This document shows positions 1 through 64,000 of a stretch of 64,000 bases of DNA, piece by piece (within the stretch, counting starts at the first letter, position 1; the number at the start of each line of letters is the position of its first letter). The notes beneath the pieces are model-generated. The model searched no databases. It saw only the letters and a program-made list of their open reading frames with translations, and was not told where the DNA came from. Origin of the DNA: Chiloscyllium plagiosum (taxonomy: Eukaryota); contig NC_057719.1 of the NCBI RefSeq assembly GCF_004010195.1, forward strand, positions 16,635,532 through 16,699,531, written 5' to 3'. The position numbers and the translations under genes were made by a program.

Positions 1-49
1 TTTAGCTGATCAGCCCATTGCCGGTGTTGTGCTGCACTCAGGTCAGACC

Positions 50-606
50 ACAGCTGGAATACTGTGAACTGTTCTGGGCCCCTGTATCTTAGCAAAGATA
101 TACTGACATTGGAGTCAGTCCAGAGAATGTTCACAAGGCTGATACCAAGAAGAGAGGAGAGGATAAGTGAGTGGTACGAATAGAACTCGGAGTGTTGAAG
201 AATGAGAGGTGACCTTATTGAAACATAGAGGTTACTTAGGGAACAATAAAACAAAGGATGACAGATGCTGAAGATCTGAAACAAAACCAGAACTTACCAG
301 AGAAACTCAGCAGGTCTGGCAGCATCTGTGGAGAGAAAACAGTGTTAACACTTCAACTCCAGTGACTTTCTTCAGAACTCAGATTTTTAGGGGACTTGAC
401 AGGGTAGATGTGGAAAAGTTGCCTCTATTTGTGGGTGGGTTCCATAACCAGAGAGCATAATCTCAGATTGAGGGATCACCCATCTAAGACAGACCTGAGG
501 AGGAACTTCCTCTTCTCAGGAGGTAGTGAATCTGGAATTATATAACTCAGAGGGCTGTTGAGGCTGGGTTATTAAATCGATTTAGTACTGAGATAGGCAA
601 ATTTTT
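50..606 (+). mobile_element. Old CR1 LINE 3' fragment interrupted by a PLE terminal fragment (~248-378)
   Basis: Degenerate CR1 ORF2 C-terminal motifs (ctggaatactgtgaactgttctgg, gaatgagaggtgaccttattgaaaca). Confidence 0.65.
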
Positions 607-653
607 ATTTTGGGGATCTCTGGGACACCCACACCAACCAACCCCACTGTCCG

Positions 654-1227
654 ATGGCTGTACAGGACATTTGTTAGGCCACTTTTGGAATATTGTGTGC
701 AATTCTGGTCTCCTTCCAATCAGCAGGATGTTGTGGAACTTGAAAGAGTTCAGAAAAGATATACAAGGATGTTGCCAGGGTTGGAGGATTTGAGCTATGA
801 GGAGAGGCTGAATATGCTGGGGCTGTTTTCCCTGGAGCGTCGGACTGAGGGTGACCTTACAGAGGTTTACAAAATTATGAGGGACATGGATAAGATAAAT
901 AGACAAAGTCTTTTCCCAGAGGTTGGAGAGTCCAGAATTAGAGGGCATAGGTTTGGGGTGAGAGGGGAAAGATATAAAAGAGACCTAAGTGGCAAATTTT
1001 CATGCAGAGGGTGTATGTGTGTGGAATGAGCTGCCAAAGGAAGTGGTGGAGACTAGTACAATTGCAACATTTAAGAGGCATCTTGATAAGTATATGAATA
1101 GGAAGGGTTTGCAGGGATATGGGCTGGGTGCTGGCAAGGGACTAGATTGATTTGGGATATCTGGTTGGCATGAACGAGTTGGACCAAAGGGTCTGTTTCC
1201 ATGCTGTATATCTCTATGATTCTATGA
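654..1227 (+). mobile_element. CR1 (HER1-like) LINE, 5'-truncated
   Basis: ORF 610-1029 (LYRTFVRPLLEYCVQFWSP...LERVQKR...LFSLE) is the CR1 ORF2 C-terminus; 3' tail ends in (ctatga) repeats. Confidence 0.9.
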
Positions 1228-1231
1228 CCGT

Positions 1232-1722
1232 ATGAACTCCCCCTCCCACTCTGCCAAAGACATGCTGGTCCTGGGCCTCCTTCAGCAAACCCTAACCACC
1301 CAACGCCTGGAGGAAGAGCGCCTCATATTCCGCCTTGGGATGCTGCAACCACACAGGATCAATGTCGATTTCACCAGTTTCCTCATTTCCCCTTCACCCA
1401 TATTATCCCAGTCCCAAGCCGCCATTTCGGCACTGCCCTCTTGACCTGTCCATCACCTTTCCCATCTATCCGCTCCACCCTCCTCTCTGATCTATCACCT
1501 TCTTCCCCCACCTTCATCTATCTATGGCATTCTCAGCTACCTTCCCCCAATCCTACCCCCCTTCCATTTATCTCCCAGCCCCCAGCCCATGAGCCTCATT
1601 CCTGTTGAAGGGCTTGTGCACAAAACATCGATTCTCCTTCTCCTCGGATGCTGCCTGACCCGCCGTGCTTTTGCAGCACCACACTCTTGACTCTGATCTC
1701 CAGCATCTGCAGTCCTCACTTT
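1232..1722 (+). mobile_element. Penelope-like element family A, 3' fragment
   Basis: NSPSHS...RLEEERLIFRLGMLQPH.INVDF (end of the GIY-YIG domain), then the family A terminal repeat. Confidence 0.85.
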
Positions 1723-2004
1723 TGGTATTGGATGGTGAACAGTCGTGCATGAAACAATACCACTCAGGAGAGAAATTGGTGGAATGGGCAGAAAGGGGTG
1801 GAATTTGGCAAAATAACCCTTTTCTTCTGACCTTTGGTGCCAAAACTTTGTCAGTAATGGGGGAGCTTTGACTTTTGCCTCACTTTTGAATCTCAATTTC
1901 TTGCCATTTGGTTGTGTGTTGCTGCTGAAATCACCATTCATGTTTTTAACCAGTGTTCTGGTTTGGTCGGGGTGGTGGGTAACTATTTTATGCGTAAAGA
2001 TCAG

Positions 2005-2410
2005 TCAGAGATTGGACTTGTATCCATTGGAGTTCAGAAAAATGAGGGTTATCTTATTGAAACATAAAATTCTAAATAGACTTGGTAGGGTGGATGCTGA
2101 AAAGAGCTTCACCTTGTGGGAGACACAAGAAATAGCCACACAACTTAAAAATGCAGGGTCATCCATTTAAGACTGACATGATGAGAAACCTCTTCTCTGA
2201 GAGGTTGAGTGTCTTTGGAACTCTCATCCACAGAAAGTGGTGGAAGAAGATTCAGTGAATATTTTCAAGGTAGTCATAGATGGATTTTTGAATCTGTATT
2301 CATTTGAGTAGGGATTTGGCGTCAATCCCATAGTCCGATCAGCCATGATTTTATTGATTGTTAGCGCAGACTAGAGGAGCTGAATGACCTACTTCTGATC
2401 CTAAGTCTCA
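2005..2410 (+). mobile_element. Old CR1 3' fragment
   Basis: Degenerate 'LGLYPLEFRKMRxxLIET.KIL' segment and CR1-type 3' UTR. Confidence 0.6.
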
Positions 2411-2514
2411 TGTTTTTATTTGTAGGTTCATTACCTCTAAACTTGGTTATTCCTGTGTGTTCCAGAATAACTTCCCACTCTTAATAAACTTGAACACAAA
2501 ATCCTGCAGCCATC

Positions 2515-2610
2515 TCCTGATGAAGAGTTTATGCTCGAAACGTTGACTCTCCTGCTCCTCGGATGCTGCCCGGCCGGCTGTGCTTTTCTGGCGCCACACT
2601 TTTTAACTCT
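2515..2610 (+). mobile_element. PLE family A terminal fragment
   Basis: ctgatgaagagtttatgctcgaaacg...ggatgctgcc matches the family A terminus. Confidence 0.75.
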
Positions 2611-2790
2611 TGCTTCAAGTTCAGTTTACCCTTATTGCTGACCTGCATTGGTCTGGTAATCCCTCAACTCTAAATTGCTTTCTAAGTCCCTCAATGGCCT
2701 TGCTCCTCTTTATTTCTGGAATTGGCCCAAGACCCCAACATATGTCCTCCTGTCCAGTTTTGGCCCCCACTAGGCACTCCCAATTTTTTA

Positions 2791-3265
2791 AGATTTGGAG
2801 GTGCCGGTGTTGGATTGGGGGTGTACAAAGTTAAAAATCACACAACACCGGTTTTAGTCCAACAGGTTTAATTGGAAGCACACTAGCTTTCGGAACACCG
2901 CCCCTTCATCAGGTGGTTTTCCGATGAGCCACCTGATGAAGGAGCGACGTTCCGAAAGCTACTGTGCTTCCAATTAAACCTGTTGGACTATAACCTGGTG
3001 TTGTCATTTCCAATTTTTTAATGCCACCTCCATTGGTGGCTGTTAATGATGAAGGTAGTCATAATTTGGATATGCCGGTGTTGGACTGGGGTGTACAAGG
3101 TTAACAATCACACAACACCAAATTATAGTCCAACAGGTTTTATTGGAAGCACTAGCTTTCGGAGCGCCGTTCCTTCATCAGGCAACCATTTGATGAAGGA
3201 GTGGTGCTCCGAAAGCTAGTGCTTCCAATTAAACCTGTTGGACTATAACCTGGTGTTGTGTGATT
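2791..3265. mobile_element. Two tandem palindromic PLE family D mini-elements inside an L2-like remnant
   Basis: Each ~210-bp unit is an inverted repeat (cacaacacc...ccaacaggttt...ttcatcagg / ctgatgaagg...aaacctgttgg...ggtgttgt). The same terminus ends the element at 46013-46398. Confidence 0.8.
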
Positions 3266-4539
3266 TCCAATTTTTTAATGCCACCTCCATTGGTGGCTGT
3301 TACTTCATCTGATAAGCTCTGAAGCTCAAGAATTTCCTCCCTGCCTCACTTTACCTTGTCTGTCATTCTCTCGAACTCTCCTTAAAAACTAAACTTATAT
3401 TCATCTTCCCTCAAGCTTGTAATGTTTATGTGGTCCACACGTTCTTGTTGTGTACTTTTGGGATGTTTAAAGGCTCTGTATGAGTACAGGTTGTTGCATG
3501 TTCACATTGTGTGCACAAGAAAAGGTAGGTCTCTTCCATAAAATCCAAGCTCTTGATCAGCAGGAGCAGCTGTTGCATTACCAACCCTAGTCCACCCCTT
3601 CTCCCCAATCAACTCCACATACCAGGAAACCGACCAACCAATGGGCATGCTAATGGAAATTGCCAAACGTTTTGTTTTTAGACAGAGTGTGAAGGATACG
3701 GATGTGGCCCATATTTATTGCCCTTTAAGACCATAAGAAATAGGAGCAGGAGTAGATCATTTGTCTCTTCAAGCACTCTGTGCCAATCAATAGTATTGTA
3801 TCTGATCCGATATTCCTCACATCCACTTTTATAAATGACTCTCACAGCAATAAGAATGATCCGCATAGTGTCTGAGTCACATCACAGTGGTAAATTCACT
3901 TGACCAAAAGACATCAGTAAACCAGGTGACGTTTTACTACAATCTAACTGGTTTCATGGTTATTTTATCTGATAGTAGCTTTCAAATTCCCTTATTTCCC
4001 TTGACTTTTCATCACCTCTTAATTGTGAGTTCAATACCAAAAGTAGTAGTATTTTGGACCATACCATACACTCTGAAAGGTGGAACTATGCCTTGTCACT
4101 TTTATTAAATGTTTGACCAGTCAACTTGAACCAAACTAGATGCTTTATTTTCTGAATCAGCTTAATTTACTTCATTGTAATTTATTTTTAAAACATTACA
4201 TCTTTGGGTTTTTGTCAAAATGATGACCTCAGTGTTGGCTGCCAACAATATTTAGAGTTACAAAGCCTTTGTGATCTCTTGTATCCTGTTCTCAGTTGAA
4301 GACAGATGATCAAAACTCACTACCAGTTAGTACTGTCCAGAAAGATATTCCAGCCTTAAACGTCACTTTCTGACAGAGGGTTCAATAGATGTTGCCATGA
4401 CAAACATCTCCTATTACATTTTTAATAAGTTGTGTTACCAGAGTGTGAAACTTAGAGAATGGGTGGCACTCATCGCTGTATCTGCCAGGGCCGTACTTTA
4501 GGAGTTGTCAGTTTTTGCTTTGAAAGGCTCTATACCTGC

Positions 4540-4791
4540 CCCTCCCCCTAGTCCCTCCTCCCTACCTTTTGTCTTAGCCTGCTGGAGTCTCACCTATCAC
4601 CCTCACCTTGACCTTTTTCCACCTATCACATTTCCGACGCCCCTCCCCCTAGTCCCTCCTCCCTACCTTTTATCTTAGCCTGCTGGACAAACTTTCCCCA
4701 TTCCTGAAGAAGGGCTTATGCCCGAAACGTCGATTCTCCTGTTCCCTGGATGCTGCCTGACCTGCTGCGCTTTTCCAGCAACACATTTCCA
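4540..4791 (+). mobile_element. PLE family A terminal fragment with 13-bp TSD
   Basis: TSD gctctatacctgc at 4527-4539 and 4792-4804; internal duplication of the C-rich segment; intact hammerhead motif. Confidence 0.85.
4700..4735 (+). ncRNA. Minimal hammerhead ribozyme motif (PLE family A)
   Basis: attc-CTGAAGA-a-GGGC ttat GCCC-GAAAC-GTC-gatt: conserved core, 4-bp stem II, palindromic ACGT stem III, GUC cleavage triplet. Confidence 0.75.
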
Positions 4792-6285
4792 GCTCTATAC
4801 CTGCTTATCAAGGCATTGATGTTCAACGTAAGGAATGGTAAGAATGCTGGCAGCCCTTCAATAAGCAGTAAAACCGGTTTTGCAAACCAGACCATTAACT
4901 TTTCTGAGTCTTTACTGTTTCACTGTAATTTTGGTGTATTTCCCCAGAAAGCAGCTGCTGAAAATATTGTTTAAAATTCTCCCCAAGAGAAAAAGTGACA
5001 ATTACACTCAGCCCCACACCCACGTGTGACTGCCACTTCCTAAAATGCAATTAAACCTCTTTACTCAAGAGACTGCGGAGTTGGCTGTCACAACAAGTAA
5101 TTGAGGCAAAAATAGCTTAGGTGCTTGGAAAAATAAACTCTGACACGCATTGAGAGGAAATATGGATGTATGGAAGGGCTAAGATGAGAAAAGGTGGAAT
5201 AGAAAGAGAATCATGTGGAATTTAGTCAGTAGCATGGACCAATTGAAATGAATGGTCTGTTTCTGTGCTCACAGAACTATCCAACTCTTAAATGTTGTGA
5301 TTCACACTGAAAGGCAATCAGATTTCAGAGCGTTTGTCAAAAGCACCATGTTCAATCTAACATGTCTCTGCTCGTGTTTATGTTACACCCAAGTCCCCAC
5401 CTACTTCATCAAGTCCTATCTACTTACCTTTCTAATATTTGTCAACAACTGAGAACTGATGCAACAGGGCGTAACTGAGGATTTGGTTCATAATCAGCTT
5501 GCCATTGTAGGTAGGAGGATTGGGATTGCAGTTTTCTTTATCCTTCGCCACAAGCCCATAATAATACATTTATCCCAAAAGACAGTCATGTCCTCCTTCA
5601 CCTCAGTGTAACTATTTGTTATTTCTTAAGTGATTCAAGATTTTGTCTCTATTTTGACGTCAAGCAATCAACTTGGTCATTGAAATCTTTGGAAAAACAA
5701 ACTTTGATATGTCAGTTTTAAATTTTCCATCTTACTTGGTTGAGCCTAAGTAATCTTAACCTTCTTTGAGATTTTAGTTGGAAGTAGGGGTTATGATCTA
5801 CATTCATACACATTTATTATTTAAAGATGCTGTACTAAAACCCGTATAAGTTTGCTGTAGCATAGAAAGAGGACATTCAGCCTCTCAAGTCTACACAAGC
5901 TCTCTATAGGGTAATCAGATAAAGTAAGACTTTGCCTTTCAAGTCTGATTCGGCTTTACTCGTGCCCCTGCACTTAAACCACTGAGTCACACTTGAATAT
6001 TTCCTGCTTGTGTTGGTGATTAGCTTGTGCCCGAGGGCAACTCCAAGTATTGTCATCCCTCAACCTGTGGCCATGCCTTCTAGATGCTAAACTCTGGAAC
6101 TCCCTGCCTAACCCATTGCACCCTTCTCTCGCTTCCTTTTAAGATAGCCCTGACAGCCTATTTTAGTGTGCTGTATTGTAGCCAGAAATAGGTGGCCTCT
6201 GGCACCAATGTTAATTTGTAGAGGAATTGTGACAATGTTAATGGTATGGAATTGCAGGCAGGCGTGTTATGAATTATTGCTGTAA

Positions 6286-6412
6286 TAGAGATGTACAGCA
6301 TGGAAACAGATCCTTTGGTCCAACCCGTCCATGCTGACCAGATATCCCAACCCAATCTAGTCCCACCTGCCAGCACCCGGCCCATATCCCTCCAAACCCT
6401 TCCTATTCTTAT
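6286..6412 (-). mobile_element. CR1 3' tail
   Basis: Reverse complement of the CR1 3' UTR seen at 1095-1227. Confidence 0.8.
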
Positions 6413-7579
6413 ACCTGTTGGCAGTTTTATCTGTTTCTTCAAGAACCCAACTCTGCACAAATGGGACTTCTTGGCCTGTGCTTAGCCTATCCTGCTCATT
6501 TGAAGCAACAATTGATGTTCAAACTTCGATGTAAACATTAGTGCCACCTCGACACATCACCTGTATTTCTCGTGGCTCCCCCACAAAATATCGAGGTATT
6601 TCAGGAGTCCTGCCACAAATATTGTCAGACTCTTAGGTAATATTCTGGAAACATTGCCACATCCTTTGGCACCTTGTAAGCGTAAAGATAGCATTGGACT
6701 TTTGGAAGGGAATATTCCTGTGGGCAATTGCAGACATTCATTGGGGTGGGGTGTGGGAGGAGAAGGCATAATGGAACCTGCAAACATTCGCACTCTAGGA
6801 ACAGCCCCTTGCAAACTTTGACAGACCATCTTTAAGACAGGGACGTGGATATGGGGTTGGGTTGCAGGCTAAGTAACAGGCCTTCAAATGCTTTAATTTC
6901 TGAAAGACTGTGTCAGATGCTGAGGGAGTTTTGTTCTTATTACAAAAAAGAATATTCTTAGTAGACATCAAAAAACTAAAATCCTGGAGAGTCAGCACAC
7001 ACAGAAATTCACTCAACTCATGCACTGCTAGCACTACAAATTTATTGTCTATGCGGAATATATTCCTGCATAGAAATTCAATTTGTGACGTATCCAGTCC
7101 AGTGACAAAGTCAACAGTTAACGCATGCAATGAGACCCACATGGATCTATCATCACAATGCTACAGCATTTTTTATTTACAAATGTGGTTTATATTAAAA
7201 AAATAACGATTAAATGTTTGAGAAGCAACAGCAGTGAAGAACAATGAGTGTCGATGCTTGGTCTTGGAATCAGAAATTGATTGGAAATTTATTTCTTAAA
7301 CATTATTTGCTTCTGAATCAGAACATTGTATATTCAGTTCCGGCTGTATTGCAGGATTGCTGTGACGTCAGATGCGATGTTATTTTGAGGCCTTCTCAAT
7401 CAGACATCAAAAATCCCATGCTTCAATTTGAAGAAGAAGATAAAACATTCTCCTGACCAATATTTTACTTTCAGTTGTTTATCTCTCATTTGAATTGACA
7501 CAAATGTTTGGGAAGATTTTTCCCTGGTGCATGCTCCATGGCACTTGTCGACCAATCAGCACCGTGTTTCTCAACAGGT

Positions 7580-8245
7580 AGGGGACTGACAACCCAATGG
7601 TTTAATCACTAGACTATTAATCCAGAGATGTAGGTAATGTTCTGGAGGCCCAGGTTTGAATCCTACCATGGCAGATGGTAAACTTTGAATTCAGTATATA
7701 TGGATTAGATTAGATTACTTTACAGTGTGGAAACAGGCCCTTCGGCCCAACAAGTCCACACAGACCCGCCGAAGCACAAACCACCCATACCCCTACATTT
7801 ACCCCTTACCTAACACTACAGACAATTTAGCATGGCCAATTCACCTGACCTGCACATCTTTGGACTGTGGGAGGAAACCGGAGCACCCGGAGGAAACCCA
7901 CGCAGACACGGGGAGAATATGCAAACTCCACACAGACAGTCGCCTGAGGCGGGAATTGAACCCGGGTCTCTGGTGCTGTGAGGCAGTAGTGCTAACCACT
8001 GTGTCACCGTGCCGCCCAATTCTTATCTGGAATTAAGAGTCTAATGATGACCATGACACCATTGTCGATTGTCAGGAAAAACCCATTTGGTTCATGAATG
8101 TCTTTTAGGGCAGGAAACTGCCATCCTTACCTGGTCTGGCCTACACGTGAATCCAGACCCACAGCCATGCAGTTGACATTTAACTGCCCTCTGGGCAATT
8201 AGGGTAATAAATACTGGCCTGGCCAGTGACACCCACATCCCATTA
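7580..8245 (+). mobile_element. tRNA-type SINE (family 2), split by a V-SINE insertion
   Basis: B-box-like ggtttgaatcc, body shared with 10617-11390 and 44170-44560, 3' end aataaa..ctggcc..gccagtgacacccacatccc. Confidence 0.7.
7704..8017 (-). mobile_element. V-SINE (HE1-like)
   Basis: tRNA-like head with A/B boxes (CAGTGGTTAGC, GGTTCAATTCC), V-domain (TGTGGAGTTTGCA...GGGTTTCCTCCGGGTGCTCCGGTTTCCTCCCAC), CR1-like tail, (aatct)n end. Confidence 0.92.
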
Positions 8246-8261
8246 ATAAGTTTTTAACAGG

Positions 8262-8385
8262 TTGATCACATTGCTGTTTATGGGAACTTGCTGTGCCGTC
8301 ATTGGGCATCATGCCTTCCACATTACTGTAGTTCCTGAAACATTTTTAGTATCATGGAAAAGGAGACACATTGTTAAAGCTTCTT
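8262..8385 (+). mobile_element. DeuSINE-like remnant
   Basis: atcacattgctgtttatgggaacttgctgtg resembles the Deu-domain 3' part, also seen inverted at ~57430-57500. Confidence 0.45.
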
Positions 8386-9574
8386 GCATTGCACTCGCCA
8401 GGACAGACATAACAGCTGCAAAATTTGAAGGGAACAATGATTGATATTGCTTGAGAAACAGAGTGCTAATTGGTTGACACGTAGATTCTGGTTTCCATGG
8501 AGCATGCACCAAGGGAAAAATTTTTAAAAATGGCAAATTGACTCTGGTCAAGAAGTACCATGGGGAATACACCTACTGTTGTTCCCTTTGACATTTGATA
8601 TTCTTACATTAGTCCTGTTTAGTGCAAGATAAAAAGCTTTGTTTTTTGCAGCAAATTCGCAGGGCATCCTGCGAGTTTGAAAGATACTCTTTAAATCTTC
8701 CTTCTGTTTGTGTCCTGTTATATAAATTAAACAACTTTAATACAGTCATCTCTTGATAACTCAGGGTTTTTTTTCCGTGCCAAAAAAGAGACTATATATT
8801 TTAAAATAAGCAAGGGAAGTAAAACACCAAATAAAGGATTTGCTGCTGAGAAATTTAAATTATCAATTTGAATTTAGGGACTGGATTATGAAAAACAGGG
8901 CTGCAATTTAGCCCTTAATTGTGGTGCATGAATACTTGTTGATTTTTAATAGGAACCTGCTGCAACCCAATCTGTTGTTGCAAATGTTTCTCTGCATCTT
9001 GCTCTCTTCAGAACCCCTCAAGCTAAGCATCATTTCAGATTCTAATGTCTTTTAAGCTTCTGACAACCCCTTCTGCTTCAGGTCATCTCTTATTCTTTCA
9101 TGTTTTAATAAAAATATTGTATTGTCTGTGCTGTTGCTGTGAAGGAATGTAACTTTGGGAACGGAGTCATGTCCTCCTAAGCTCAGTCTATCTCACTGAC
9201 TGCTCCTTTTGCCAGCCTGGCATTGTGCCGTCAGCTTGGGTCAGGATGACATGAGCCGATTACAATGTCTGTGTGTGTGTAGCAGACAGCTGCTCATCTA
9301 CTTCATGCACTGGGAGGCAACAGGCAAAAGGTTCCCCAACCTTTACACTGAAAGTTCAAGTTGTATCACGTAATTGGAAGTTGACAACAAAATCTTTATG
9401 CCAGCCCTCCTGCAGAGCACCGATCCAGTCCCTTCTCTTGTTTCTGTCAAAAGTGAGAGTAAATTCATTCGGTCCATGTGGCATCCAAGAACATAATCCA
9501 GTTTCGTCCTGGGACTAATCTGATCACCCAAACGGAGATGTGTTGTTGTTTTCCCACTGTCTGATCAGAGGTAA

Positions 9575-10526
9575 TCAGACAGTTTGATAAGGTTCCCAAT
9601 GATGGACTAATGGAGAAAGTGAAGTCGCAGGTTGTTCTAGCTAGGTGGATAAAGAACTGGTTGAGCAACAGGTTTACAGACAGTAGTAGTTGAAGGGAGT
9701 TTCTCAAAATGGAGAAAGGTTACCAGTGGTGTTCTACAGGGGTCAGTGTTGGGGCCACTGCTGTTTGTAATATACATAAGTGATCTGGAAGAGGGCACTG
9801 TTGGTATGATCAGCAAGTTTGCAGATAACACGAAGATTGGTGGGGTAGCAGAAAGTATAAGAGACTGTCAGAGAATACAGGAGGATAGAGATAGACTGGT
9901 GAGTTGGGCAGAAAAGAGACAGATGGTTTTCGGGTATTGAGTATAAGAGCTGGCAAGTCATGTTAACATTGTACAAGACATTGGTTCGGCTGCATTTGGA
10001 GTGCTGTGTGTAGTTCTGGTCGCCACATTACCAAAAGGATGTGGACATTTTGGAGAGGGTGCAGAGAATGTTGCCTGGTATGGAAGGTGCTCGCTATGAA
10101 GAGAGGTTGAGTAGTTTAGGTTTATTTTCGTTAGAAAAAGGGAGATTGAAGGGGGACCTGATTGAGGTTTACAAAATCATGAAGGGTATGGACAGGGTGG
10201 ATAGAGACAAGCTTTTTCTTAGGGTGAAGGATTCAATAACGAGAGGTCACACTTTCAAGGTGAGAGGTGAAAATTTTAAGGGGGATACACGTGGAAAATA
10301 CTTCACATAGAGGATGGTGGGCACCTGGAACGTGTTGCCAGCAGAGGTTATAGAGACAGACACGGTAGATTCATTTAAGGTGCATCTGGACAGATGCATG
10401 AGTAGGTGGGGAGCAGAGGGATACAGATGCTTAAGAATTGGGCGACAGGTTTAGACAGTGGATTTGGATCGGCTCAGGCTTGGAGGTCCTAATGGCCTGT
10501 TCCTGGGATGTAAGTGTTCTTTGTTC
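9575..10526 (+). mobile_element. CR1 LINE fragment (second subfamily, internally deleted)
   Basis: GSVLGPLLFVIYI.DL...ISKFADNTKIGG RT motifs plus C-terminus; 3' UTR differs from the main CR1 family. Confidence 0.88.
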
Positions 10527-10889
10527 GATAAATTCAATTTTTGTGCAATGTTTGTCAAATATATTGGAATGGAAATTTTCTCATGGTCAGTAGTGTAAAG
10601 CAAGCAGTATAACCTTGGGGGATGTGATAGTCTAGTGATATTATTAATCTAGAGACCTAGGTAATGTTCTGGGGACCTGGGTTTGACTCTTACCATGGTT
10701 GATGGTGGTGTTTGAATTCACGAAAGCAGAGTCCACAAAACCATTTTTGATTAGTTTTTTTAACAATCTGGTTCAATAATGTCCATTAGGAAAGAAATCT
10801 GCTGTCCTTACCTGGTCTGGCCTACATTGACCCACAGCAATGTTATTGACTTTTAACTACCCTGTGGGTACTTAGGGATTGGCATTAAA

Positions 10890-11222
10890 GATTAGATTAG
10901 ATTAGATTCCCTACAACATGGAAACAGGCCCTTCGGCCAAATTAGTCCACACCGACCCTCCGAAGAGTAACCCACCCAGACCCATTCCCCATATTTACCC
11001 TTGACTAATGCACCTAACTCTATGGGCAATTTAGTATGACCAGTTCACCTAATCTGCACATTTTTGGACTGTGGAAGGAAACCGGAGCACCGGGAGAAAA
11101 CCCATGCAGATATAAGGAGAGCATGCAAATTCCACACCGATAGTCGTCCGAGGCTGGAATTGAACCCAGGTCCTTGGAGTTGTGAGGCAACAGTACTAAC
11201 CACTGAGCCACCGTGCCACCCC
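10890..11222 (-). mobile_element. V-SINE (HE1-like)
   Basis: Same head, V-domain and tail as 7704-8017. Confidence 0.9.
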
Positions 11223-11281
11223 AAAGTAATTAGGGAACTCTAACTTTCTCAGGCCACTGCCTTTACCTCAATTATATGCAT

Positions 11282-11354
11282 CACCTGAACAGGGACTTGA
11301 ACCCTGGACCCTCAGATTAAAAGTCTGATGCTCTACTGACGAAGCTATCTGGGC
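11282..11354 (-). tRNA. tRNA-Lys(UUU) copy, probably a pseudogene
   Basis: Reverse complement GCCCAGATAGCTTCGTCAGTAGAGCATCAGACTTTTAATCTGAGGGTCCAGGGTTCAAGTCCCTGTTCAGGTG (73 nt) matches vertebrate tRNA-Lys3. Anticodon and T arms are intact. About 6 substitutions, mostly CpG-type, break the acceptor stem and the D-loop GG. No oligo-T terminator follows immediately. Confidence 0.85.
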
Positions 11355-11461
11355 CTATTAAGTACTGACATTGCCAGTGATTACCACAATCACTCAAATT
11401 AATACTTAAAAAAAAAACTCACTCTATCCAATTATGCTAATATCAACTGAATTAAATAGCC

Positions 11462-12195
11462 AGGCGAAAGTGAGGACTGCAGATGCTGGAGATTAGAGTC
11501 GAGAGTGTGGTATGGGAAAAGCACAGCAGTTCAGGCAGCATCTGAGGAGCAGAGGAATTGACATTTTGGGGAAAAGTCCTTAATCAGCAATGAGGCTGTG
11601 AGCCGAGGGGGTGGAGAGATAAATGGGAGGGGTGTGGGGTTGGGGGAAACGGTAGCTGAGAGTGCAATAGGTAGATGGAGCTGGGGGTAATGGTGAACCT
11701 GCATGTCCTCGGCAGAGTGGGAGGGGGAGTTGACGTGTTCGGCCACGGGCTGGTGGGGTTTGTTGGTGCACGTGTCCCAGAGCTGTTCTCTGAAGCGCTC
11801 TGCAAGTAGGCGTCCTATACCCCAATGTGGAGGGGACCGCATCAGGGCAACAGATACAGTAAATGACGTGTGGAAGTGCAGGTAAAATTCTGATGAATGT
11901 GGAAGGCTCTTTTGGGGCTTTGGATGGAGGTGAGGGGAGAGGTGTGGGTGCAGGCTTTGCAATTCCTGCGGGTGGCAGGTGCTGGGAGGGGAGGGTGGGT
12001 TGGTGGGGGGCATGGACCTGACAAGGGAATCGCAGAGGGTATTTATGGAAAGCAGATAGGGGTGGGGAAGCAAATATATCTCTGTTGGTGGGGTCTGTTT
12101 GTAGGTGGCGGAAATGGCAGAGGATGATGCGATGTATATGGAAGTTAGTAGGGTGAGAACCGGGGTTGGTGGGGGGGCGGGTTCTGAACTTGTTG
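11462..12195 (-). mobile_element. PLE family A fragment
   Basis: GIY-YIG-type residues (GRLLAERFREQL...VAEHVNSPSHS; RNCKAC.H) plus terminal repeat. Confidence 0.85.
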
Positions 12196-12469
12196 TTTAA
12201 TTACATAACCAGCTCACTGGATAATGGACTGCCCATGCTGCAATGTTTCCTCCCAAGATAACATTTAACTCATTGTGTCTTTAGTCATATTTAAGGCAAT
12301 GAAGATAATTTGGAAATTGTAAGAAAGGAGCAAAACTTTTGAGTAACTGGGTTCTTTTACTTTCAGTTTCTGGTCCTTTTGAGAAGTACCAACTACAAAT
12401 TCTGCACTGAGTTCCTGCATTTAAAGGAATGAAACAAGTGGTAGATTAATATGAGTAAGTTGTTTACAG

Positions 12470-12715
12470 GAGATCTGAGAAAAGGTTTTTTCACCCAGAG
12501 AGTGATAGAAATATGGAAGATTCTGCCGGAGAGGTTGGTGGAGGCAGGTACTCTCACAACATTTAAGCAGCACCTGGATAAACACTTAAAATGCCAGGCA
12601 ATAGTAGGCTAAGGACCAAGTACAGATAAATGGAATTACAGTGATTTGGTGTTTGCTGGTCAGCATAGACGTGGATGGGCCGAAAGGCCTGTTTCTTTGC
12701 TGTATGACAGTATGA
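12470..12715 (+). mobile_element. CR1-type 3' fragment
   Basis: ttttcacccagagagtg...atttaag...gggccgaaaggcctgtttc 3' end. Confidence 0.6.
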
Positions 12716-12739
12716 AATCTAAGTAAAGACATGTGAGGC

Positions 12740-13482
12740 CGGAAAAGCACAGCCAGTCAGACAGCACCCAAGGAGCAGGAGAGTCGACATTTCGAGCCCA
12801 CATATCCCCCCTCACCTCCATCCAAGGCCTCAAAGGATCCTTCCACATCCGGCAGAGATTTTCCTGCACGTCCAAACACCTCATCTACTGTGTCCATTGT
12901 TATTGATGTGGTCTCCTCTACGTTGGGGAAACAGGGCGTCAATTTGCGGGACGTTTCATTAAAACATGTCCTAGCTGCACACACCAAACAACCCCACCAC
13001 CCTGTGGCCGAACACTTTAAATCCCATCTCACTCTGCCAAGGACATGCAAGTCCTGGGCCGCCTCCATGCCAAATCCTACCTACCCAATGCCTGGAGGAA
13101 GAACACCTCATCTTCCGCCATGGGAACCTCCAACCATACAGAACCAATGTGGATTTCACCAGTTTCCTCATCTCCCCTCCCCCCACCTTATCCCAGGTCC
13201 AACCCTCCAACTCAGCACCACTCTCTTGAATTATGTTACCTGTCCATCTTCCTTCCCACCTATCTGCTCCACCCTCCACTCCAACCTATCACCATCACCC
13301 TATCTATCTACCTATTGCATTCCTAGCTGCCTTCCCCCCCGGCCCACTGCCATCCTTGATGAATATGCTGTGCTTGAAACGTCAACTCTCCTGCTCCTCG
13401 GATGCTGCCTGATCGACCGTGCTTTTCCAGCCCCACACGTTTTGACTCTGATCTTCAGCATCTGCAGTCTTCACTTTCTTCC
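12740..13482 (+). mobile_element. PLE family A with a short inverted terminal repeat at its 5' end
   Basis: Inverted terminus 12740-12798, then endonuclease-coding fragment (HHPVAEHFKSH) and forward terminus. Confidence 0.82.
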
Positions 13483-13575
13483 ATATGAAATCTAAGAAGG
13501 GAGGACTCATTACTGACAGTGGGGAGATTTCCATCAGTCACCTTTCCTGACTCCCATCTTGCTTTTCTTTTACAG

Positions 13576-13652
13576 ATCCAGCTTCAGCCTACATCAGGCA
13601 GCTCGAGAGTAAAGTCAAGTTACTGGAAGAAGACAACAAGATTTTAGCACAG
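13576..13652 (+). CDS. ccdc85c: Internal coding exon of a CCDC85C orthologue (equivalent to mammalian exon 2); phase 1 start, phase 0 end
   Basis: Polypyrimidine tract plus acceptor (gcttttcttttacag|AT) and donor (CAG|gtttgt). The 77 bp translate without a stop to (D)[25 protein letters not shown], which closely resembles the CCDC85C segment I recall ([25 protein letters not shown]) and the CCDC85A paralogue less well. No other exon was found in the window. Confidence 0.88.
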
Positions 13653-14109
13653 GTTTGTCACACCAGACGCCTGGTCTGAACAGTGGGCTAATGTGTAAAA
13701 TTCTCCATCATCAGTCAGTGCTTGCAGTGATTAGTGGAAGGCCTTCCCCTGAAAATGAAACCGGGGCAGAGATTTTGCATCATGCTTTCATACATTGAGT
13801 ATTGTCTAAATACAAACTCATGGCATGAAGAGCCCTTGTTTGGCAATTGCAACAAAGTTTTCTAATGTCTAACTAATGCTCACTACCCGAGGAAGCGTGA
13901 TAACAAGTCAATGACAAATCCATTGGTGCACATCAGTAATGTGGGGCCACTTCAACAGTATGGTTTGTAGAATGTCATTTCTAACTGTTTGGTATGTTTG
14001 TATTGAGCAGATACATTATTTGTATCACTTGGACCTATGCACACATTAATGCAAAATTACTGAAAGTTGACAATGCCTTTCAAGAAATTCAAGTCAGTAG
14101 CAATGTGGA

Positions 14110-16080
14110 TTCAAACTGGTTGAGGAAGGTTTATCATGGAACTTCCCAGCGGTCAGTATGTGGACCCTTGCTTTTCCTGATATATATATTAATGATCTAG
14201 ATCATGATGTGCAGTGGAAAGTTTCAGAGTTTGCAGATGACTCTACACTTGGAAGAATTGTGAAGTGTGAGCAGTGTGGAACTCCAAAGGACATTGACAA
14301 GTTGGTGGAGTGGGCTGCTAGGTGGCAGTTAAGGCTTAATGCAAAGAACTGCTAGATGAAGCATCTTTGTCATAAGAACATGGATAGACAATATAATAGA
14401 AGGGGTACAGTTTGAAAAGGGGTGCAGAAGTACCTGTGTGTACATGCGCACAGATCAATGAAGGTGGAAGGACAGCATAAGAATTAGTAAATTTGCAGAT
14501 GACACCAAAGAAGGTTACCTCAGAGTAGGAGAAAGTGAGGACTGCAGATGCTGGAGATCAGAGCTGAAAATGTGTTGCTGGAAAAGCGCCGCAGGTCAGG
14601 CAGCATCCAAGGAGCAGGAAAATCGACGTTTCGGGCATGAGCCCTTCTTCAGGAATGGGGAAAGTGTGCCAAGCAGGCTAAGATAAAAGGTAGGGAGGAG
14701 GGACTTGGGTGAGGGGCATTGGAAATGCGATAGGTGGTCGTGTTGCTATGGTCTGGCGATGGAGGAGTCCAAGGACCTGCATGTCCTTGGTGGAATGGGA
14801 GGGGGAGTTGAAGTGTTGAGCCACGGGGTGGTTGGTTGGTTGGTCCGGGTATCCCAGAGGGGTTCTCTGAAACATTCCGCAAGTAGGCGGCCTGTCTCCC
14901 CAATATAGAGGAGGCCACATCGGGTGCAGTGGATGCAGAAAATGATGTGTGTGGAGGTGCAGGTGAATTTGTGGCGGATATGGAAGGATCCTTGGGGCCT
15001 AGGGGGGAGGTGTGGGCCCAAGTTTTGCATTTCTTGCGGTTGCAGAGGAAGGTGCTGGGAGTGGAGGTTGGGTTGGTGGGGTGTGTGGACCTGACGAGGG
15101 AGTCACGGAGGGAGTGGTACCTCAGAGTACAATGGGATCTTGATCAGATAGGCAATGGGCTGAGGAGTGGCAGATGGAGTTTAATTGAGATATATTTGAG
15201 ATACTGCATTTTGGAAAGGCAAATCAGGGCAGGACGCATACAGGGCTCAGGCCCAAAATGTCAATTCTCCTGCTCCTTGGATGGTGACTGACCTGCTGTG
15301 CTTTCTCAGCACCACACTCTTGACTCTGGTCTCCAGCATCTGCAGTCCTCACTTTCTCCTAGTATACACTTAATGATAAGGTCCTGTGGAGTGTTGCTGA
15401 ATAAAGAGACCTTGGAGTGCAGTTTCAGCAGTTTCAAAGTTCCTTGAAAGTGGAGTCCCAGGTAGATAGGATAGTGAAGAAGGCATTTGGTATACTTGCA
15501 TTTATTGGTCAGTACATTGGGTATAGGAGTTGGGAGGTCATATTACATCTGTACAGAACATTGGTTAGGCCACTTTGGAATATTGCATGCAATTCTGGTC
15601 TCCCTGCTATAGGAAGGATGTTGTGAAACCTGAAAGAGTTCAGATAAGATTTACAAGGATGTTGCTGGGTTGAAGGGTTTAAGCTATGGGAGAGGCTGAA
15701 TTGGCTGAGGATGTTTTCCCTAGAGCATCAGAGGCTGAGGGGTGACCTTATAGAGGTTTATAAAATCATGAGGGGTATGGATAGGATAAACAGACACTGT
15801 CTTTTCCCCGGGGTGGGGGAATCCAAAACTACGGGACATAGGTTTAAGGTGAGAAAGGAGAGATTTAAAATGAAACTAAGGGGCAACATTTTCACACAGA
15901 GGGTGGGGAGTGTATGGAATGAGGAAATGGTGGCGGCTGGTACATTTACAACATTTAAAAGGCATCTGGTTGGGTGTATGCGTAGGAGGGGTTTGGAGGG
16001 ATATGGGATATCTGGTCGGCATGGGTGAGTTGGACCAAAGGGTCTGTTTCTGTGCTGTATAGCTTTATGGATCTGTGACA
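14110..16080 (+). mobile_element. CR1 fragments (older plus younger) with two PLE insertions
   Basis: RT motifs (GPLLFLIY.NDLD, FADD), C-terminal ORF 15711-16028, CR1 tail. Confidence 0.82.
14528..15117 (-). mobile_element. PLE family A inserted in CR1 with 12-bp TSD
   Basis: TSD tacctcagagta at 14516-14527 and 15118-15129; HIIFCIHCTRCGLLYIGETGR GIY-YIG motif; intact hammerhead at 14621-14656 (-). Confidence 0.9.
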
Positions 16081-18376
16081 TCATGACAAGTGGCGAGAAG
16101 ACTTAATAAAGCCTACAGTTTTCTTGGATTTATTAACAGTAAAATAAGTACAGGAGCAATGAGGTAATGTTGAACTTGTACAAGACACTTGTTAGACATC
16201 AGCTGGCATGTTGGTTACAGCTCATCAAAAAGTATAGCTTTTGAGAAAACGTTTGAAAGTGCACTCAAATGAAATTCTGTTTCCAGCTTCTGTTCCTTTT
16301 CTATTTTCTGCAATCTTGTGGCTTCTGCTATATTTTTGTCATCGCCGTCTCACTTCACCACTGAAGGTGGTTATTTTTATCAGTCTCCCTTTTGAACTTG
16401 AATGCAAAGAGTCTGGTAATTTGTGGGATAGCAGTGTAAAAATAGCCAGGAAAGCCACTGGATTGCCATTGCAAGATATGCATGTCCCACCCTAATTGAC
16501 TGATCTTAGAATGCTCTTTAAATTGTCAACTGGTTGTGAATGATTCTACAAAACTTCAGAAGAGAATTGGACACATCCATTGACAATGCCCTTGGTGCCG
16601 AAACTCTGTCAATCCCAGCCTAATAAAATTTGGATTGTCAAATTCAAAGACAGAACAACTGAGGAAAATGTCAAAAGCCCTACAACAAAAGCTACTGCTT
16701 GAATGTGTCAACTATGAAAGCTATACTATAACCAGAAACAGTATGGCTAATTTAGGAATCGACAAATACTCACTGAATTTGATAGCTCTGAAACCAGAAC
16801 AGAAGGTTCTTTTATCACTATCCCGGACCCTGTATTCCCTTTCTTTTGTTCCAATCTCCTAACTGCAGTCTCTCCATCCGGCTGTTCATTTATATTTGCC
16901 ATCACTCTCTTTAGACCTGCCTCGCTCCAATGCAAAAGCAGAGACTGAATTGATGATGTGCATCAGAGGAATGCGGACAGGTCTGTGTTGCTGTTCAGAA
17001 TCAACAGCAGATTCTTTGATTCTGTTTATCATGGCTGAATAGTGTGTGACATTTCCCGGGCCTCAGACGGCTTATACTTGCAATGACATGAGGAGTCCTT
17101 GGCCTGCCTTCAACTAGCAGAATCCTATGCTACCCCGCATGTTCAGTGGAACGCTTTCATAAATGGCTTTTTTCTTGTACTCAATCACCATTTCTTTACG
17201 GTGCGACAAGTTACAATTCAGGTCTGCCCATCCTCCCTCTGCTGTCTTTGTATAATATTGAATAAAGGAGGGCTTAGCCTGTAATCAATATGTGCAGGCT
17301 CTCACTCTTCATCAGATCATGATTGGTTTTACCTGTTCTTTACAACTGTTAAAGAGAAGCCAGGTTGGGCTTGACTGACCAACAGCGTGACGATTGAACC
17401 AGTTTCATGTCAGTCAGTTTTCAGCTGGTTGGCTCTTGTCTGCTACCAGATGTCTTTCTCACCAGTCATTTTTGTTGGAAACGCCTCTAAGAACCGTAAT
17501 TATTTATCTTAATTTGATCGAGGGCTGAGTTTTACAGCCATGGTTCCCTGGAGCCTAAGAGTTCCTCAAACATCCCAAAAGCGTTTCATGTGATTTTCAG
17601 GTCAATTGAAATTTATGCCAATTGTTTTTAAAAACTTGTTCAAAATGTCCTTCTCCATTTATAGAAAAGATAAGAATTAAATCAGTTTGCATTTTCATTC
17701 TTTTGTTCATTAGTGAATTATGATGTATTATTTGTATGGCTGGAGGTGCACAGAATTTCACAAGATATGTAGGGGTCCTGAACTTAAAGGTTGCAGACCA
17801 CTTTGGGGTAACACTAGTTGTAGATGGCAAACCCCAGTTGGATTCTCCTGTGCAGTATGGAAAGAAGGCAAGGAGGAGGCAGTCAGAGCAATCGTCCTCT
17901 CAGATTATCACAGCCCAGTTCTGTGGCTTGCCAACTGGACTAGGATTTGGATCTGACCCACGAGGAAGTCCTCCCACGTGGCTGCCTTCTCTGCCTGAAA
18001 GGTATCCTGGACAGGGCACTCACGATTGCACCAAATCCAATCGGTTGTACTGATGATCTCTCTATTCCCCTTAGTCTTCCACCTTGCGCAGAGAGGCATT
18101 GATTTACTGTTGAACCAGTTGACGACCACCCCACTCAGCAGAACGTGAACCATTAACACCTCCTGAGTGCAATTCAAAGTGAGAATTTCTATTTGTTGAT
18201 TGCAGCTGACCACTGCTTTGTCCTTTGCCAGTCTGAGAGAAGTAAATCACCCAGACAGTGAAATTGCAGTCCTGTGAGCCCAAGGTAATGAGTTGGACGG
18301 GAGCAGAATGCCTCAGGCATAAGTATTCAATCACTAATCAACCACAAAATATTGCCTATACATTTGAAATGATATA

Positions 18377-19470
18377 GGTAAAAACAATGACTGCAGATGC
18401 TGGAAACCAGATTCTGGATTAATGGTGCTGGAAGAGCACAGCAGTTCAGGCAGCATCCGAGGAGCAGTAAAATCGACGTTTCGGGCAAAAACCCTTCATC
18501 AGGAATAAAGGCAGAGAGCCTAAAGGGTGGAGAGATAAGCTAGAGGAGGGTGGGAGTGGGGAGAAAGTAGCATAGAGTACAATAGGTGAGTGGGGGAGGG
18601 GATGAAGGTGATAGGTCAGGGAGGAGAGGGTGGAGTGGATAGGTGGAAAAGGAGATAGGCAGGTAGGACAGGTCATGGGGACAGTGCTGAGCTGGAAGTT
18701 TGGAACTAGGGTGAGGTGGGGGAAGGGAAAATGAGGAAGCTGTTGAAGTCCACATTGATGCCCTGGGGTTGAAGTGTTCCGAGACGGAAGATGAGGCGTT
18801 CTTCCTCCAGGCGTCTGTGGTGAGGGAGCGGCGGTGAAGGAGGCCCAGGACCTCCATGTCCTCGGCAGAGTGGGAGGGGAGTTAAAATGTTGGGCCACAG
18901 GGCAATGTGGTTGATTGGTGCAGGTGTCCCGGAGATTTTCCCTAAAGCGCTCTGCTTGGAGGCGTCCAGTCTCCCCAATGTAGAGGAGACCGCATCGGGA
19001 GCAACGGATACAATAAATGATATTAGTGGATGTGCCAGTAAGACTTTGATGGATGTGGAAGGCTCCTTTAGGGCCTTGGATAGAGGTGAGGGAGGAGGTG
19101 TGGGCGCAGGTTTTACAGTTCCTGTGGTGGCAGGGGAAGGTGCCAGGATGGGAGGGTGGGTTGTAGGGGGGCGTGAACCTGACCAGGTAGTCACGGAAAG
19201 AACGGTCTTTGCGGAAGGCGGAAAGAGGTGGGGAGGGAAATACATCCCTGGTGGTGGAGTCCGTTTGGAGATGGCGGAAATGTTGGCGGATGATTTGGTT
19301 TATGCAAAGGTTGGTAGGGTGGAAGGTGAGCACCAGTGGCGTTCTGTCCTTGTTACGGTTGGAGGGGTGGGGTCTGAGGGCGGAGGTGCGGGATGTGGAC
19401 GAGATGCGTTGGGCATCTTTAACCATGTGGGAAGGGAAATTGCGGTCTCTAAAGAAGTAGGCCATCTGGT
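18377..19470 (-). mobile_element. PLE family A (subfamily variant), ~1.1 kb, with linker and GIY-YIG endonuclease
   Basis: ORF 18446-19504: PLVLTFHP...GTFPCHHRNCKTCAH...NIIYCIRCSRCGLLYIGETGR...VAQHFNSP, frameshifted. Hammerhead at 18471-18506. Confidence 0.92.
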
Positions 19471-21070
19471 CCATTTTCCTAGTCAGACATATTCTTTCAG
19501 CCATCTGTGCTTCATCCCAATGTTAAAAACCTCAATCTACTTTCTGCAGAGACACCTTGCTAGTTTGGGAGGACATCAGTCTGTTACTGGAGAGAGAGAA
19601 AAGGAGAGGGAGTGCTCCAGATCCATGAGCTTTGACAGGAACAGCCTACTGAAGAAATAATGGCAGTGTTTCCAGAGGTTTTGCCTGGCCTGCTGGGAGT
19701 TTCAAGCATTTTCTGTTTATTTTCCAAATTTCAGGCTTCTTTGGCAAAATTATAACTGGTGCTTTACCATATGGCACCTCTAAATGAGATTAGCAGCTAA
19801 ATGTTAAATTAGAAAGATAGCTCGCTTAGTTCATGCTTGACAAAAATTGATTGCGACTGCGTGAAATCTGTTTGATGCAGAACTCTTGCATATATATGAG
19901 TCTTGCTTTAAGATTGAAACCTTGAATCTAATCCCAGTGGTGCAAGTTGCTAACTCTTTCTGACTATGAAGTGATATCCTAATAAATTAAAATAACCATG
20001 AAAGGTAGTCAGCATGGGAAGGTGAGTAAGAATGGAGTGCTGCTCCTTATAACCTGTCGAAATAGGAGAGCTTTTGCACATTTTGAGGAGAGGTAAACGT
20101 TTATATTTCCTATCTGTGCCTCTGAATGAGCTCCATGTGTTTGCAAATTGTGTTCTTATGGGGTCTTTTGCAGCCTGCACTTATACTGGCTGCATAGTTG
20201 TGCTTTACTGTGGAAACGCAGGGTGACTGATAGTTGTGGTTCTGTTTGCCGAGCTGGGAATTTGTGTTGCAGATGTTTTGTCCCCTGCCTAGGTGACATC
20301 ATCAGTGCTTGGGAGCCTCCTGTGAAGCGCTTCTGTGATGTTTCCTCCGGTATTTATAGTGATTTGTATCTGCCGCTTCCGGTTGTCAGTTCCAGCTGTC
20401 TGCTGCAGTGGTCGGTATATTGGGTCCAGGTCGATGTGCTTATTGATTGAATCTGTGGATGAGTGCCATGCCTCTAGGAATTCCCTGGCTGTTCTCAGTT
20501 TGGCTTGTCCTATAATAGTAGTGTTGTCCCAGTCGAACTCATGTTGCTTGTCATCTGAGTGTGTGGCTACTAAGGATAGCTGGTCATGTCGTTTCGTGGC
20601 TAGTTGGTGTTCATAGATGTGGACCGTTAGCAGTCTTCCTGTTTGTCCTATGTAGTATTTTGTGCAGTCCTTGCATGGGATTTTGTACACTACATTGGTT
20701 TTGCTCATGCTGGGTATCGGGTCCTTCGTCCTGGTGAATTGTTGTCTGAGAGTGGCTGTTGGTTTGTGTGCTGTTATGAGTCCTAGTGGTCACAGTAGTC
20801 TGGCTGTCAGTTCAGAAATGTTTTTGATGTATGGTAGTGTGGCTAGTCCTTTTGGTTGTGGCATGTCCTCATTCCGTTGTTTATCCCTTAAGCATCTGTT
20901 GATGAAATTGCGCGGGTATCCATTTTTGGCGAATACATTGTATAGGTGTTCTTCTTCCTCTTTTTGCAATTCTGGTGTGCTGCAGTGGCCCTTTTGAATA
21001 GTGTCTTGATGCAACTTCTTTTGTGTGTGTTGGAGTGATTGCTTTCGTAGTTTAGGACTGTGTGTGTGGC

Positions 21071-21522
21071 TGTGGTGTAAAATTCCAAGCAGTGGAATGT
21101 GGTGAAACGGTTAAAAATTATGTCCCAATACATGTGTGAATCTAACCGGAATGGAGGTGTTGCTTAGTCCCGTGTGAATCTTCTTATCTGTATGTAACCA
21201 GAATGGAATGTGTTTTTTAGCCTTGCTCTGCTGTTCACATGAATGTTTATATCTGGAAGGGAGTATATCAGCTAGAAAAGTCTCCAGTTCGGTGAGTCTG
21301 CTCCGGGGTTACGTTTAACCGCCGAGCGTGGGTTGTTGGCAACCGCTCTACAAGAACTGACGGCTCCCAGTTTTTGTAACATGTAGAGTGAGTATAAACC
21401 AGACCCGTTGTGCGACACTGCGGGGAATAAAATGCCCATATTCTAGCAGTCTCGCCTCTTGGTCGTTTGTTCTGTGTCAGACTACTCTCCTACGAACCTG
21501 ACCTTGAGAATTTTTTAAAACA
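21071..21522 (+). mobile_element. Solo LTR inserted in the PLE
   Basis: TG...CA ends, 5-bp TSD gtggc (21066-21070, 21523-21527) whose removal restores the PLE sequence, TATAAA at 21393 and AATAAA at 21426. Confidence 0.85.
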
Positions 21523-22255
21523 GTGGCTTTCCTGTGTACCTTTGTGGTGAATTCTCCGTTCGGTGTTCTCTGTACCATCACGTCTAGGAATGGGAGTTGG
21601 TTGTCCTTTTCTTCCTCTCTAGTGAATCAGATTCCTGTGAGTGTGGCATTGATGATCCAGTGTGTATTCTCTATTTCTGTGTTTTTAATGATTACAAAGG
21701 TATCATCTACATGTCTGGATTAGAAACCTCTCCCACAGACAGCTCACAGACACGGAAAGAACAATACTGGCCAAGGGACTCAACTACAACCACAGGGACA
21801 CCAAGACAGCAGACTTCCTAGCAGCACTAGAATGCACACTCAGGAACAATGGACTGACAGAAGAGACACAACAAACAGTGAGACAAAGTATCGTACACCT
21901 GATAACAAGGAAAAGACAAACACACAACCTCAACACTAAGGAGAGGGAAGCATTAAAAGCACTAAGAAACGATAAGAACATAATCATACTACCAGCAGAC
22001 AAAGGCAGAATGACGGTTATCCTGGACAAAGCAGAGTACATCCAAAAAGCACAACAACTACTTGCAGATACCAACACCTACCAAAAGAGGGAGTTTGACC
22101 CCACCCCACAGCTCACCAATAGGATAAACAACACACTGAGGAACCTACAAAAAAACGGACAGATAACCAGGACGGACCTACAAAGAATGAAACCTGAAAG
22201 CAACAACACCCCCAGATTCTATGGACAACCTAAAGTGCACAATCCAGACATCCCA

Positions 22256-23031
22256 NNNNNNNNNNNNNNNNNNNNNNNNNNNNNNNNNNNNNNNNNNNNN
22301 NNNNNNNNNNNNNNNNNNNNNNNNNNNNNNNNNNNNNNNNNNNNNNNNNNNNNNNNNNNNNNNNNNNNNNNNNNNNNNNNNNNNNNNNNNNNNNNNNNNN
22401 NNNNNNNNNNNNNNNNNNNNNNNNNNNNNNNNNNNNNNNNNNNNNNNNNNNNNNNNNNNNNNNNNNNNNNNNNNNNNNNNNNNNNNNNNNNNNNNNNNNN
22501 NNNNNNNNNNNNNNNNNNNNNNNNNNNNNNNNNNNNNNNNNNNNNNNNNNNNNNNNNNNNNNNNNNNNNNNNNNNNNNNNNNNNNNNNNNNNNNNNNNNN
22601 NNNNNNNNNNNNNNNNNNNNNNNNNNNNNNNNNNNNNNNNNNNNNNNNNNNNNNNNNNNNNNNNNNNNNNNNNNNNNNNNNNNNNNNNNNNNNNNNNNNN
22701 NNNNNNNNNNNNNNNNNNNNNNNNNNNNNNNNNNNNNNNNNNNNNNNNNNNNNNNNNNNNNNNNNNNNNNNNNNNNNNNNNNNNNNNNNNNNNNNNNNNN
22801 NNNNNNNNNNNNNNNNNNNNNNNNNNNNNNNNNNNNNNNNNNNNNNNNNNNNNNNNNNNNNNNNNNNNNNNNNNNNNNNNNNNNNNNNNNNNNNNNNNNN
22901 NNNNNNNNNNNNNNNNNNNNNNNNNNNNNNNNNNNNNNNNNNNNNNNNNNNNNNNNNNNNNNNNNNNNNNNNNNNNNNNNNNNNNNNNNNNNNNNNNNNN
23001 NNNNNNNNNNNNNNNNNNNNNNNNNNNNNNN
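22256..23031. other. Assembly gap
   Basis: N run. Confidence 1.
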
Positions 23032-23352
23032 TGTGCTTATTGATTGTATCTGTGGATGAGTGCCATGCCTCTAGGAATTCCCTGGCTGTTTTCTGTTTGG
23101 CTTGTCCTATAATAGTAGTGTTGTCCCAGTCGAACTCATGTTGCTTGTGTGGCTACTAAGTACTTATTACAGCCAGGGAATTCCTAGAGGCATGGCACTC
23201 ATCCACAGATTCAATCAATAAGCACATCGACCTGGACCCAATATACCGGCCACTGCAGCGGACAGCTGGAACTGACAACCGGAAGCGGCAGATACAAATC
23301 ACTATAAATACCGGAGGAAACATCACAGAAGCGCTTCACAGGAGGCTCCCAA

Positions 23353-23392
23353 GCACTGAGGATGTCACCTAGATAGGGGATGAAACGTCTGC
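23353..23392 (+). ncRNA. Minimal hammerhead ribozyme motif (PLE family B)
   Basis: GCA-CTGAGGA-t-GTCACCT agat AGGGGAT-GAAAC-GTC-TGC, with stem I GCA/TGC; decayed inverted copy at 20269-20308. Confidence 0.72.
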
Positions 23393-23617
23393 AACACAAA
23401 TTCCCAGCTCGGCGAACAGAACCACAACAACGAGCACCCGAGCTACAAATCTTCTCCCAAACTTTGACTGATAGTGCCTGAAGAAACTGGGGCAAAGGCA
23501 CACACAATAGGGAGACCATTTCTTGTGTTTCTGTTTCAGTGGGAAGCAATGCCCTCTGATATGTACTTGCCATGTATGCTGGGAAATAATTTTCCAACAT
23601 GCAATACCTCTAGGAAT

Positions 23618-25166
23618 GCATAAATCCCCAGAACCTGATCATGTGTACCCTAGAACTCTGTGGGAAGCTAGAGAAGTGATTGCTGGGCCTCTTGCTGAGA
23701 TATTTGCATCATCGATAGTCACAGGTGAGGTGCCGGAAGACTGGAGATTGCCTAACATGGTGCCACTGTTTAAGAAGGGTAGTAAGGACAAGCCAAGGAA
23801 CTACAGACAAGTGAGCCTGACGTTGGTGGTGGGGGCAAGTTGTTGGAGGGAATCCTGAGGGACAGGATGTACATGTATTTGGAAAGGCAAGAACTGATTA
23901 GGGATAGTCAACATGGCTATCATGTTTCACAAACTTGATTGAGTTTTTTGAGGAAGTAACAAAGAGGATTGATGAGGGCAGAGCAATAGAAGTGATCTAC
24001 ATGGACTTCAGTAAGGCGTTCGACAAGGTTCCCCACAGGAGACTGGTCAGCAAGGTTAGATCTCAGGGAGAACTAGCAATTTGAATACAGAACTGGCTCA
24101 AAGTTAGAAGACAGAGGGTGGTGATGGAGGGTTGTTTTTTAGACTGGAGGCCTGTGACCAGTAGAGTGCCACAAGGATCAGTGCTGGATCCTCTACTTTT
24201 TGCCATTTATATAAATGATTTGGATGTGAGCATAAGAGGTATAGTTGGTAAGTTTGCAGATGACACCAAAATTGGAGGTGTAGTGGACAGCGAAGAGGGT
24301 TACCTCAGATTACAACAGGATCTTGATCAGATGGGCCAATAGGCTGAGACGTGGCAAATGAAGTTTAATTTGGATAAATGTGAGGTGCTGCATTTTGGGA
24401 AAGCAAATTATAGCAGGACGTAGACACTTAATGGTAAGGTCCTAAGGAGTGTTGCTGAACAAAGAGACCTTGGAGTGCAGGTTCATAGCGCCTTGAAAGT
24501 GGAATCGCAGGTAGAAAGGATAGTGAAGAAGGCATTTGGAATGCTTTCTTTTATTGGTCAGAATATTGAGTAGAGGGGTTGGGAGGTCATGTTGCGGCTG
24601 TACAGGACATTGGTTAGGCCACTGTTAGAATATTGTGTGCAATTCTGGTCTCCTTCCTATTGGAAATATGCTGTGAAACTTGAAAGGGTTCAGCAAAGAT
24701 TTACAAGAATATTGCCAGGATATGAGCTATAAGGAGAGGCTGAACAGGCTGGGGCTGTTTTCCCTGGAGCGTCAGAGGCTGAGGGATGATCTTATAGAGG
24801 TTTATAAAATTATGTGGGGCATGGATAGGATAAGTAGACAAAGTCTTTTCCCTGGGGTCGAGGAGTCAAGAACTAGAGGGCATAGATTTAGGGTGAGAGG
24901 GAAAAGATATAAAAGAAACCTAAGGGGCAACGTTTTCACGCAGAGGGTGATACATGTATGGAATGAGCTGCCAGAGGAAGTGGTGGAGGCTGGTACAGTT
25001 GCAACATTTAAAAGGCATTTAGATGGGTATATGAATAGGAAGGGTTTGGAGGGATATGAGCCGGGTGCTGACAGTTGGGATTAGATTGGGTTGGGATATC
25101 TGGTCGGCATGGACGGGTTGGACCGAAGGGTCTGGTTCCGTGCTGTCCATCTCTATGACTCTATGA
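23618..25166 (+). mobile_element. CR1 (HER1-like) LINE, 5'-truncated, containing the RT
   Basis: KSPEPD...VPEDWR..N.VPLFKKG...NYR, DFSKAFDKV, VPQGSVL, FADDTKIGG; stops and frameshifts; (ctatga)n tail. Confidence 0.93.
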
Positions 25167-26669
25167 CAAGGCTTTGCCATGGTATCAGTAAAAAAATTAC
25201 CTTTGTTGGATTGACATCATGGGTCCCACTCATGAAGCATCTGTTTTACTGTTTTATTCTTGGTGGAAAGCTTCCTCCCCCACCTCATATCCACCTCATG
25301 AAGCACATAATTAAAGAAACCACCCCTTGTATCAAAGTAATGACGAATATTGTTCTAATATTATCAGCACAGCACAGTGGATACAGGAGGTCTGAAATAA
25401 AAATAGAACTGCTGGAGAAACTCAGCAGGTCTGGCTGAGTCTGGGGAGAGAGAGAGAGAGTAAGTTAATGTTTCGGGTTCAACATTGTGACATTTTTCAA
25501 GTTTGATCCCAGATCGATAGGTTCTGTATTTTTAGTTTGGTAAGGTATTTCAGATTTACTGCTGCCCTAAGCTCTGAATCCATTTGATCAGGTTATTATA
25601 TCAGCATTTGACTGAAGTGTACTGCTGCCAGCAAGATAAACAAACATAGCTATTTGGACAGACTTAGTTCTGGATTTGACCAGAAGCAAAAAAAAACACA
25701 CACAGATTCAGTGGAGCTCCTGTATTATGTGGTAGTATCAGATGAGGAACAGAAGCTGCATTAATGGCTGACTGATTTTTTTAAGAGCCTCCAGACTGGG
25801 TGTCAGTGGCAGTGTTGTTAGTATTTTACCAGCTGTGGGGAGCAAAGTTAGCCTTAAGCTGAAATGACCTTGTTGTGATGGAAAACTCCCTTTAGAACTA
25901 ATCAATCTCCCACTGTTAATATCTGATCGGCTGGTATTATGAAAGGGCAAAGTATTATCTGTTGTAAACAGTGGGAAAGACCTGCTTTGGCTCAGATAGG
26001 AATTGGTCCAATTTAGCTTATTCACATCACATATTTAGAGGTGACTCGTTGCTAAACGTCTTGGTTTATTTCAGTGATGTGCTGTTTTGTATTTTAGTCG
26101 ACATGAGAAAAATGATTTCTCTTAAATTAAATGATCCAATTTCCTTAAGGGTCACAAGCTATACTTCCAAGTGAAGCAGCAATTTGCAAGTACTTCTTTC
26201 AAATTATTCTGCTGTATTTGCTACTCACAGTATAGTTTCCCGTATAATTAGGAAACCAAATGTAGATTGGGCCATTGTATTTGTGGAATATCCCCATAAG
26301 TAATGTCAGTCTGTTGTAGCTATTTGTGTTTATGTATGTCTTATGAGATATTAGAACAGTCTGGTTTCAGTTCAATGTTGACACTCCATTTGCTGCACAT
26401 TGTTTTAGTCTGTTCTTTTATGATATCACACCATTCTGTCCACAACCATGAACCTTGAACTTAACAGTGCCCTGTCATTTAACATTTCATTTTCCACCTT
26501 CCTCTCCCTCTCCCTCTTCCTCCTTGATCTAGCTGCACTATTCCAGTGAACAAGACTGTAGACTTGAGGAACATCACCTCATCGTACCTTTAGGCACTTT
26601 ACACTATCTGGACTCAATACTGAATTCAGAAATGTCAGACCATAACTCTGCATTTTATTTCCTTTTAGT

Positions 26670-27720
26670 CACAGAGTCATACAGCACAGAAAGAGGCCTT
26701 TGGGCCACTAAGTCTGCACTGACCTATCTACACTGGTCCCACTTACCAGCATTTGGCCCATGATCTTGACATGATGATAGTTAAAGTGGTCCTCCGCATA
26801 CATCTTAAAGATTGTGAGGTTTTACGTCTCAGTTCCTCTCCCAGGCATGCATTCCAGGCTGAGTGAAAATAATTCCTCAAGTTCCTTCTGACCTTCCTGC
26901 CCTTCATCTTAAAATTATGCCCCTTTATTATTGACCCTTTAACTAAGGGGAACAGTTGCTCCCTATTCACCCTTGCTCCTCAATCTCATTAACCTCAATT
27001 AGGCCCTCCCTCAATCTTCACTGCTCTGTAGAAAACAACCCTGGTCTATCTGGTATCTCCTCATAGCTAAAATGCTCCATCCCAGGCAATATATTAGAAA
27101 ATCTCCTCTGCAGTGCAGTTGCACCCTTCCTATAGTGGCAGTGACCAGAACTGCACATGGTACTCCAGTTGTGGCTTAATCAAAGTCCTGTACAGCTCCA
27201 ACATCACCTCCCTGCTCTTATAGTCTGTACCATGACTGATAAAGGTGTGTCCTGTATGCTTTCTTAACGACCCTATTATTTGTCCTGCTGCCTTCAGGGA
27301 TCTGTGCACAAGCACTCCAAGATCCCACTGAGCATCAGGGTGTCCTGCCATTCATTGAGTATTCCCTTGTTTTGTTACGGCTTCCAAAGTGCATCTCCTC
27401 AAACTAATTGGGGTAAATTCCATCTGCCACTGATCTGCCATCTGATCAATCCGTCTTATCTTCCTATAAACCAAAAACCTTCATCCTCTTTATCAACCAC
27501 ATGACCAACCTTGCTGTCATGCGCAAACCTAATTATCATCCTCTCCCACATTCTCATCCATATTATTCATGCATATCATGACCAAGAAGGGACCCAGCAC
27601 TGATCTCTGTGGTATATCAGTAGACATTGGCCTCAAGTCACACAACTAGCCTTCTATCACGCCTCTCTCCCCACCCTCCCAACCCCCCACACCAGTGCCA
27701 CTAATCCATCTTGCCAAGTA
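26670..27720 (-). mobile_element. CR1 LINE fragment
   Basis: ORF 27130-27351 DLGVLVHRSLK...LYRTLIKPQLEYHVQFWS; tail at ~26670. Confidence 0.85.
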
Positions 27721-28089
27721 TCCCGATGCTATCGGTTTTGTAGAACACAAAAATGGTACAACAACTCTTTCCTATTCAAAGCTTATCCAATTCCCTTTGA
27801 AAAGTCATGATTGAACCTGCTTTTGTTGCCCATTTTTCGTGCTTCCCAGTTTGTCATCATTCACTGTATAAATGTTTTAACCTTCATTTGAGGTGATGAA
27901 TTCAAACTTGAAGGCCATCCAGCATTTAGGTGGCTAGGCTTTAGGAACAAATGGAACTGACCACTTAGATTTAGGGACATAGAGATGTACAGCACAGAAA
28001 CAGACTCTTCAGTCCAACTCGTCCATGCCGACCAGATATCCTAAATTAATCTAGTCCCATTTGCCAGCATTTGGCCCATATCCCTCTAA

Positions 28090-29425
28090 GCTGAAAATGT
28101 GTTGCTGGAACAGCGCAGCAGGTCAGGCAGCATCCAGGGAACAAGAGAATCGACGTTTCGGGCATAAGCCCTTCTTCAGGAATGAGGAAAGTGTGTCCAG
28201 CAGGCTAAGATAAAAGGTAGGGAGGAGGGACTTGGGGGAGGGGCGTTGGAAATGCGATAGGTGGAAAGAGGTCAAGGTGAGGGTGATAGATCAGACTGGG
28301 GTGGGGGCGGAGAGGTCAGGAAGAAGATTGCAGGTTAGGAAGGCAGTGCTGAGTTCGATGGATTTGACTGAGACAAGGTGGGGGGAGGGGAAATGAGGAA
28401 ATTNNNNNNNNNNNNNNNNNNNNNNNNNNNNNNNNNNNNNNNNNNNNNNNNNNNNNNNNNNNNNNNNNNNNNNNNNNNNNNNNNNNNNNNNNNNNNNNNN
28501 NNNNNNNNNNNNNNNNNNNNNNNNNNNNNNNNNNNNNNNNNNNNNNNNNNNNNNNNNNNNNNNNNNNNNNNNNNNNNNNNNNNNNNNNNNNNNNNNNNNN
28601 NNNNNNNNNNNNNNNNNNNNNNNNNNNNNNNNNNNNNNNNNNNNNNNNNNNNNNNNNNNNNNNNNNNNNNNNNNNNNNNNNNNNNNNNNNNNNNNNNNNN
28701 NNNNNNNNNNNNNNNNNNNNNNNNNNNNNNNNNNNNNNNNNNNNNNNNNNNNNNNNNNNNNNNNNNNNNNNNNNNNNNNNNNNNNNNNNNNNNNNNNNNN
28801 NNNNNNNNNNNNNNNNNNNNNNNNNNNNNNNNNNNNNNNNNNNNNNNNNNNNNNNNNNNNNNNNNNNNNNNNNNNNNNNNNNNNNNNNNNNNNNNNNNNN
28901 NNNNNNNNNNNNNNNNNNNNNNNNNNNNNNNNNNNNNNNNNNNNNNNNNNNNNNNNNNNNNNNNNNNNNNNNNNNNNNNNNNNNNNNNNNNNNNNNNNNN
29001 NNNNNNNNNNNNNNNNNNNNNNNNNNNNNNNNNNNNNNNNNNNNNNNNNNNNNNNNNNNNNNNNNNNNNNNNNNNNNNNNNNNNNNNNNNNNNNNNNNNN
29101 NNNNNNNNNNNNNNNNNNNNNNNNNNNNNNNNNNNNNNNNNNNNNNNNNNNNNNNNNNNNNNNNNNNNNNNNNNNNNNNNNNNNNNNNNNNNNNNNNNNN
29201 NNNNNNNNNNNNNNNNNNNNNNNNNNNNNNNNNNNNNNNNNNNNNNAAGTCCCTCCTCCCTACCTTTTATCTTAGCCTGCTGGACATACTTTTCTCATTC
29301 CTGAAGAAGGGCTTATGCCCGAAACGTCGATTCTCTTGTTCCCTGGATGCTGCCTGACCTGCTGCGCTGTTCCAGCAACACATTTTCAGCTCTGATCTCC
29401 ATCATCTGCAGACATCACTTTCTCC
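28090..29425. mobile_element. Palindromic PLE family A insertion spanning a gap, ~15-bp TSD
   Basis: TSD cccatatccctctaa on both sides; inverted termini with intact hammerheads at 28148-28183 (-) and 29297-29332 (+). Confidence 0.88.
28404..29246. other. Assembly gap
   Basis: N run. Confidence 1.
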
Positions 29426-31845
29426 CCATATCCCTCTAAACCCTTCCTATTCATATACCCATCCAGATACTTTTTAAATGTTGCAAGTGCCTCCACCACT
29501 TCTTGTGGCAGCTCATTCCATACACACACCACCCTCTGCATGAAAACGTTGCCCGTTAGGCCCCTTTTAAATCTTTCCCCTTTCATCTTAAACCTAAGCC
29601 CTCTAGTTTTGGACTCCCCCACCTCAGGAAAAAGACATTGTCTATTTACCCTATCCATGCCCGTCATAATTTTATTAACCTCTATAAGGTCTTCCCTTAG
29701 CATCTGATGCTGAAGGGAAAATAGCCACAGTCTATTCAGCTTCTCCCTACAGCTCAAACCCTCCAACCATGGCAACATCCTTGTAAATCTTTTTTGACCC
29801 TTTAAGATTTACAACATCTTTCCTGTAGGAGGGAGATCAGAATTGCGTGCAGTCTTCCAAAAGTGGCCTAACCAATGCCCTGTACAGCCACAACATGACC
29901 TCCCAACTCCTATACTCAATGCACTGACCAATAAAGGAAAACATACCAGATGCCTTCTTCACTATCCTATCTATCTGTGACTCCACTTCCAAGAAATATT
30001 TAATAAGTTTGCTTCCACCTTTGATAATAGTCACCCTGCTGTGTCCACTGCAACAAAACAGACTTGGGAGTAAGTTTGCTCGTGCTTTCCTCAGGCAAGA
30101 AGATGTACTTGAGAGAGGCACATAGAGTTGACCGAGCTGCTTGAAATTTTGTGTGGAGCTTTGATAGGGAGAAATTGTTTCCGTGGGTAAGAAAGTGGGT
30201 AAGTCAAAGTCCCAGATTTAAGGTAGTTGACAAAAAACGTATCCAAGGAGGAAATGAGAGAACTTTACTCTGTGATCTGGAATACATTGCCTGAAAGAAC
30301 ACTGATTCAGATGTAACTTTCAAAAGGGAATTGGATATAACCTTCAAAAGTGAAATCTGCAGAGCTGTGGGCAAAGAACAGGAAGGGAGTCTAATTAGAT
30401 TGCTGTTGCAAAGAGCTACAGGCACATCATGCTAATAACTTCTCTCTGTGCAAATGATTCTATGACCAGAAAGCCGATCAATGGTTTATGGAAAGGGCTG
30501 GTTTGATCTTTTTCTTAATTAGTCCTGAATGCATCTCATTTATTTCATGCCATTGTGTCTTTAGACCAAGCCAGTGGATATCTTGGACCTGTCAGCAGTT
30601 TAGAAAATTGGAGCTTAAGTCACATATCTTGCACTTGACACAGTCTGGTGTGAGGGTTGGCCATGGGGCACATTGTTGGCAACAGACATTACTAGCTTGA
30701 ATCACTGCCAAATTAAACCATGATGCTCCGCGAAGATTAATGCAGGGGTATCGAAGTCATAAGGGGTTTGAATGGGACTCTTGAGGCTCAATCATAAGTT
30801 TTCTTGTGTCACTAGATTTCTGTATTTTCCCAGTTATTTCTGTGTTGTGCATATACAACAGAATAGAAGCCAAATTTCCTTAGAGGATGGGAAGAGTAAT
30901 TTGCTGATGGGGCATCAGTGTTGGCATGGGGTTTGTGGAAATATTATTCCACAGAATTACACAGCATGAAAACAGGCCATTCAGCCATACTTGTCCACAA
31001 TGTTCTTAATGCTCGACATGCGCCTCTTCCCTTCCGTCTCAATCTAATCCTGTCAGCATATCCTTCCTTTTCTTTCTCCCTACTGCGTTTGTCTAGTTTC
31101 CATTCGGATTTATCTATACCATTGCTTTAGTTACTCATGTTGGTATTTTATTCCACTTGCTGTGTAAATAACTTTCTCATTTAATATCCAAATGGATTAA
31201 TTAGTGACTGTCCTGTATTCATGGTCTTTCCCTTCACTCAGCTGCAAAGTAGAACACATATTTATCCTGTTATACCTCTTCATCATTTTAAAGGCATTTA
31301 TTCAGCCACACCTCCATCTTTTACAGGAAAGAACCCTAGACTGTTAAATATATTCTCTGATAAGTATATTCACTCTGTTCTGGGATCATACTTGCAAATT
31401 TTTCTTGCACACTCTCTGTACTACCTTTTTCAGTAGTACAGAAAGCAGAATTATTATACAGTGCTGTATAACCAATGATGATATTTGCTTCAGATCCCTG
31501 ACACACCAATGATGTATCTGTTGGAATAGTGTGCTTCAGCTTGATCTTTGATCATCTTCTACTGTGCAATGTCTCATTTTTACCACCATGTGTCCTCCCT
31601 GAATGATATTTTCAACTTAATGCAAAATTGCACTACCATTTTTCTCAAGTCCTGGATTAAACTTTTGAGTATTTATCACAAGAACCAAAGTGAGTTACAG
31701 CTACGTTTAATGTGTAAGAGTTCCAACTTGGGATGGTGTGTAGTTTGAAGGAGAACATCTTGATGCTGTAATGTGTCTTGACTCCCATGTTCTTTGAGGT
31801 GTTAGAGGTTTCAATTGTGAGATATCTTGGCTATATTCTTTTTCA

Positions 31846-32341
31846 GAATAGAATAGAATAAAATAGAATCCCTACAGTGTGTAAAAAGGCCATTTGGCCA
31901 AACAAGTCCACACTGATCCTCTGAAGATTAACCCACCCAGACTCATTCCCCTACACAATTACAGAGGAACCTTGATTGTGTGAACGACACAAGCGCGGAG
32001 TATTTTGTTTGGATAATCGAATGTAGGATAACAGAGTTTAGCCAAGCACTGGGACCTTGCGCTGTTGCAGGATAATCCAAAATTCGGATAATCAGAGTTC
32101 CTCTGTACTCTACATTTTACCCTAATGAATACACCTAATCTACACATCACTGAACACTAGGGACAATTTAGCATGGCCAGTTCACCTAACCTGTACATCT
32201 TTGGAGTGTGGGAGGAAACCAGAGCATCTGGAGGAAACCCATGCAGACGCAGGGAGGATGTGCAAACTCCACACAGACGGTTGCCAGAGGCTGGGTCCCT
32301 GCTGCTGTGAGGCAGCAGTGCTAACCACTGAGCCACAATGC
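31846..32341 (-). mobile_element. V-SINE (HE1-like) carrying a MITE
   Basis: V-domain and head at 32160-32341; tail with (agaat)n at 31846-31950. Confidence 0.85.
31962..32105. mobile_element. Tc1/mariner superfamily (pogo/Tigger-type) MITE
   Basis: Terminal inverted repeats CAGAGGAACCTTGATT...AATCAGAGTTCCTCTG, TA on both flanks, internal GGATAA repeats. Confidence 0.8.
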
Positions 32342-32693
32342 CATCCTCACCACTGTGCCGCCCTTGTGCCACAACCCGTTGTGGGTTTGAAAGATGTCGT
32401 TGCAGGAGTCTTGGACTGTGTGGCTTTTGTGCTGGGTGTCCATTGCTACGTGCTCTGCTGGCAGAGTAACTGAATGCTTCAAGGTGGTGAACAGTCTGCA
32501 GATCACATTGGCTATTTTGTTCTGAATGGTGTTGCGTTGCTTGTGGCATGGGTACATGCTGCAGACAATTTGCATTCAGGCCAAAGTATTACAGCCAAAG
32601 GTTCAGAGAATAGTACACACTTTGCTAAAAGCAGCAGAGAATAACATGAGTTGGTAATCCAGCTGATCTACTTGAATGAAAGCAGTTTATTAT

Positions 32694-32980
32694 GGGGCAG
32701 CACGGTGGCTCAGTGGTTAGCACTGCTGCCTCACAGCACCAGGGTCCCAGGTTCAATTCCAGCCTTGGGTGACTGTCTGTGTGGAGTTTGCACATTCTCC
32801 CTGTGCCTTTGTGGGTTTACTCCGGTTGCTCCGGTTGCCTTCCACAGTCCAAAGATGTGTGGGTTAAATTGCCCATAGTGTTAGGTGCATAAGTCAGAGG
32901 GAAATGGTTCTGGGTGGGTTACACTTCGGAGGGTCAGTGTGGACTGGTTGGGCCGAAGGGCCTGTTTCCACACTGTAGGG
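32694..32980 (+). mobile_element. V-SINE (HE1-like)
   Basis: Head, V-domain and tail; identical to the copy at 33633. Confidence 0.9.
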
Positions 32981-33632
32981 TTGGCTAGGAGGAATACTTT
33001 TATTAAACCATCACAGTTTATTAAACTAGTCAGATAATGTGTAACTGTCAAGCTAAAGCCAACTGTATTGTGGTGCAGTAAACATGCTACCGTCACATAT
33101 CACACTGAATCTTTGTGCCTGTACTTGAGTCTGTAACTATGTTGTTACTGTTCCACAGCAGCACAGTTATCAGCCTGTTAGCGTCTTAGAGGTTTACAGC
33201 ATGGGATCAGGTCCTTTGGTCCAACTTGTCTGTGCTGTCCAGTTTTCATGATTAAATTATTCCCTTTTGCCTGCGTTTGGTCCATGTCCATCCATACTTA
33301 CCCCATCCATGTACCTGTCTAAATATTTCTTAAATGACGAGATAGTACTCTGGCAGGCCGTACCAGACACTCACCATTCTGTGTGTGAAAACGTTGGCAC
33401 TCTGGACCTGTTTGTAATCAAACACCTGCCTAATACTGATTCCAGGTTGTGGTTATGGCAGGTAACAGTTTAATCAAATGGAGTATCATTTAGTCGCTCA
33501 GTAATTAAAGCAGCAAAATCTGCAACTCATGTCCCTCTTAGTTAGGTACAGGGATGTGTTTTATATTTGCCCCTATTCTCATGATATCATTGACTCCTTT
33601 GCTTGGCACAGCTTCTCATAAGTAGCTATTAT

Positions 33633-33937
33633 GGGGCAGCACGGTGGCTCAGTGGTTAGCACTGCTGCCTCACAGCACCAGGGTCCCAGGTTCAATTCCA
33701 GCCTTGGGTGACTGTCTGTGTGGAGTTTGCACATTCTCCCTGTGCCTTTGTGGGTTTACTCCGGTTGCTCCGGTTGCCTTCCACAGTCCAAAGATGTGTG
33801 GGTTAAATTGCCCATAGTGTTAGGTGCATAAGTCAGAGGGAAATGGTTCTGGGTGGGTTACACTTCGGAGGGTCAGTGTGGACTGGTTGGGCCGAAGGGC
33901 CTGTTTCCACACTGTAGGGAATCTAATCTAATCTAAT
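33633..33937 (+). mobile_element. V-SINE (HE1-like)
   Basis: Head, V-domain, tail and (aatct)n end. Confidence 0.9.
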
Positions 33938-35341
33938 TAATATGTGGGTCTTGGTGGTGTGTGGCAGAATCCCTAGCCTGGGATTTTAACCTGGAGGTAA
34001 CTATGAGGCGTCAGGAAATCTGCAAGGAGGGGGTTTCTTGAATATTCCGGAGAATGTATGCTGCCTTAGGGAGCACTTTGATTGGGATTACAGTGAGCTG
34101 AAGGCCTTTTTCAGACAGAAAACCTACTTCATGGGCATAACGTCATCAAAAATAGTTTGTTGTGTTGGAGAAGTGAGAGGGGTCCTATAGGAGGCCTAGT
34201 CTTCAGTCACTTACTTCATGGATTCAGCTTGTGTCACTTAAGCATCCCAATTTCCAGAGGTTCAGGTAATGCTGGAGCCTATGTTTTATAATGCAGTCTC
34301 TGGAATGAGTGAGACTTGAACCCTCAACCTTTTCATTTGGAGCCAGTAAATAGTAACATGGTCAACATTTTTATATTCTATAATCTAAGCACTGAATCTG
34401 GATTTTGCAACATGGAGTGCTTTCTACTAAGTGCAAAAGAGTTTTTCCAAGACAAATCAAATTGGTCCTGTGAGACTAGTACCTGATGTCAGATGCCTTC
34501 AGTTCACATTTTTCTTCAAGCTTTTCCTCCTTTGTCTTATGGCCTTTGCACAATTACTGTCAGACTAGAGGAAGTAGGAATAGAAGTGGACCATTCAGCC
34601 CATCCAGTCTGCTCTACCATTCAATGAGAGCATGGCTGATTTGATAATCCTCAAATCTGCTTCCCTGCCTTTTACCTATAACCTTTGATTCCCTTACTAA
34701 TTAAGTGAATTCAATTTCAGTGGATTAAAGTTCAGAGGTGTGGCTCAGATCACTTCCTTCACACCTGTCAAACACTGCAGTTATTACTGGGGAAGTTGCG
34801 CTGTGGAATTTACTTTGAGATTAATTCATTGCTTGAAAGCATCCTCATTAACAATCCATTTTACAAATCTCAATCAACTGTTTCACCCGTAACTCTCCAT
34901 CTGCAGACAGCCTAAGGGCATCCTGTCTTTCACACACACTGGAATTCCACCTTTATTTAACTGTTCAAATTGATAATGGTTTGAAGGAATCATGTGACAG
35001 TTTAGATTTTTTTTCCCCAATTGTTTTTAATCCGTTCACTTTATTTGTTTATATATGTGTGTGTGTGTGCACATGTTTTCAATACATTGTGATTTTCATT
35101 AGTATATTCTTTTATTTTTTTACAAGAAGTGAGAAACTTGAGAGATATTACAACCACATGTATTTCACTGCCAGCTGATGGGTCTCTCTTAATGAAGATT
35201 GAATAAGTGTGGGTTCACAGATTTTCAAATGTTGAATTATCTCTGAGCTGCCATTTCACGTCTTTCCCTGTGAGCTACCAAGCATTATCTGGCCGGAGAC
35301 CCCAGGCAGAATTATGTCGGCTGTTATTCCAGAACCTATTC

Positions 35342-35549
35342 TGGATTTTCCAAGGTGTTGGACTGAGGTGGACAAAGTAAGATGTCACACAACAACAGGT
35401 CGTGGTCCAACAGGTTTATTTGAAATCACAAGCTTGTGGAGTGCTGCTCCTTCATCAGGTGAAATGACTTCACTTGACGAAGGAACAGTATCCAAAAACT
35501 TGTGACTTCAAATAAATCTGTTGGATTATAACCCAGTGTCATGTGACTT
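35342..35549. mobile_element. Older palindromic PLE family D mini-element
   Basis: Diverged match to the 2791-3265 units, with inverted arms around a 9-nt loop. Confidence 0.72.
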
Positions 35550-35551
35550 GA

Positions 35552-37575
35552 TGATGAGAGAAATTGAGGTTTTGGTTAAGGTCGAGAAGGAAGCACATGT
35601 CAGGTAGAGACAGCAGAGATCGAGTGAATCCTTAGAGTGTAAAGGCAGTAGGCATATATTTAAGAGGGAAATGAGAAGGGCTAAAAGGGGACATGAGATA
35701 GCTTTGGCAAATAGGTTAAGGAGAATCCAAGGAGATTCTATAAATACATTAAGGACAAAAGGGTAATTAGGGAGAGAATAGGGACCTTCAAAGATCAGCA
35801 AGGCAGCCTATGTGTGGTGCCGCAGGAGATGGGGAGATAATAAACGAGTATTTTGCATCAGTCTTTACTGTGGAGAAGGACATGGTGACATCTTGAAAAA
35901 TGTCCATATTACAGAGGAGGAGGTACTGGATGTCTTGAAATAAAAAAGTGGATAAATCCCCAAGACCTGATCAGGTGTACCCTAGACCTCTATGGGAAGC
36001 TAGGAAAGTGATTGCTGGGGCCCATGCTGAGATATTTGTATCATCAATAGTCACAGGTGAGGTGCCGGAGGACTGTAGGTTGGCTAATATGGTGCCACAA
36101 TTTAGGAAAGATGGTAAGGACAAGCCAGTGAACTATAGACCTTTGAGCCTGACGTCGGTGGTGGGCAAGTTGTTGGAGGGAATCCTGAGAACAGAATTTC
36201 CATGTATTTGGAAAGGCAAGGACTGATTAGGGATAGTCAGCATGGCTTTGTGCGTGGGAAATCATGTCTCATGAACTTGATTGAGTTTTTTGAAGAAGTA
36301 GCAAAGAGGATTGAGGAGGGCAGTGGATGTCATCTATATGGACTTCAGTAAGGCGTTTGACAAGGTTCCTCAGGATAGGCTAGGTAGCAAGGTTATATCT
36401 CATGGAATGCAGGGAGAACTAGCCATTCATAGAGTCATAGAGAGGTACAGCACGGAAACAGACCCTTCGGTCCAACTTATGCCCTCTAGTTCATTTGGAT
36501 ACAGAACTGGCTCAAAGGTAGAAGACAGAGGGTGTTGGTGGAGGGTTTTTTTTTCAGACTGGAGGCCAGTGACCATTGGAGTGCCACAAAGATCGGTGCT
36601 GTGTCTACTACTTTTCATCATTTATATGTGGATGTGAACATAGGAGGTATAGTTAATAAATTTGCAGATGACACCACGATTGGAGGTGTAGCGGACAGTG
36701 AAGAAGGTTACCTCAGAGTACAACGGGATCTTGATCAGATGGACTAATGGGCTGAGGAATGGCACATGGAGTTTAATTTAGATAAATGTGAAGTGCTGCA
36801 TTTTGGGAAAGCAAATCAGAGCAGGACTTATACATTTAATGGTAAGGTCCTGGGGAGTGTTGCTGAACAAAGAGACCTTGGAGTACAGGTTCATAGTTCC
36901 TTGAAAGTGGAGTCGTAGGATAGGATTGTGTAGAAGGTGTTTGGTATGCTTTCCTTTATTGATCAGAGCATTGAGTATAGGAGTTGGGGTGTCAAGTTGT
37001 GGCTGTATAGGACATTGGTTAGACCATGTTTGGTATATTGCATGCAATTCTGGTCTCCTTCCTATCGGTAGGATGTTGTGAAACTTGAAAGAGTTCAGAA
37101 AAGACTTTCAAGGATGTTGCCAGGGTTGGAGGATTTGAACTGCAGGAAGAGGCTGATTAGGCTGGGGCTGTTTTCCCTGGACCGTCAGAGGCTGAGGGGT
37201 TTTAAAAATCATGAGGGGCATGGATAGGATAAATAGACAAGGTCTTTTCCCTGGGGTAGGGGAGTCCAGAACTAGAGGGCATAGGTTTAGGGTGAGATGG
37301 GAAAAATTTATTAGGGACCTAAGGGGCAACTTTTTCACACAGAGGATGATGTGTGTATATGGAGTGAGCTGCCAGAAGAAGTGGTGGAGGCTAGTACAAT
37401 TGCAACATTTAAAAGGCATCAGGATGGTTATATGAATAGGAAAGGTTTAGAGGGATATGGGCCAAGTGCTGGCAAATAGGACTAGATTAGGTTAGGATTT
37501 CTGGTCAGCATGGACAAGTTGTTCTGAACAGTCTGCTTCTGTGCTGTAGATATCTGTGACTCTTTGACTCTGTAA
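35552..37575 (+). mobile_element. CR1 (HER1-like) LINE, ~2 kb of ORF2 plus 3' UTR
   Basis: DKSPRPD...NYRPLSLTSVVGKLLEGI, DFSKAFDKV, FADDT; an antisense CR1 tail fragment is inserted at ~36428-36480. Confidence 0.93.
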
Positions 37576-38019
37576 CTTCTGAATGAATTTTCCAAAACAA
37601 TGGGTGTGTAGACCTCAGTGCCTGAAAGGGTTCTGGAAGCAGGGATCCTCAAGACATTGAAGAAGTATTTAGATGAGCACTTGAAATGCCCTCGGATGCA
37701 AGGTTATGAGCCAAGTGCTGAGAAAGGGGACTAGAACAAATGGATGAGCAGCTTAGACCTGATGGGCTGAAGGACCTCCTTCCATGCTAAAAACTCTATG
37801 ACTCTAAAAAAATGTCTGTCTCAACCTTGAATATATTTAAGAACATGGTTTTACAGCCTTCTGCAGAAAAAGGTTTTACAGATTGACTAGCGTCTGAGAG
37901 AAAACAATAATCTCCTCATCTCTACCTTAAGTGGGTCACTCCATAACTCTGAGATTATGCTCTGTGGCCTATACACTCCCTCACAGGGCAACAAGCATCT
38001 ACTCTGTCAAGACCCTTAA

Positions 38020-38300
38020 GCATCTTAGCTGCTCACAATGTGATCTCCTCTACATTGAGGAGACCAAACATAGCCTGGACAGCTGCTGTGGGGTACACCT
38101 ACATTCTGTCCTCAAAAAATAACCTGAGCTTCCAGCTTTCTGCTACTTCAGCACACCATTGTGTTCCCTGGTCAACATCTCTGTGTCAGGCTTGCTACAG
38201 TGCTACAACACAAGCTGGAAGAACAGCACCTCATTTTCCACTTGGGGACCCTGCAGCTTTCTGGACACCATATTGAGTTCAATAATTTTGAGGCCCGAGC
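38020..38300 (+). mobile_element. Old PLE endonuclease fragment
   Basis: CSQCDLLYIEETK and KLEEQHLIFHLGTLQ...IEFNNF; similar remnant at ~26555-26640. Confidence 0.7.
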
Positions 38301-38494
38301 ACCTTCTTCCATGTTCTTTATCCACCCCTACACCCCAGGCCCTTTCATCTGGGTTGCTTTCAGCACAGCCAGCCCATTTGCACCTACTTATGATCCCCAT
38401 TACCTTCTTTATCTCTCCCTGACAGCATTATCCATCCCTTTGTTTGCCTCACTGTATTTCACTCCTTCCAGGCTCTGTCTTCACCTAATGCTTA

Positions 38495-38748
38495 CTCACT
38501 GGAAACATGAGAACGACACCACTTGCAAATTCTCCACCATGTTCACACATCATCCTGACTTGGAATTACTGTATATTGCTGTTCTTCTACTGCCATTCAA
38601 AGAACCTGGAACTCCTTGCTGAACAGTGCCGTGGGTGTACCTACAGTATATGGACTGCATTGTTTCAAGAAAGTAACACACCTCCACCTTCTTGAGGATT
38701 AGTGAACAATCAATGCTGGTCTTGCCAGTGATGGCCACATCCCATGAC
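38495..38748 (+). mobile_element. LINE (CR1/L2 group) 3' end sharing its tail with SINE family 2
   Basis: Ends atgctggtcttgccagtgatggccacatcccatga, like the SINEs at 8210-8245 and 44515-44550, but has a different upstream body. Confidence 0.55.
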
Positions 38749-38979
38749 TACTGGGCAATGGGGATGAGAAGGCAAAGGTATATATGACTGGGGGTGTCAG
38801 CACAAGGATGAAGTGCCCCCTCCTTGCAATGGGGATCAATTGCAGCTAGAACAACTAGCCCAGACAATCCTTTATTCTATGTGATAATTGGGACAATGCA
38901 TGGTATCAAGGGTCTGAGGTGAAGCCAGAAATCAGTACGTGCTTTCCTCAGACATATAATCATCTGTATGATTGAGACA

Positions 38980-39191
38980 AATGCCAAATCACCAAGATAA
39001 AATGCAGCCTCTCATTAGTCTAGGGCAGCGAAGCTCCTTTGTAACCTCCCTCTCATTGCCTTTTAATACTGCAATATTATCAGGACCGCTGTCCTGAAAT
39101 TGTTGAAGAATGCCAAATCACGAAGATAAAATGCAGCCTCTCATTAGTCTAGGGCAGCGAAGCTCCTTTGTAACCTCCCTCTCATTGCCTT
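38980..39191 (+). repeat. 83-bp direct duplication separated by a copy of downstream sequence
   Basis: 38980-39062 matches 39109-39191 (1 mismatch); 39061-39109 is identical to 39654-39702. Confidence 0.9.
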
Positions 39192-39899
39192 CACTCCAAT
39201 CCCAACTTAATCAGTCTGTGAACATTGTTGTGTGACCTCCAGAACCCTTTCCCAGAATTCTGCAATGCCTGTGTCCTTCAGACAGCTGCTTGCGATCCAC
39301 TAATTTTAGAAGGAAAATCTGACGGAGCAGCTTCTCAGACCTCTCAGAGCTCTGTCCCTTGCTTCGGATAATGAGGAGTTTGCCACATGCGGTGAAACTG
39401 TTTCTATAATGATCAGTCCTGGCCAGGAACACAGGCGGTCATCATAGTCATCAACTTTGCATGTGATCAAATCGGATTCATTCATTTGTGAGGCCAGATG
39501 GTCATTACAGCTGTGCCAGCCACTGTTTGAAATGTTCGTGATCTAGAGGTCAGGATGACAAATTGGCAAATTGTAGATGACCTGGGAGGGGATGGGGAGG
39601 AGAACATTTAGTAGTACAGGATGGTTGCTGAATGTTGGGAAATGTGATTCAAATTTTAATACTGCAATATTATCAGGACCGCTGTCCTGAAATTGTTGAA
39701 GATAAATACTGACATCCCATTTTCAAGTTTGAGAAAGTACATTTAGTTTTGAGCCAAGGTCTCTGTGTCTGTATGGGAGGGATCTCTGTACATTTTTAAC
39801 CGTTAACTTTCTACTCAGTTTCTTGACCTGCTGCCAACAAGTGCACCAGTTTTCCCAGGTGAGAATTTGGATTCAGTCCTCCTATACCGGGACTATGCC

Positions 39900-40300
39900 A
39901 GTAATATCATTTAGAAGTATTTGTATTCCAACTTCCATTACATTTCATCTCACCATCTCGCTGATCTACATTTGCCCCTAATCTGGTAATGCTACAACGT
40001 TTGAGGTTTTTCTCCCTGGTTTTCAAAATTGCTTTGGCATCCTCGAGCCCTCCCCAACATTCTAACCTCTTCCAGTTGAACAACATTCTGAGATTTTTGT
40101 GCTGTTCCAATTCTGGCCTCTTGGGTATCCTCAATGTATATCACTCCACTATTGCCAGCTGTACGTTCCAATTGTCTGCATCTTAAGATCTGAAAACCTA
40201 TCCCTCAACCTCTCCATCTCTTTACCCTCTCTCCTCCTTCAACATGCTTCTTAAAATCTACCCCAATGTCTCATCATGCTTTTGTATGTCAAATTATATA
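39900..40300 (+). mobile_element. L2-like LINE 3' remnant
   Basis: Pyrimidine-rich degenerate sequence similar to 2630-2780, 3280-3400 and 6050-6150. Confidence 0.45.
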
Positions 40301-43300
40301 AAACCCTGAAGCTTTGTTACAATCAAAAACACAATATTGCGTACATGGCACACAAAGATGCCATTCAGCCCAAATAGTCTCTGCCAGAACTTATGCACCG
40401 CTCAAGCCATTTTTCATCTTTTCTCATTTAAATGTTTTATTGTATTTATTTACTATTTTCTCAACTCCCTCTTCTCTTTTTTAAGCTTCCTCTAAATGCA
40501 TCTCTACTATTTGTTTCAGTAATTCTTTGGTAGCAAGTTTGTCAATACTTAGTGCTGAAGTTTCTTCCGAGTTTCTTGGTGACTGTCTTATATTGAGGGG
40601 ATCTCCTTGAAACATGTAAAATTCTGACCATGTTGGACAGATGTCCTGCAGGGTTGGCATTGGGAGAAGTCCAGAACAAGGAGTGATCTCCACAGGAAGA
40701 GGAGAAATGTCTTCAGTTGAGAAGCTGTAGAAGTCTCTGCCGCAGGAGGCTGTGGAAGACATCATTAAGTGCATTTCAGAAAAAAATGCACAGACTTCTA
40801 GATGCTAAAGTCATCAAAGGGTATGGAGAGAGTGCGGGAGTATGATGCTGATGCAGAAAGTCAGTCATGATTATATTGAATGGCCTCCTCCTGTTCCTAT
40901 TTTCTATATTTAACTTTGTAGCTACCGTATGAAAACCTTTTAATCTTTAATTTTTAAATCTTTAATTTTAAAGACCTCTATTACGTTGTTTTGGCCACTT
41001 CTGTGGATGACACCAATAACTTGAAGAGAAAAGATTAATTCCAGACTTAGATTAGATTGGACGACGATGTCAGAAAACAATCAAGATAGATTACAAAGGG
41101 TCCAAAGGTGATTAGTCATCATTGCTTCATGTAATTTCCATTATTTCTTCACCGCAATTGTATTTAAAATGTGATGTCTCTACTACCTATCTTGCAACTC
41201 AGCATTTCAGAAGTAAATTTGACCATTTGATTGCTTACATTTCGACATTCTTTTTTGCTTGGCTCTAAGCTGTTACCATGACGACACTTTAACGCTCTCT
41301 GAAACAGCTCATGGCCTTCTGGATCAGATTCCAGCCAATTCTGCTTGGAGCCTTTGTCCTTAAGCTAACAAAGCAGGCAGTTGAAGAGCACTGTTTGCCA
41401 GGGGGTTAAGTACAAAGCCTACCTGGGCAGCCTACGTTTCTCAGAATGACAGTTACTCTTTATTTTAAAAAGAAAGTTAGTCAGTTTATCTCTATGCTGT
41501 TTTACCCAGTTCAAAAACAAAAAAAAAACTTTTCAGTGAATGGTTAACTGATGAAAGTCCCCATTGTATATGTAACCATTATCTGACCGTACTTGTCTGG
41601 TCTTTAATTATTGTAATGCCTGACCGCAATGTCACCAGGGATTGAACAATACCCCTTTTAACCAAGTTCAGCACTGCAGTCTAATCAGCTCCACCACAAA
41701 CAGTTCTTTCATTGTCTAGTTAATAATATTCAGGACATGAGCTGTCATTTCCCATCAGGAGAGAGAATTTGCTCATTCGCAGGAGGATGCTTTTTCTTCA
41801 TTTTGTCTCACAGAAAGTTTGGTTTCTAATTTAAGAGTGCATCAGTCCTTCATTCTGATTTTAGAATGGCTGAATTCAATTGTAAGCAAATATTTAGGCA
41901 CTACAAAATTAAACTGACTAACTGTGCCAATATTGTAACACTGCCATGCACAATAAACAGAAAAAGCTTCTGTTTAAGTGAATGACTTTTTGTTTGCTGA
42001 CAGATAATCAGATTCAGCAGTGAGGCCCTACCAGTCACTGTCCAGAGAACCATGGCATTTGCCATGAAGTGAATAGGGTTGGTTACGTTGTGCAGTGAGG
42101 AAAAGGAATCGTCATCAGAGTCATTGTTATCTTTATAGCTATTGTTATTACCAGATAAGTCAGATCTCAAACAGAAACTTGGCTTGATAGATCATATTTT
42201 ATTTTGTTTTGGTTTTAATTAAGTGGTCTGTCACTGAAACGTAAACACACAATCCTGCAATATTTTGTTTTAACAACAAAACAGCAGTTTGTTCATAAGA
42301 GATTAAGATATTATAGAACAAACCAAACCATCTAATTATAATGCATATTCAAATGTCTTGAACACACGGTAAGAATGCAATGCCATTAATCGCAAAACCT
42401 TTCTCCTTAAAATGAAGGGAAAAATAAATAGGTTTTATATGTTATCCTTAAACACCACTCATACTATACTCAGACCAGTATCCCTGTTTCTAACACTTCG
42501 ATAGGTTGAAGTCACTTGTGACTTCAGCTTTTAGACTGGAACTGCAGGTAGCTTCTGGAGCTATCATACACCTGACATTAAAAGTACTCAGTTTTACGTA
42601 ATGTCTTCAGGGTTTTATCCGAACACTTCTGGTCAAGAACTAGCATTAAGTTTTTATTTTAAAGCAAACTAATTCACTATATCCCTCCTTTCTTGGGAAC
42701 AGTAGTCGAGAGAGATATCCTGTTCCAATGATTTCACAGGAGAGTTGAAAAACTCTAATTAAAACTAAACTATGGACGTTTCCCTTAAGCTTTAAAAACA
42801 CAAGTTCCAGAAATTTCTAATAAACCATGAGTCTCCATTATTTACCTTGCTTGTTCACAAAGCAATCAAAAATTAACAAAAAGGATCCATTAATGGCATA
42901 CAAACACATTCAGTCTAAAGCCAAGCCCAAAAAAAACTGTTCTAAAACAAATCACCATGGCTACAGAAATGCTGACAAATTGATTATTAACTTCAATTTG
43001 TCAACTTCACAGAAAACCCATAAATTCAAAAACCAGGAACCCAAAATTAGAATAGATGACATTAAATATTTACGTAAACCCCACCAAAAAAATGCTAATG
43101 CTCATGGTTGAAAGAGCAGATCTGGTGCAAGAAGCACGAAGTTTTTTTGTTATAATGATTTGTTCCGATTAGAAATAGACTGATAGAGAAGGAGTAATGA
43201 ATTAAATGGTCTTCTTGAAAATGAGTTGGATGGTTACTCAGAAAGGAATGGAGTGAGAGAGTTTGACAAATTGGATAGCTTTCTCAGAGCTGCACAGGAG

Positions 43301-43579
43301 GAGACCATTCAACCCGTTGTGCTTGGGCAGTGGAGTCAGGTTAATGGCATTTTAGTTTCATCAGCTGGCAACGAACGTGACAGTACCAGTGTAACAAAAT
43401 TCTGGCCAAGTACTGGAGAGGCTGTTGGTTCCTTGGGATCTGCTTCTTGCCCAAAGATGCAGGTGACAATTATCCCAGAGGGAGCAGAAGCTGTGTTGAG
43501 GTCTTGGTTGGAATGGGGCTTAGAAGCCAGGAATAATTTGACCAGCGCCCACACCCATGATTCTATTCCCCAACTTAAA

Positions 43580-43880
43580 GATCTTTTCCCCAGGGTAGGG
43601 GAGTCCAAAGCTAGAGGGCATAGGTTTAAGGTGAAGGGGCAACTTTTTTACAAAGTGGATAGTGCATATATGGAATGAGCCACCAAAGAAAATGGTCGAG
43701 GTTGACACAATTGCAACTTTTAAAACACATTTGGACAGATACATGGATAGGAAAAGTTTAGAAGCATATTGGCTAAATGCAGGCAAATGGGACTAATTCA
43801 GTTAGGAAACACGTTCGGCGTGGATGAGTTGGGCTGAAAGGTCTGTTTCCGTGCTGTATGACTCTGTAACTATGTTCTAT
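43580..43880 (+). mobile_element. CR1 3' fragment
   Basis: LFPRVGESKARGHRFKV plus CR1 tail. Confidence 0.85.
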
Positions 43881-44169
43881 GCTGATTTTTCTGGAATACA
43901 TTGATTTGATAATATTACTTATCTTGAAATATCAAAATCAGCAAAACTGAAGAGTAGGATTACTCAGGTGAAAGGAGTTTCCATACAGTTTAATCTGAGG
44001 AGATGGGAGCTGTAAGATTGAGGAGTTATACTGCTGCTCTTGATAGGAGGGTATAATTACATTAGATATGAGCAGACCTCACTATCAGATTATATAATGA
44101 AACAAAGATAACTCACAGGTGTGACAAAACATGACCAATGGAAATAAGATTTTGTGGAAAGCCAGAGAT

Positions 44170-44560
44170 GGGTGCGACAGCAGTGTAGTAGCAATGTCAC
44201 TGGGGAGCTGGCAGTTCAGAGGCCCTAACTTATTCTTTAGAAACATGGCATCAACTCCCAACAGAACAACTGGTGAAATTTAAATTCAATGAATAAAATC
44301 TGGAATTGATAGCTCTGTAATGGTGGCCATGAAACTATCATCGATTGTCGTAAGTCCTTTAGGAAAGGAATTCTGCCATCCTTAGCTGGTCTGGCCTGCA
44401 TGGGACCCCAGACTGTGTGTGCTTCAGACCCACAGCAAAGTGGTTGGCTTTGAATTGAACTCTGTAATGGCTGAGCAAGCCACTCGTTTCAAGGGCAATT
44501 AGAGACGGGCAACAAATGCGGACCTTGCCAGTGACACCATCACCCCATGAAAGAATAAAT
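44170..44560 (+). mobile_element. tRNA-type SINE family 2
   Basis: Matches the 7580-8245 body and tail. Confidence 0.7.
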
Positions 44561-45050
44561 TTTAAAAATGCCCAGTTTATAAGCTTTTTAGTAAATTATA
44601 AGGTCAAAGTATAACTATTATTGAAATATTGGAAATCAATTTCAAGTTCAGCAACCTCCCTAATCCTGCACACAGACCCACATAACCTGTTGTAGTGATG
44701 CTGGTTGAGGGATGAATATCATCCAGGGCACTGAGGAAAATTTGTTCTTCACTTCATCAGAATAATACCCACCCAAGGAAGCAGACAAGGATGACACTGA
44801 GACTGCTAGCGTAGATAACATCCTCCAAAGACTCTTCCATCTTCTCACTGGCATCCTGTTTTGTGTAGCTATAATGAGGAAATCCAGTTTAAACTTAATA
44901 TTCTACCGCTCGCTTACAGAGGAGCAACCAATGCAAATGGTATAGGAAGCCCTTCTGACTTTGTGTACTCCATGGGATTGAGTTCAAACATTAGACAAAA
45001 AAACAATAATTCATATTGTTGCTGAGATGTCAGTGCCTGAAATCTGTTTA

Positions 45051-46012
45051 NNNNNNNNNNNNNNNNNNNNNNNNNNNNNNNNNNNNNNNNNNNNNNNNNN
45101 NNNNNNNNNNNNNNNNNNNNNNNNNNNNNNNNNNNNNNNNNNNNNNNNNNNNNNNNNNNNNNNNNNNNNNNNNNNNNNNNNNNNNNNNNNNNNNNNNNNN
45201 NNNNNNNNNNNNNNNNNNNNNNNNNNNNNNNNNNNNNNNNNNNNNNNNNNNNNNNNNNNNNNNNNNNNNNNNNNNNNNNNNNNNNNNNNNNNNNNNNNNN
45301 NNNNNNNNNNNNNNNNNNNNNNNNNNNNNNNNNNNNNNNNNNNNNNNNNNNNNNNNNNNNNNNNNNNNNNNNNNNNNNNNNNNNNNNNNNNNNNNNNNNN
45401 NNNNNNNNNNNNNNNNNNNNNNNNNNNNNNNNNNNNNNNNNNNNNNNNNNNNNNNNNNNNNNNNNNNNNNNNNNNNNNNNNNNNNNNNNNNNNNNNNNNN
45501 NNNNNNNNNNNNNNNNNNNNNNNNNNNNNNNNNNNNNNNNNNNNNNNNNNNNNNNNNNNNNNNNNNNNNNNNNNNNNNNNNNNNNNNNNNNNNNNNNNNN
45601 NNNNNNNNNNNNNNNNNNNNNNNNNNNNNNNNNNNNNNNNNNNNNNNNNNNNNNNNNNNNNNNNNNNNNNNNNNNNNNNNNNNNNNNNNNNNNNNNNNNN
45701 NNNNNNNNNNNNNNNNNNNNNNNNNNNNNNNNNNNNNNNNNNNNNNNNNNNNNNNNNNNNNNNNNNNNNNNNNNNNNNNNNNNNNNNNNNNNNNNNNNNN
45801 NNNNNNNNNNNNNNNNNNNNNNNNNNNNNNNNNNNNNNNNNNNNNNNNNNNNNNNNNNNNNNNNNNNNNNNNNNNNNNNNNNNNNNNNNNNNNNNNNNNN
45901 NNNNNNNNNNNNNNNNNNNNNNNNNNNNNNNNNNNNNNNNNNNNNNNNNNNNNNNNNNNNNNNNNNNNNNNNNNNNNNNNNNNNNNNNNNNNNNNNNNNN
46001 NNNNNNNNNNNN
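45051..46012. other. Assembly gap
   Basis: N run. Confidence 1.
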
Positions 46013-46398
46013 CTGTTATTTCACTTTTTAGATTAGAATCAATCTAAACATCGGGTCATAGACAGAGAACACAGGGGGCTAACACCTTCAACATATTGTC
46101 TGGCTATCACCATTGGTACCGGCTAACCCGAGAATGCAACTTTTAAAAAAAGGGTTTTGTGATTTACACATGAAAGAAGTGAAACTATCACTGTATTCTA
46201 ACAGATGAAAGGCTTAACAGACAATCAATTTTTCAATGTATAATTTCAGTTACATCACACTGTAAATTTTTGCTATAAATTCTGTGTTACGATCGAGCCC
46301 TCCACTATCACCTGATGAAGGAGCGTCGCTCTGAAAGCTAGTGTGCTTCCAATCAAACCTGTTGGACTATAACCTGGTGTTGTGTGATTTTTAACTGT
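46013..46398 (+). mobile_element. PLE family D 3' region next to a gap
   Basis: Ends in the terminus shared with 2791-3265; contains a hammerhead. PLE assignment rests on the ribozyme and architecture, since no ORF is seen. Confidence 0.7.
46309..46343 (+). ncRNA. Minimal hammerhead ribozyme motif (family D)
   Basis: CAC-CTGATGA-a-GGAGC gtc GCTCT-GAAA-GCTA-GTG, with stem I CAC/GTG and palindromic AGCT stem III. Confidence 0.72.
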
Positions 46399-46414
46399 GT
46401 AAATGAATGAAATG

Positions 46415-47030
46415 TAGGCTTTTGCTGCAAGGAAGATTGAATATAAAAGTGTGTATATCTTGCTCCGACTTGGCAGGGTATTAGTGAGGCCACAGATAAA
46501 GTACTGTATGCAGTTTTGATCTCTTTATTAAAGAAATACTATGGTTCTGTTGGAGGCAGTTCAGAAAAAGTTTTACTAGATTGATATCTCAGATGAAGAG
46601 GTTGTCTTTATGAGGAACGTTTGAGCAGGTTGGGCTTAACATGTTTCGAGTTTAGAAGGAGAGACAATCATTTTGAGACATATTGTTCCTCAGGATTTGA
46701 CAGGGTAGACACTAATGGGAAATTTGCCCTGAGATGAATCTACAACTAGGAGATATATATTCAGAAATAGAGGTCTCCCCTTCAAGACAGAGATTAGGAA
46801 GACTGTCTTCTCTCGGGATCATAAATCTTTGGAATTCTGTACCACAGGGATCCATGGATGCTGACTCAAAGAAATTTACAATGTTGAAATAGACAGATGC
46901 TTTTATCTACAAAGGAGCCATTACAGGAGACAGACAGGAAAATGTAACTAAAGCTGATCAGCCATTATCTTATTGAATGGCAGACTAGGCTTGGGGGTCA
47001 ATTGGCATATTCCAACTCCTATTTTTTAAA
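46415..47030 (+). mobile_element. Old CR1 3' fragment
   Basis: Degenerate ORF2 C-terminal motifs (ttagtgaggccaca, tactgtatgcagttttg, tatgaggaacgtttg). Confidence 0.65.
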
Positions 47031-47983
47031 ATCCTTACGATTTCCTTGGATAGTGAGTGAGCTAAATTAAGTATTCAAGGATTCACTTAAATAAACACAT
47101 TATTACCATGAAAACAGCTATTTCACTCCTCAGAGGGTGGATCTATTTTTCCTCCACACCAATTACAGTCAAGTAAGTGATTTCGGACTTTCACAGACAG
47201 AGTGGAATGAGAAACAGCATGAATATGATGGAAAGGATAGTGCCAATTTAATTTGTCCATCTCTGTTTCAGACCAACTCATTCCCAGAAATCAAGTTCAA
47301 ACAATTTGCCCCAATCCCTCAATCATGTTGCTCCCAGCAAAAAGCACGGTCAGTCATGCCAAGAAACCTTGATGTTTCAATGCTCTCTTCCCGCAAGCAA
47401 CAAAATGTACAATGGCTTCATAAAATATGTATATGAAATGCAATTCAAACCATGGAATTTTAATGGTACTTATTGATGATAAGTATTTATTGATGATAAA
47501 TAATTATAAATGATATATAAATATAACGCTGCTTTTTAATACAATTCTGCTTGCTTTTGATTTTGACTTAGTGTTTAGTTAAACATTTTATCAGACCATT
47601 GCATTGCCTGCTGCATTACACCTTTAATGAAGTATTTCTCATCTATCAGCTTTCATTTCTGTTCTTACACAATTACAATATAAATATAACTGGACAGTCA
47701 TGTTAATTTTTACTGTAACCTGATAGAGGGGTGTCTGCGCATGTTTATCAGGCTCCATTGCTAGGTGATGCTAGTTGAATTATGTAAACTATGGCAGTAC
47801 ACAGATTTGAATCCCACTAGACAATTTGTCCTGGTGCATATGAAATACAATGAAATATGGCTGTCCATAAATAAGAAGGTCCTGTGACCCCACAGCTTAC
47901 AAAAATGTGTGAACTGTTTATTCCTTAAGTAATGTTGGATTCCCAATGAGTTCATTTAACATTAAATGAAGATTAACATTAAG

Positions 47984-48112
47984 ATTCCTGAAGAAGGGCT
48001 AATGCCCGAAACGTCGATTCTCCTGTTCCCTAGATGCTGCCTGACCTGCTGCGCTTTTCCAGCAACACATTTCCATCTCTGATCTCCAGCATCTGCAGAC
48101 CTCACTTTCTCC
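47984..48112 (+). mobile_element. PLE family A terminal repeat beginning at the hammerhead
   Basis: attcCTGAAGAagggctaatgcccGAAACGTCgatt...ctcactttctcc. Confidence 0.85.
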
Positions 48113-48518
48113 TATTCATATACCCACCCAGATGTCTTTTAAATGTTGTAATTGTACCAGCCTCCACCACTTCCTCTGACAGCCCATTCCACACATGCAC
48201 CACCCTCTGCGTGAAAAAGTTGCCTCTTAGGTCTCTTTTATATCTTTCCCCTCTCACCCTAAACCTATGCTCTCTAGTCCTGGACTCCCCCACCCCAGGG
48301 AAAAGACTTTGTCTATTTATCCTATCCATGCCCTTCATGATTTTATAGACCTCTATAAGGTCACCCCTCAGCCTCCAATGCTCCAGCAAAAACAGCCTAT
48401 TCAACGTCTCCCTATAGCTCAAATGTCCAACCCTGGCAACATCCTTGTAAATCTTTTCTGTACCCTTTCAAGTTTCACAAAATCCTTCCGATAGGAAGGT
48501 AACCAGAACTGCACACAA
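48113..48518 (-). mobile_element. CR1 fragment
   Basis: ORF 48102-48422 RLRGDLIEVYKIMKG...FFTQRVVHVWN. Confidence 0.9.
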
Positions 48519-48706
48519 GATGACCAAGGAAAGAGAACTAAGTGGAATTGACAAGGATGATTGTTGGACTATGTAGTACAGAAGGCTGTTTGGCCCATTG
48601 TGTCTGGGCCAACTCTGAAAAAGGCCATCCAATTGGTCTCACTGCTCTTTCCCTGTAGCCCTGCAATTGTTTTTCCATGTTGATTTCAAGCAATGTGTTC
48701 CAGATT

Positions 48707-48985
48707 GGGGTGGCATGGTATCTCTGCCTCACAACAGGACCCGGGCTCAATTCCAGTCTTGGACGATGTCTGTGTAGAGTTTGTACGTTCTCCCTTGTGT
48801 CTGCGTGGGCGTCCTCTGAGTCCAAAGCTATGCAGGTTAAGTGGATTGGCCATGCTAAATTACCCATAGGGTCCAGAGATTTGTAGGCTAGGTGAAGTAT
48901 CCATGGGAAATGCGGGGTTACAGGGATAGAGGTGGGTCTGGCTGGGATACTCTTTGGAGAGTCGACGTGGACTGGATGGGCTGGC
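48707..48985 (+). mobile_element. Degenerate V-SINE
   Basis: gcctcaca...ccgggctcaattcc...tgtgtagagtttgtacgttctccc. Confidence 0.7.
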
Positions 48986-49948
48986 TTCAATGTTCTTTCA
49001 ACCAGCTGAATATGATGGCAATAGGACTGAAATGAAACTCGACTGCTCCAAGGAATTTAGCCCAAGGACGTTACATTTGAGCAAATTATTAAGGTCAGGG
49101 AGGCAGTCCCTGAAAGGTTGAAGGGAGCTGGTTAAATAATAAGTTTCAAAATGAGGTAGGATATAGGCTCGGACGAGGAAATTTCCAGGCTGTTTCTAAG
49201 TGTTAGCTCTGGCAAGGCGGCACAAAGGTCTTAAGAATTTTTGATTCAATTAACTTGAATTGTGAAGAGAAAACTTCAACTAACCATCTTTCAGATATGA
49301 AAAAAATTTTGGAAAAACGAAATTTCATATAGAATTCCATCAAATTTACAGCAGAGAAACAGGTCTTTCAGCCCAGATGATCTAAGCTGATACTTTTAAG
49401 ACCCACAAGCCTCCTTCTCCTCTCTTCGGTTAACCCCATCAACATATTTCTTTTCCCTAATGTGATTAATAACTTTTACTTATTTGCATTGGTAATATCA
49501 GCCTCAATTACTGACTGTGGTTGTTGGTTCCATATTCTCACTGCTGTCTGGATAACAGAGTATCTCCTTAATTCCCTAATTAGATTTGTTAGCGACTATC
49601 TGATTTATGATAGCCCTGGTTTTGGCCTCACACGTGGTAACGTTTTCTCTCCAGCTACTCGATCAAACTCCTTCATTTTCTGATAGGCCTTTGCCAGGCT
49701 ACTCCTCAGCCTCCCTTTTTCTATAGAATCCAAACTTTGGTGGAGCAGGGAGGCAAATAAGGTTGTAGTGAGCCGCAGGAGCAGAAGTATAATCTCTTAG
49801 TGGAGAACACAGCTCCAAACATCAGTGTTTAGGTGGAAGTATCACCCTGTGTGCTGCCAATCAAATGGTGACTTGTCTCCTAATTAACAGTCACAGTCAA
49901 CCACCCTACTCCTCACATCTTTGTGGACTGGACCAAAGGTAGCATGTA

Positions 49949-50580
49949 GGCAAATGTGAGGACTGCAGATGCTGGAAACCAGAGTTTAGATCAGAGTGGT
50001 GCTGGAAAAGCACAGCATCCAAGGAGCAGGAAAATTGACATTTCGGACAAAAGCCCTTCATCAGGAATAGAGGCAGGAAGCCTCCAGGGTGGAGAGATAA
50101 ATGGGCGGTTGGGGTGGGGGGGTGGAAGTGGGGTGGTGGTGCTGGGGAGAAGGTAGCTAATAGTACAATGGGTGAATGGGGGTGGGGATAGAGGTGATAG
50201 GTTAGAGAGGAGAGTGGGGGAAGGTAGCAAGGAGTACCTCATTGAACTGGTGGACTTCACCAGTTTCCTCATTTCCCCTCCCCCCACCTTACCTCAGTTC
50301 CAGCCTTCCAGCTCAGCATTGTCTTCATGACCTGTCCTACTTGCCAATCTCCCTTCCCATCTATCCACTGCACCCTCCCCTCTGACCTCTCACCTCCATC
50401 CCCACCCCCATTCACCTATTGTACTCTTTGCTACCTTCTCCCCAGCCCCACCTCCCCCCATTTATCTCTCCACCCTGGAGGCTCCCTGCCTCTATTCCTG
50501 ATGAAGGGCTTTTGAGGATTTTCCTGCTCCTCGGATGCTGTCTGACCTGCTGTGCTTTTCCAGCACCACTCTGACCTAAA
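49949..50580. mobile_element. Palindromic PLE family A insertion
   Basis: Inverted arms 49989-50240 and ~50400-50575; imperfect TSD caaaggtag..tgta. Confidence 0.8.
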
Positions 50581-51202
50581 CAAAGGTAGTGTGTAACCAT
50601 GTATACCAGGGCAGGAGTCTGTACTTTTACAAGAGGACATGATTTGCTGAAACAGTGTCCAACAAAAAAAAGGCCAGTGACAGTTTTTTTATTAAAAGCT
50701 TATTGACATGAATTTAATCCCGAGATCAAATACAATGACTGTCCTTACTTACCTATCATTCTTTGCTCTTTCCCTTGAGGCCATTTAGATCATGAATGCT
50801 TGAGTAGACCTGCTGGGCTGAATAGCCTACTTCTGCTTCTGTGTCTTATTGATCTGACAGTGCAAGTGTGAAGTTGGTTGTATCTGATACCTCCACAGAG
50901 AAGACAGGCATGGGTTACATGGAGACCTATGTACAGCAAGGGTAAACTCCCTGACTTAGGAAATTCAATCAAATTTAAACCCATTTTGAAGGATTATCAG
51001 TGCGTTAGACAGTTCTTTCTGCTTTTATGTTTTTCCAATCTTCCTCAAATACCTTTGAGTGTTTTACATCTTGTGTTTTACTTCATGCCCGTGATTCTGT
51101 CTGTTGCACACATACATCAGTTCTCCAGCCTTCACCTTTAACTTTTCCCAATTTCTTTCAAGGACTATCCTCCAGAGCACAGCTCGCACATTTTCACTTT
51201 AT

Positions 51203-51660
51203 AGAGATATACATCTTGGAAACAGACACTTCAGTTCAACTTGTCCACACCAACCAGATATTCTAACCTAATCTCGTCCTATTTGCCAGCACTTGGCCTA
51301 TATTCCTTTAAACTCTTCCTATTCATATACCCATCCAGATGACTTTTAAATGTTGTAAATTGTACCAGACTCCACCACTTCCTCTGGCAGCTCACTCCTG
51401 ATGAAGGGCTTTTGCCCGAAACGATGATTTTCCTGCTGCTCAGATGCTGCCTGACCTGCTGTGTTTTTCCAGCACCACGCTCTCGACTCTAATCTCCAGC
51501 ATTTGCAGTCCTCACTTGCATCATACACACACTACCCTCTGCATGAAACAGTTGCCCCTTAGGTTTCTTTGAAATTTTCCCCTTCTCACCCTAAACCCAT
51601 GCTGTCTAGTTCTGGACTCCCCAATCCCAGGGAAAACACCTTGTCCATTTATCCTAACCA
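51203..51660 (-). mobile_element. CR1 3' fragment with a PLE terminus inserted at ~51396-51520
   Basis: CR1 tail and C-terminus split by cctgatgaagggcttttgcccgaaac...gtcctcact. Confidence 0.85.
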
Positions 51661-52213
51661 AGCTTGCGAGATTGATCAGACCTTCGTATGCATTCAAGGT
51701 GAGGCATGTTAGTGTCAGGTGATATTCATTGGTGATGACTGAGCAGCTAGACTGAATCACTTGTTATTCCTGCAAGAAGGAGCAGCTGGATACATGCCAG
51801 TGCTTTGGGCTGTTGTGTTTTGGTTGATCATCTTTGGCTGAAAGTCTCTGTGCACATTTCGGGCATGTGCTGGTCAGTGCTAGTTGTTGGCTGTGCATCT
51901 TGATGCTGTCAATTGAAACGCATGTTGCTAGAGGAAGGGAATGAAGATTCAATACAGGATCACAAGGAAGAGTTTGGTTTGGATACTTTTAAGCCTGACA
52001 ATCTGTTTTTATACACACTGGACTAAAAAAAAGACATTTTCTGCAATGGGGCTCTTTAGCATTTCATTCTAAGTGATTAATGAAGGCCCTTAGCTGAAGG
52101 AGAAACAAATCCAATTCCCACTGTAACCCCAAACATAAGGCAGTATTGCAGTACAATGAGTCATATTGATCCTTCTGGAAGGTTCTGCTTTCATTGTTGT
52201 TTGCTTAAGTAAG

Positions 52214-52428
52214 AGCTGAAAATGTGTTGCTGGAAAAGCGCAGCAGGTCAGGCAGCATCCAAGGAACAGGAGAATCGACGTTTCGGGCATAAGCCCTTCT
52301 TCAGGACGTAACTGCTTATGCCCGAAATGTCGATTCTCCTGTTCCTTGGATGCTGCCTGACCTGCTGCGCTTTTCCAGCAACACATTTTCAGCTCTGAAC
52401 TCCAGCGTCTGCAGCCCTCACTTTCTCC
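52214..52428. mobile_element. Palindromic PLE family A mini-element
   Basis: TSD tgcttaagtaag(agct) at 52202 and 52429; inverted arms. Confidence 0.88.
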
Positions 52429-53982
52429 TGCTTAAGTAAGAGCTACATCATGTCGAATGATGAGTCACCATCACTCCTGAAGCTTTGCACTTGCAAGTTT
52501 CTCTCTTTTGGGTTTTCTGTGCATCTTTGATGCAGGATCACGTTATTTAAATGTGTCGGGAGAATCCACAACTGGAGAAGTGGAGATCTTTCTTTTGATG
52601 AAACATCACTGGACTCAGAGCGTTGACTCCGTTTTACTCTCCACAGGTACTGCCAGACCTGCTGAGTGTCTCCAGCACCTTCTGTCCTTCTTTGAGCTCT
52701 TACTCCATTAGTTGCACTTGATGGTGTAGGTATTGAGAAAAGAAGGACAGTTACAGTTACGTCAGTATGTGTGCGCAGTAAAGAACATGCAGAGAATGGT
52801 TTTCAAGGCTGGGTGGAGGGGCAGTGACATTGCTCTGCTGAAATAAGATGTGGGAAGAGCAGTACAACTCAGAGCTAAGAATGGCTGTGCTCAATGATTT
52901 GATGGCTTTGATCAAATAATTGTGCAGCACAGCTGGAAACCCTAGGTGACAACTGCAGTTTTATGAGTGAGGCATGTTATTGAAAATTAGTCACTTGTGC
53001 TTTATTACCCACCTCAGTCTTTTGGGTGGGCAGCTCTGCCAAACTAGAGCAAGTTGCTACACCAGACTTTCATAACACCTCTCTTTATTCAACTTGGCTG
53101 TTTACTGAAAAGTTGATACATTGTGCTTTATCAGAAACTGTGCACAATTATTTGAATTCTTGCAGGCAGTCAACTGATCGCTCCGGTCTAAGGCCAGGTC
53201 CATGTGGTGAATGGATCCTCAATTACAGTAACTAGCCTCTTCCATTCATGGAATCATAGAATCGTATAGTACAGAAGTGGCCCTTTGGCCCATCATGTCT
53301 GTACCATCAAAGCTACACTAAGTCGGCACTAGTTCCACTTTTCAGCACTATGCCCATAGCCTTGAATGTTTTATTTACTCATCCAAGTACTTTTTAATTC
53401 ATTTAATATTCTTTGTGCTTTTAATATTAGCCGTTGATAGAGTAAATAACTAAATGAAGAGTGAATGCACAGGCTGCAATTTCCAAGGAGTATCAATTTG
53501 TAACAGGCATTTTACAGAAAATTAAATGTTATAAAAGCAGCACTGATCACGTTTCCTGTATTCGTCCTTCCAGCAAGGCCACTGTTGCCTTGTCAGTGTT
53601 ATCTGACTGTCTCAGAATAAGCCCGGATTGCTGAACCATGGTGGCAGTCAACATCAAATGGTCTGATGTTTCATTTGATGCAGTGTGTCAGGGCAGCAGT
53701 TGGTGGCCTGGAACTCTGAGCTCAAAACATATAAAATGGCAATCCAGTACTTGTACACTGCTACTCATGTAACACACAAGAGTGCAGTCAGGTGTTGGAC
53801 TAATAGTACAAATTACAACCGCAATCAGGAAACCAGAATCTAAAGGGGGGGGGTGCAGAACGTTACAAATCTAAAGGAATTTACAGTGTGTTCTGCCAAG
53901 GGGAGTACCCTGGAACCATTACTGACTGTGCATTCCTGGCAGGCTGCACTGTATCTTTCTGTTTTGTTGTTGCTAGATGTTG

Positions 53983-54208
53983 AGCTGAAAAATGTGTTGC
54001 TGGAAAAGCGGAGCAGGTCAGGCAGCATCCAAGGAGCAGGAGAATCAACGTTTCGAGCGTAAGCCCTTCTTCAGGAATGCCTGAAGAAGGGCTTATGCCT
54101 GAAACGTCGATTCTCCTGCTCCTTGGATGCTGCCTGACCTGCTGCGCTTTTCCAGCAACACATTTTTTCAGCTCTGATCTCCAGCATCTGCAGTCCTCAC
54201 TTTCTCCC
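53983..54208. mobile_element. Palindromic PLE family A mini-element
   Basis: 15-bp TSD tgttgctagatgttg (53968-53982, 54209-54223); ~93-bp inverted arms; hammerhead on each strand. Confidence 0.9.
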
Positions 54209-55277
54209 TGTTGCTAGATGTTGCATGTTCTCTCCTAGTACAAGATTGTACGTGTTATTAAACATCACCGCTCTGCAATGTCCTTTCCCTGCGTCTTCTG
54301 ACCTGTTTGTGCAAACACAGTGTGATCCTGAGTGCAAAGCAGCCACTTCCTCCTATTATCTCCCATCTTTGCTGTCCCCTCCTCCCCTCATACATATGAA
54401 CATAACCATTTGTCTGAGAGAGGGCCTAGCTGGACATCATGCTCCCGTGAAATTGACTGCAAAGCATCAATTTGACTCTTCCCCCGATACTTATTCATTT
54501 TTAAAGAGTTTCATTCCATGCAAATTGGGAGGGTGCAGTCACTGCTCACTACTCCCCCCTGTTGGTCAATTTGAAATGAGACAGTTGTCAAGAAAAGGAG
54601 TTGAGTAGGGATCAGAGTTAAAATGAGGAAATTCTTCCAGAGTAGGAAAGAAAACAAGAATAGGCTTTTACCGCTTTGAACCTGTTTCTACTATTGAACA
54701 AAATCATGTCCGATCTGTCCCTTAACTCTGTTTAGACTTTGTTCCAGTTCCACTCCACCACCAATAGCTTGATAATGTAATTGGCCCTTTGGTAAGTTGC
54801 TCCAGTTTGTTATGGTTCCAGATGGGGATCCCCTTCCTTGAGTTCCCAGGCAAGAAGGGGTGAACAGGCTGCCTTTCCACCTGCCCCTTCAGTTGGTTGC
54901 AACAAGGCCAATTTGAACAAGATCCTTTCCTTGTGGATACTTTACTCCCAGGCCCAAATGAATGTGGCAGTGTTTCCTGAGACCCACAAAAGCAAGCAGC
55001 TATGCACACTAGCTAATCAAGACATGTGCGTGTTTCCAGACAGACATATTCATGTACACCATACATATGAAATGCACAGAGAAGGCCACATGTTTTGAAA
55101 TGGGATTCAACAGTGAGGAGTGAAGGATGAAATTGGTTGGGTAAAATCTGGGGAGGATAGAATCAGGGGTATTAATAGTCGAGCAATAACAGTACTAGGT
55201 CACCACTTCTCCCAAGACCATAAGATGTCAGAATAGAATAGGCCTTTCAGCCCATCAAGTCTGCTCCATCTGCTCCA

Positions 55278-55573
55278 GGGGCAGCATGGTGGCTCAGTGG
55301 TTAGCACTACTGCCTCACAGTCACAGGTTCGATTCCAGCCTCGGGCGACTGTCTGTGTGGAGTTTGCACATTCTCCCCATGTCTATGTGGGTTTCCTCTG
55401 GGTGCTCCGGTTTCCTCTCACAATCCAAAGATGTGCAGGTCAGGTGAATTGCCCATAGTGTGAGGTGCATTAGTCAGAGGGAAACGGGTCTGGGTGGGTT
55501 ACTCTTCGGAGGTTCGGTGTGGACTGGTTGGGCCGAAGGGCCTGTAACTGCACTGTAGGGAATCTAATCTAAT
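55278..55573 (+). mobile_element. V-SINE (HE1-like)
   Basis: Head, V-domain, tail and (aatct)n end. Confidence 0.9.
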
Positions 55574-56614
55574 TTGATCAAGGCAGCTTGTAGCATACAT
55601 GCACTTTTATCAGCAAATGCAGCTAATGAATTTGTTTTTAAAGATGCCAATTTAACCTGGCTGTGTTAGATTGACAAAAGAGTGCATTTAGTAGTTATTT
55701 AATATGAGAAAAAAATTATTTCACTACGCACACATTAAAAATAAAAAGTGAATCCAAAAAGATAAAAGGGAAGTTAAAAAGATTTGTGAATCAGTCTCTA
55801 ATTTCCTAATGAGTGGAGTGTTGAACATCGCAGCTATTGCATTGATGTTGGTAGTTGGATAATCAGTTTCACAATCCTTAGTTTTGTAGATTAGTTGAGA
55901 TTCTGTAGTTCGGTTTCTTTTCAACTGCGGTTGATTTGCAGTTTTCAGGGTGAGGGTGAGTTCTCTTGTTGTCCTGTTTCTCTTTTGTCTAGTTTGGGAC
56001 ATAATCTGCAAACCATAGCTTGCTTTTGAGCAGATATCAGTCCCTTTTTATCTTTGTAGTTACAAGAGATGGCAGTCCAGTTTATTTGAAGTTTCTTTCA
56101 ATGCCTTTGAGTATTAGATTCCATTGGTCCCATGCTGAATCTTTGCCATCAGCTACTGAATTCATACCTTCAATTATTTTGTCAATGTAGCAGTTCTCTT
56201 TTCCTGAAAAGAAAACACACATTTTCAAGTTAATGGCTCAAAAATGTTCATAGTATCTGGAAGCTTCATAAAACTGATCAATGTCCTTTTGGAAAATTTC
56301 ATTGGATTTGGTTTCCGCAGTAATGTAGCCGTGATAGAAGTGTTAAGATGAGAGACTCCCAGGCTGCAGTCAATACATTAAGCTGCACGTCTATCTAATA
56401 CTGAACACATGTATTACAAGACTGAAATCCTAGGATGTGTAAAAATGCAGTTTGCAGCACCAGCAGTGAGTTTTGAAATGAGTAAGAAGGTTGCTGTGTT
56501 TAAAAATTATATTGTCAAGAGAAAATAAAGAATATTTTGATTTTTAACCTTTTTTTAATATTTATTTAACATTTTGTAAACAGCTGTCCTCCAATGAGAA
56601 TAAAACAGTCCTTG

Positions 56615-57210
56615 CAGACACATTATTAGCCGAGTGAACCTTCAATACCAGTGTATCTCACTTTAGAGAAAGGGACCTAAATTGTTCACAGTATTCCAGG
56701 TTTGATTAGTGCCTTTTACAGTTGAGCAAAACCTCCTTGGTTTTACAAAACAACAAAAGCACTGTGGATGCTATAAATCAGAAACAAAAACAGAAATTGC
56801 TGGAAAACCTCAGTAGATCTGGTATCATCTGTGAAGAAAAATCAAATTTAACGTTTCAGATCGAGTGACCCTTCCTTCGAATTCAGTTCTGAGGAACAGT
56901 TCTGAGGAACCCAAAACATTAAATCTGATTTCTCTTCATAGATGCTGCCAGACCTGCTGAGCTTTGCCAGCAATTTCTGTTTTTGTTTTCTCCCTTTTTT
57001 TTGTACTCCATTCTCTTTGAAATAAATGTCAACAATCAGTTTACCTTCTCTATTACCTGCTGAGCTTGGATGTTAGCTTTTTGTGATCCAGGCACAAATC
57101 ACCTCCAAATCTTTCTACACTACAGCTGTTTGCAATCTTTTCCCATTTAAATAATATTTAACTTTTCTGTTCTTCCTGCCAAAGCACATAGTCTCATATT
57201 TTGCCATATG
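56615..57210 (-). mobile_element. Old CR1 fragment carrying a palindromic PLE family C insertion (~56745-56990)
   Basis: Arms gaaacaaaaacagaaattgctgg... / ...ccagcaatttctgtttttgtttt; CR1-like flanks. Confidence 0.65.
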
Positions 57211-57347
57211 GGAATAGACAATTTAACAATTTTACACACCAAGCATTTCCCTGCAGAAATGAGCTGCCCTGAGATATTGTTCCTGATATACTCCTGGCCT
57301 AAAATAATGCGATGTGATGTTAGTCAGCTGAGAAAGAAATAGGTGCA

Positions 57348-57790
57348 AAGACTTGCATTTGAATAGCACCTTTTCATTTCAGTATACACTAAAATGCTTT
57401 CCAACTCATCATGTACTTTTAAATTGTAGTCATTCTTAAAATGTAGAAAGCACAGCAGTTAGTTTGCCAGAGTGTACTTTCACAGACAGTAATGTGATAA
57501 TGATAGAAGAGTTTGTTTTTATCCCCACTGATGTTGGTTGAGGGAGAAATATTGATGGTAAAAGTCCTTATGTGTACTTTAACATGATGGGTGCAATGGC
57601 TGTGATTTGCTAAATTTTACCAGCTAGGATACTGGTGACACCCCTTACTTTGAAATAATGCTGCAGGATTTTATTTTTATGTTCACCTGTGAGCAGACAA
57701 GGCCTTAGTTTCCTAATTCTCTTGAAAGATAGCACTTCTGGCAGTGCAGCACTCCCTCAGAAAGACACTGCAGTGTCAGCTCAAATCTGT
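57348..57790 (-). mobile_element. DeuSINE-like (SacSINE1/AmnSINE-type) element
   Basis: cttgcattt..atagcacctttt tail, gatgttggttgaggga..aatatt and cagtgcagcactccctcag motifs recalled from Deu-domain SINEs; a second remnant lies at ~44690-44800. Confidence 0.6.
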
Positions 57791-57919
57791 GGAAAGTGCA
57801 GCACATCACCTATTCTTTCCGAAACAATGAATTTCAACCAGGACCTCTTTGGATCTTGTGTCTAAATAGTATCTTAAATAATATTTGGTAATCTCATCAA
57901 GTGTGAGACTCACAGAAGA

Positions 57920-59410
57920 CAAGGACAGTTTAGGGATAGTCAACATGGCTTTGTGCGTGCAAAATCATATTTCACTAAATTGCTCTGAAGAGGTGACAAG
58001 AAACATGTTATCTTACTGAGTCTGATGTGGGATGATTTGAAGTCATTGGGGATTTAGATCTATTGGAATAATTGTGTTTATACAGATCATTTTGCATAAG
58101 ACCAGAAAGCATGTAGGAGCAGATTGATGGAGGCAGAGCAGTAGACATGGTCTATATGGGCTTCAGCAAAGTATTCAACAAGGTTCCACATGGTAGACTG
58201 GTTAGTAAGGTTAGATCAATTGGTAAAAAATTGGATTGAAGGTAGGAGACAGAGAGTAGTGGTAGAGCAAAAACAGAAATTGCTATTAAAGCAGAGCAAA
58301 TCTGGCAGCATCTGTGGAGAGAAATTAGAGTTAGCGTTTCAATCCAGTGACTTCCTCAGAATGTGGTGGTAGAGGATTGCTTTTGGGACTGGAGGCCTGT
58401 GACTAGCTGGGTGCTACAAGGATCAGTGCTAGCTCCACTGCTTTTTGTCATTTATATAAATTATTTGGATGTGAATATAGGAGGTATGGCTAATAGGTTT
58501 GCAGATGACACCAAAATTTGTGGTGCAATGAACAGTGAAGAAGGTTACCTCAGAGTACAACAGGACCTTGATCAGATAGGCCAGTGGGCTAAGGAATGGC
58601 AGATGGAATTTAATTTAAGTAATAGTGAGGTGTTATATTTTGGTAAGGCAAACCAGGGCAGGACTTATACACTTAATGGTAGGACCCTCGGGAGTGCTGC
58701 TGAACAAAGAGATCTAGGGGTTGCAGGTGCATAGTTCCTTTAAAGTAGAATTGCAGGTAGACAGGGTAATGAAGAAGGCATTTGGCATACTACTCTTCAT
58801 TGGCCAGAGCATTGAGGTCAGAACATTGAGTGTAGGAACTGGGACATCTTGTTGCAGCTGTACAGGACACTTTTAGAATACTGCATACAATTCTGATCGC
58901 CCTTCTATCAAAAGGATTTTGTTAAACTTGAGAAGGTGCAGAAATGATTTACAAGGATGTTGCTAGGTCTGGAGGGTTTGAGTTATAGGGAGAGGCTGAA
59001 TAGACTGGGCTTTTTTTCCCTAGAAAGTCAGAGGCTGAGGAGTGACCTGATAGAGGTTTATACAACGGTGAGGGGCAGAGTTAAAATGAATAGCCAAGGT
59101 CTTTTCCTTAAGGTCAAGGTGTCCAAAACTACAGACCATAGGTTTGCAGTGAGAGGGGAAAGATTGAAAAAAGACCCTGAGGGATCCCTTTTTCATGCAG
59201 AGGGTGGTGTGTGTATGGAGCAAGCTGCCAGAGGAAGTGGTGGAAGTGGGTTTATTACAACATTTAAAAGACATCTGGATTGTATATGAATAGGAAGGGT
59301 TTGGAGGGATATGGTCCAAATGTTGGAAAATAGGACTGGATCAGTTTTGGATGACTGGTCAGCATGGATGGTTTGGACTATAGGGTCTGTTTCTGTGCTA
59401 TGATTCTATG
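57920..59410 (+). mobile_element. CR1 LINE with two internal insertions
   Basis: VLQGSVLAPLLFVIYIN...FADDTKI; insertions at 58001-58122 and 58268-58361 (PLE family C terminus). Confidence 0.9.
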
Positions 59411-59549
59411 CACAGTGCAAATGAAATAAATTACAGTCTTGAAACATTTTGCCTTACTGAATCTGATGTCTGATAATGTGAAGTGGTTGGGGATTTAGAT
59501 CAATTGGAGTAATTGTCTTTATACAGGTCATATTGCATAAGATCAGAAT

Positions 59550-60090
59550 GCATAAGATATACGAGCAGAATTAGGCCATTTGGCCTATAAAGTCTTCTCC
59601 ACTATTCAATCATGGCCGATATGCTTCTCAACTCCATTCTTTTGCCTTCTCCCTGTTACCCTTATTCCCCTTACTAATCAAGATCCATCTATCTACCACT
59701 ACCTTAAATATACCTATTGACTTTGCCTCCACAGCCTTCTGCAGCAATGCATTCTGCAGATTCACCCCCTCATGTTGAAGAAATTCCTCCTCATTCTCTG
59801 TTCTAAAGGGTTATCCCTTCACTCAATGGGTGTGCCTTTAGGTCTTAGTCTCTCCAACATCTTTTTCACATCCACCATGTTCAGGCCTCTCAGAAATCTG
59901 TAAGTTTAAATCAGATAATCCCTTATCCGTCTAATCTCCATCGATACAGACCCGGAGTCCTCAACCACTCCTCATATGACAAGCCCTTCATTCCTGGAAT
60001 CCTTCTTGTAAACCTCCTCCGGACCCCTCTAACACCAGCACAACTTTACTTAGGTAGGGGGTCAAAAACTGCTCACAATAATCCAAAAAG
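59550..60090 (-). mobile_element. CR1 3' fragment (another subfamily)
   Basis: taagatat..gagcagaattaggccatt tail and reverse-strand C-terminal motifs. Confidence 0.75.
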
Positions 60091-60239
60091 TGAAAAAGTG
60101 ATAAAGATCAGGTTGAGTCATCTGTGATAGGAGTCTTATGTGGTCTATGAGACCAATGGAAAATGATGGCTTCATTGCTCATTATTTTGTACCTATTTCC
60201 TGCCTGTGTGTCTAAAGTCCCAGCATGATAAGCATGGCT

Positions 60240-61577
60240 TATACAGTGAGTACAGTAGGGGGCTGAATACGCAATCAACACTGGAGCCCCCCCAGGGTGC
60301 GTACTCAGCCCCCTACTGTACTCACTGTATACCTATAACTGCGTCGCCAAATACCAGACTAATGCCATTTACAAGTTTGCTGATGACACCACCAAGTAGA
60401 AGACCTGAAAAAATGGTGCACTGAGAACAACCTAGCTTTCAATGTCAGCAAAACCAAGGAACTCATTATTGTCTTTCAGCGGGATGTTATTCATGCCCCC
60501 CTACACATTAACAACACAGAGGTGGAATGAGTGGACAGTGTCAAGCTCCTGGGAGTGGTCATTCACAACAAGCTTTCTTGGACTCTTCATGTGGATGCAC
60601 TGGTTACAAAGGCCCAACAAGGTCTCTTCTTCCTCAGGCAGCTGAGGAAATTTGGCATGACAGCAAATACCCTTGCCAACTTTTATAAGTGTGCCATCGA
60701 GAGCATTCTGTCTGGATGTATCACTACCTGGGTATGGCAACTGTACTATTCATGATCGGAGCCAGTTACAGAGAGTGGTGAACTCAGCCTGGCCAATCAC
60801 AAAGGCCAACCTCCCATCTACAGAATCCATCTATCCATCTACCAGGGCCGCTGTCAAGGAAAGGCTGCCAGCATTCTCAAAGATCCATCCCACCCTGACA
60901 ATGTTTTTCTACAGGGAGGAGTAAGTGAGGACTGCAGATGCTGGAGATCAGAGGTGAAAAATGTGTTGCTGAAAAAGCACAGCAGGTCAGGCAGCATCCA
61001 AGGAGCAGGAGAATCGATGTTTCGGGCATAAGCCCTTCTTCAGGAATGAGGAGGGTGTGCCAAGCAGGCTAAGATAAAAGGTAGGGAGGAGAGACTTGGG
61101 GGAGGGGCGTTGGGAATGCGATAGGTAGAAGGAGGTTAAGGTGAGGGTGGGGGTGGAGAGGTCCACAAGAAGATTGCAGGTTCTTCCCGACCTCTCCGCC
61201 CCATGCCCTCTCTGGCCCATCACCCTCACCTTAACCTCCTTCCACCTATCGCATTCCCAACGCCCCTCCCCCAAGTCCCTCCTCCCTACCTTTTATCAAT
61301 GTTTTTCTATAACCTCTGCCATCGGGGAGAAGGTACAGAAGCCTGAACACACACACCAACCGCTTTCGTAACAGTTTCTACCCTACTGTTGTTAGAATAT
61401 TGAATCGACTCCCAAATTCTGAACATTCGCCTGTATCTGTGTTTTGTTTTTGCTGCTGTTTACCTCTTATTTACTATCTATGCTACTTAACTCTGTGATC
61501 TGCCTGTATTGCTCACAAGACAAGGCTTTTCACTGTGCCTCGGTACACGTGACCATAAATGCAATTCAATTCAATAA
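60240..61577 (+). mobile_element. Rex1/Babar-clade LINE, 5'-truncated
   Basis: TGAPQG, YKFADDTT, NVSKTKEL, SVKLLGV.I.NKLSW..HV..LV.KAQQ.LFFLRQLRKFG...NFYKCAIESILSGCITTW; (attca)n tail. Confidence 0.82.
60918..61296. mobile_element. PLE family A insertion with inversion, inside the Rex1/Babar LINE
   Basis: 13-bp TSD caatgtttttcta (60899-60911, 61297-61309). Confidence 0.87.
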
Positions 61578-61719
61578 ATGCAATACTTTGACTTTTCTTC
61601 CTGCTCCCTTTTTCCTGCCTCTGCTGTAATATCTGTACCAGAGGATTGTTTCCACGGAAACCAGTGCTCAACTGGCTTGATTCTTTGGGACTTTAAGCAG
61701 TGAGTGACAAGAGCCTTGT

Positions 61720-61801
61720 TCTGGATTAGTGGTGCTGGAAGAGCACAGCAGTTCAGGCAGCATCTAAGGAGCTTCATCTGCAGTCATTGTTTTTACCTCG
61801 T
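61720..61801. mobile_element. 82-bp PLE micro-insertion
   Basis: 15-bp TSD tgacaagagccttgt (61705-61719, 61802-61816); two opposite-orientation pieces of the terminus seen at 18377-18465. Confidence 0.82.
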
Positions 61802-62521
61802 TGACAAGAGCCTTGTGTTGGTATCTTGTGAGAAGGTGCTTTGCTGTCTGGCTACCTTAAAGCTGCATGAAGATCTTGGGCAGAAAGCTCCGTAGTACTG
61901 GTTCAAGGCTCACAAATACTAGGTGGTGAAGGGTGACCCTGTCAAAATCTTGGCAGAAGAGGCACATTCTTGAGTATGAAGACATCTTTAGTAGCAAGAT
62001 AGCAAGTTACCGCAGAGTAGGACAAGGTGACTAAATTCCAAGGTAGATAATACTGTATCTCCTACAATATAGTACCTTGGCCTAATCGGTCTGGTGACAG
62101 ACTGCAGAGTTCAAGAGACTGGAGCAGAGACTCATCCCAGAAATTGTCATTCATATGTCAGTGGGTAGAGCAATTTCAAAGCTTCCAAGCTAACCATTTC
62201 AGGACAATAACAGCTAGCCAATCATATCGAACGGGTGAGGCATCAGAACTGAGTTTGGGTGAATATTGATGGAGAGACAGAGCTCAATGTGTACTAGTTT
62301 CTGCTAATTCATGACGTAGAAAGCAATTTTTAGCATCTGGTACAAATATAGATATTTAAATAATCAACTCATCAAAATGGCAGAGACCAAATTTAAACCC
62401 ATCTGGTCCACACAAGTCAAATGTTCAAGCCTCAAAACCATTGGACTTTTGAGGTAAGCTATGCATATAGTGTTTTTCTGAACCTCCTTCAGGATAGTGC
62501 CTCATGTTTTGAGCCTTATTC

Positions 62522-64000
62522 CAGGTGACTGCAGTGGCACAGGTTCTGGGAGTAGACCAGACCTGTGCCATATACAACAACACTGACAGTACCTCACACC
62601 TGATGACCAGGTTTCTTCCCGTGATGGAGAGTGACCTTTGGTTCCCATCTGCCCAGTTTCTGCCTTGCTTTCCTGATCTGCTCCTCCCAAGACTTGGCGC
62701 ATGACCCAGCCCCACCGAACCAAATACCCAGCACCTTCAGGTGGTCAGTCCAGACAATGAAGGGGATCGAGGATTGGTCGGCCCAGTTCCCTTGCTCTTG
62801 CCTTGATTGACCTAGCTCCTGAGGCCCGTTCAAACTGGTCAAATATGCACATGAGTCTGCGCACGGACAGCGGATCCGAGCAGAAAACGGTGACGTCATC
62901 CATGTACAGGGAGGCCTTAACCAGTAGGCCCCCGCTGCCAGGAATAGTAACCCCTCTCAGGCTCGCATCCTTCCTGATGGACTCAGCAAATGGCTCCATG
63001 CAGCACACAAACAAGGCAGGAGAGAGAGGGCAGCCCTGCCTGACTGCAGATCTGACTGGGAAGCTATCTGATTCCCACCCATTGATTGAGATGCACTGAC
63101 AATATTGGTTTAGAGCAGTCTGATCCAGTTGCAGATTCCCTCCCAAAAACCCATTTCGGAGAGAACATCCCTCATATACGTATGCTATATCCTGTCAAAA
63201 GCTTTCTCCTGGTCCAAGCTGATGAGGCAGGTGTCCAACTCCCTGTCCTGCACATAGGCAGTCGTATCCCTGAGGAGTGCGAGACTCTCAGCGTTTTTCC
63301 TGCCTGGTACAGCACAGGTTTGGTCAGGGTGAATCACCAACCACAGAGTAGACCTGACCCAGTTGGTGGTGACCTTTGATAAGATTTTGTAATCCGCGTT
63401 TAATAGTGAGATTGGTCTCCAATTTCTAATTTCCTCCCTCTCCCCCTTCCGCTTGTAGATGAGGGTGATGATGCCTTTCCTCATGGATTCGCTCATGGTA
63501 CCTGCCCGAAGCATATTACATACACCTCCAGTCATGGTACCTGCCCGAAGCATATTACATACACCTCCAGCAGGTCCTGGCCAATCAAGCCCCAGACAGT
63601 AGCATAGAGCTCGATCAGTAAGCCGTCGCTTCCAGGAGTTTTATTCTTTTCAAAGGACTCGCGGGCCTTGGTCAGCTCATCCAGAGATAACAGTTGGTCC
63701 AGCCTCTCCCGCGTTCTGTCGTCTAAGACCTCCATGATAGAGGACAGGAACGACTGGGAGGCCGCGCTGTCAGTTAGCTTTGAGTCATACAGACTGGCGT
63801 AGAAGGATTTACTGATCCTCATGATGTCAGCCTGAGATGACGTTACCGAGCCATCATCTTCCTTCAGGCTGCTAAGCACGGAGCTCTCTTTGTGCACCTT
63901 CTGGAAGAAGAAACGTGAGCACGTCTCATCCTGCTCCACGGAGCAGACCTTGGACCGGAAGATTATCTTGGAGGCCTCCGAGACAAAGAGCGAGGCTGGC
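62522..64000 (-). mobile_element. Tx1 (L1-group) LINE ORF2, disrupted, running off the window
   Basis: NKTPGSDGL, NWRPISLLNADYKILSK, IHPDQTCAVPGR, LDQEKAFDRI, VRQGCPLSPALF, YMDDVTVF, LKVLGIWFG; several frameshifts. Confidence 0.9.

What the first reader, a model, noticed from the sequence alone, without database searches (positions are those of the whole stretch)
2881..58361. Four unrelated repeat families each carry a minimal hammerhead ribozyme
Seen: the core CTGANGA-hairpin-GAAA recurs in four different sequence contexts. Family A is CTGA[A/T]GAaGGGCnnnnGCCCGAAACGTC (4700+, 14621-, 18471-, 28148-, 29297+, 47984+, 52273-, 54043-/54080+). Family B is GCA-CTGAGGA-tGTCACCTagatAGGGGAT-GAAACGTC-TGC (23353+). 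Family C is CTGAGGAAGTCACTGGATTGAAAC (58330-58361-, decayed copies near 345 and 56848). Family D is CAC-CTGATGA-aGGAGCgtcGCTCY-GAAAGCTA-GTG (2881-, 2930+, 3150-, 46309+). Stems I and II differ between families but keep pairing, and stem III is a 4-nt palindrome (ACGT or AGCT). Established: Penelope-like elements carry minimal type I hammerheads with palindromic stem III that are thought to cleave as dimers. Inference: these shark families are a large, probably unannotated reservoir of self-cleaving RNA motifs.
Basis: partly seen in the sequence, partly recalled or inferred. Interest (0 to 1): 0.75.

Follow-up and report, generated by a model that had tools for sequence, protein, structure and literature searches.

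The report
Penelope retroelement ends carrying hammerhead ribozymes
The motifs are real and match the tiny self-cutting RNA already described for Penelope-like jumping genes; they sit in mostly short, decayed end-pieces of four such families, and in three families the pieces likely record where the element's capped RNA starts rather than where it would cut itself.

Summary
In detail: 12 of the 15 main sites pass a strict minimal-hammerhead test (13 in the window, 0.01 expected). All four families are pLTR ends of Penelope-like elements, where this ribozyme was described in 2014. A, C and D are Neptune-type and B is Poseidon-type; A and C are related. Exact motifs total about 100,000 in the genome, but many copies are decayed, most lack a same-strand partner, and head-to-head pairs fold into hairpins. 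No sign of cutting was found in DNA copy ends or in one RNA run, so an 'active reservoir' is unsupported. The extra anatomy concerns A, C and D. Copy 5' ends stop 4-8 nt before the core and about 31 nt after a TATA-position motif. In A and D they often follow an untemplated G, likely from the cap. D is polyadenylated about 30 nt after the predicted cut, while its DNA copies end further downstream. This suggests a U3-R-U5-like pLTR and strong-stop insertions (inferred). The scan noted the hammerheads, cap G and poly(A) signal before on other DNA. Cleavage is untested.

The parts
4700..4735 (+). Family A minimal hammerhead (C3 at 4704, predicted cut 4731|4732) at the 3' end of a longer copy
   Evidence: RNA reads have loose 5' ends at 4699/4700
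14621..14656 (-). Family A hammerhead; copy continues upstream into endonuclease remnants (14649-15143)
18471..18506 (-). Family A hammerhead (second subfamily) downstream of the element's coding end
18446..19522 (-). 3' part of the family A Penelope-like reading frame: RT thumb, CX4CxxC linker, GIY-YIG endonuclease with CxxC (frameshifted, 5'-truncated)
   Evidence: closer-to-intact relatives L129 and L132 match Pfam GIY-YIG; homologues carry RVT_1
28148..28183 (-). Family A hammerhead, inverted relative to 29297+ across an assembly gap
29297..29332 (+). Family A hammerhead
47984..48117 (+). Family A short copy: starts at the A 4 nt before the core, preceded by an untemplated G (47983), ends at the long tail
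52273..52308 (-). Family A hammerhead in a head-to-head pair (partner 52310+ truncated inside the motif)
53975..54205 (.). Family A head-to-head pair (C3 at 54074- and 54081+); folds as one long hairpin on either strand
2513..2548 (+).
23353..23392 (+). Family B (Poseidon-type) hammerhead; the element's ATG overlaps A9 and the start of stem II
20233..23470 (.). Family B insertion: inverted truncated arm (endonuclease 20289-20789-, decayed hammerhead C3 20305-), RT N-terminus 21692-22255+, gap, forward pLTR
58279..58363 (-). Family C short copy, decayed (no U16.1); further C remnants near 276-376-, 25398-25491-, 52597+, 56783-56991
2826..3271 (.). Two family D head-to-head pairs (C3 at 2912-, 2933+, 3181-, about 3188+); fold as hairpins
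46274..46397 (+). Family D pLTR: TATAAA 46274-46279, inferred start A 46304, hammerhead 46309-46343 (predicted cut 46340|46341), poly(A) hexamer position 46352-46357 (mutated in this copy), poly(A) site 46369-46372, GU-rich element behind

Best explanation
These motifs are the known minimal type I hammerhead in the pseudo-LTR (pLTR) ends of four Penelope-like retrotransposon families, scattered as mostly truncated, decaying copies that are likely inert as ribozymes. Shown: each family runs upstream into RT and/or GIY-YIG sequence, has the two-step 3' end (30-40 nt tail) and often forms head-to-head inversions. Inferred: in Neptune-type A, C and D the promoter lies just upstream, so the ribozyme is the first ~35 nt of the capped transcript. 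Reverse transcription likely starts 85-125 nt into that uncut RNA, runs off the cap (adding a G) and integrates as a short copy, which would explain the abundance. The ribozyme was conserved in the master elements and would cut only as a dimer or with the element's protein, as reported for other Penelope elements.
For: Strict motif 13 vs 0.01 expected. Majority sequences of copies anchored downstream of the motif keep the core in all four families, with compensatory stem I changes between related A and C. All 50 strict hits carry the extra nucleotide after A9, as in the 2014 consensus. Coding context; a pLTR-ORF-pLTR copy of B with an inverted upstream arm (L282). Two 3'-end clusters per family. 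5' ends in -12..0 vs -30..-13 from C3: A 78 vs 2 of 222, C 34 vs 0 of 75, D 30 vs 4 of 80. A conserved motif at about -31 from the start is in 45 of 52 long A and 17 of 19 long D copies, but in 3 of 70 and 0 of 29 short ones. Untemplated letter before the start, first 100 listed, counted by eye: A 56 G/28 A/16 T, D 60 G/12 A/28 T. Controls: 10 G one base further in, and 15 G/21 A/64 T in long copies. Poseidon RT starts internally on uncut RNA in vitro (PMC11167929).
Against: Family B shows no pile-up at the motif (0 of 23 in -12..0), so the start-site reading does not cover it. A has a shoulder of ends inside the core (46 of 222 at +1..+13), so RT pausing at the motif or resection contributes. 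C rests on few long references (3 in the sample plus 4 loci) and 4 G of 6 ends. The A upstream motif (TTATCT) is a weak TATA match. No transcription start was mapped directly. No pLTR-ORF-pLTR copy of A, C or D was found among the 20 stretches fetched. Clade names rest on the linker motif, not on a tree with named references.
Confidence: 0.8

Rival explanations
1. The dispersed copies are an active reservoir of ribozymes that cut host transcripts as cis or trans dimers.
For: About 100,000 exact motifs. Family reads are present in a poly(A) RNA run. 42 of 89 intact motifs have a same-strand, same-palindrome neighbour within 10 kb. For the A copy L009 and the C copy L070 the hammerhead stems are the minimum-energy fold.
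Against: Stem III is a 4-bp intermolecular duplex (about -3 to -4.5 kcal/mol). Only 4 of 89 have a partner within 500 nt. Head-to-head pairs sequester the motif. Intact core plus stem III is left in A 65 of 135, C 2 of 34, D 23 of 54, B 13 of 21, with CpG decay hitting the ACGT palindrome. Read depth is continuous across the cut and no place of many read ends is listed, although this library shows 5' ends poorly. Published monomers are inactive and dimers slow.
Confidence: 0.08
2. Cleavage at two tandem hammerheads makes a circular RNA, and copies come from reverse transcription around the circle (2014 model).
For: Proposed in PMC4209133. It explains long copies that run through the motif to the tail. 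The core is conserved between families. A tandem pLTR-ORF-pLTR copy of B exists.
Against: A circle has no 5' end at -4 or -8 and no cap, so it cannot produce the most common short copies. Copy ends at the cut (+28) are about 300 against about 240 at +29 (by eye). It could still account for long copies.
Confidence: 0.15
3. The short copies are separate non-autonomous elements (SINE-like or retrozyme monomers) transcribed as about 100-130 nt units.
For: Short copies outnumber long ones and have defined ends. Retrozymes derive from pLTRs (bioRxiv 10.64898/2026.07.22.740005).
Against: Short copies lack the upstream promoter motif. They share subfamily letters with long copies. No hammerhead tandem array is in the window. 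In D the poly(A) site lies before the copy ends, so a polyadenylated short transcript could not template them.
Confidence: 0.07
4. The 5' pile-up is RT stalling or template switching at the hammerhead structure, not a transcript start.
For: 46 of 222 A ends fall at +1..+13, inside the core. About half of the ends in -12..0 are head-to-head junctions with microhomology (38 of 78).
Against: There is a sharp cliff upstream of -12. The G excess lies exactly before the A of an initiator-like motif, at different offsets in A (-4) and D (-8), and is absent one base further in. The promoter motif keeps the same spacing. B has the same ribozyme and no pile-up.
Confidence: 0.12

Closest known systems
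Minimal hammerheads (min-HHR) in pLTRs of metazoan Penelope-like elements, Cervera and De la Pena 2014 (PMC4209133; parts 1-2 of 4 and supplement file 2 part 2 of 3 read)
   Same: Core, extra nucleotide after A9, G10.1-C11.1 pair, palindromic 15.2-16.2, short stem I, several families per genome, mostly single truncated copies, opposite-strand pairs.
   Different: No cartilaginous fish in the text and alignment I saw (one search found no shark terms; supplement file 1 could not be searched). Counts here are at least 100,000 against about 4,000 (coelacanth) and 9,000 (Xenopus), by different methods. Family A stem I can be as short as 2 bp.
Poseidon element PAc of Anolis, Frangieh et al. 2024 (PMC11167929; parts 1-2 of 4 read)
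   Same: Family B has the same layout: ATG at the start of stem II, AC-rich tail, two 3' ends. Uncut RNA as template and no RNA-seq ends at the cut agree with what is seen here.
   Different: A, C and D are Neptune-type with the motif at the inferred transcript start. The parts read do not describe capped-end short copies or a poly(A) site in the pLTR.
Neptune and Penelope/Poseidon clades, Craig et al. 2021 (PMC8557442; passages read)
   Same: C-terminal GIY-YIG with CxxC between GIY and YIG; CX2-5CxxC linker in A and D, absent in B; pLTR, optional 30-40 bp tail, inverted truncated copy.
   Different: Nematis also has the linker and was not excluded by a tree.
Non-LTR retrozymes (bioRxiv 10.64898/2026.07.22.740005; parts 1-2 of 5 and passages read)
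   Same: Type I hammerhead derived from pLTRs; reported in one chondrichthyan genome.
   Different: Defined by tandem units each with a hammerhead; the copies here are dispersed single ends or inverted pairs.
Retroviral and LTR-retrotransposon U3-R-U5 layout and strong-stop DNA (recalled, no call)
   Same: In D: promoter upstream, capped start, poly(A) site 60 nt on, RT start sites downstream of the poly(A) site.
   Different: No tRNA primer site or integrase; priming is at nicked target DNA; strand transfer is not shown; A (main subfamily), B and C have no such poly(A) signal.

Membership tests
min-HHR of Penelope-like elements | Core CUGANGA...GAAA...UH with stems I and II | tested here: met
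min-HHR of Penelope-like elements | One extra nucleotide between 9 and 10.1; G10.1-C11.1 pair | tested here: met
   50 of 50 strict hits have one insertion with 0-2 allowed; pair seen in all four majority sequences
min-HHR of Penelope-like elements | Palindromic 15.2-16.2, no loop III | tested here: met
   ACGT in A, B, C and AGCT in D in majority sequences anchored outside the motif
min-HHR of Penelope-like elements | Located in the pLTR of an RT/GIY-YIG element | tested here: met
min-HHR of Penelope-like elements | Self-cleavage as dimer or with protein help | not testable with these tools
   needs an assay; RNA reads show no ends at the cut but come from a poly(A) single-cell library
EN+ Penelope-like element | RT followed by C-terminal GIY-YIG with CCHH-type cysteines | tested here: met
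   A: Pfam GIY-YIG, 34 of 38 longer homologues carry RVT_1. B: RVT_1, endonuclease 36% to A. D: RVT_1 below cutoff (E 3e-5), 32-34% to A. C: remnants 32-49% to A
EN+ Penelope-like element | Optional 30-40 nt tail and inverted 5'-truncated copies | tested here: met
   C long tail seen only
EN+ Penelope-like element | Partial tandem pLTR-ORF-pLTR | tested here: inconclusive
   seen for B (L282, L113); not found for A, C, D in the stretches fetched
Neptune clade (A, C, D) | CX2-5CxxC linker between RT and endonuclease | tested here: met
   read by eye in A and D; C inferred from similarity to A
Neptune or Poseidon clade | Placement in an RT tree with named references | not tested
   no named reference set was fetched; Nematis not excluded
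Penelope/Poseidon clade (B) | No linker zinc finger before the endonuclease | tested here: met
   L118 translation, by eye
Non-LTR retrozyme | Tandem units each with a hammerhead | tested here: not met
   no such array in the window; 4 of 89 motifs have a same-strand partner within 500 nt
Rfam hammerhead families | Match to a covariance model | tested here: not met
   none among 21 matches at E up to 5

The most novel reading that the evidence does not exclude
In Neptune-type elements the pLTR works like a retroviral U3-R-U5. The hammerhead sits in an R region between the capped start and (in D) the poly(A) site. Target-primed reverse transcription starts downstream of R on the 5' copy, runs to the cap, and then either integrates as a short copy or jumps by R homology to the RNA's 3' end, which regenerates the pLTR. 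The short copies would be a genome-wide record of strong-stop DNA in a non-LTR-type element.
Probability: 0.25. Interest if true: 0.7.

Novelty: new member of a known kind. Interest (0 to 1): 0.35.

Why it matters
As a ribozyme finding it extends a 2014 class to a genome where it is very abundant, which is modest news. The more useful part is the anatomy. How Penelope elements rebuild their pseudo-LTR and what the hammerhead does are open questions (PMC2377424, PMC8557442). Thousands of copy ends point to a capped start at the ribozyme's first bases and to uncut RNA as template. In D the RT start sites lie beyond the poly(A) site. These give exact positions for 5' RACE, cleavage and strand-transfer tests. 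D copies also offer over 40,000 ready poly(A) signals to host transcripts.

Tried and rejected
Rfam scan: no hammerhead match. Pfam on the window's truncated frames: no family for the five Penelope pieces; hits came only from longer copies. Cut-site pile-up: about 30 of the first 100 of 989 matches have foreign sequence before +28 and about 33 of the first 100 of 738 before +29 (by eye; 6 and 4 internal deletions set aside); 3 of 222 sample ends lie at +28; no clear excess. Cap G carried into long copies, a possible sign of strand transfer: not seen. The script version of that test used faulty patterns and was uninformative for A1 and D. Inversion flags were over-called and redone. The core-versus-flank identities (A 0.98 vs 0.88) mix subfamily differences with my selection of copies, so they are not used as proof of selection on copies. 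Search for full tandem A and D elements in 20 stretches: none; the D 'tandem' in L277 is two separate insertions. Sequencing runs: no RNA holder listed in the index; run X20 laid 0 reads, no test. Lunse et al. (dimer cleavage) is not held and is known only from a review's passage and reference list. Literature searches found no paper on shark Penelope hammerheads or on capped-end short copies; most subscription papers and Repbase are outside this library, and supplements of the preprint were not seen.
Full report
Observation. A strict descriptor gives 13 motifs in 64 kb against a mean of 0.01 in 100 Markov shuffles. Rfam returns no hammerhead among 21 matches at E up to 5. Exact patterns in the 3.56 Gb genome match 79,576 (A), 12,186 (D), 8,091 (B) and 136 (C, an inferred motif of an old family) places, with 0 for the reversed controls. 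In 1,220,131 sampled bases there are 89 strict motifs, 40-212 per Mb by region. The sample includes the window and a C1 block picked after I saw dense hits, so the extrapolation of about 260,000 runs high; the three unselected 100 kb blocks give 140,000-220,000.

What the families are. All four are ends of Penelope-like elements. A lies downstream of a frame with a CX4CxxC linker and GIY-YIG endonuclease (window 18446-19522). Longer copies show RT motifs and match Pfam GIY-YIG, and 34 of 38 longer homologues carry RVT_1. C shares A's 3' flank and has endonuclease and RT remnants 32-49% like A, so A and C are relatives. D runs into a different RT, linker and endonuclease, 32-34% like A. B has an RT and a linker-less endonuclease; L282 shows pLTR-ORF-pLTR with an inverted truncated arm, and its ATG lies at the start of stem II. 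By the linker criterion of Craig et al. (PMC8557442, passages) A, C and D are Neptune-type and B is Poseidon-type; no tree was built. The families show two 3' ends 30-40 nt apart (C's long end), the known tail.

The motif. Majority sequences of copies anchored downstream of the ribozyme keep the whole core in all four families. N7, H17 and loop II vary. Between related A and C two stem I pairs change on both sides and stem II gains a pair. A fifth, B-like family changes one stem I pair on both sides. All 50 strict hits of the first sample carry one extra nucleotide after A9. This is the consensus of Cervera and De la Pena 2014 (PMC4209133; parts 1-2 of 4, supplement file 2 part 2), which reports inactive monomers and slow dimers.

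Are the copies active? Probably not. Among copies that include the whole motif, core and stem III are intact in A 65 of 135, C 2 of 34, D 23 of 54 and B 13 of 21, and CpG decay hits the ACGT palindrome. Of 89 intact motifs, 4 have a same-strand partner within 500 nt, 17 within 4 kb and 42 within 10 kb. The head-to-head pairs in the window fold into long hairpins that bury the core. In a poly(A) single-cell run labelled as the same species as the best DNA holders (X19, about 2% read), depth is continuous across the predicted cut in A and D, and no place of many read ends is listed. That library shows 5' ends poorly, and run X20 gave no reads. Genomic copies starting at the cut number about 300 against about 240 one base further on (first 100 rows classed by eye). 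Two earlier notes on other genomes saw a cluster at the cut; I see no clear one here.

Where copies begin. Anchoring downstream of the cut, I mapped 5' ends for 222 of 226 A, 75 of 82 C, 80 of 81 D and 23 of 23 B copies. Ends in -12..0 versus -30..-13 from C3 are 78 vs 2 (A), 34 vs 0 (C) and 30 vs 4 (D) (binomial p 4e-27, 1e-13, 3e-8); B has 0 vs 2. A check against long copies found 2 of 70 A short copies misclassified; the other high scores in A and D were inverted partners. Long copies carry a motif about 31 nt before the inferred start: TATAAA in D (17 of 19), TTATCT in A (45 of 52); short copies carry it in 0 of 29 and 3 of 70. The untemplated letter before the start is G in 56 of the first 100 of 8,926 A matches and 60 of the first 100 of 1,816 D matches (by eye). 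Controls: 10 of 100 one base further in and 15 G to 21 A in long copies. RNA reads of A have loose ends at the same place (81 and 144 reads). That RT copies a cap as an extra G is recalled knowledge. In C and one A subfamily, stem I is a perfect 4 bp ending exactly at this A. Against: 46 A ends lie inside the core, C has few long references, and no start was mapped directly.

Poly(A) in D. Of 3,145 reads laid on D, 360 and 454 carry untemplated A runs after 46369 and 46372, 13-15 nt behind an A(A/T)TAAA that is present in 73 of at least 83 copies. Genomic D copies end mainly at +80..89 (25 of 71) and +115..124 (30 of 71), none with an A tail. Genome-wide, 0 copies have an A run at the site and 41,463 continue. 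These reads may be host transcripts ending at dispersed copies. Still, RT starts lie beyond the poly(A) site, so long copies need read-through RNA, a circle or a strand transfer.

Mechanism. Frangieh et al. (PMC11167929, parts 1-2 of 4) showed that a Poseidon protein starts reverse transcription at two internal sites, uses uncut RNA, and is needed for ribozyme cleavage. Combining this with the data above (inference): the Neptune-type transcript starts at stem I, RT starts 85-125 nt in, reaches the cap and often integrates as a short copy or a fold-back pair. Whether it can jump to the RNA's 3' end through the repeated region is open; the one trace I looked for, cap G in long copies, is absent. 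Schostak et al. noted no obvious mechanism for pLTR regeneration (PMC2377424, passages).

Novelty. The ribozyme and its link to Penelope elements are known (also PMC6765202 and PMC6155905, passages). Penelope is listed for whale shark (PMC8455134, one passage), and a 2026 preprint reports hammerhead tandem repeats in one chondrichthyan (parts 1-2 of 5). Eight searches found no paper on these families or on capped-end copies, within a library that lacks most subscription journals. This scan has noted the motifs in 1,054 findings, including the cap G and the poly(A) signal on other DNA; these are unchecked notes, not support. My start-site idea was written down before that look-up, and the poly(A) site was seen. 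Verdict: new members of a known kind, with an inferred promoter and strong-stop anatomy worth a direct test. Interest 0.35.

Noticed in passing
window 11282-11354 (-): tRNA-Lys(UUU)-like gene (ARAGORN; Rfam 53 bits), with a poorly paired acceptor stem; pseudogene or SINE head.
   Followed up: no
window 62594-63640 (-): Fragments of a LINE reverse transcriptase (Pfam RVT_1) that look L1/Tx1-like by eye.
   Followed up: no
window 547-1228, 15574-16079, 24112-25167, 29489-29993, 36520-37568, 48110-48467, 58351-59422: Many truncated copies of a CR1-like LINE 3' end; the name HER1 is recalled, not tested.
   Followed up: no
sample blocks 'left' and others: Two more hammerhead families: a B-like one with a compensatory stem I change and a longer paired stem II, and an A/C-like one with stem I GUC/GAC.
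   Followed up: partly
window 4781; L003, L005, L009: One A subfamily has AATAAA about 80 nt after C3, and the loose-end consensus of its reads turns to A about 25 nt later; possible second poly(A) site between the two 3' ends.
   Followed up: no
family C, 20-25 nt after the predicted cut (loci; window 58310-58330 -): Branch-point-like, pyrimidine-rich run ending CAG followed by ATG, resembling a 3' splice site; A shares the sequence after it.
   Followed up: no
window 60958-61294 (-): Family A copy with an inverted upstream arm forming a 200-nt hairpin, the source of the miRNA-like Rfam hits.
   Followed up: partly
window 48443-48500 (-): Weak U6 5'-half match below the gathering score.
   Followed up: no
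window 46180-46420: D reads are strongly one-directional (about 1,330 vs 160 depth over the motif), unlike A, consistent with D copies acting as poly(A) sites for sense transcripts.
   Followed up: partly

Follow-up and report, generated by a model that had tools for sequence, protein, structure and literature searches.

A palindromic 226-bp insert with two opposed hammerhead motifs in Chiloscyllium plagiosum as the probable footprint of a Neptune-type PLE insertion

Results

Architecture of the insert

The window, that is, the whole stretch of 64,000 nucleotides analysed here (Chiloscyllium plagiosum, contig NC_057719.1), contains an insert of 226 bp at 53983-54208, which is built from two head-to-head arms of 93 and 94 bp. 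A 226-bp insert made of inverted ~93-bp arms had been described in the original prediction; the arms are indeed present and are separated by a 4-nt loop. The perfect 15-bp TSD was confirmed as well, the left copy (53968-53982) being an exact match to the right copy (54209-54223).

The left arm (53983-54075, minus strand) is a short, tailless and inverted pLTR arm, the outer end of which is a proximal site common to five other short arms and to the tailless solo copy at 4703-4796. It carries a minimal type-I hammerhead motif (54047-54074, minus strand) with the cleavage triplet GUU, in which one stem II pair is now G-U. The loop (54076-54079, minus strand) belongs to the short arm only and consists of the element's own bases -4 to -1, with an initiator-like motif; we take these bases to match the initiator consensus. 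Offsets are counted from 54080 as 0, which places the predicted hammerhead cut before +29. The long pLTR arm (54080-54173, plus strand) starts at offset 0 and carries the second minimal type-I motif (54081-54108, plus strand; predicted cut 54108/54109), where a change from C to T at position 54100 has turned the conserved G-C pair closing stem II into G-U. Thus the two predicted back-to-back hammerheads are found with one core per strand, at 54081 (plus) and 54074 (minus). Over 93 aligned bases the arms show 5 substitutions, in addition to a 1-nt difference in a T-run. The long arm is followed by a PLE tail (54174-54208, plus strand), which is one-sided as predicted but 35 nt long instead of ~33 nt; its end at the 54208 side is the largest loose-end class in read mapping. 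Short open frames are present near the locus.

The insertion is real and old

Contigs crossing each of the two boundaries between unique flank and element, at the short arm (53700-54005/7) and at the tail (54184/6-54500), were found in all three DNA runs, which represent three organisms; one of the runs (X1) may be the window's own sample. None of the contigs listed bridges the whole insert, and its centre is not independently bridged. Compared with the window, the flanks show 17 (organism B) and 21 (organism C) differing letters in a stretch of ~600, and each copy of the TSD carries a change in organism C. An empty site was not seen, the insertion being present in organisms A, B and C. Since the boundaries are present in three related organisms, the insertion at 53968-54223 is real, shared and old, and an assembly artefact at the insert ends is ruled out.

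The parent family is a putative Neptune-type PLE

Within the window, the arm yielded 25 BLAST matches. Longer copies of this family (family A) run upstream into the end of an ORF, and the longest piece (18449-19522, minus strand) comprises a linker, a CxxC motif and a GIY-YIG region followed by the same pLTR. This ORF piece has its best matches in shark proteins, with up to 88% identity. Pfam gave only a weak GIY-YIG match for the window ORF itself (E 0.12); GIY-YIG was detected in three of the four relatives scanned, and RVT_1 likewise in three of four. A second protein search found no full-length shark ORF. A CX2-5CxxC linker upstream of GIY-YIG was seen by eye in the window ORF and in P0001. 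In the available text of PMC8557442, a CxxC linker before the nuclease marks the Neptune/Nematis type, so that the linker points to this type here. By linker motif and domain order, the insert is assigned to the pLTR end of a Neptune-type PLE. The original prediction that it is PLE-derived, made through RNA and recurrent proved right.

The typical PLE layout, as given in the available parts of PMC3846280, PMC8557442 and PMC2377424, consists of an inverted 5'-truncated arm, an optional tail of 30-40 bp and a TSD; 53968-54223 has the inverted 5'-truncated pLTR, a tail at one end and the TSD. Outside the window, neither metagenome pattern 1 nor the viral contigs gave a copy. Metagenome pattern 2 gave 81 loci, only two of which had alignments of at least 35 nt (38 nt, 82%), and these were treated as chance.

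Pieces of a second PLE family lie at 20292-23450. Their nuclease-like and RT-like frames have no Pfam match, a hammerhead is located at 23356, and a head-to-head junction at 23032-23226 adjoins an N gap; presumably this family is Poseidon-like. The open frames at 592-1026, 24677-25081, 29389-29808 and 62748-63999 look, as we assume, like LINE reverse-transcriptase fragments of CR1-like and L1/Tx1-like kind. The window also holds a tRNA match at 11282-11354 (minus strand; 53 bits, anticodon UUU) and, at 32187-32866, a SINE-like repeat in two inverted copies that lie 368 bp apart.

Head-to-head inserts recur with different junctions

Seven family-A inserts with an inverted 5' part were found (82, 211, 226, 385, 632, 760 and 1336 bp), and each of the seven is flanked by a TSD and tailed at one side only. 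At 52214-52428 the same design as in our insert had been predicted. A palindrome with a TSD is present there, but it starts at 52218 (52218-52428), has a different centre with a 7-nt filler and a 16-bp TSD, and contains only one hammerhead core, because the tailed arm starts at ~+11, without CUGA. This TSD ends in 6 nt that agree with the element at the short-arm end. In the 82-bp insert at 61720-61801, the arms stand head to head within an exact 15-bp TSD and do not overlap; the inverted arm covers ~+39 to +92 and the tail piece ~+105 to +128. The insert at 12724-13483 (13-bp TSD) comprises an inverted short arm, the ORF 3' end and the pLTR with tail, and the one at 49949-50580 is joined head to head upstream of the motif, with a filler containing pieces of 7 and 8 nt that match nearby sequence. 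At 60912-61296 (minus strand, 13-bp TSD) a tailed copy has an inverted 5' duplication ending ~29 nt upstream of the motif. The largest head-to-head insert, 28089-29424, has arms identical over 95 bases, a 14-bp TSD and a central N gap; this assembly gap, at the centre of a palindromic PLE insert, lies at 28404-29246.

The six readable family-A junctions all differ, the seventh insert being the one with the N gap. By hand reading, the second arms end within ~2 nt of one site in six of the seven inserts; the exception is 60912-61296, which ends upstream. The tailless solo copy at 4703-4796 ends at the same proximal site and has its own 13-bp TSD. Across the inserts, TSDs measure 12-16 bp and are unrelated in sequence. 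The two arms are reciprocal nearest neighbours in three of the five overlapping inserts; they are not mutual nearest neighbours at 53983-54208 (ranks 2 and 6 of 19) and at 12724 (ranks 2 and 2). The same palindromic layout occurs in longer, ORF-bearing inserts, and the family-A inserts form a continuum, not one fixed unit.

The predicted recurrence in families D and C was also borne out, by palindromes centred just 5' of the motif at 2842-3004, 3106-3265, 35406-35525 and 56782-56988. A single tail is likewise found in the family-D (3/3) and family-C (1/1) palindromes, with differing centres; clear TSDs were not found at 35354 and 56745. Altogether, six motif-centred palindromes are present in 61,419 called bases, which corresponds to ~98 per Mb. 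The comparison of central junctions that had been proposed genome-wide was carried out within the window, where no two of the six share a centre; the minimal palindromes comparable in this way are two of family A and three of family D only.

Within 2797-3302, two family-D palindromes with different centres and ~13% arm divergence both have one and the same 39-bp sequence behind them (3007-3045 and 3264-3302), which neither a simple tandem duplication nor an ordinary TSD explains. The family-C solo copies at 279-385, 25395-25480, 52584-52693 and 58268-58362 appear to start at or near the hammerhead 5' edge. No ORF-bearing family-C copy was seen in the window, and family C is possibly a stub-only family. 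A 92-bp imperfect palindrome at 60240-60331 lacks a hammerhead motif and is the only copy of its kind in the window.

The hammerheads are predicted to be inactive

Minimal type-I hammerheads have been described for PLEs (PMC4209133, available part), and we searched the window with our own minimal-hammerhead descriptor designed after that work. It gave 14 matches in the window and none in any of 100 block shuffles. At 53968-54223, Rfam reported no hammerhead match at E values up to 1, and weak matches to miRNA-family hairpins below threshold.

Folding of either strand of the insert resulted in one long hairpin (z -24.8 and -22.2; none of 200 shuffles as good). The pairing probability of stem II was ~1e-12 within the palindrome versus 0.5-0.7 in the arm alone, and both motifs carry decay. 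Since they lie on opposite strands and are buried in the hairpin, both hammerheads are predicted to be inactive. With one motif per strand, no hammerhead dimer is possible in cis. The stub has no upstream promoter-like motif, and re-mobilisation therefore looks unlikely from its sequence. The prediction that the palindrome gives a long dsRNA holds in the folding model, with ~93 bp if the insert is read through.

No RNA reads were found on the flanks of 53968-54223 in ~2% of one poly-A run, and no RNA data set was among those listed as containing the locus. As to A-to-I editing, the ratio of places with A>G or T>C to places with C>T or G>A was 31:29 for the RNA run, against 13:24 for X1 (Fisher P 0.14), with reads that stem from the family as a whole and from another sample. 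The locus is ordinary decayed repeat DNA.

The centre lies upstream of the predicted cut

The inversion point had been predicted to fall at or near the ribozyme. It does lie at the 5' edge of the motif, but 29-33 nt upstream of the predicted cut, at the initiator-like motif, and not at the cut itself. In a hand tally, six of the 23 family-A arms and solo copies start at -6 to 0, three of them solo, and none starts at +29. All ten family-A copies checked that have upstream sequence, diverged subfamilies among them, contain a TTTATC/CTTATC motif at -34 to -36, and a family-D solo copy has TATAAA at -37. PLE transcripts begin within the pLTR according to the available text of PMC6765202. Judging from these motifs, the centre is probably where the template RNA has its 5' end, and run-off at that end would be the simplest reading of its position. 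A place where many RNA molecules begin was not found in ~2% of the poly-A library run. Of the eight left-arm joints listed, four begin between +29 and +35 and thereby close to the predicted cut; hammerhead cleavage may sometimes set the cDNA end, or these joints could be alignment effects. The link to the ribozyme looks positional, through the template RNA's 5' end, rather than catalytic.

Discussion

Relation to known systems

Insertions of EN+ PLEs, as far as described in the available parts of PMC3846280, PMC8557442 and PMC2377424, have the same head-to-head 5'-truncated arm, tail at one end, TSD and pLTR hammerhead, and the same kind of parent ORF, with RT, CxxC linker and GIY-YIG. In contrast to those insertions, the arms of the stubs are cut down to the 95-130-nt pLTR end without an ORF body, and their centres cluster at the hammerhead 5' edge in three families. 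The Anolis Poseidon element PAc likewise has two fixed 3' ends ~35 nt apart and an AT-rich flank consensus behind the tail end, and ribozyme cleavage is apparently not needed (PMC11167929, available part); unlike PAc, the parent here is Neptune-type. Inverted inserts are not treated in the available part of that paper, and the head-to-head joining of start sites is our own reading. Non-LTR retrozymes, in the accessible portion of bioRxiv 10.64898/2026.07.22.740005, are also non-coding and PLE-derived with a type-I hammerhead, and occur in a chondrichthyan. They are, however, arranged as tandems, head to tail, and carry their two hammerheads on one strand, whereas the insert has no tandem and one core on each of opposite strands, and it was rejected as a retrozyme.

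In the literature searched, which left most subscription papers outside its scope, twin priming was not found for Penelope; minimal PLE palindromes in sharks were not found there either, with Repbase also outside the scope, nor were PLE palindromes misclassified as MITEs. The layout is known; neither its minimal form nor a reading by twin priming turned up in the literature searched. In twin priming of LINE-1, the RNA is primed by both nicked strands, so that a 5' part comes to lie inverted within the TSD, and the geometry is that seen at 61720-61801. Unlike in LINE-1, the start site of the second primer would be fixed here, and the arms overlap in most cases, so that a palindrome and not a simple inversion results. 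MITEs are short non-coding palindromes with a TSD, but they have symmetric TIRs and a TSD fixed for the superfamily; the stubs have variable TSDs, asymmetric ends and a retroelement origin. The one-sided tail and the unrelated TSDs of 12-16 bp led us to reject assignment to the MITE class.

Origin of the insert

We consider the insert at 53983-54208 to be, with fair probability, a dead one-off product of an autonomous Neptune-type PLE, made anew by twin priming. Its sequence represents a pLTR end, and longer copies of the same family carry a GIY-YIG ORF. In vitro, the Anolis PLE protein, which is a predicted dimer from another clade (Poseidon, not Neptune), nicks both strands of the target and extends them, beginning reverse transcription at two internal RNA sites located on either side of the tail, without a need for ribozyme cleavage (PMC11167929, available part). 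If the shark protein works in the same way, one nick would prime at the distal site and give the tailed arm, and the other nick, 15 nt away, would prime at the proximal site and give the tailless arm, whether on a single RNA or on RNAs of common origin. Both cDNAs would then run off at or near the RNA 5' end, where transcription would begin, 3-4 nt upstream of the hammerhead core. The cDNA ends would be joined head to head, and the filled-in stagger would become the TSD. The hammerheads would be passengers, one per strand and buried in the hairpin. Under an independent choice of start sites, the one-tail rule has P ~2e-4 to 1e-5 (10 inserts, tail frequency 0.7-0.8); since such a strict rule is unlikely in that case, we infer that each nick uses one site. 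In read mapping, other copies show many different joints (15 listed and 555 more; listed depths 8-690 versus 1e6-1e7 on the arms), read depth not being equal to copy number. The joints 54206->54174 and 54207->54174, each seen in 3-9 contigs in all three DNA runs, reveal a tandem duplication of the tail in other copies, which suggests repeated initiation at the distal site.

Recurrent formation, as originally predicted, is upheld by these data; for its proposed route, fold-back priming, twin priming fits better, in view of 61720-61801 and of the fixed short-arm end shared with the tailless solo copy. In fold-back, the cDNA, after run-off at the RNA 5' end, turns back and serves as its own template; untemplated C additions would perhaps pair across the 4-nt loop, and an endonuclease would trim the second arm 35 nt short. 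For the inverted pLTR and the one-sided tail, self-priming at PLE junction palindromes (PMC3846280) and endonuclease-mediated resolution (PMC8557442) have been proposed in the available parts of these papers. The centre of 53983-54208 suits such a route, being a clean 4-nt loop between perfect arms without filler, and as a rule each arm most resembles its partner in the insert. At 61720-61801, however, the inverted arm contains bases not copied into the tailed arm, and fold-back therefore cannot give these non-overlapping arms, barring a later deletion. Furthermore, the tailless solo copy ends at the same site as the short arms, and in vitro such a site is a start of reverse transcription (PMC11167929, available part). 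Fillers and unequal arm lengths at other junctions, without priming microhomology, also speak against fold-back. Fillers that match nearby sequence are a signature of end joining; pieces of the filler at 49949-50580 do match, unlike the 7-nt filler at 52218. This one insert, 61720-61801, carries the case against fold-back and could itself be a later internal deletion. On balance, fold-back appears unlikely.

The alternative original reading, a non-autonomous hairpin family, was not supported in the window: besides the six differing centres, the layout also occurs in ORF-bearing inserts and other genomic copies have many different joints of low depth. Here a palindromic master would be transcribed and re-inserted by the PLE protein. 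The density of motif-centred palindromes given above would favour such a family, as would two signals at 54079, namely G>T at 2.0-2.5% of arm depth and a 1-nt deletion in 23-33 contigs per DNA run at <1% of arm depth; both are far deeper than the joints listed and could be a shared near-perfect centre. These signals may be alignment-edge effects, and the letter of the locus itself reaches at most 0.5-1.3% of arm depth in DNA and 24 of ~1094 RNA reads, a depth that includes ordinary copies placed on the left arm. In addition to the missing promoter-like motif, the stub would, by analogy, lack an RNA stretch on which the Anolis protein depends and which lies 3' of the start sites (start 111-118, minimum 172; PMC11167929, available part). 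We regard it as doubtful that the insert arose from such a family, and equally so that some of the palindromes are a self-propagating, protein-free hairpin retroelement moved by the PLE protein in trans. If this were true, one near-perfect centre would have been amplified to ~2% of a very large PLE family, and many long dsRNA hairpins would have been seeded, possibly feeding silencing of the parent family. A secondary origin, by two adjoining insertions or by later central deletion of a longer inverted insert, as happens in unstable palindromes, is very improbable. A long palindromic insert does lie nearby (28089-29424), PLEs tend to insert next to earlier copies (PMC6765202, available part), and the arms differ by 5 of 93 bases. 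Against this, a single TSD pair flanks the whole insert, a deletion would not stop the arms at -4 and 0, where solo stubs begin, and the arm divergence fits the age indicated by the flanks (17 letters changed in organism B and 21 in organism C, over ~600). Being short, non-coding, palindromic and flanked by a TSD, the insert might also be taken for a MITE moved by a DNA transposase or for an assembly artefact. We give hardly any credence to this, since TSD length and sequence vary, the ends lack symmetry, the arms come from the pLTR of an RT/GIY-YIG family, and both boundaries are present in three organisms.

Implications

Such stubs would easily be misfiled as MITEs or miRNA hairpins. In this shark they are short enough to be read whole and number ~98 per Mb in the window, and their tail pairing, arm overlap and 5' ends, examined genome-wide, would test twin priming against fold-back directly. 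The stub insertions are useful mainly as a test set for the mechanism of PLE integration, the locus being the probable footprint of a PLE insertion rather than a new kind of mobile element.
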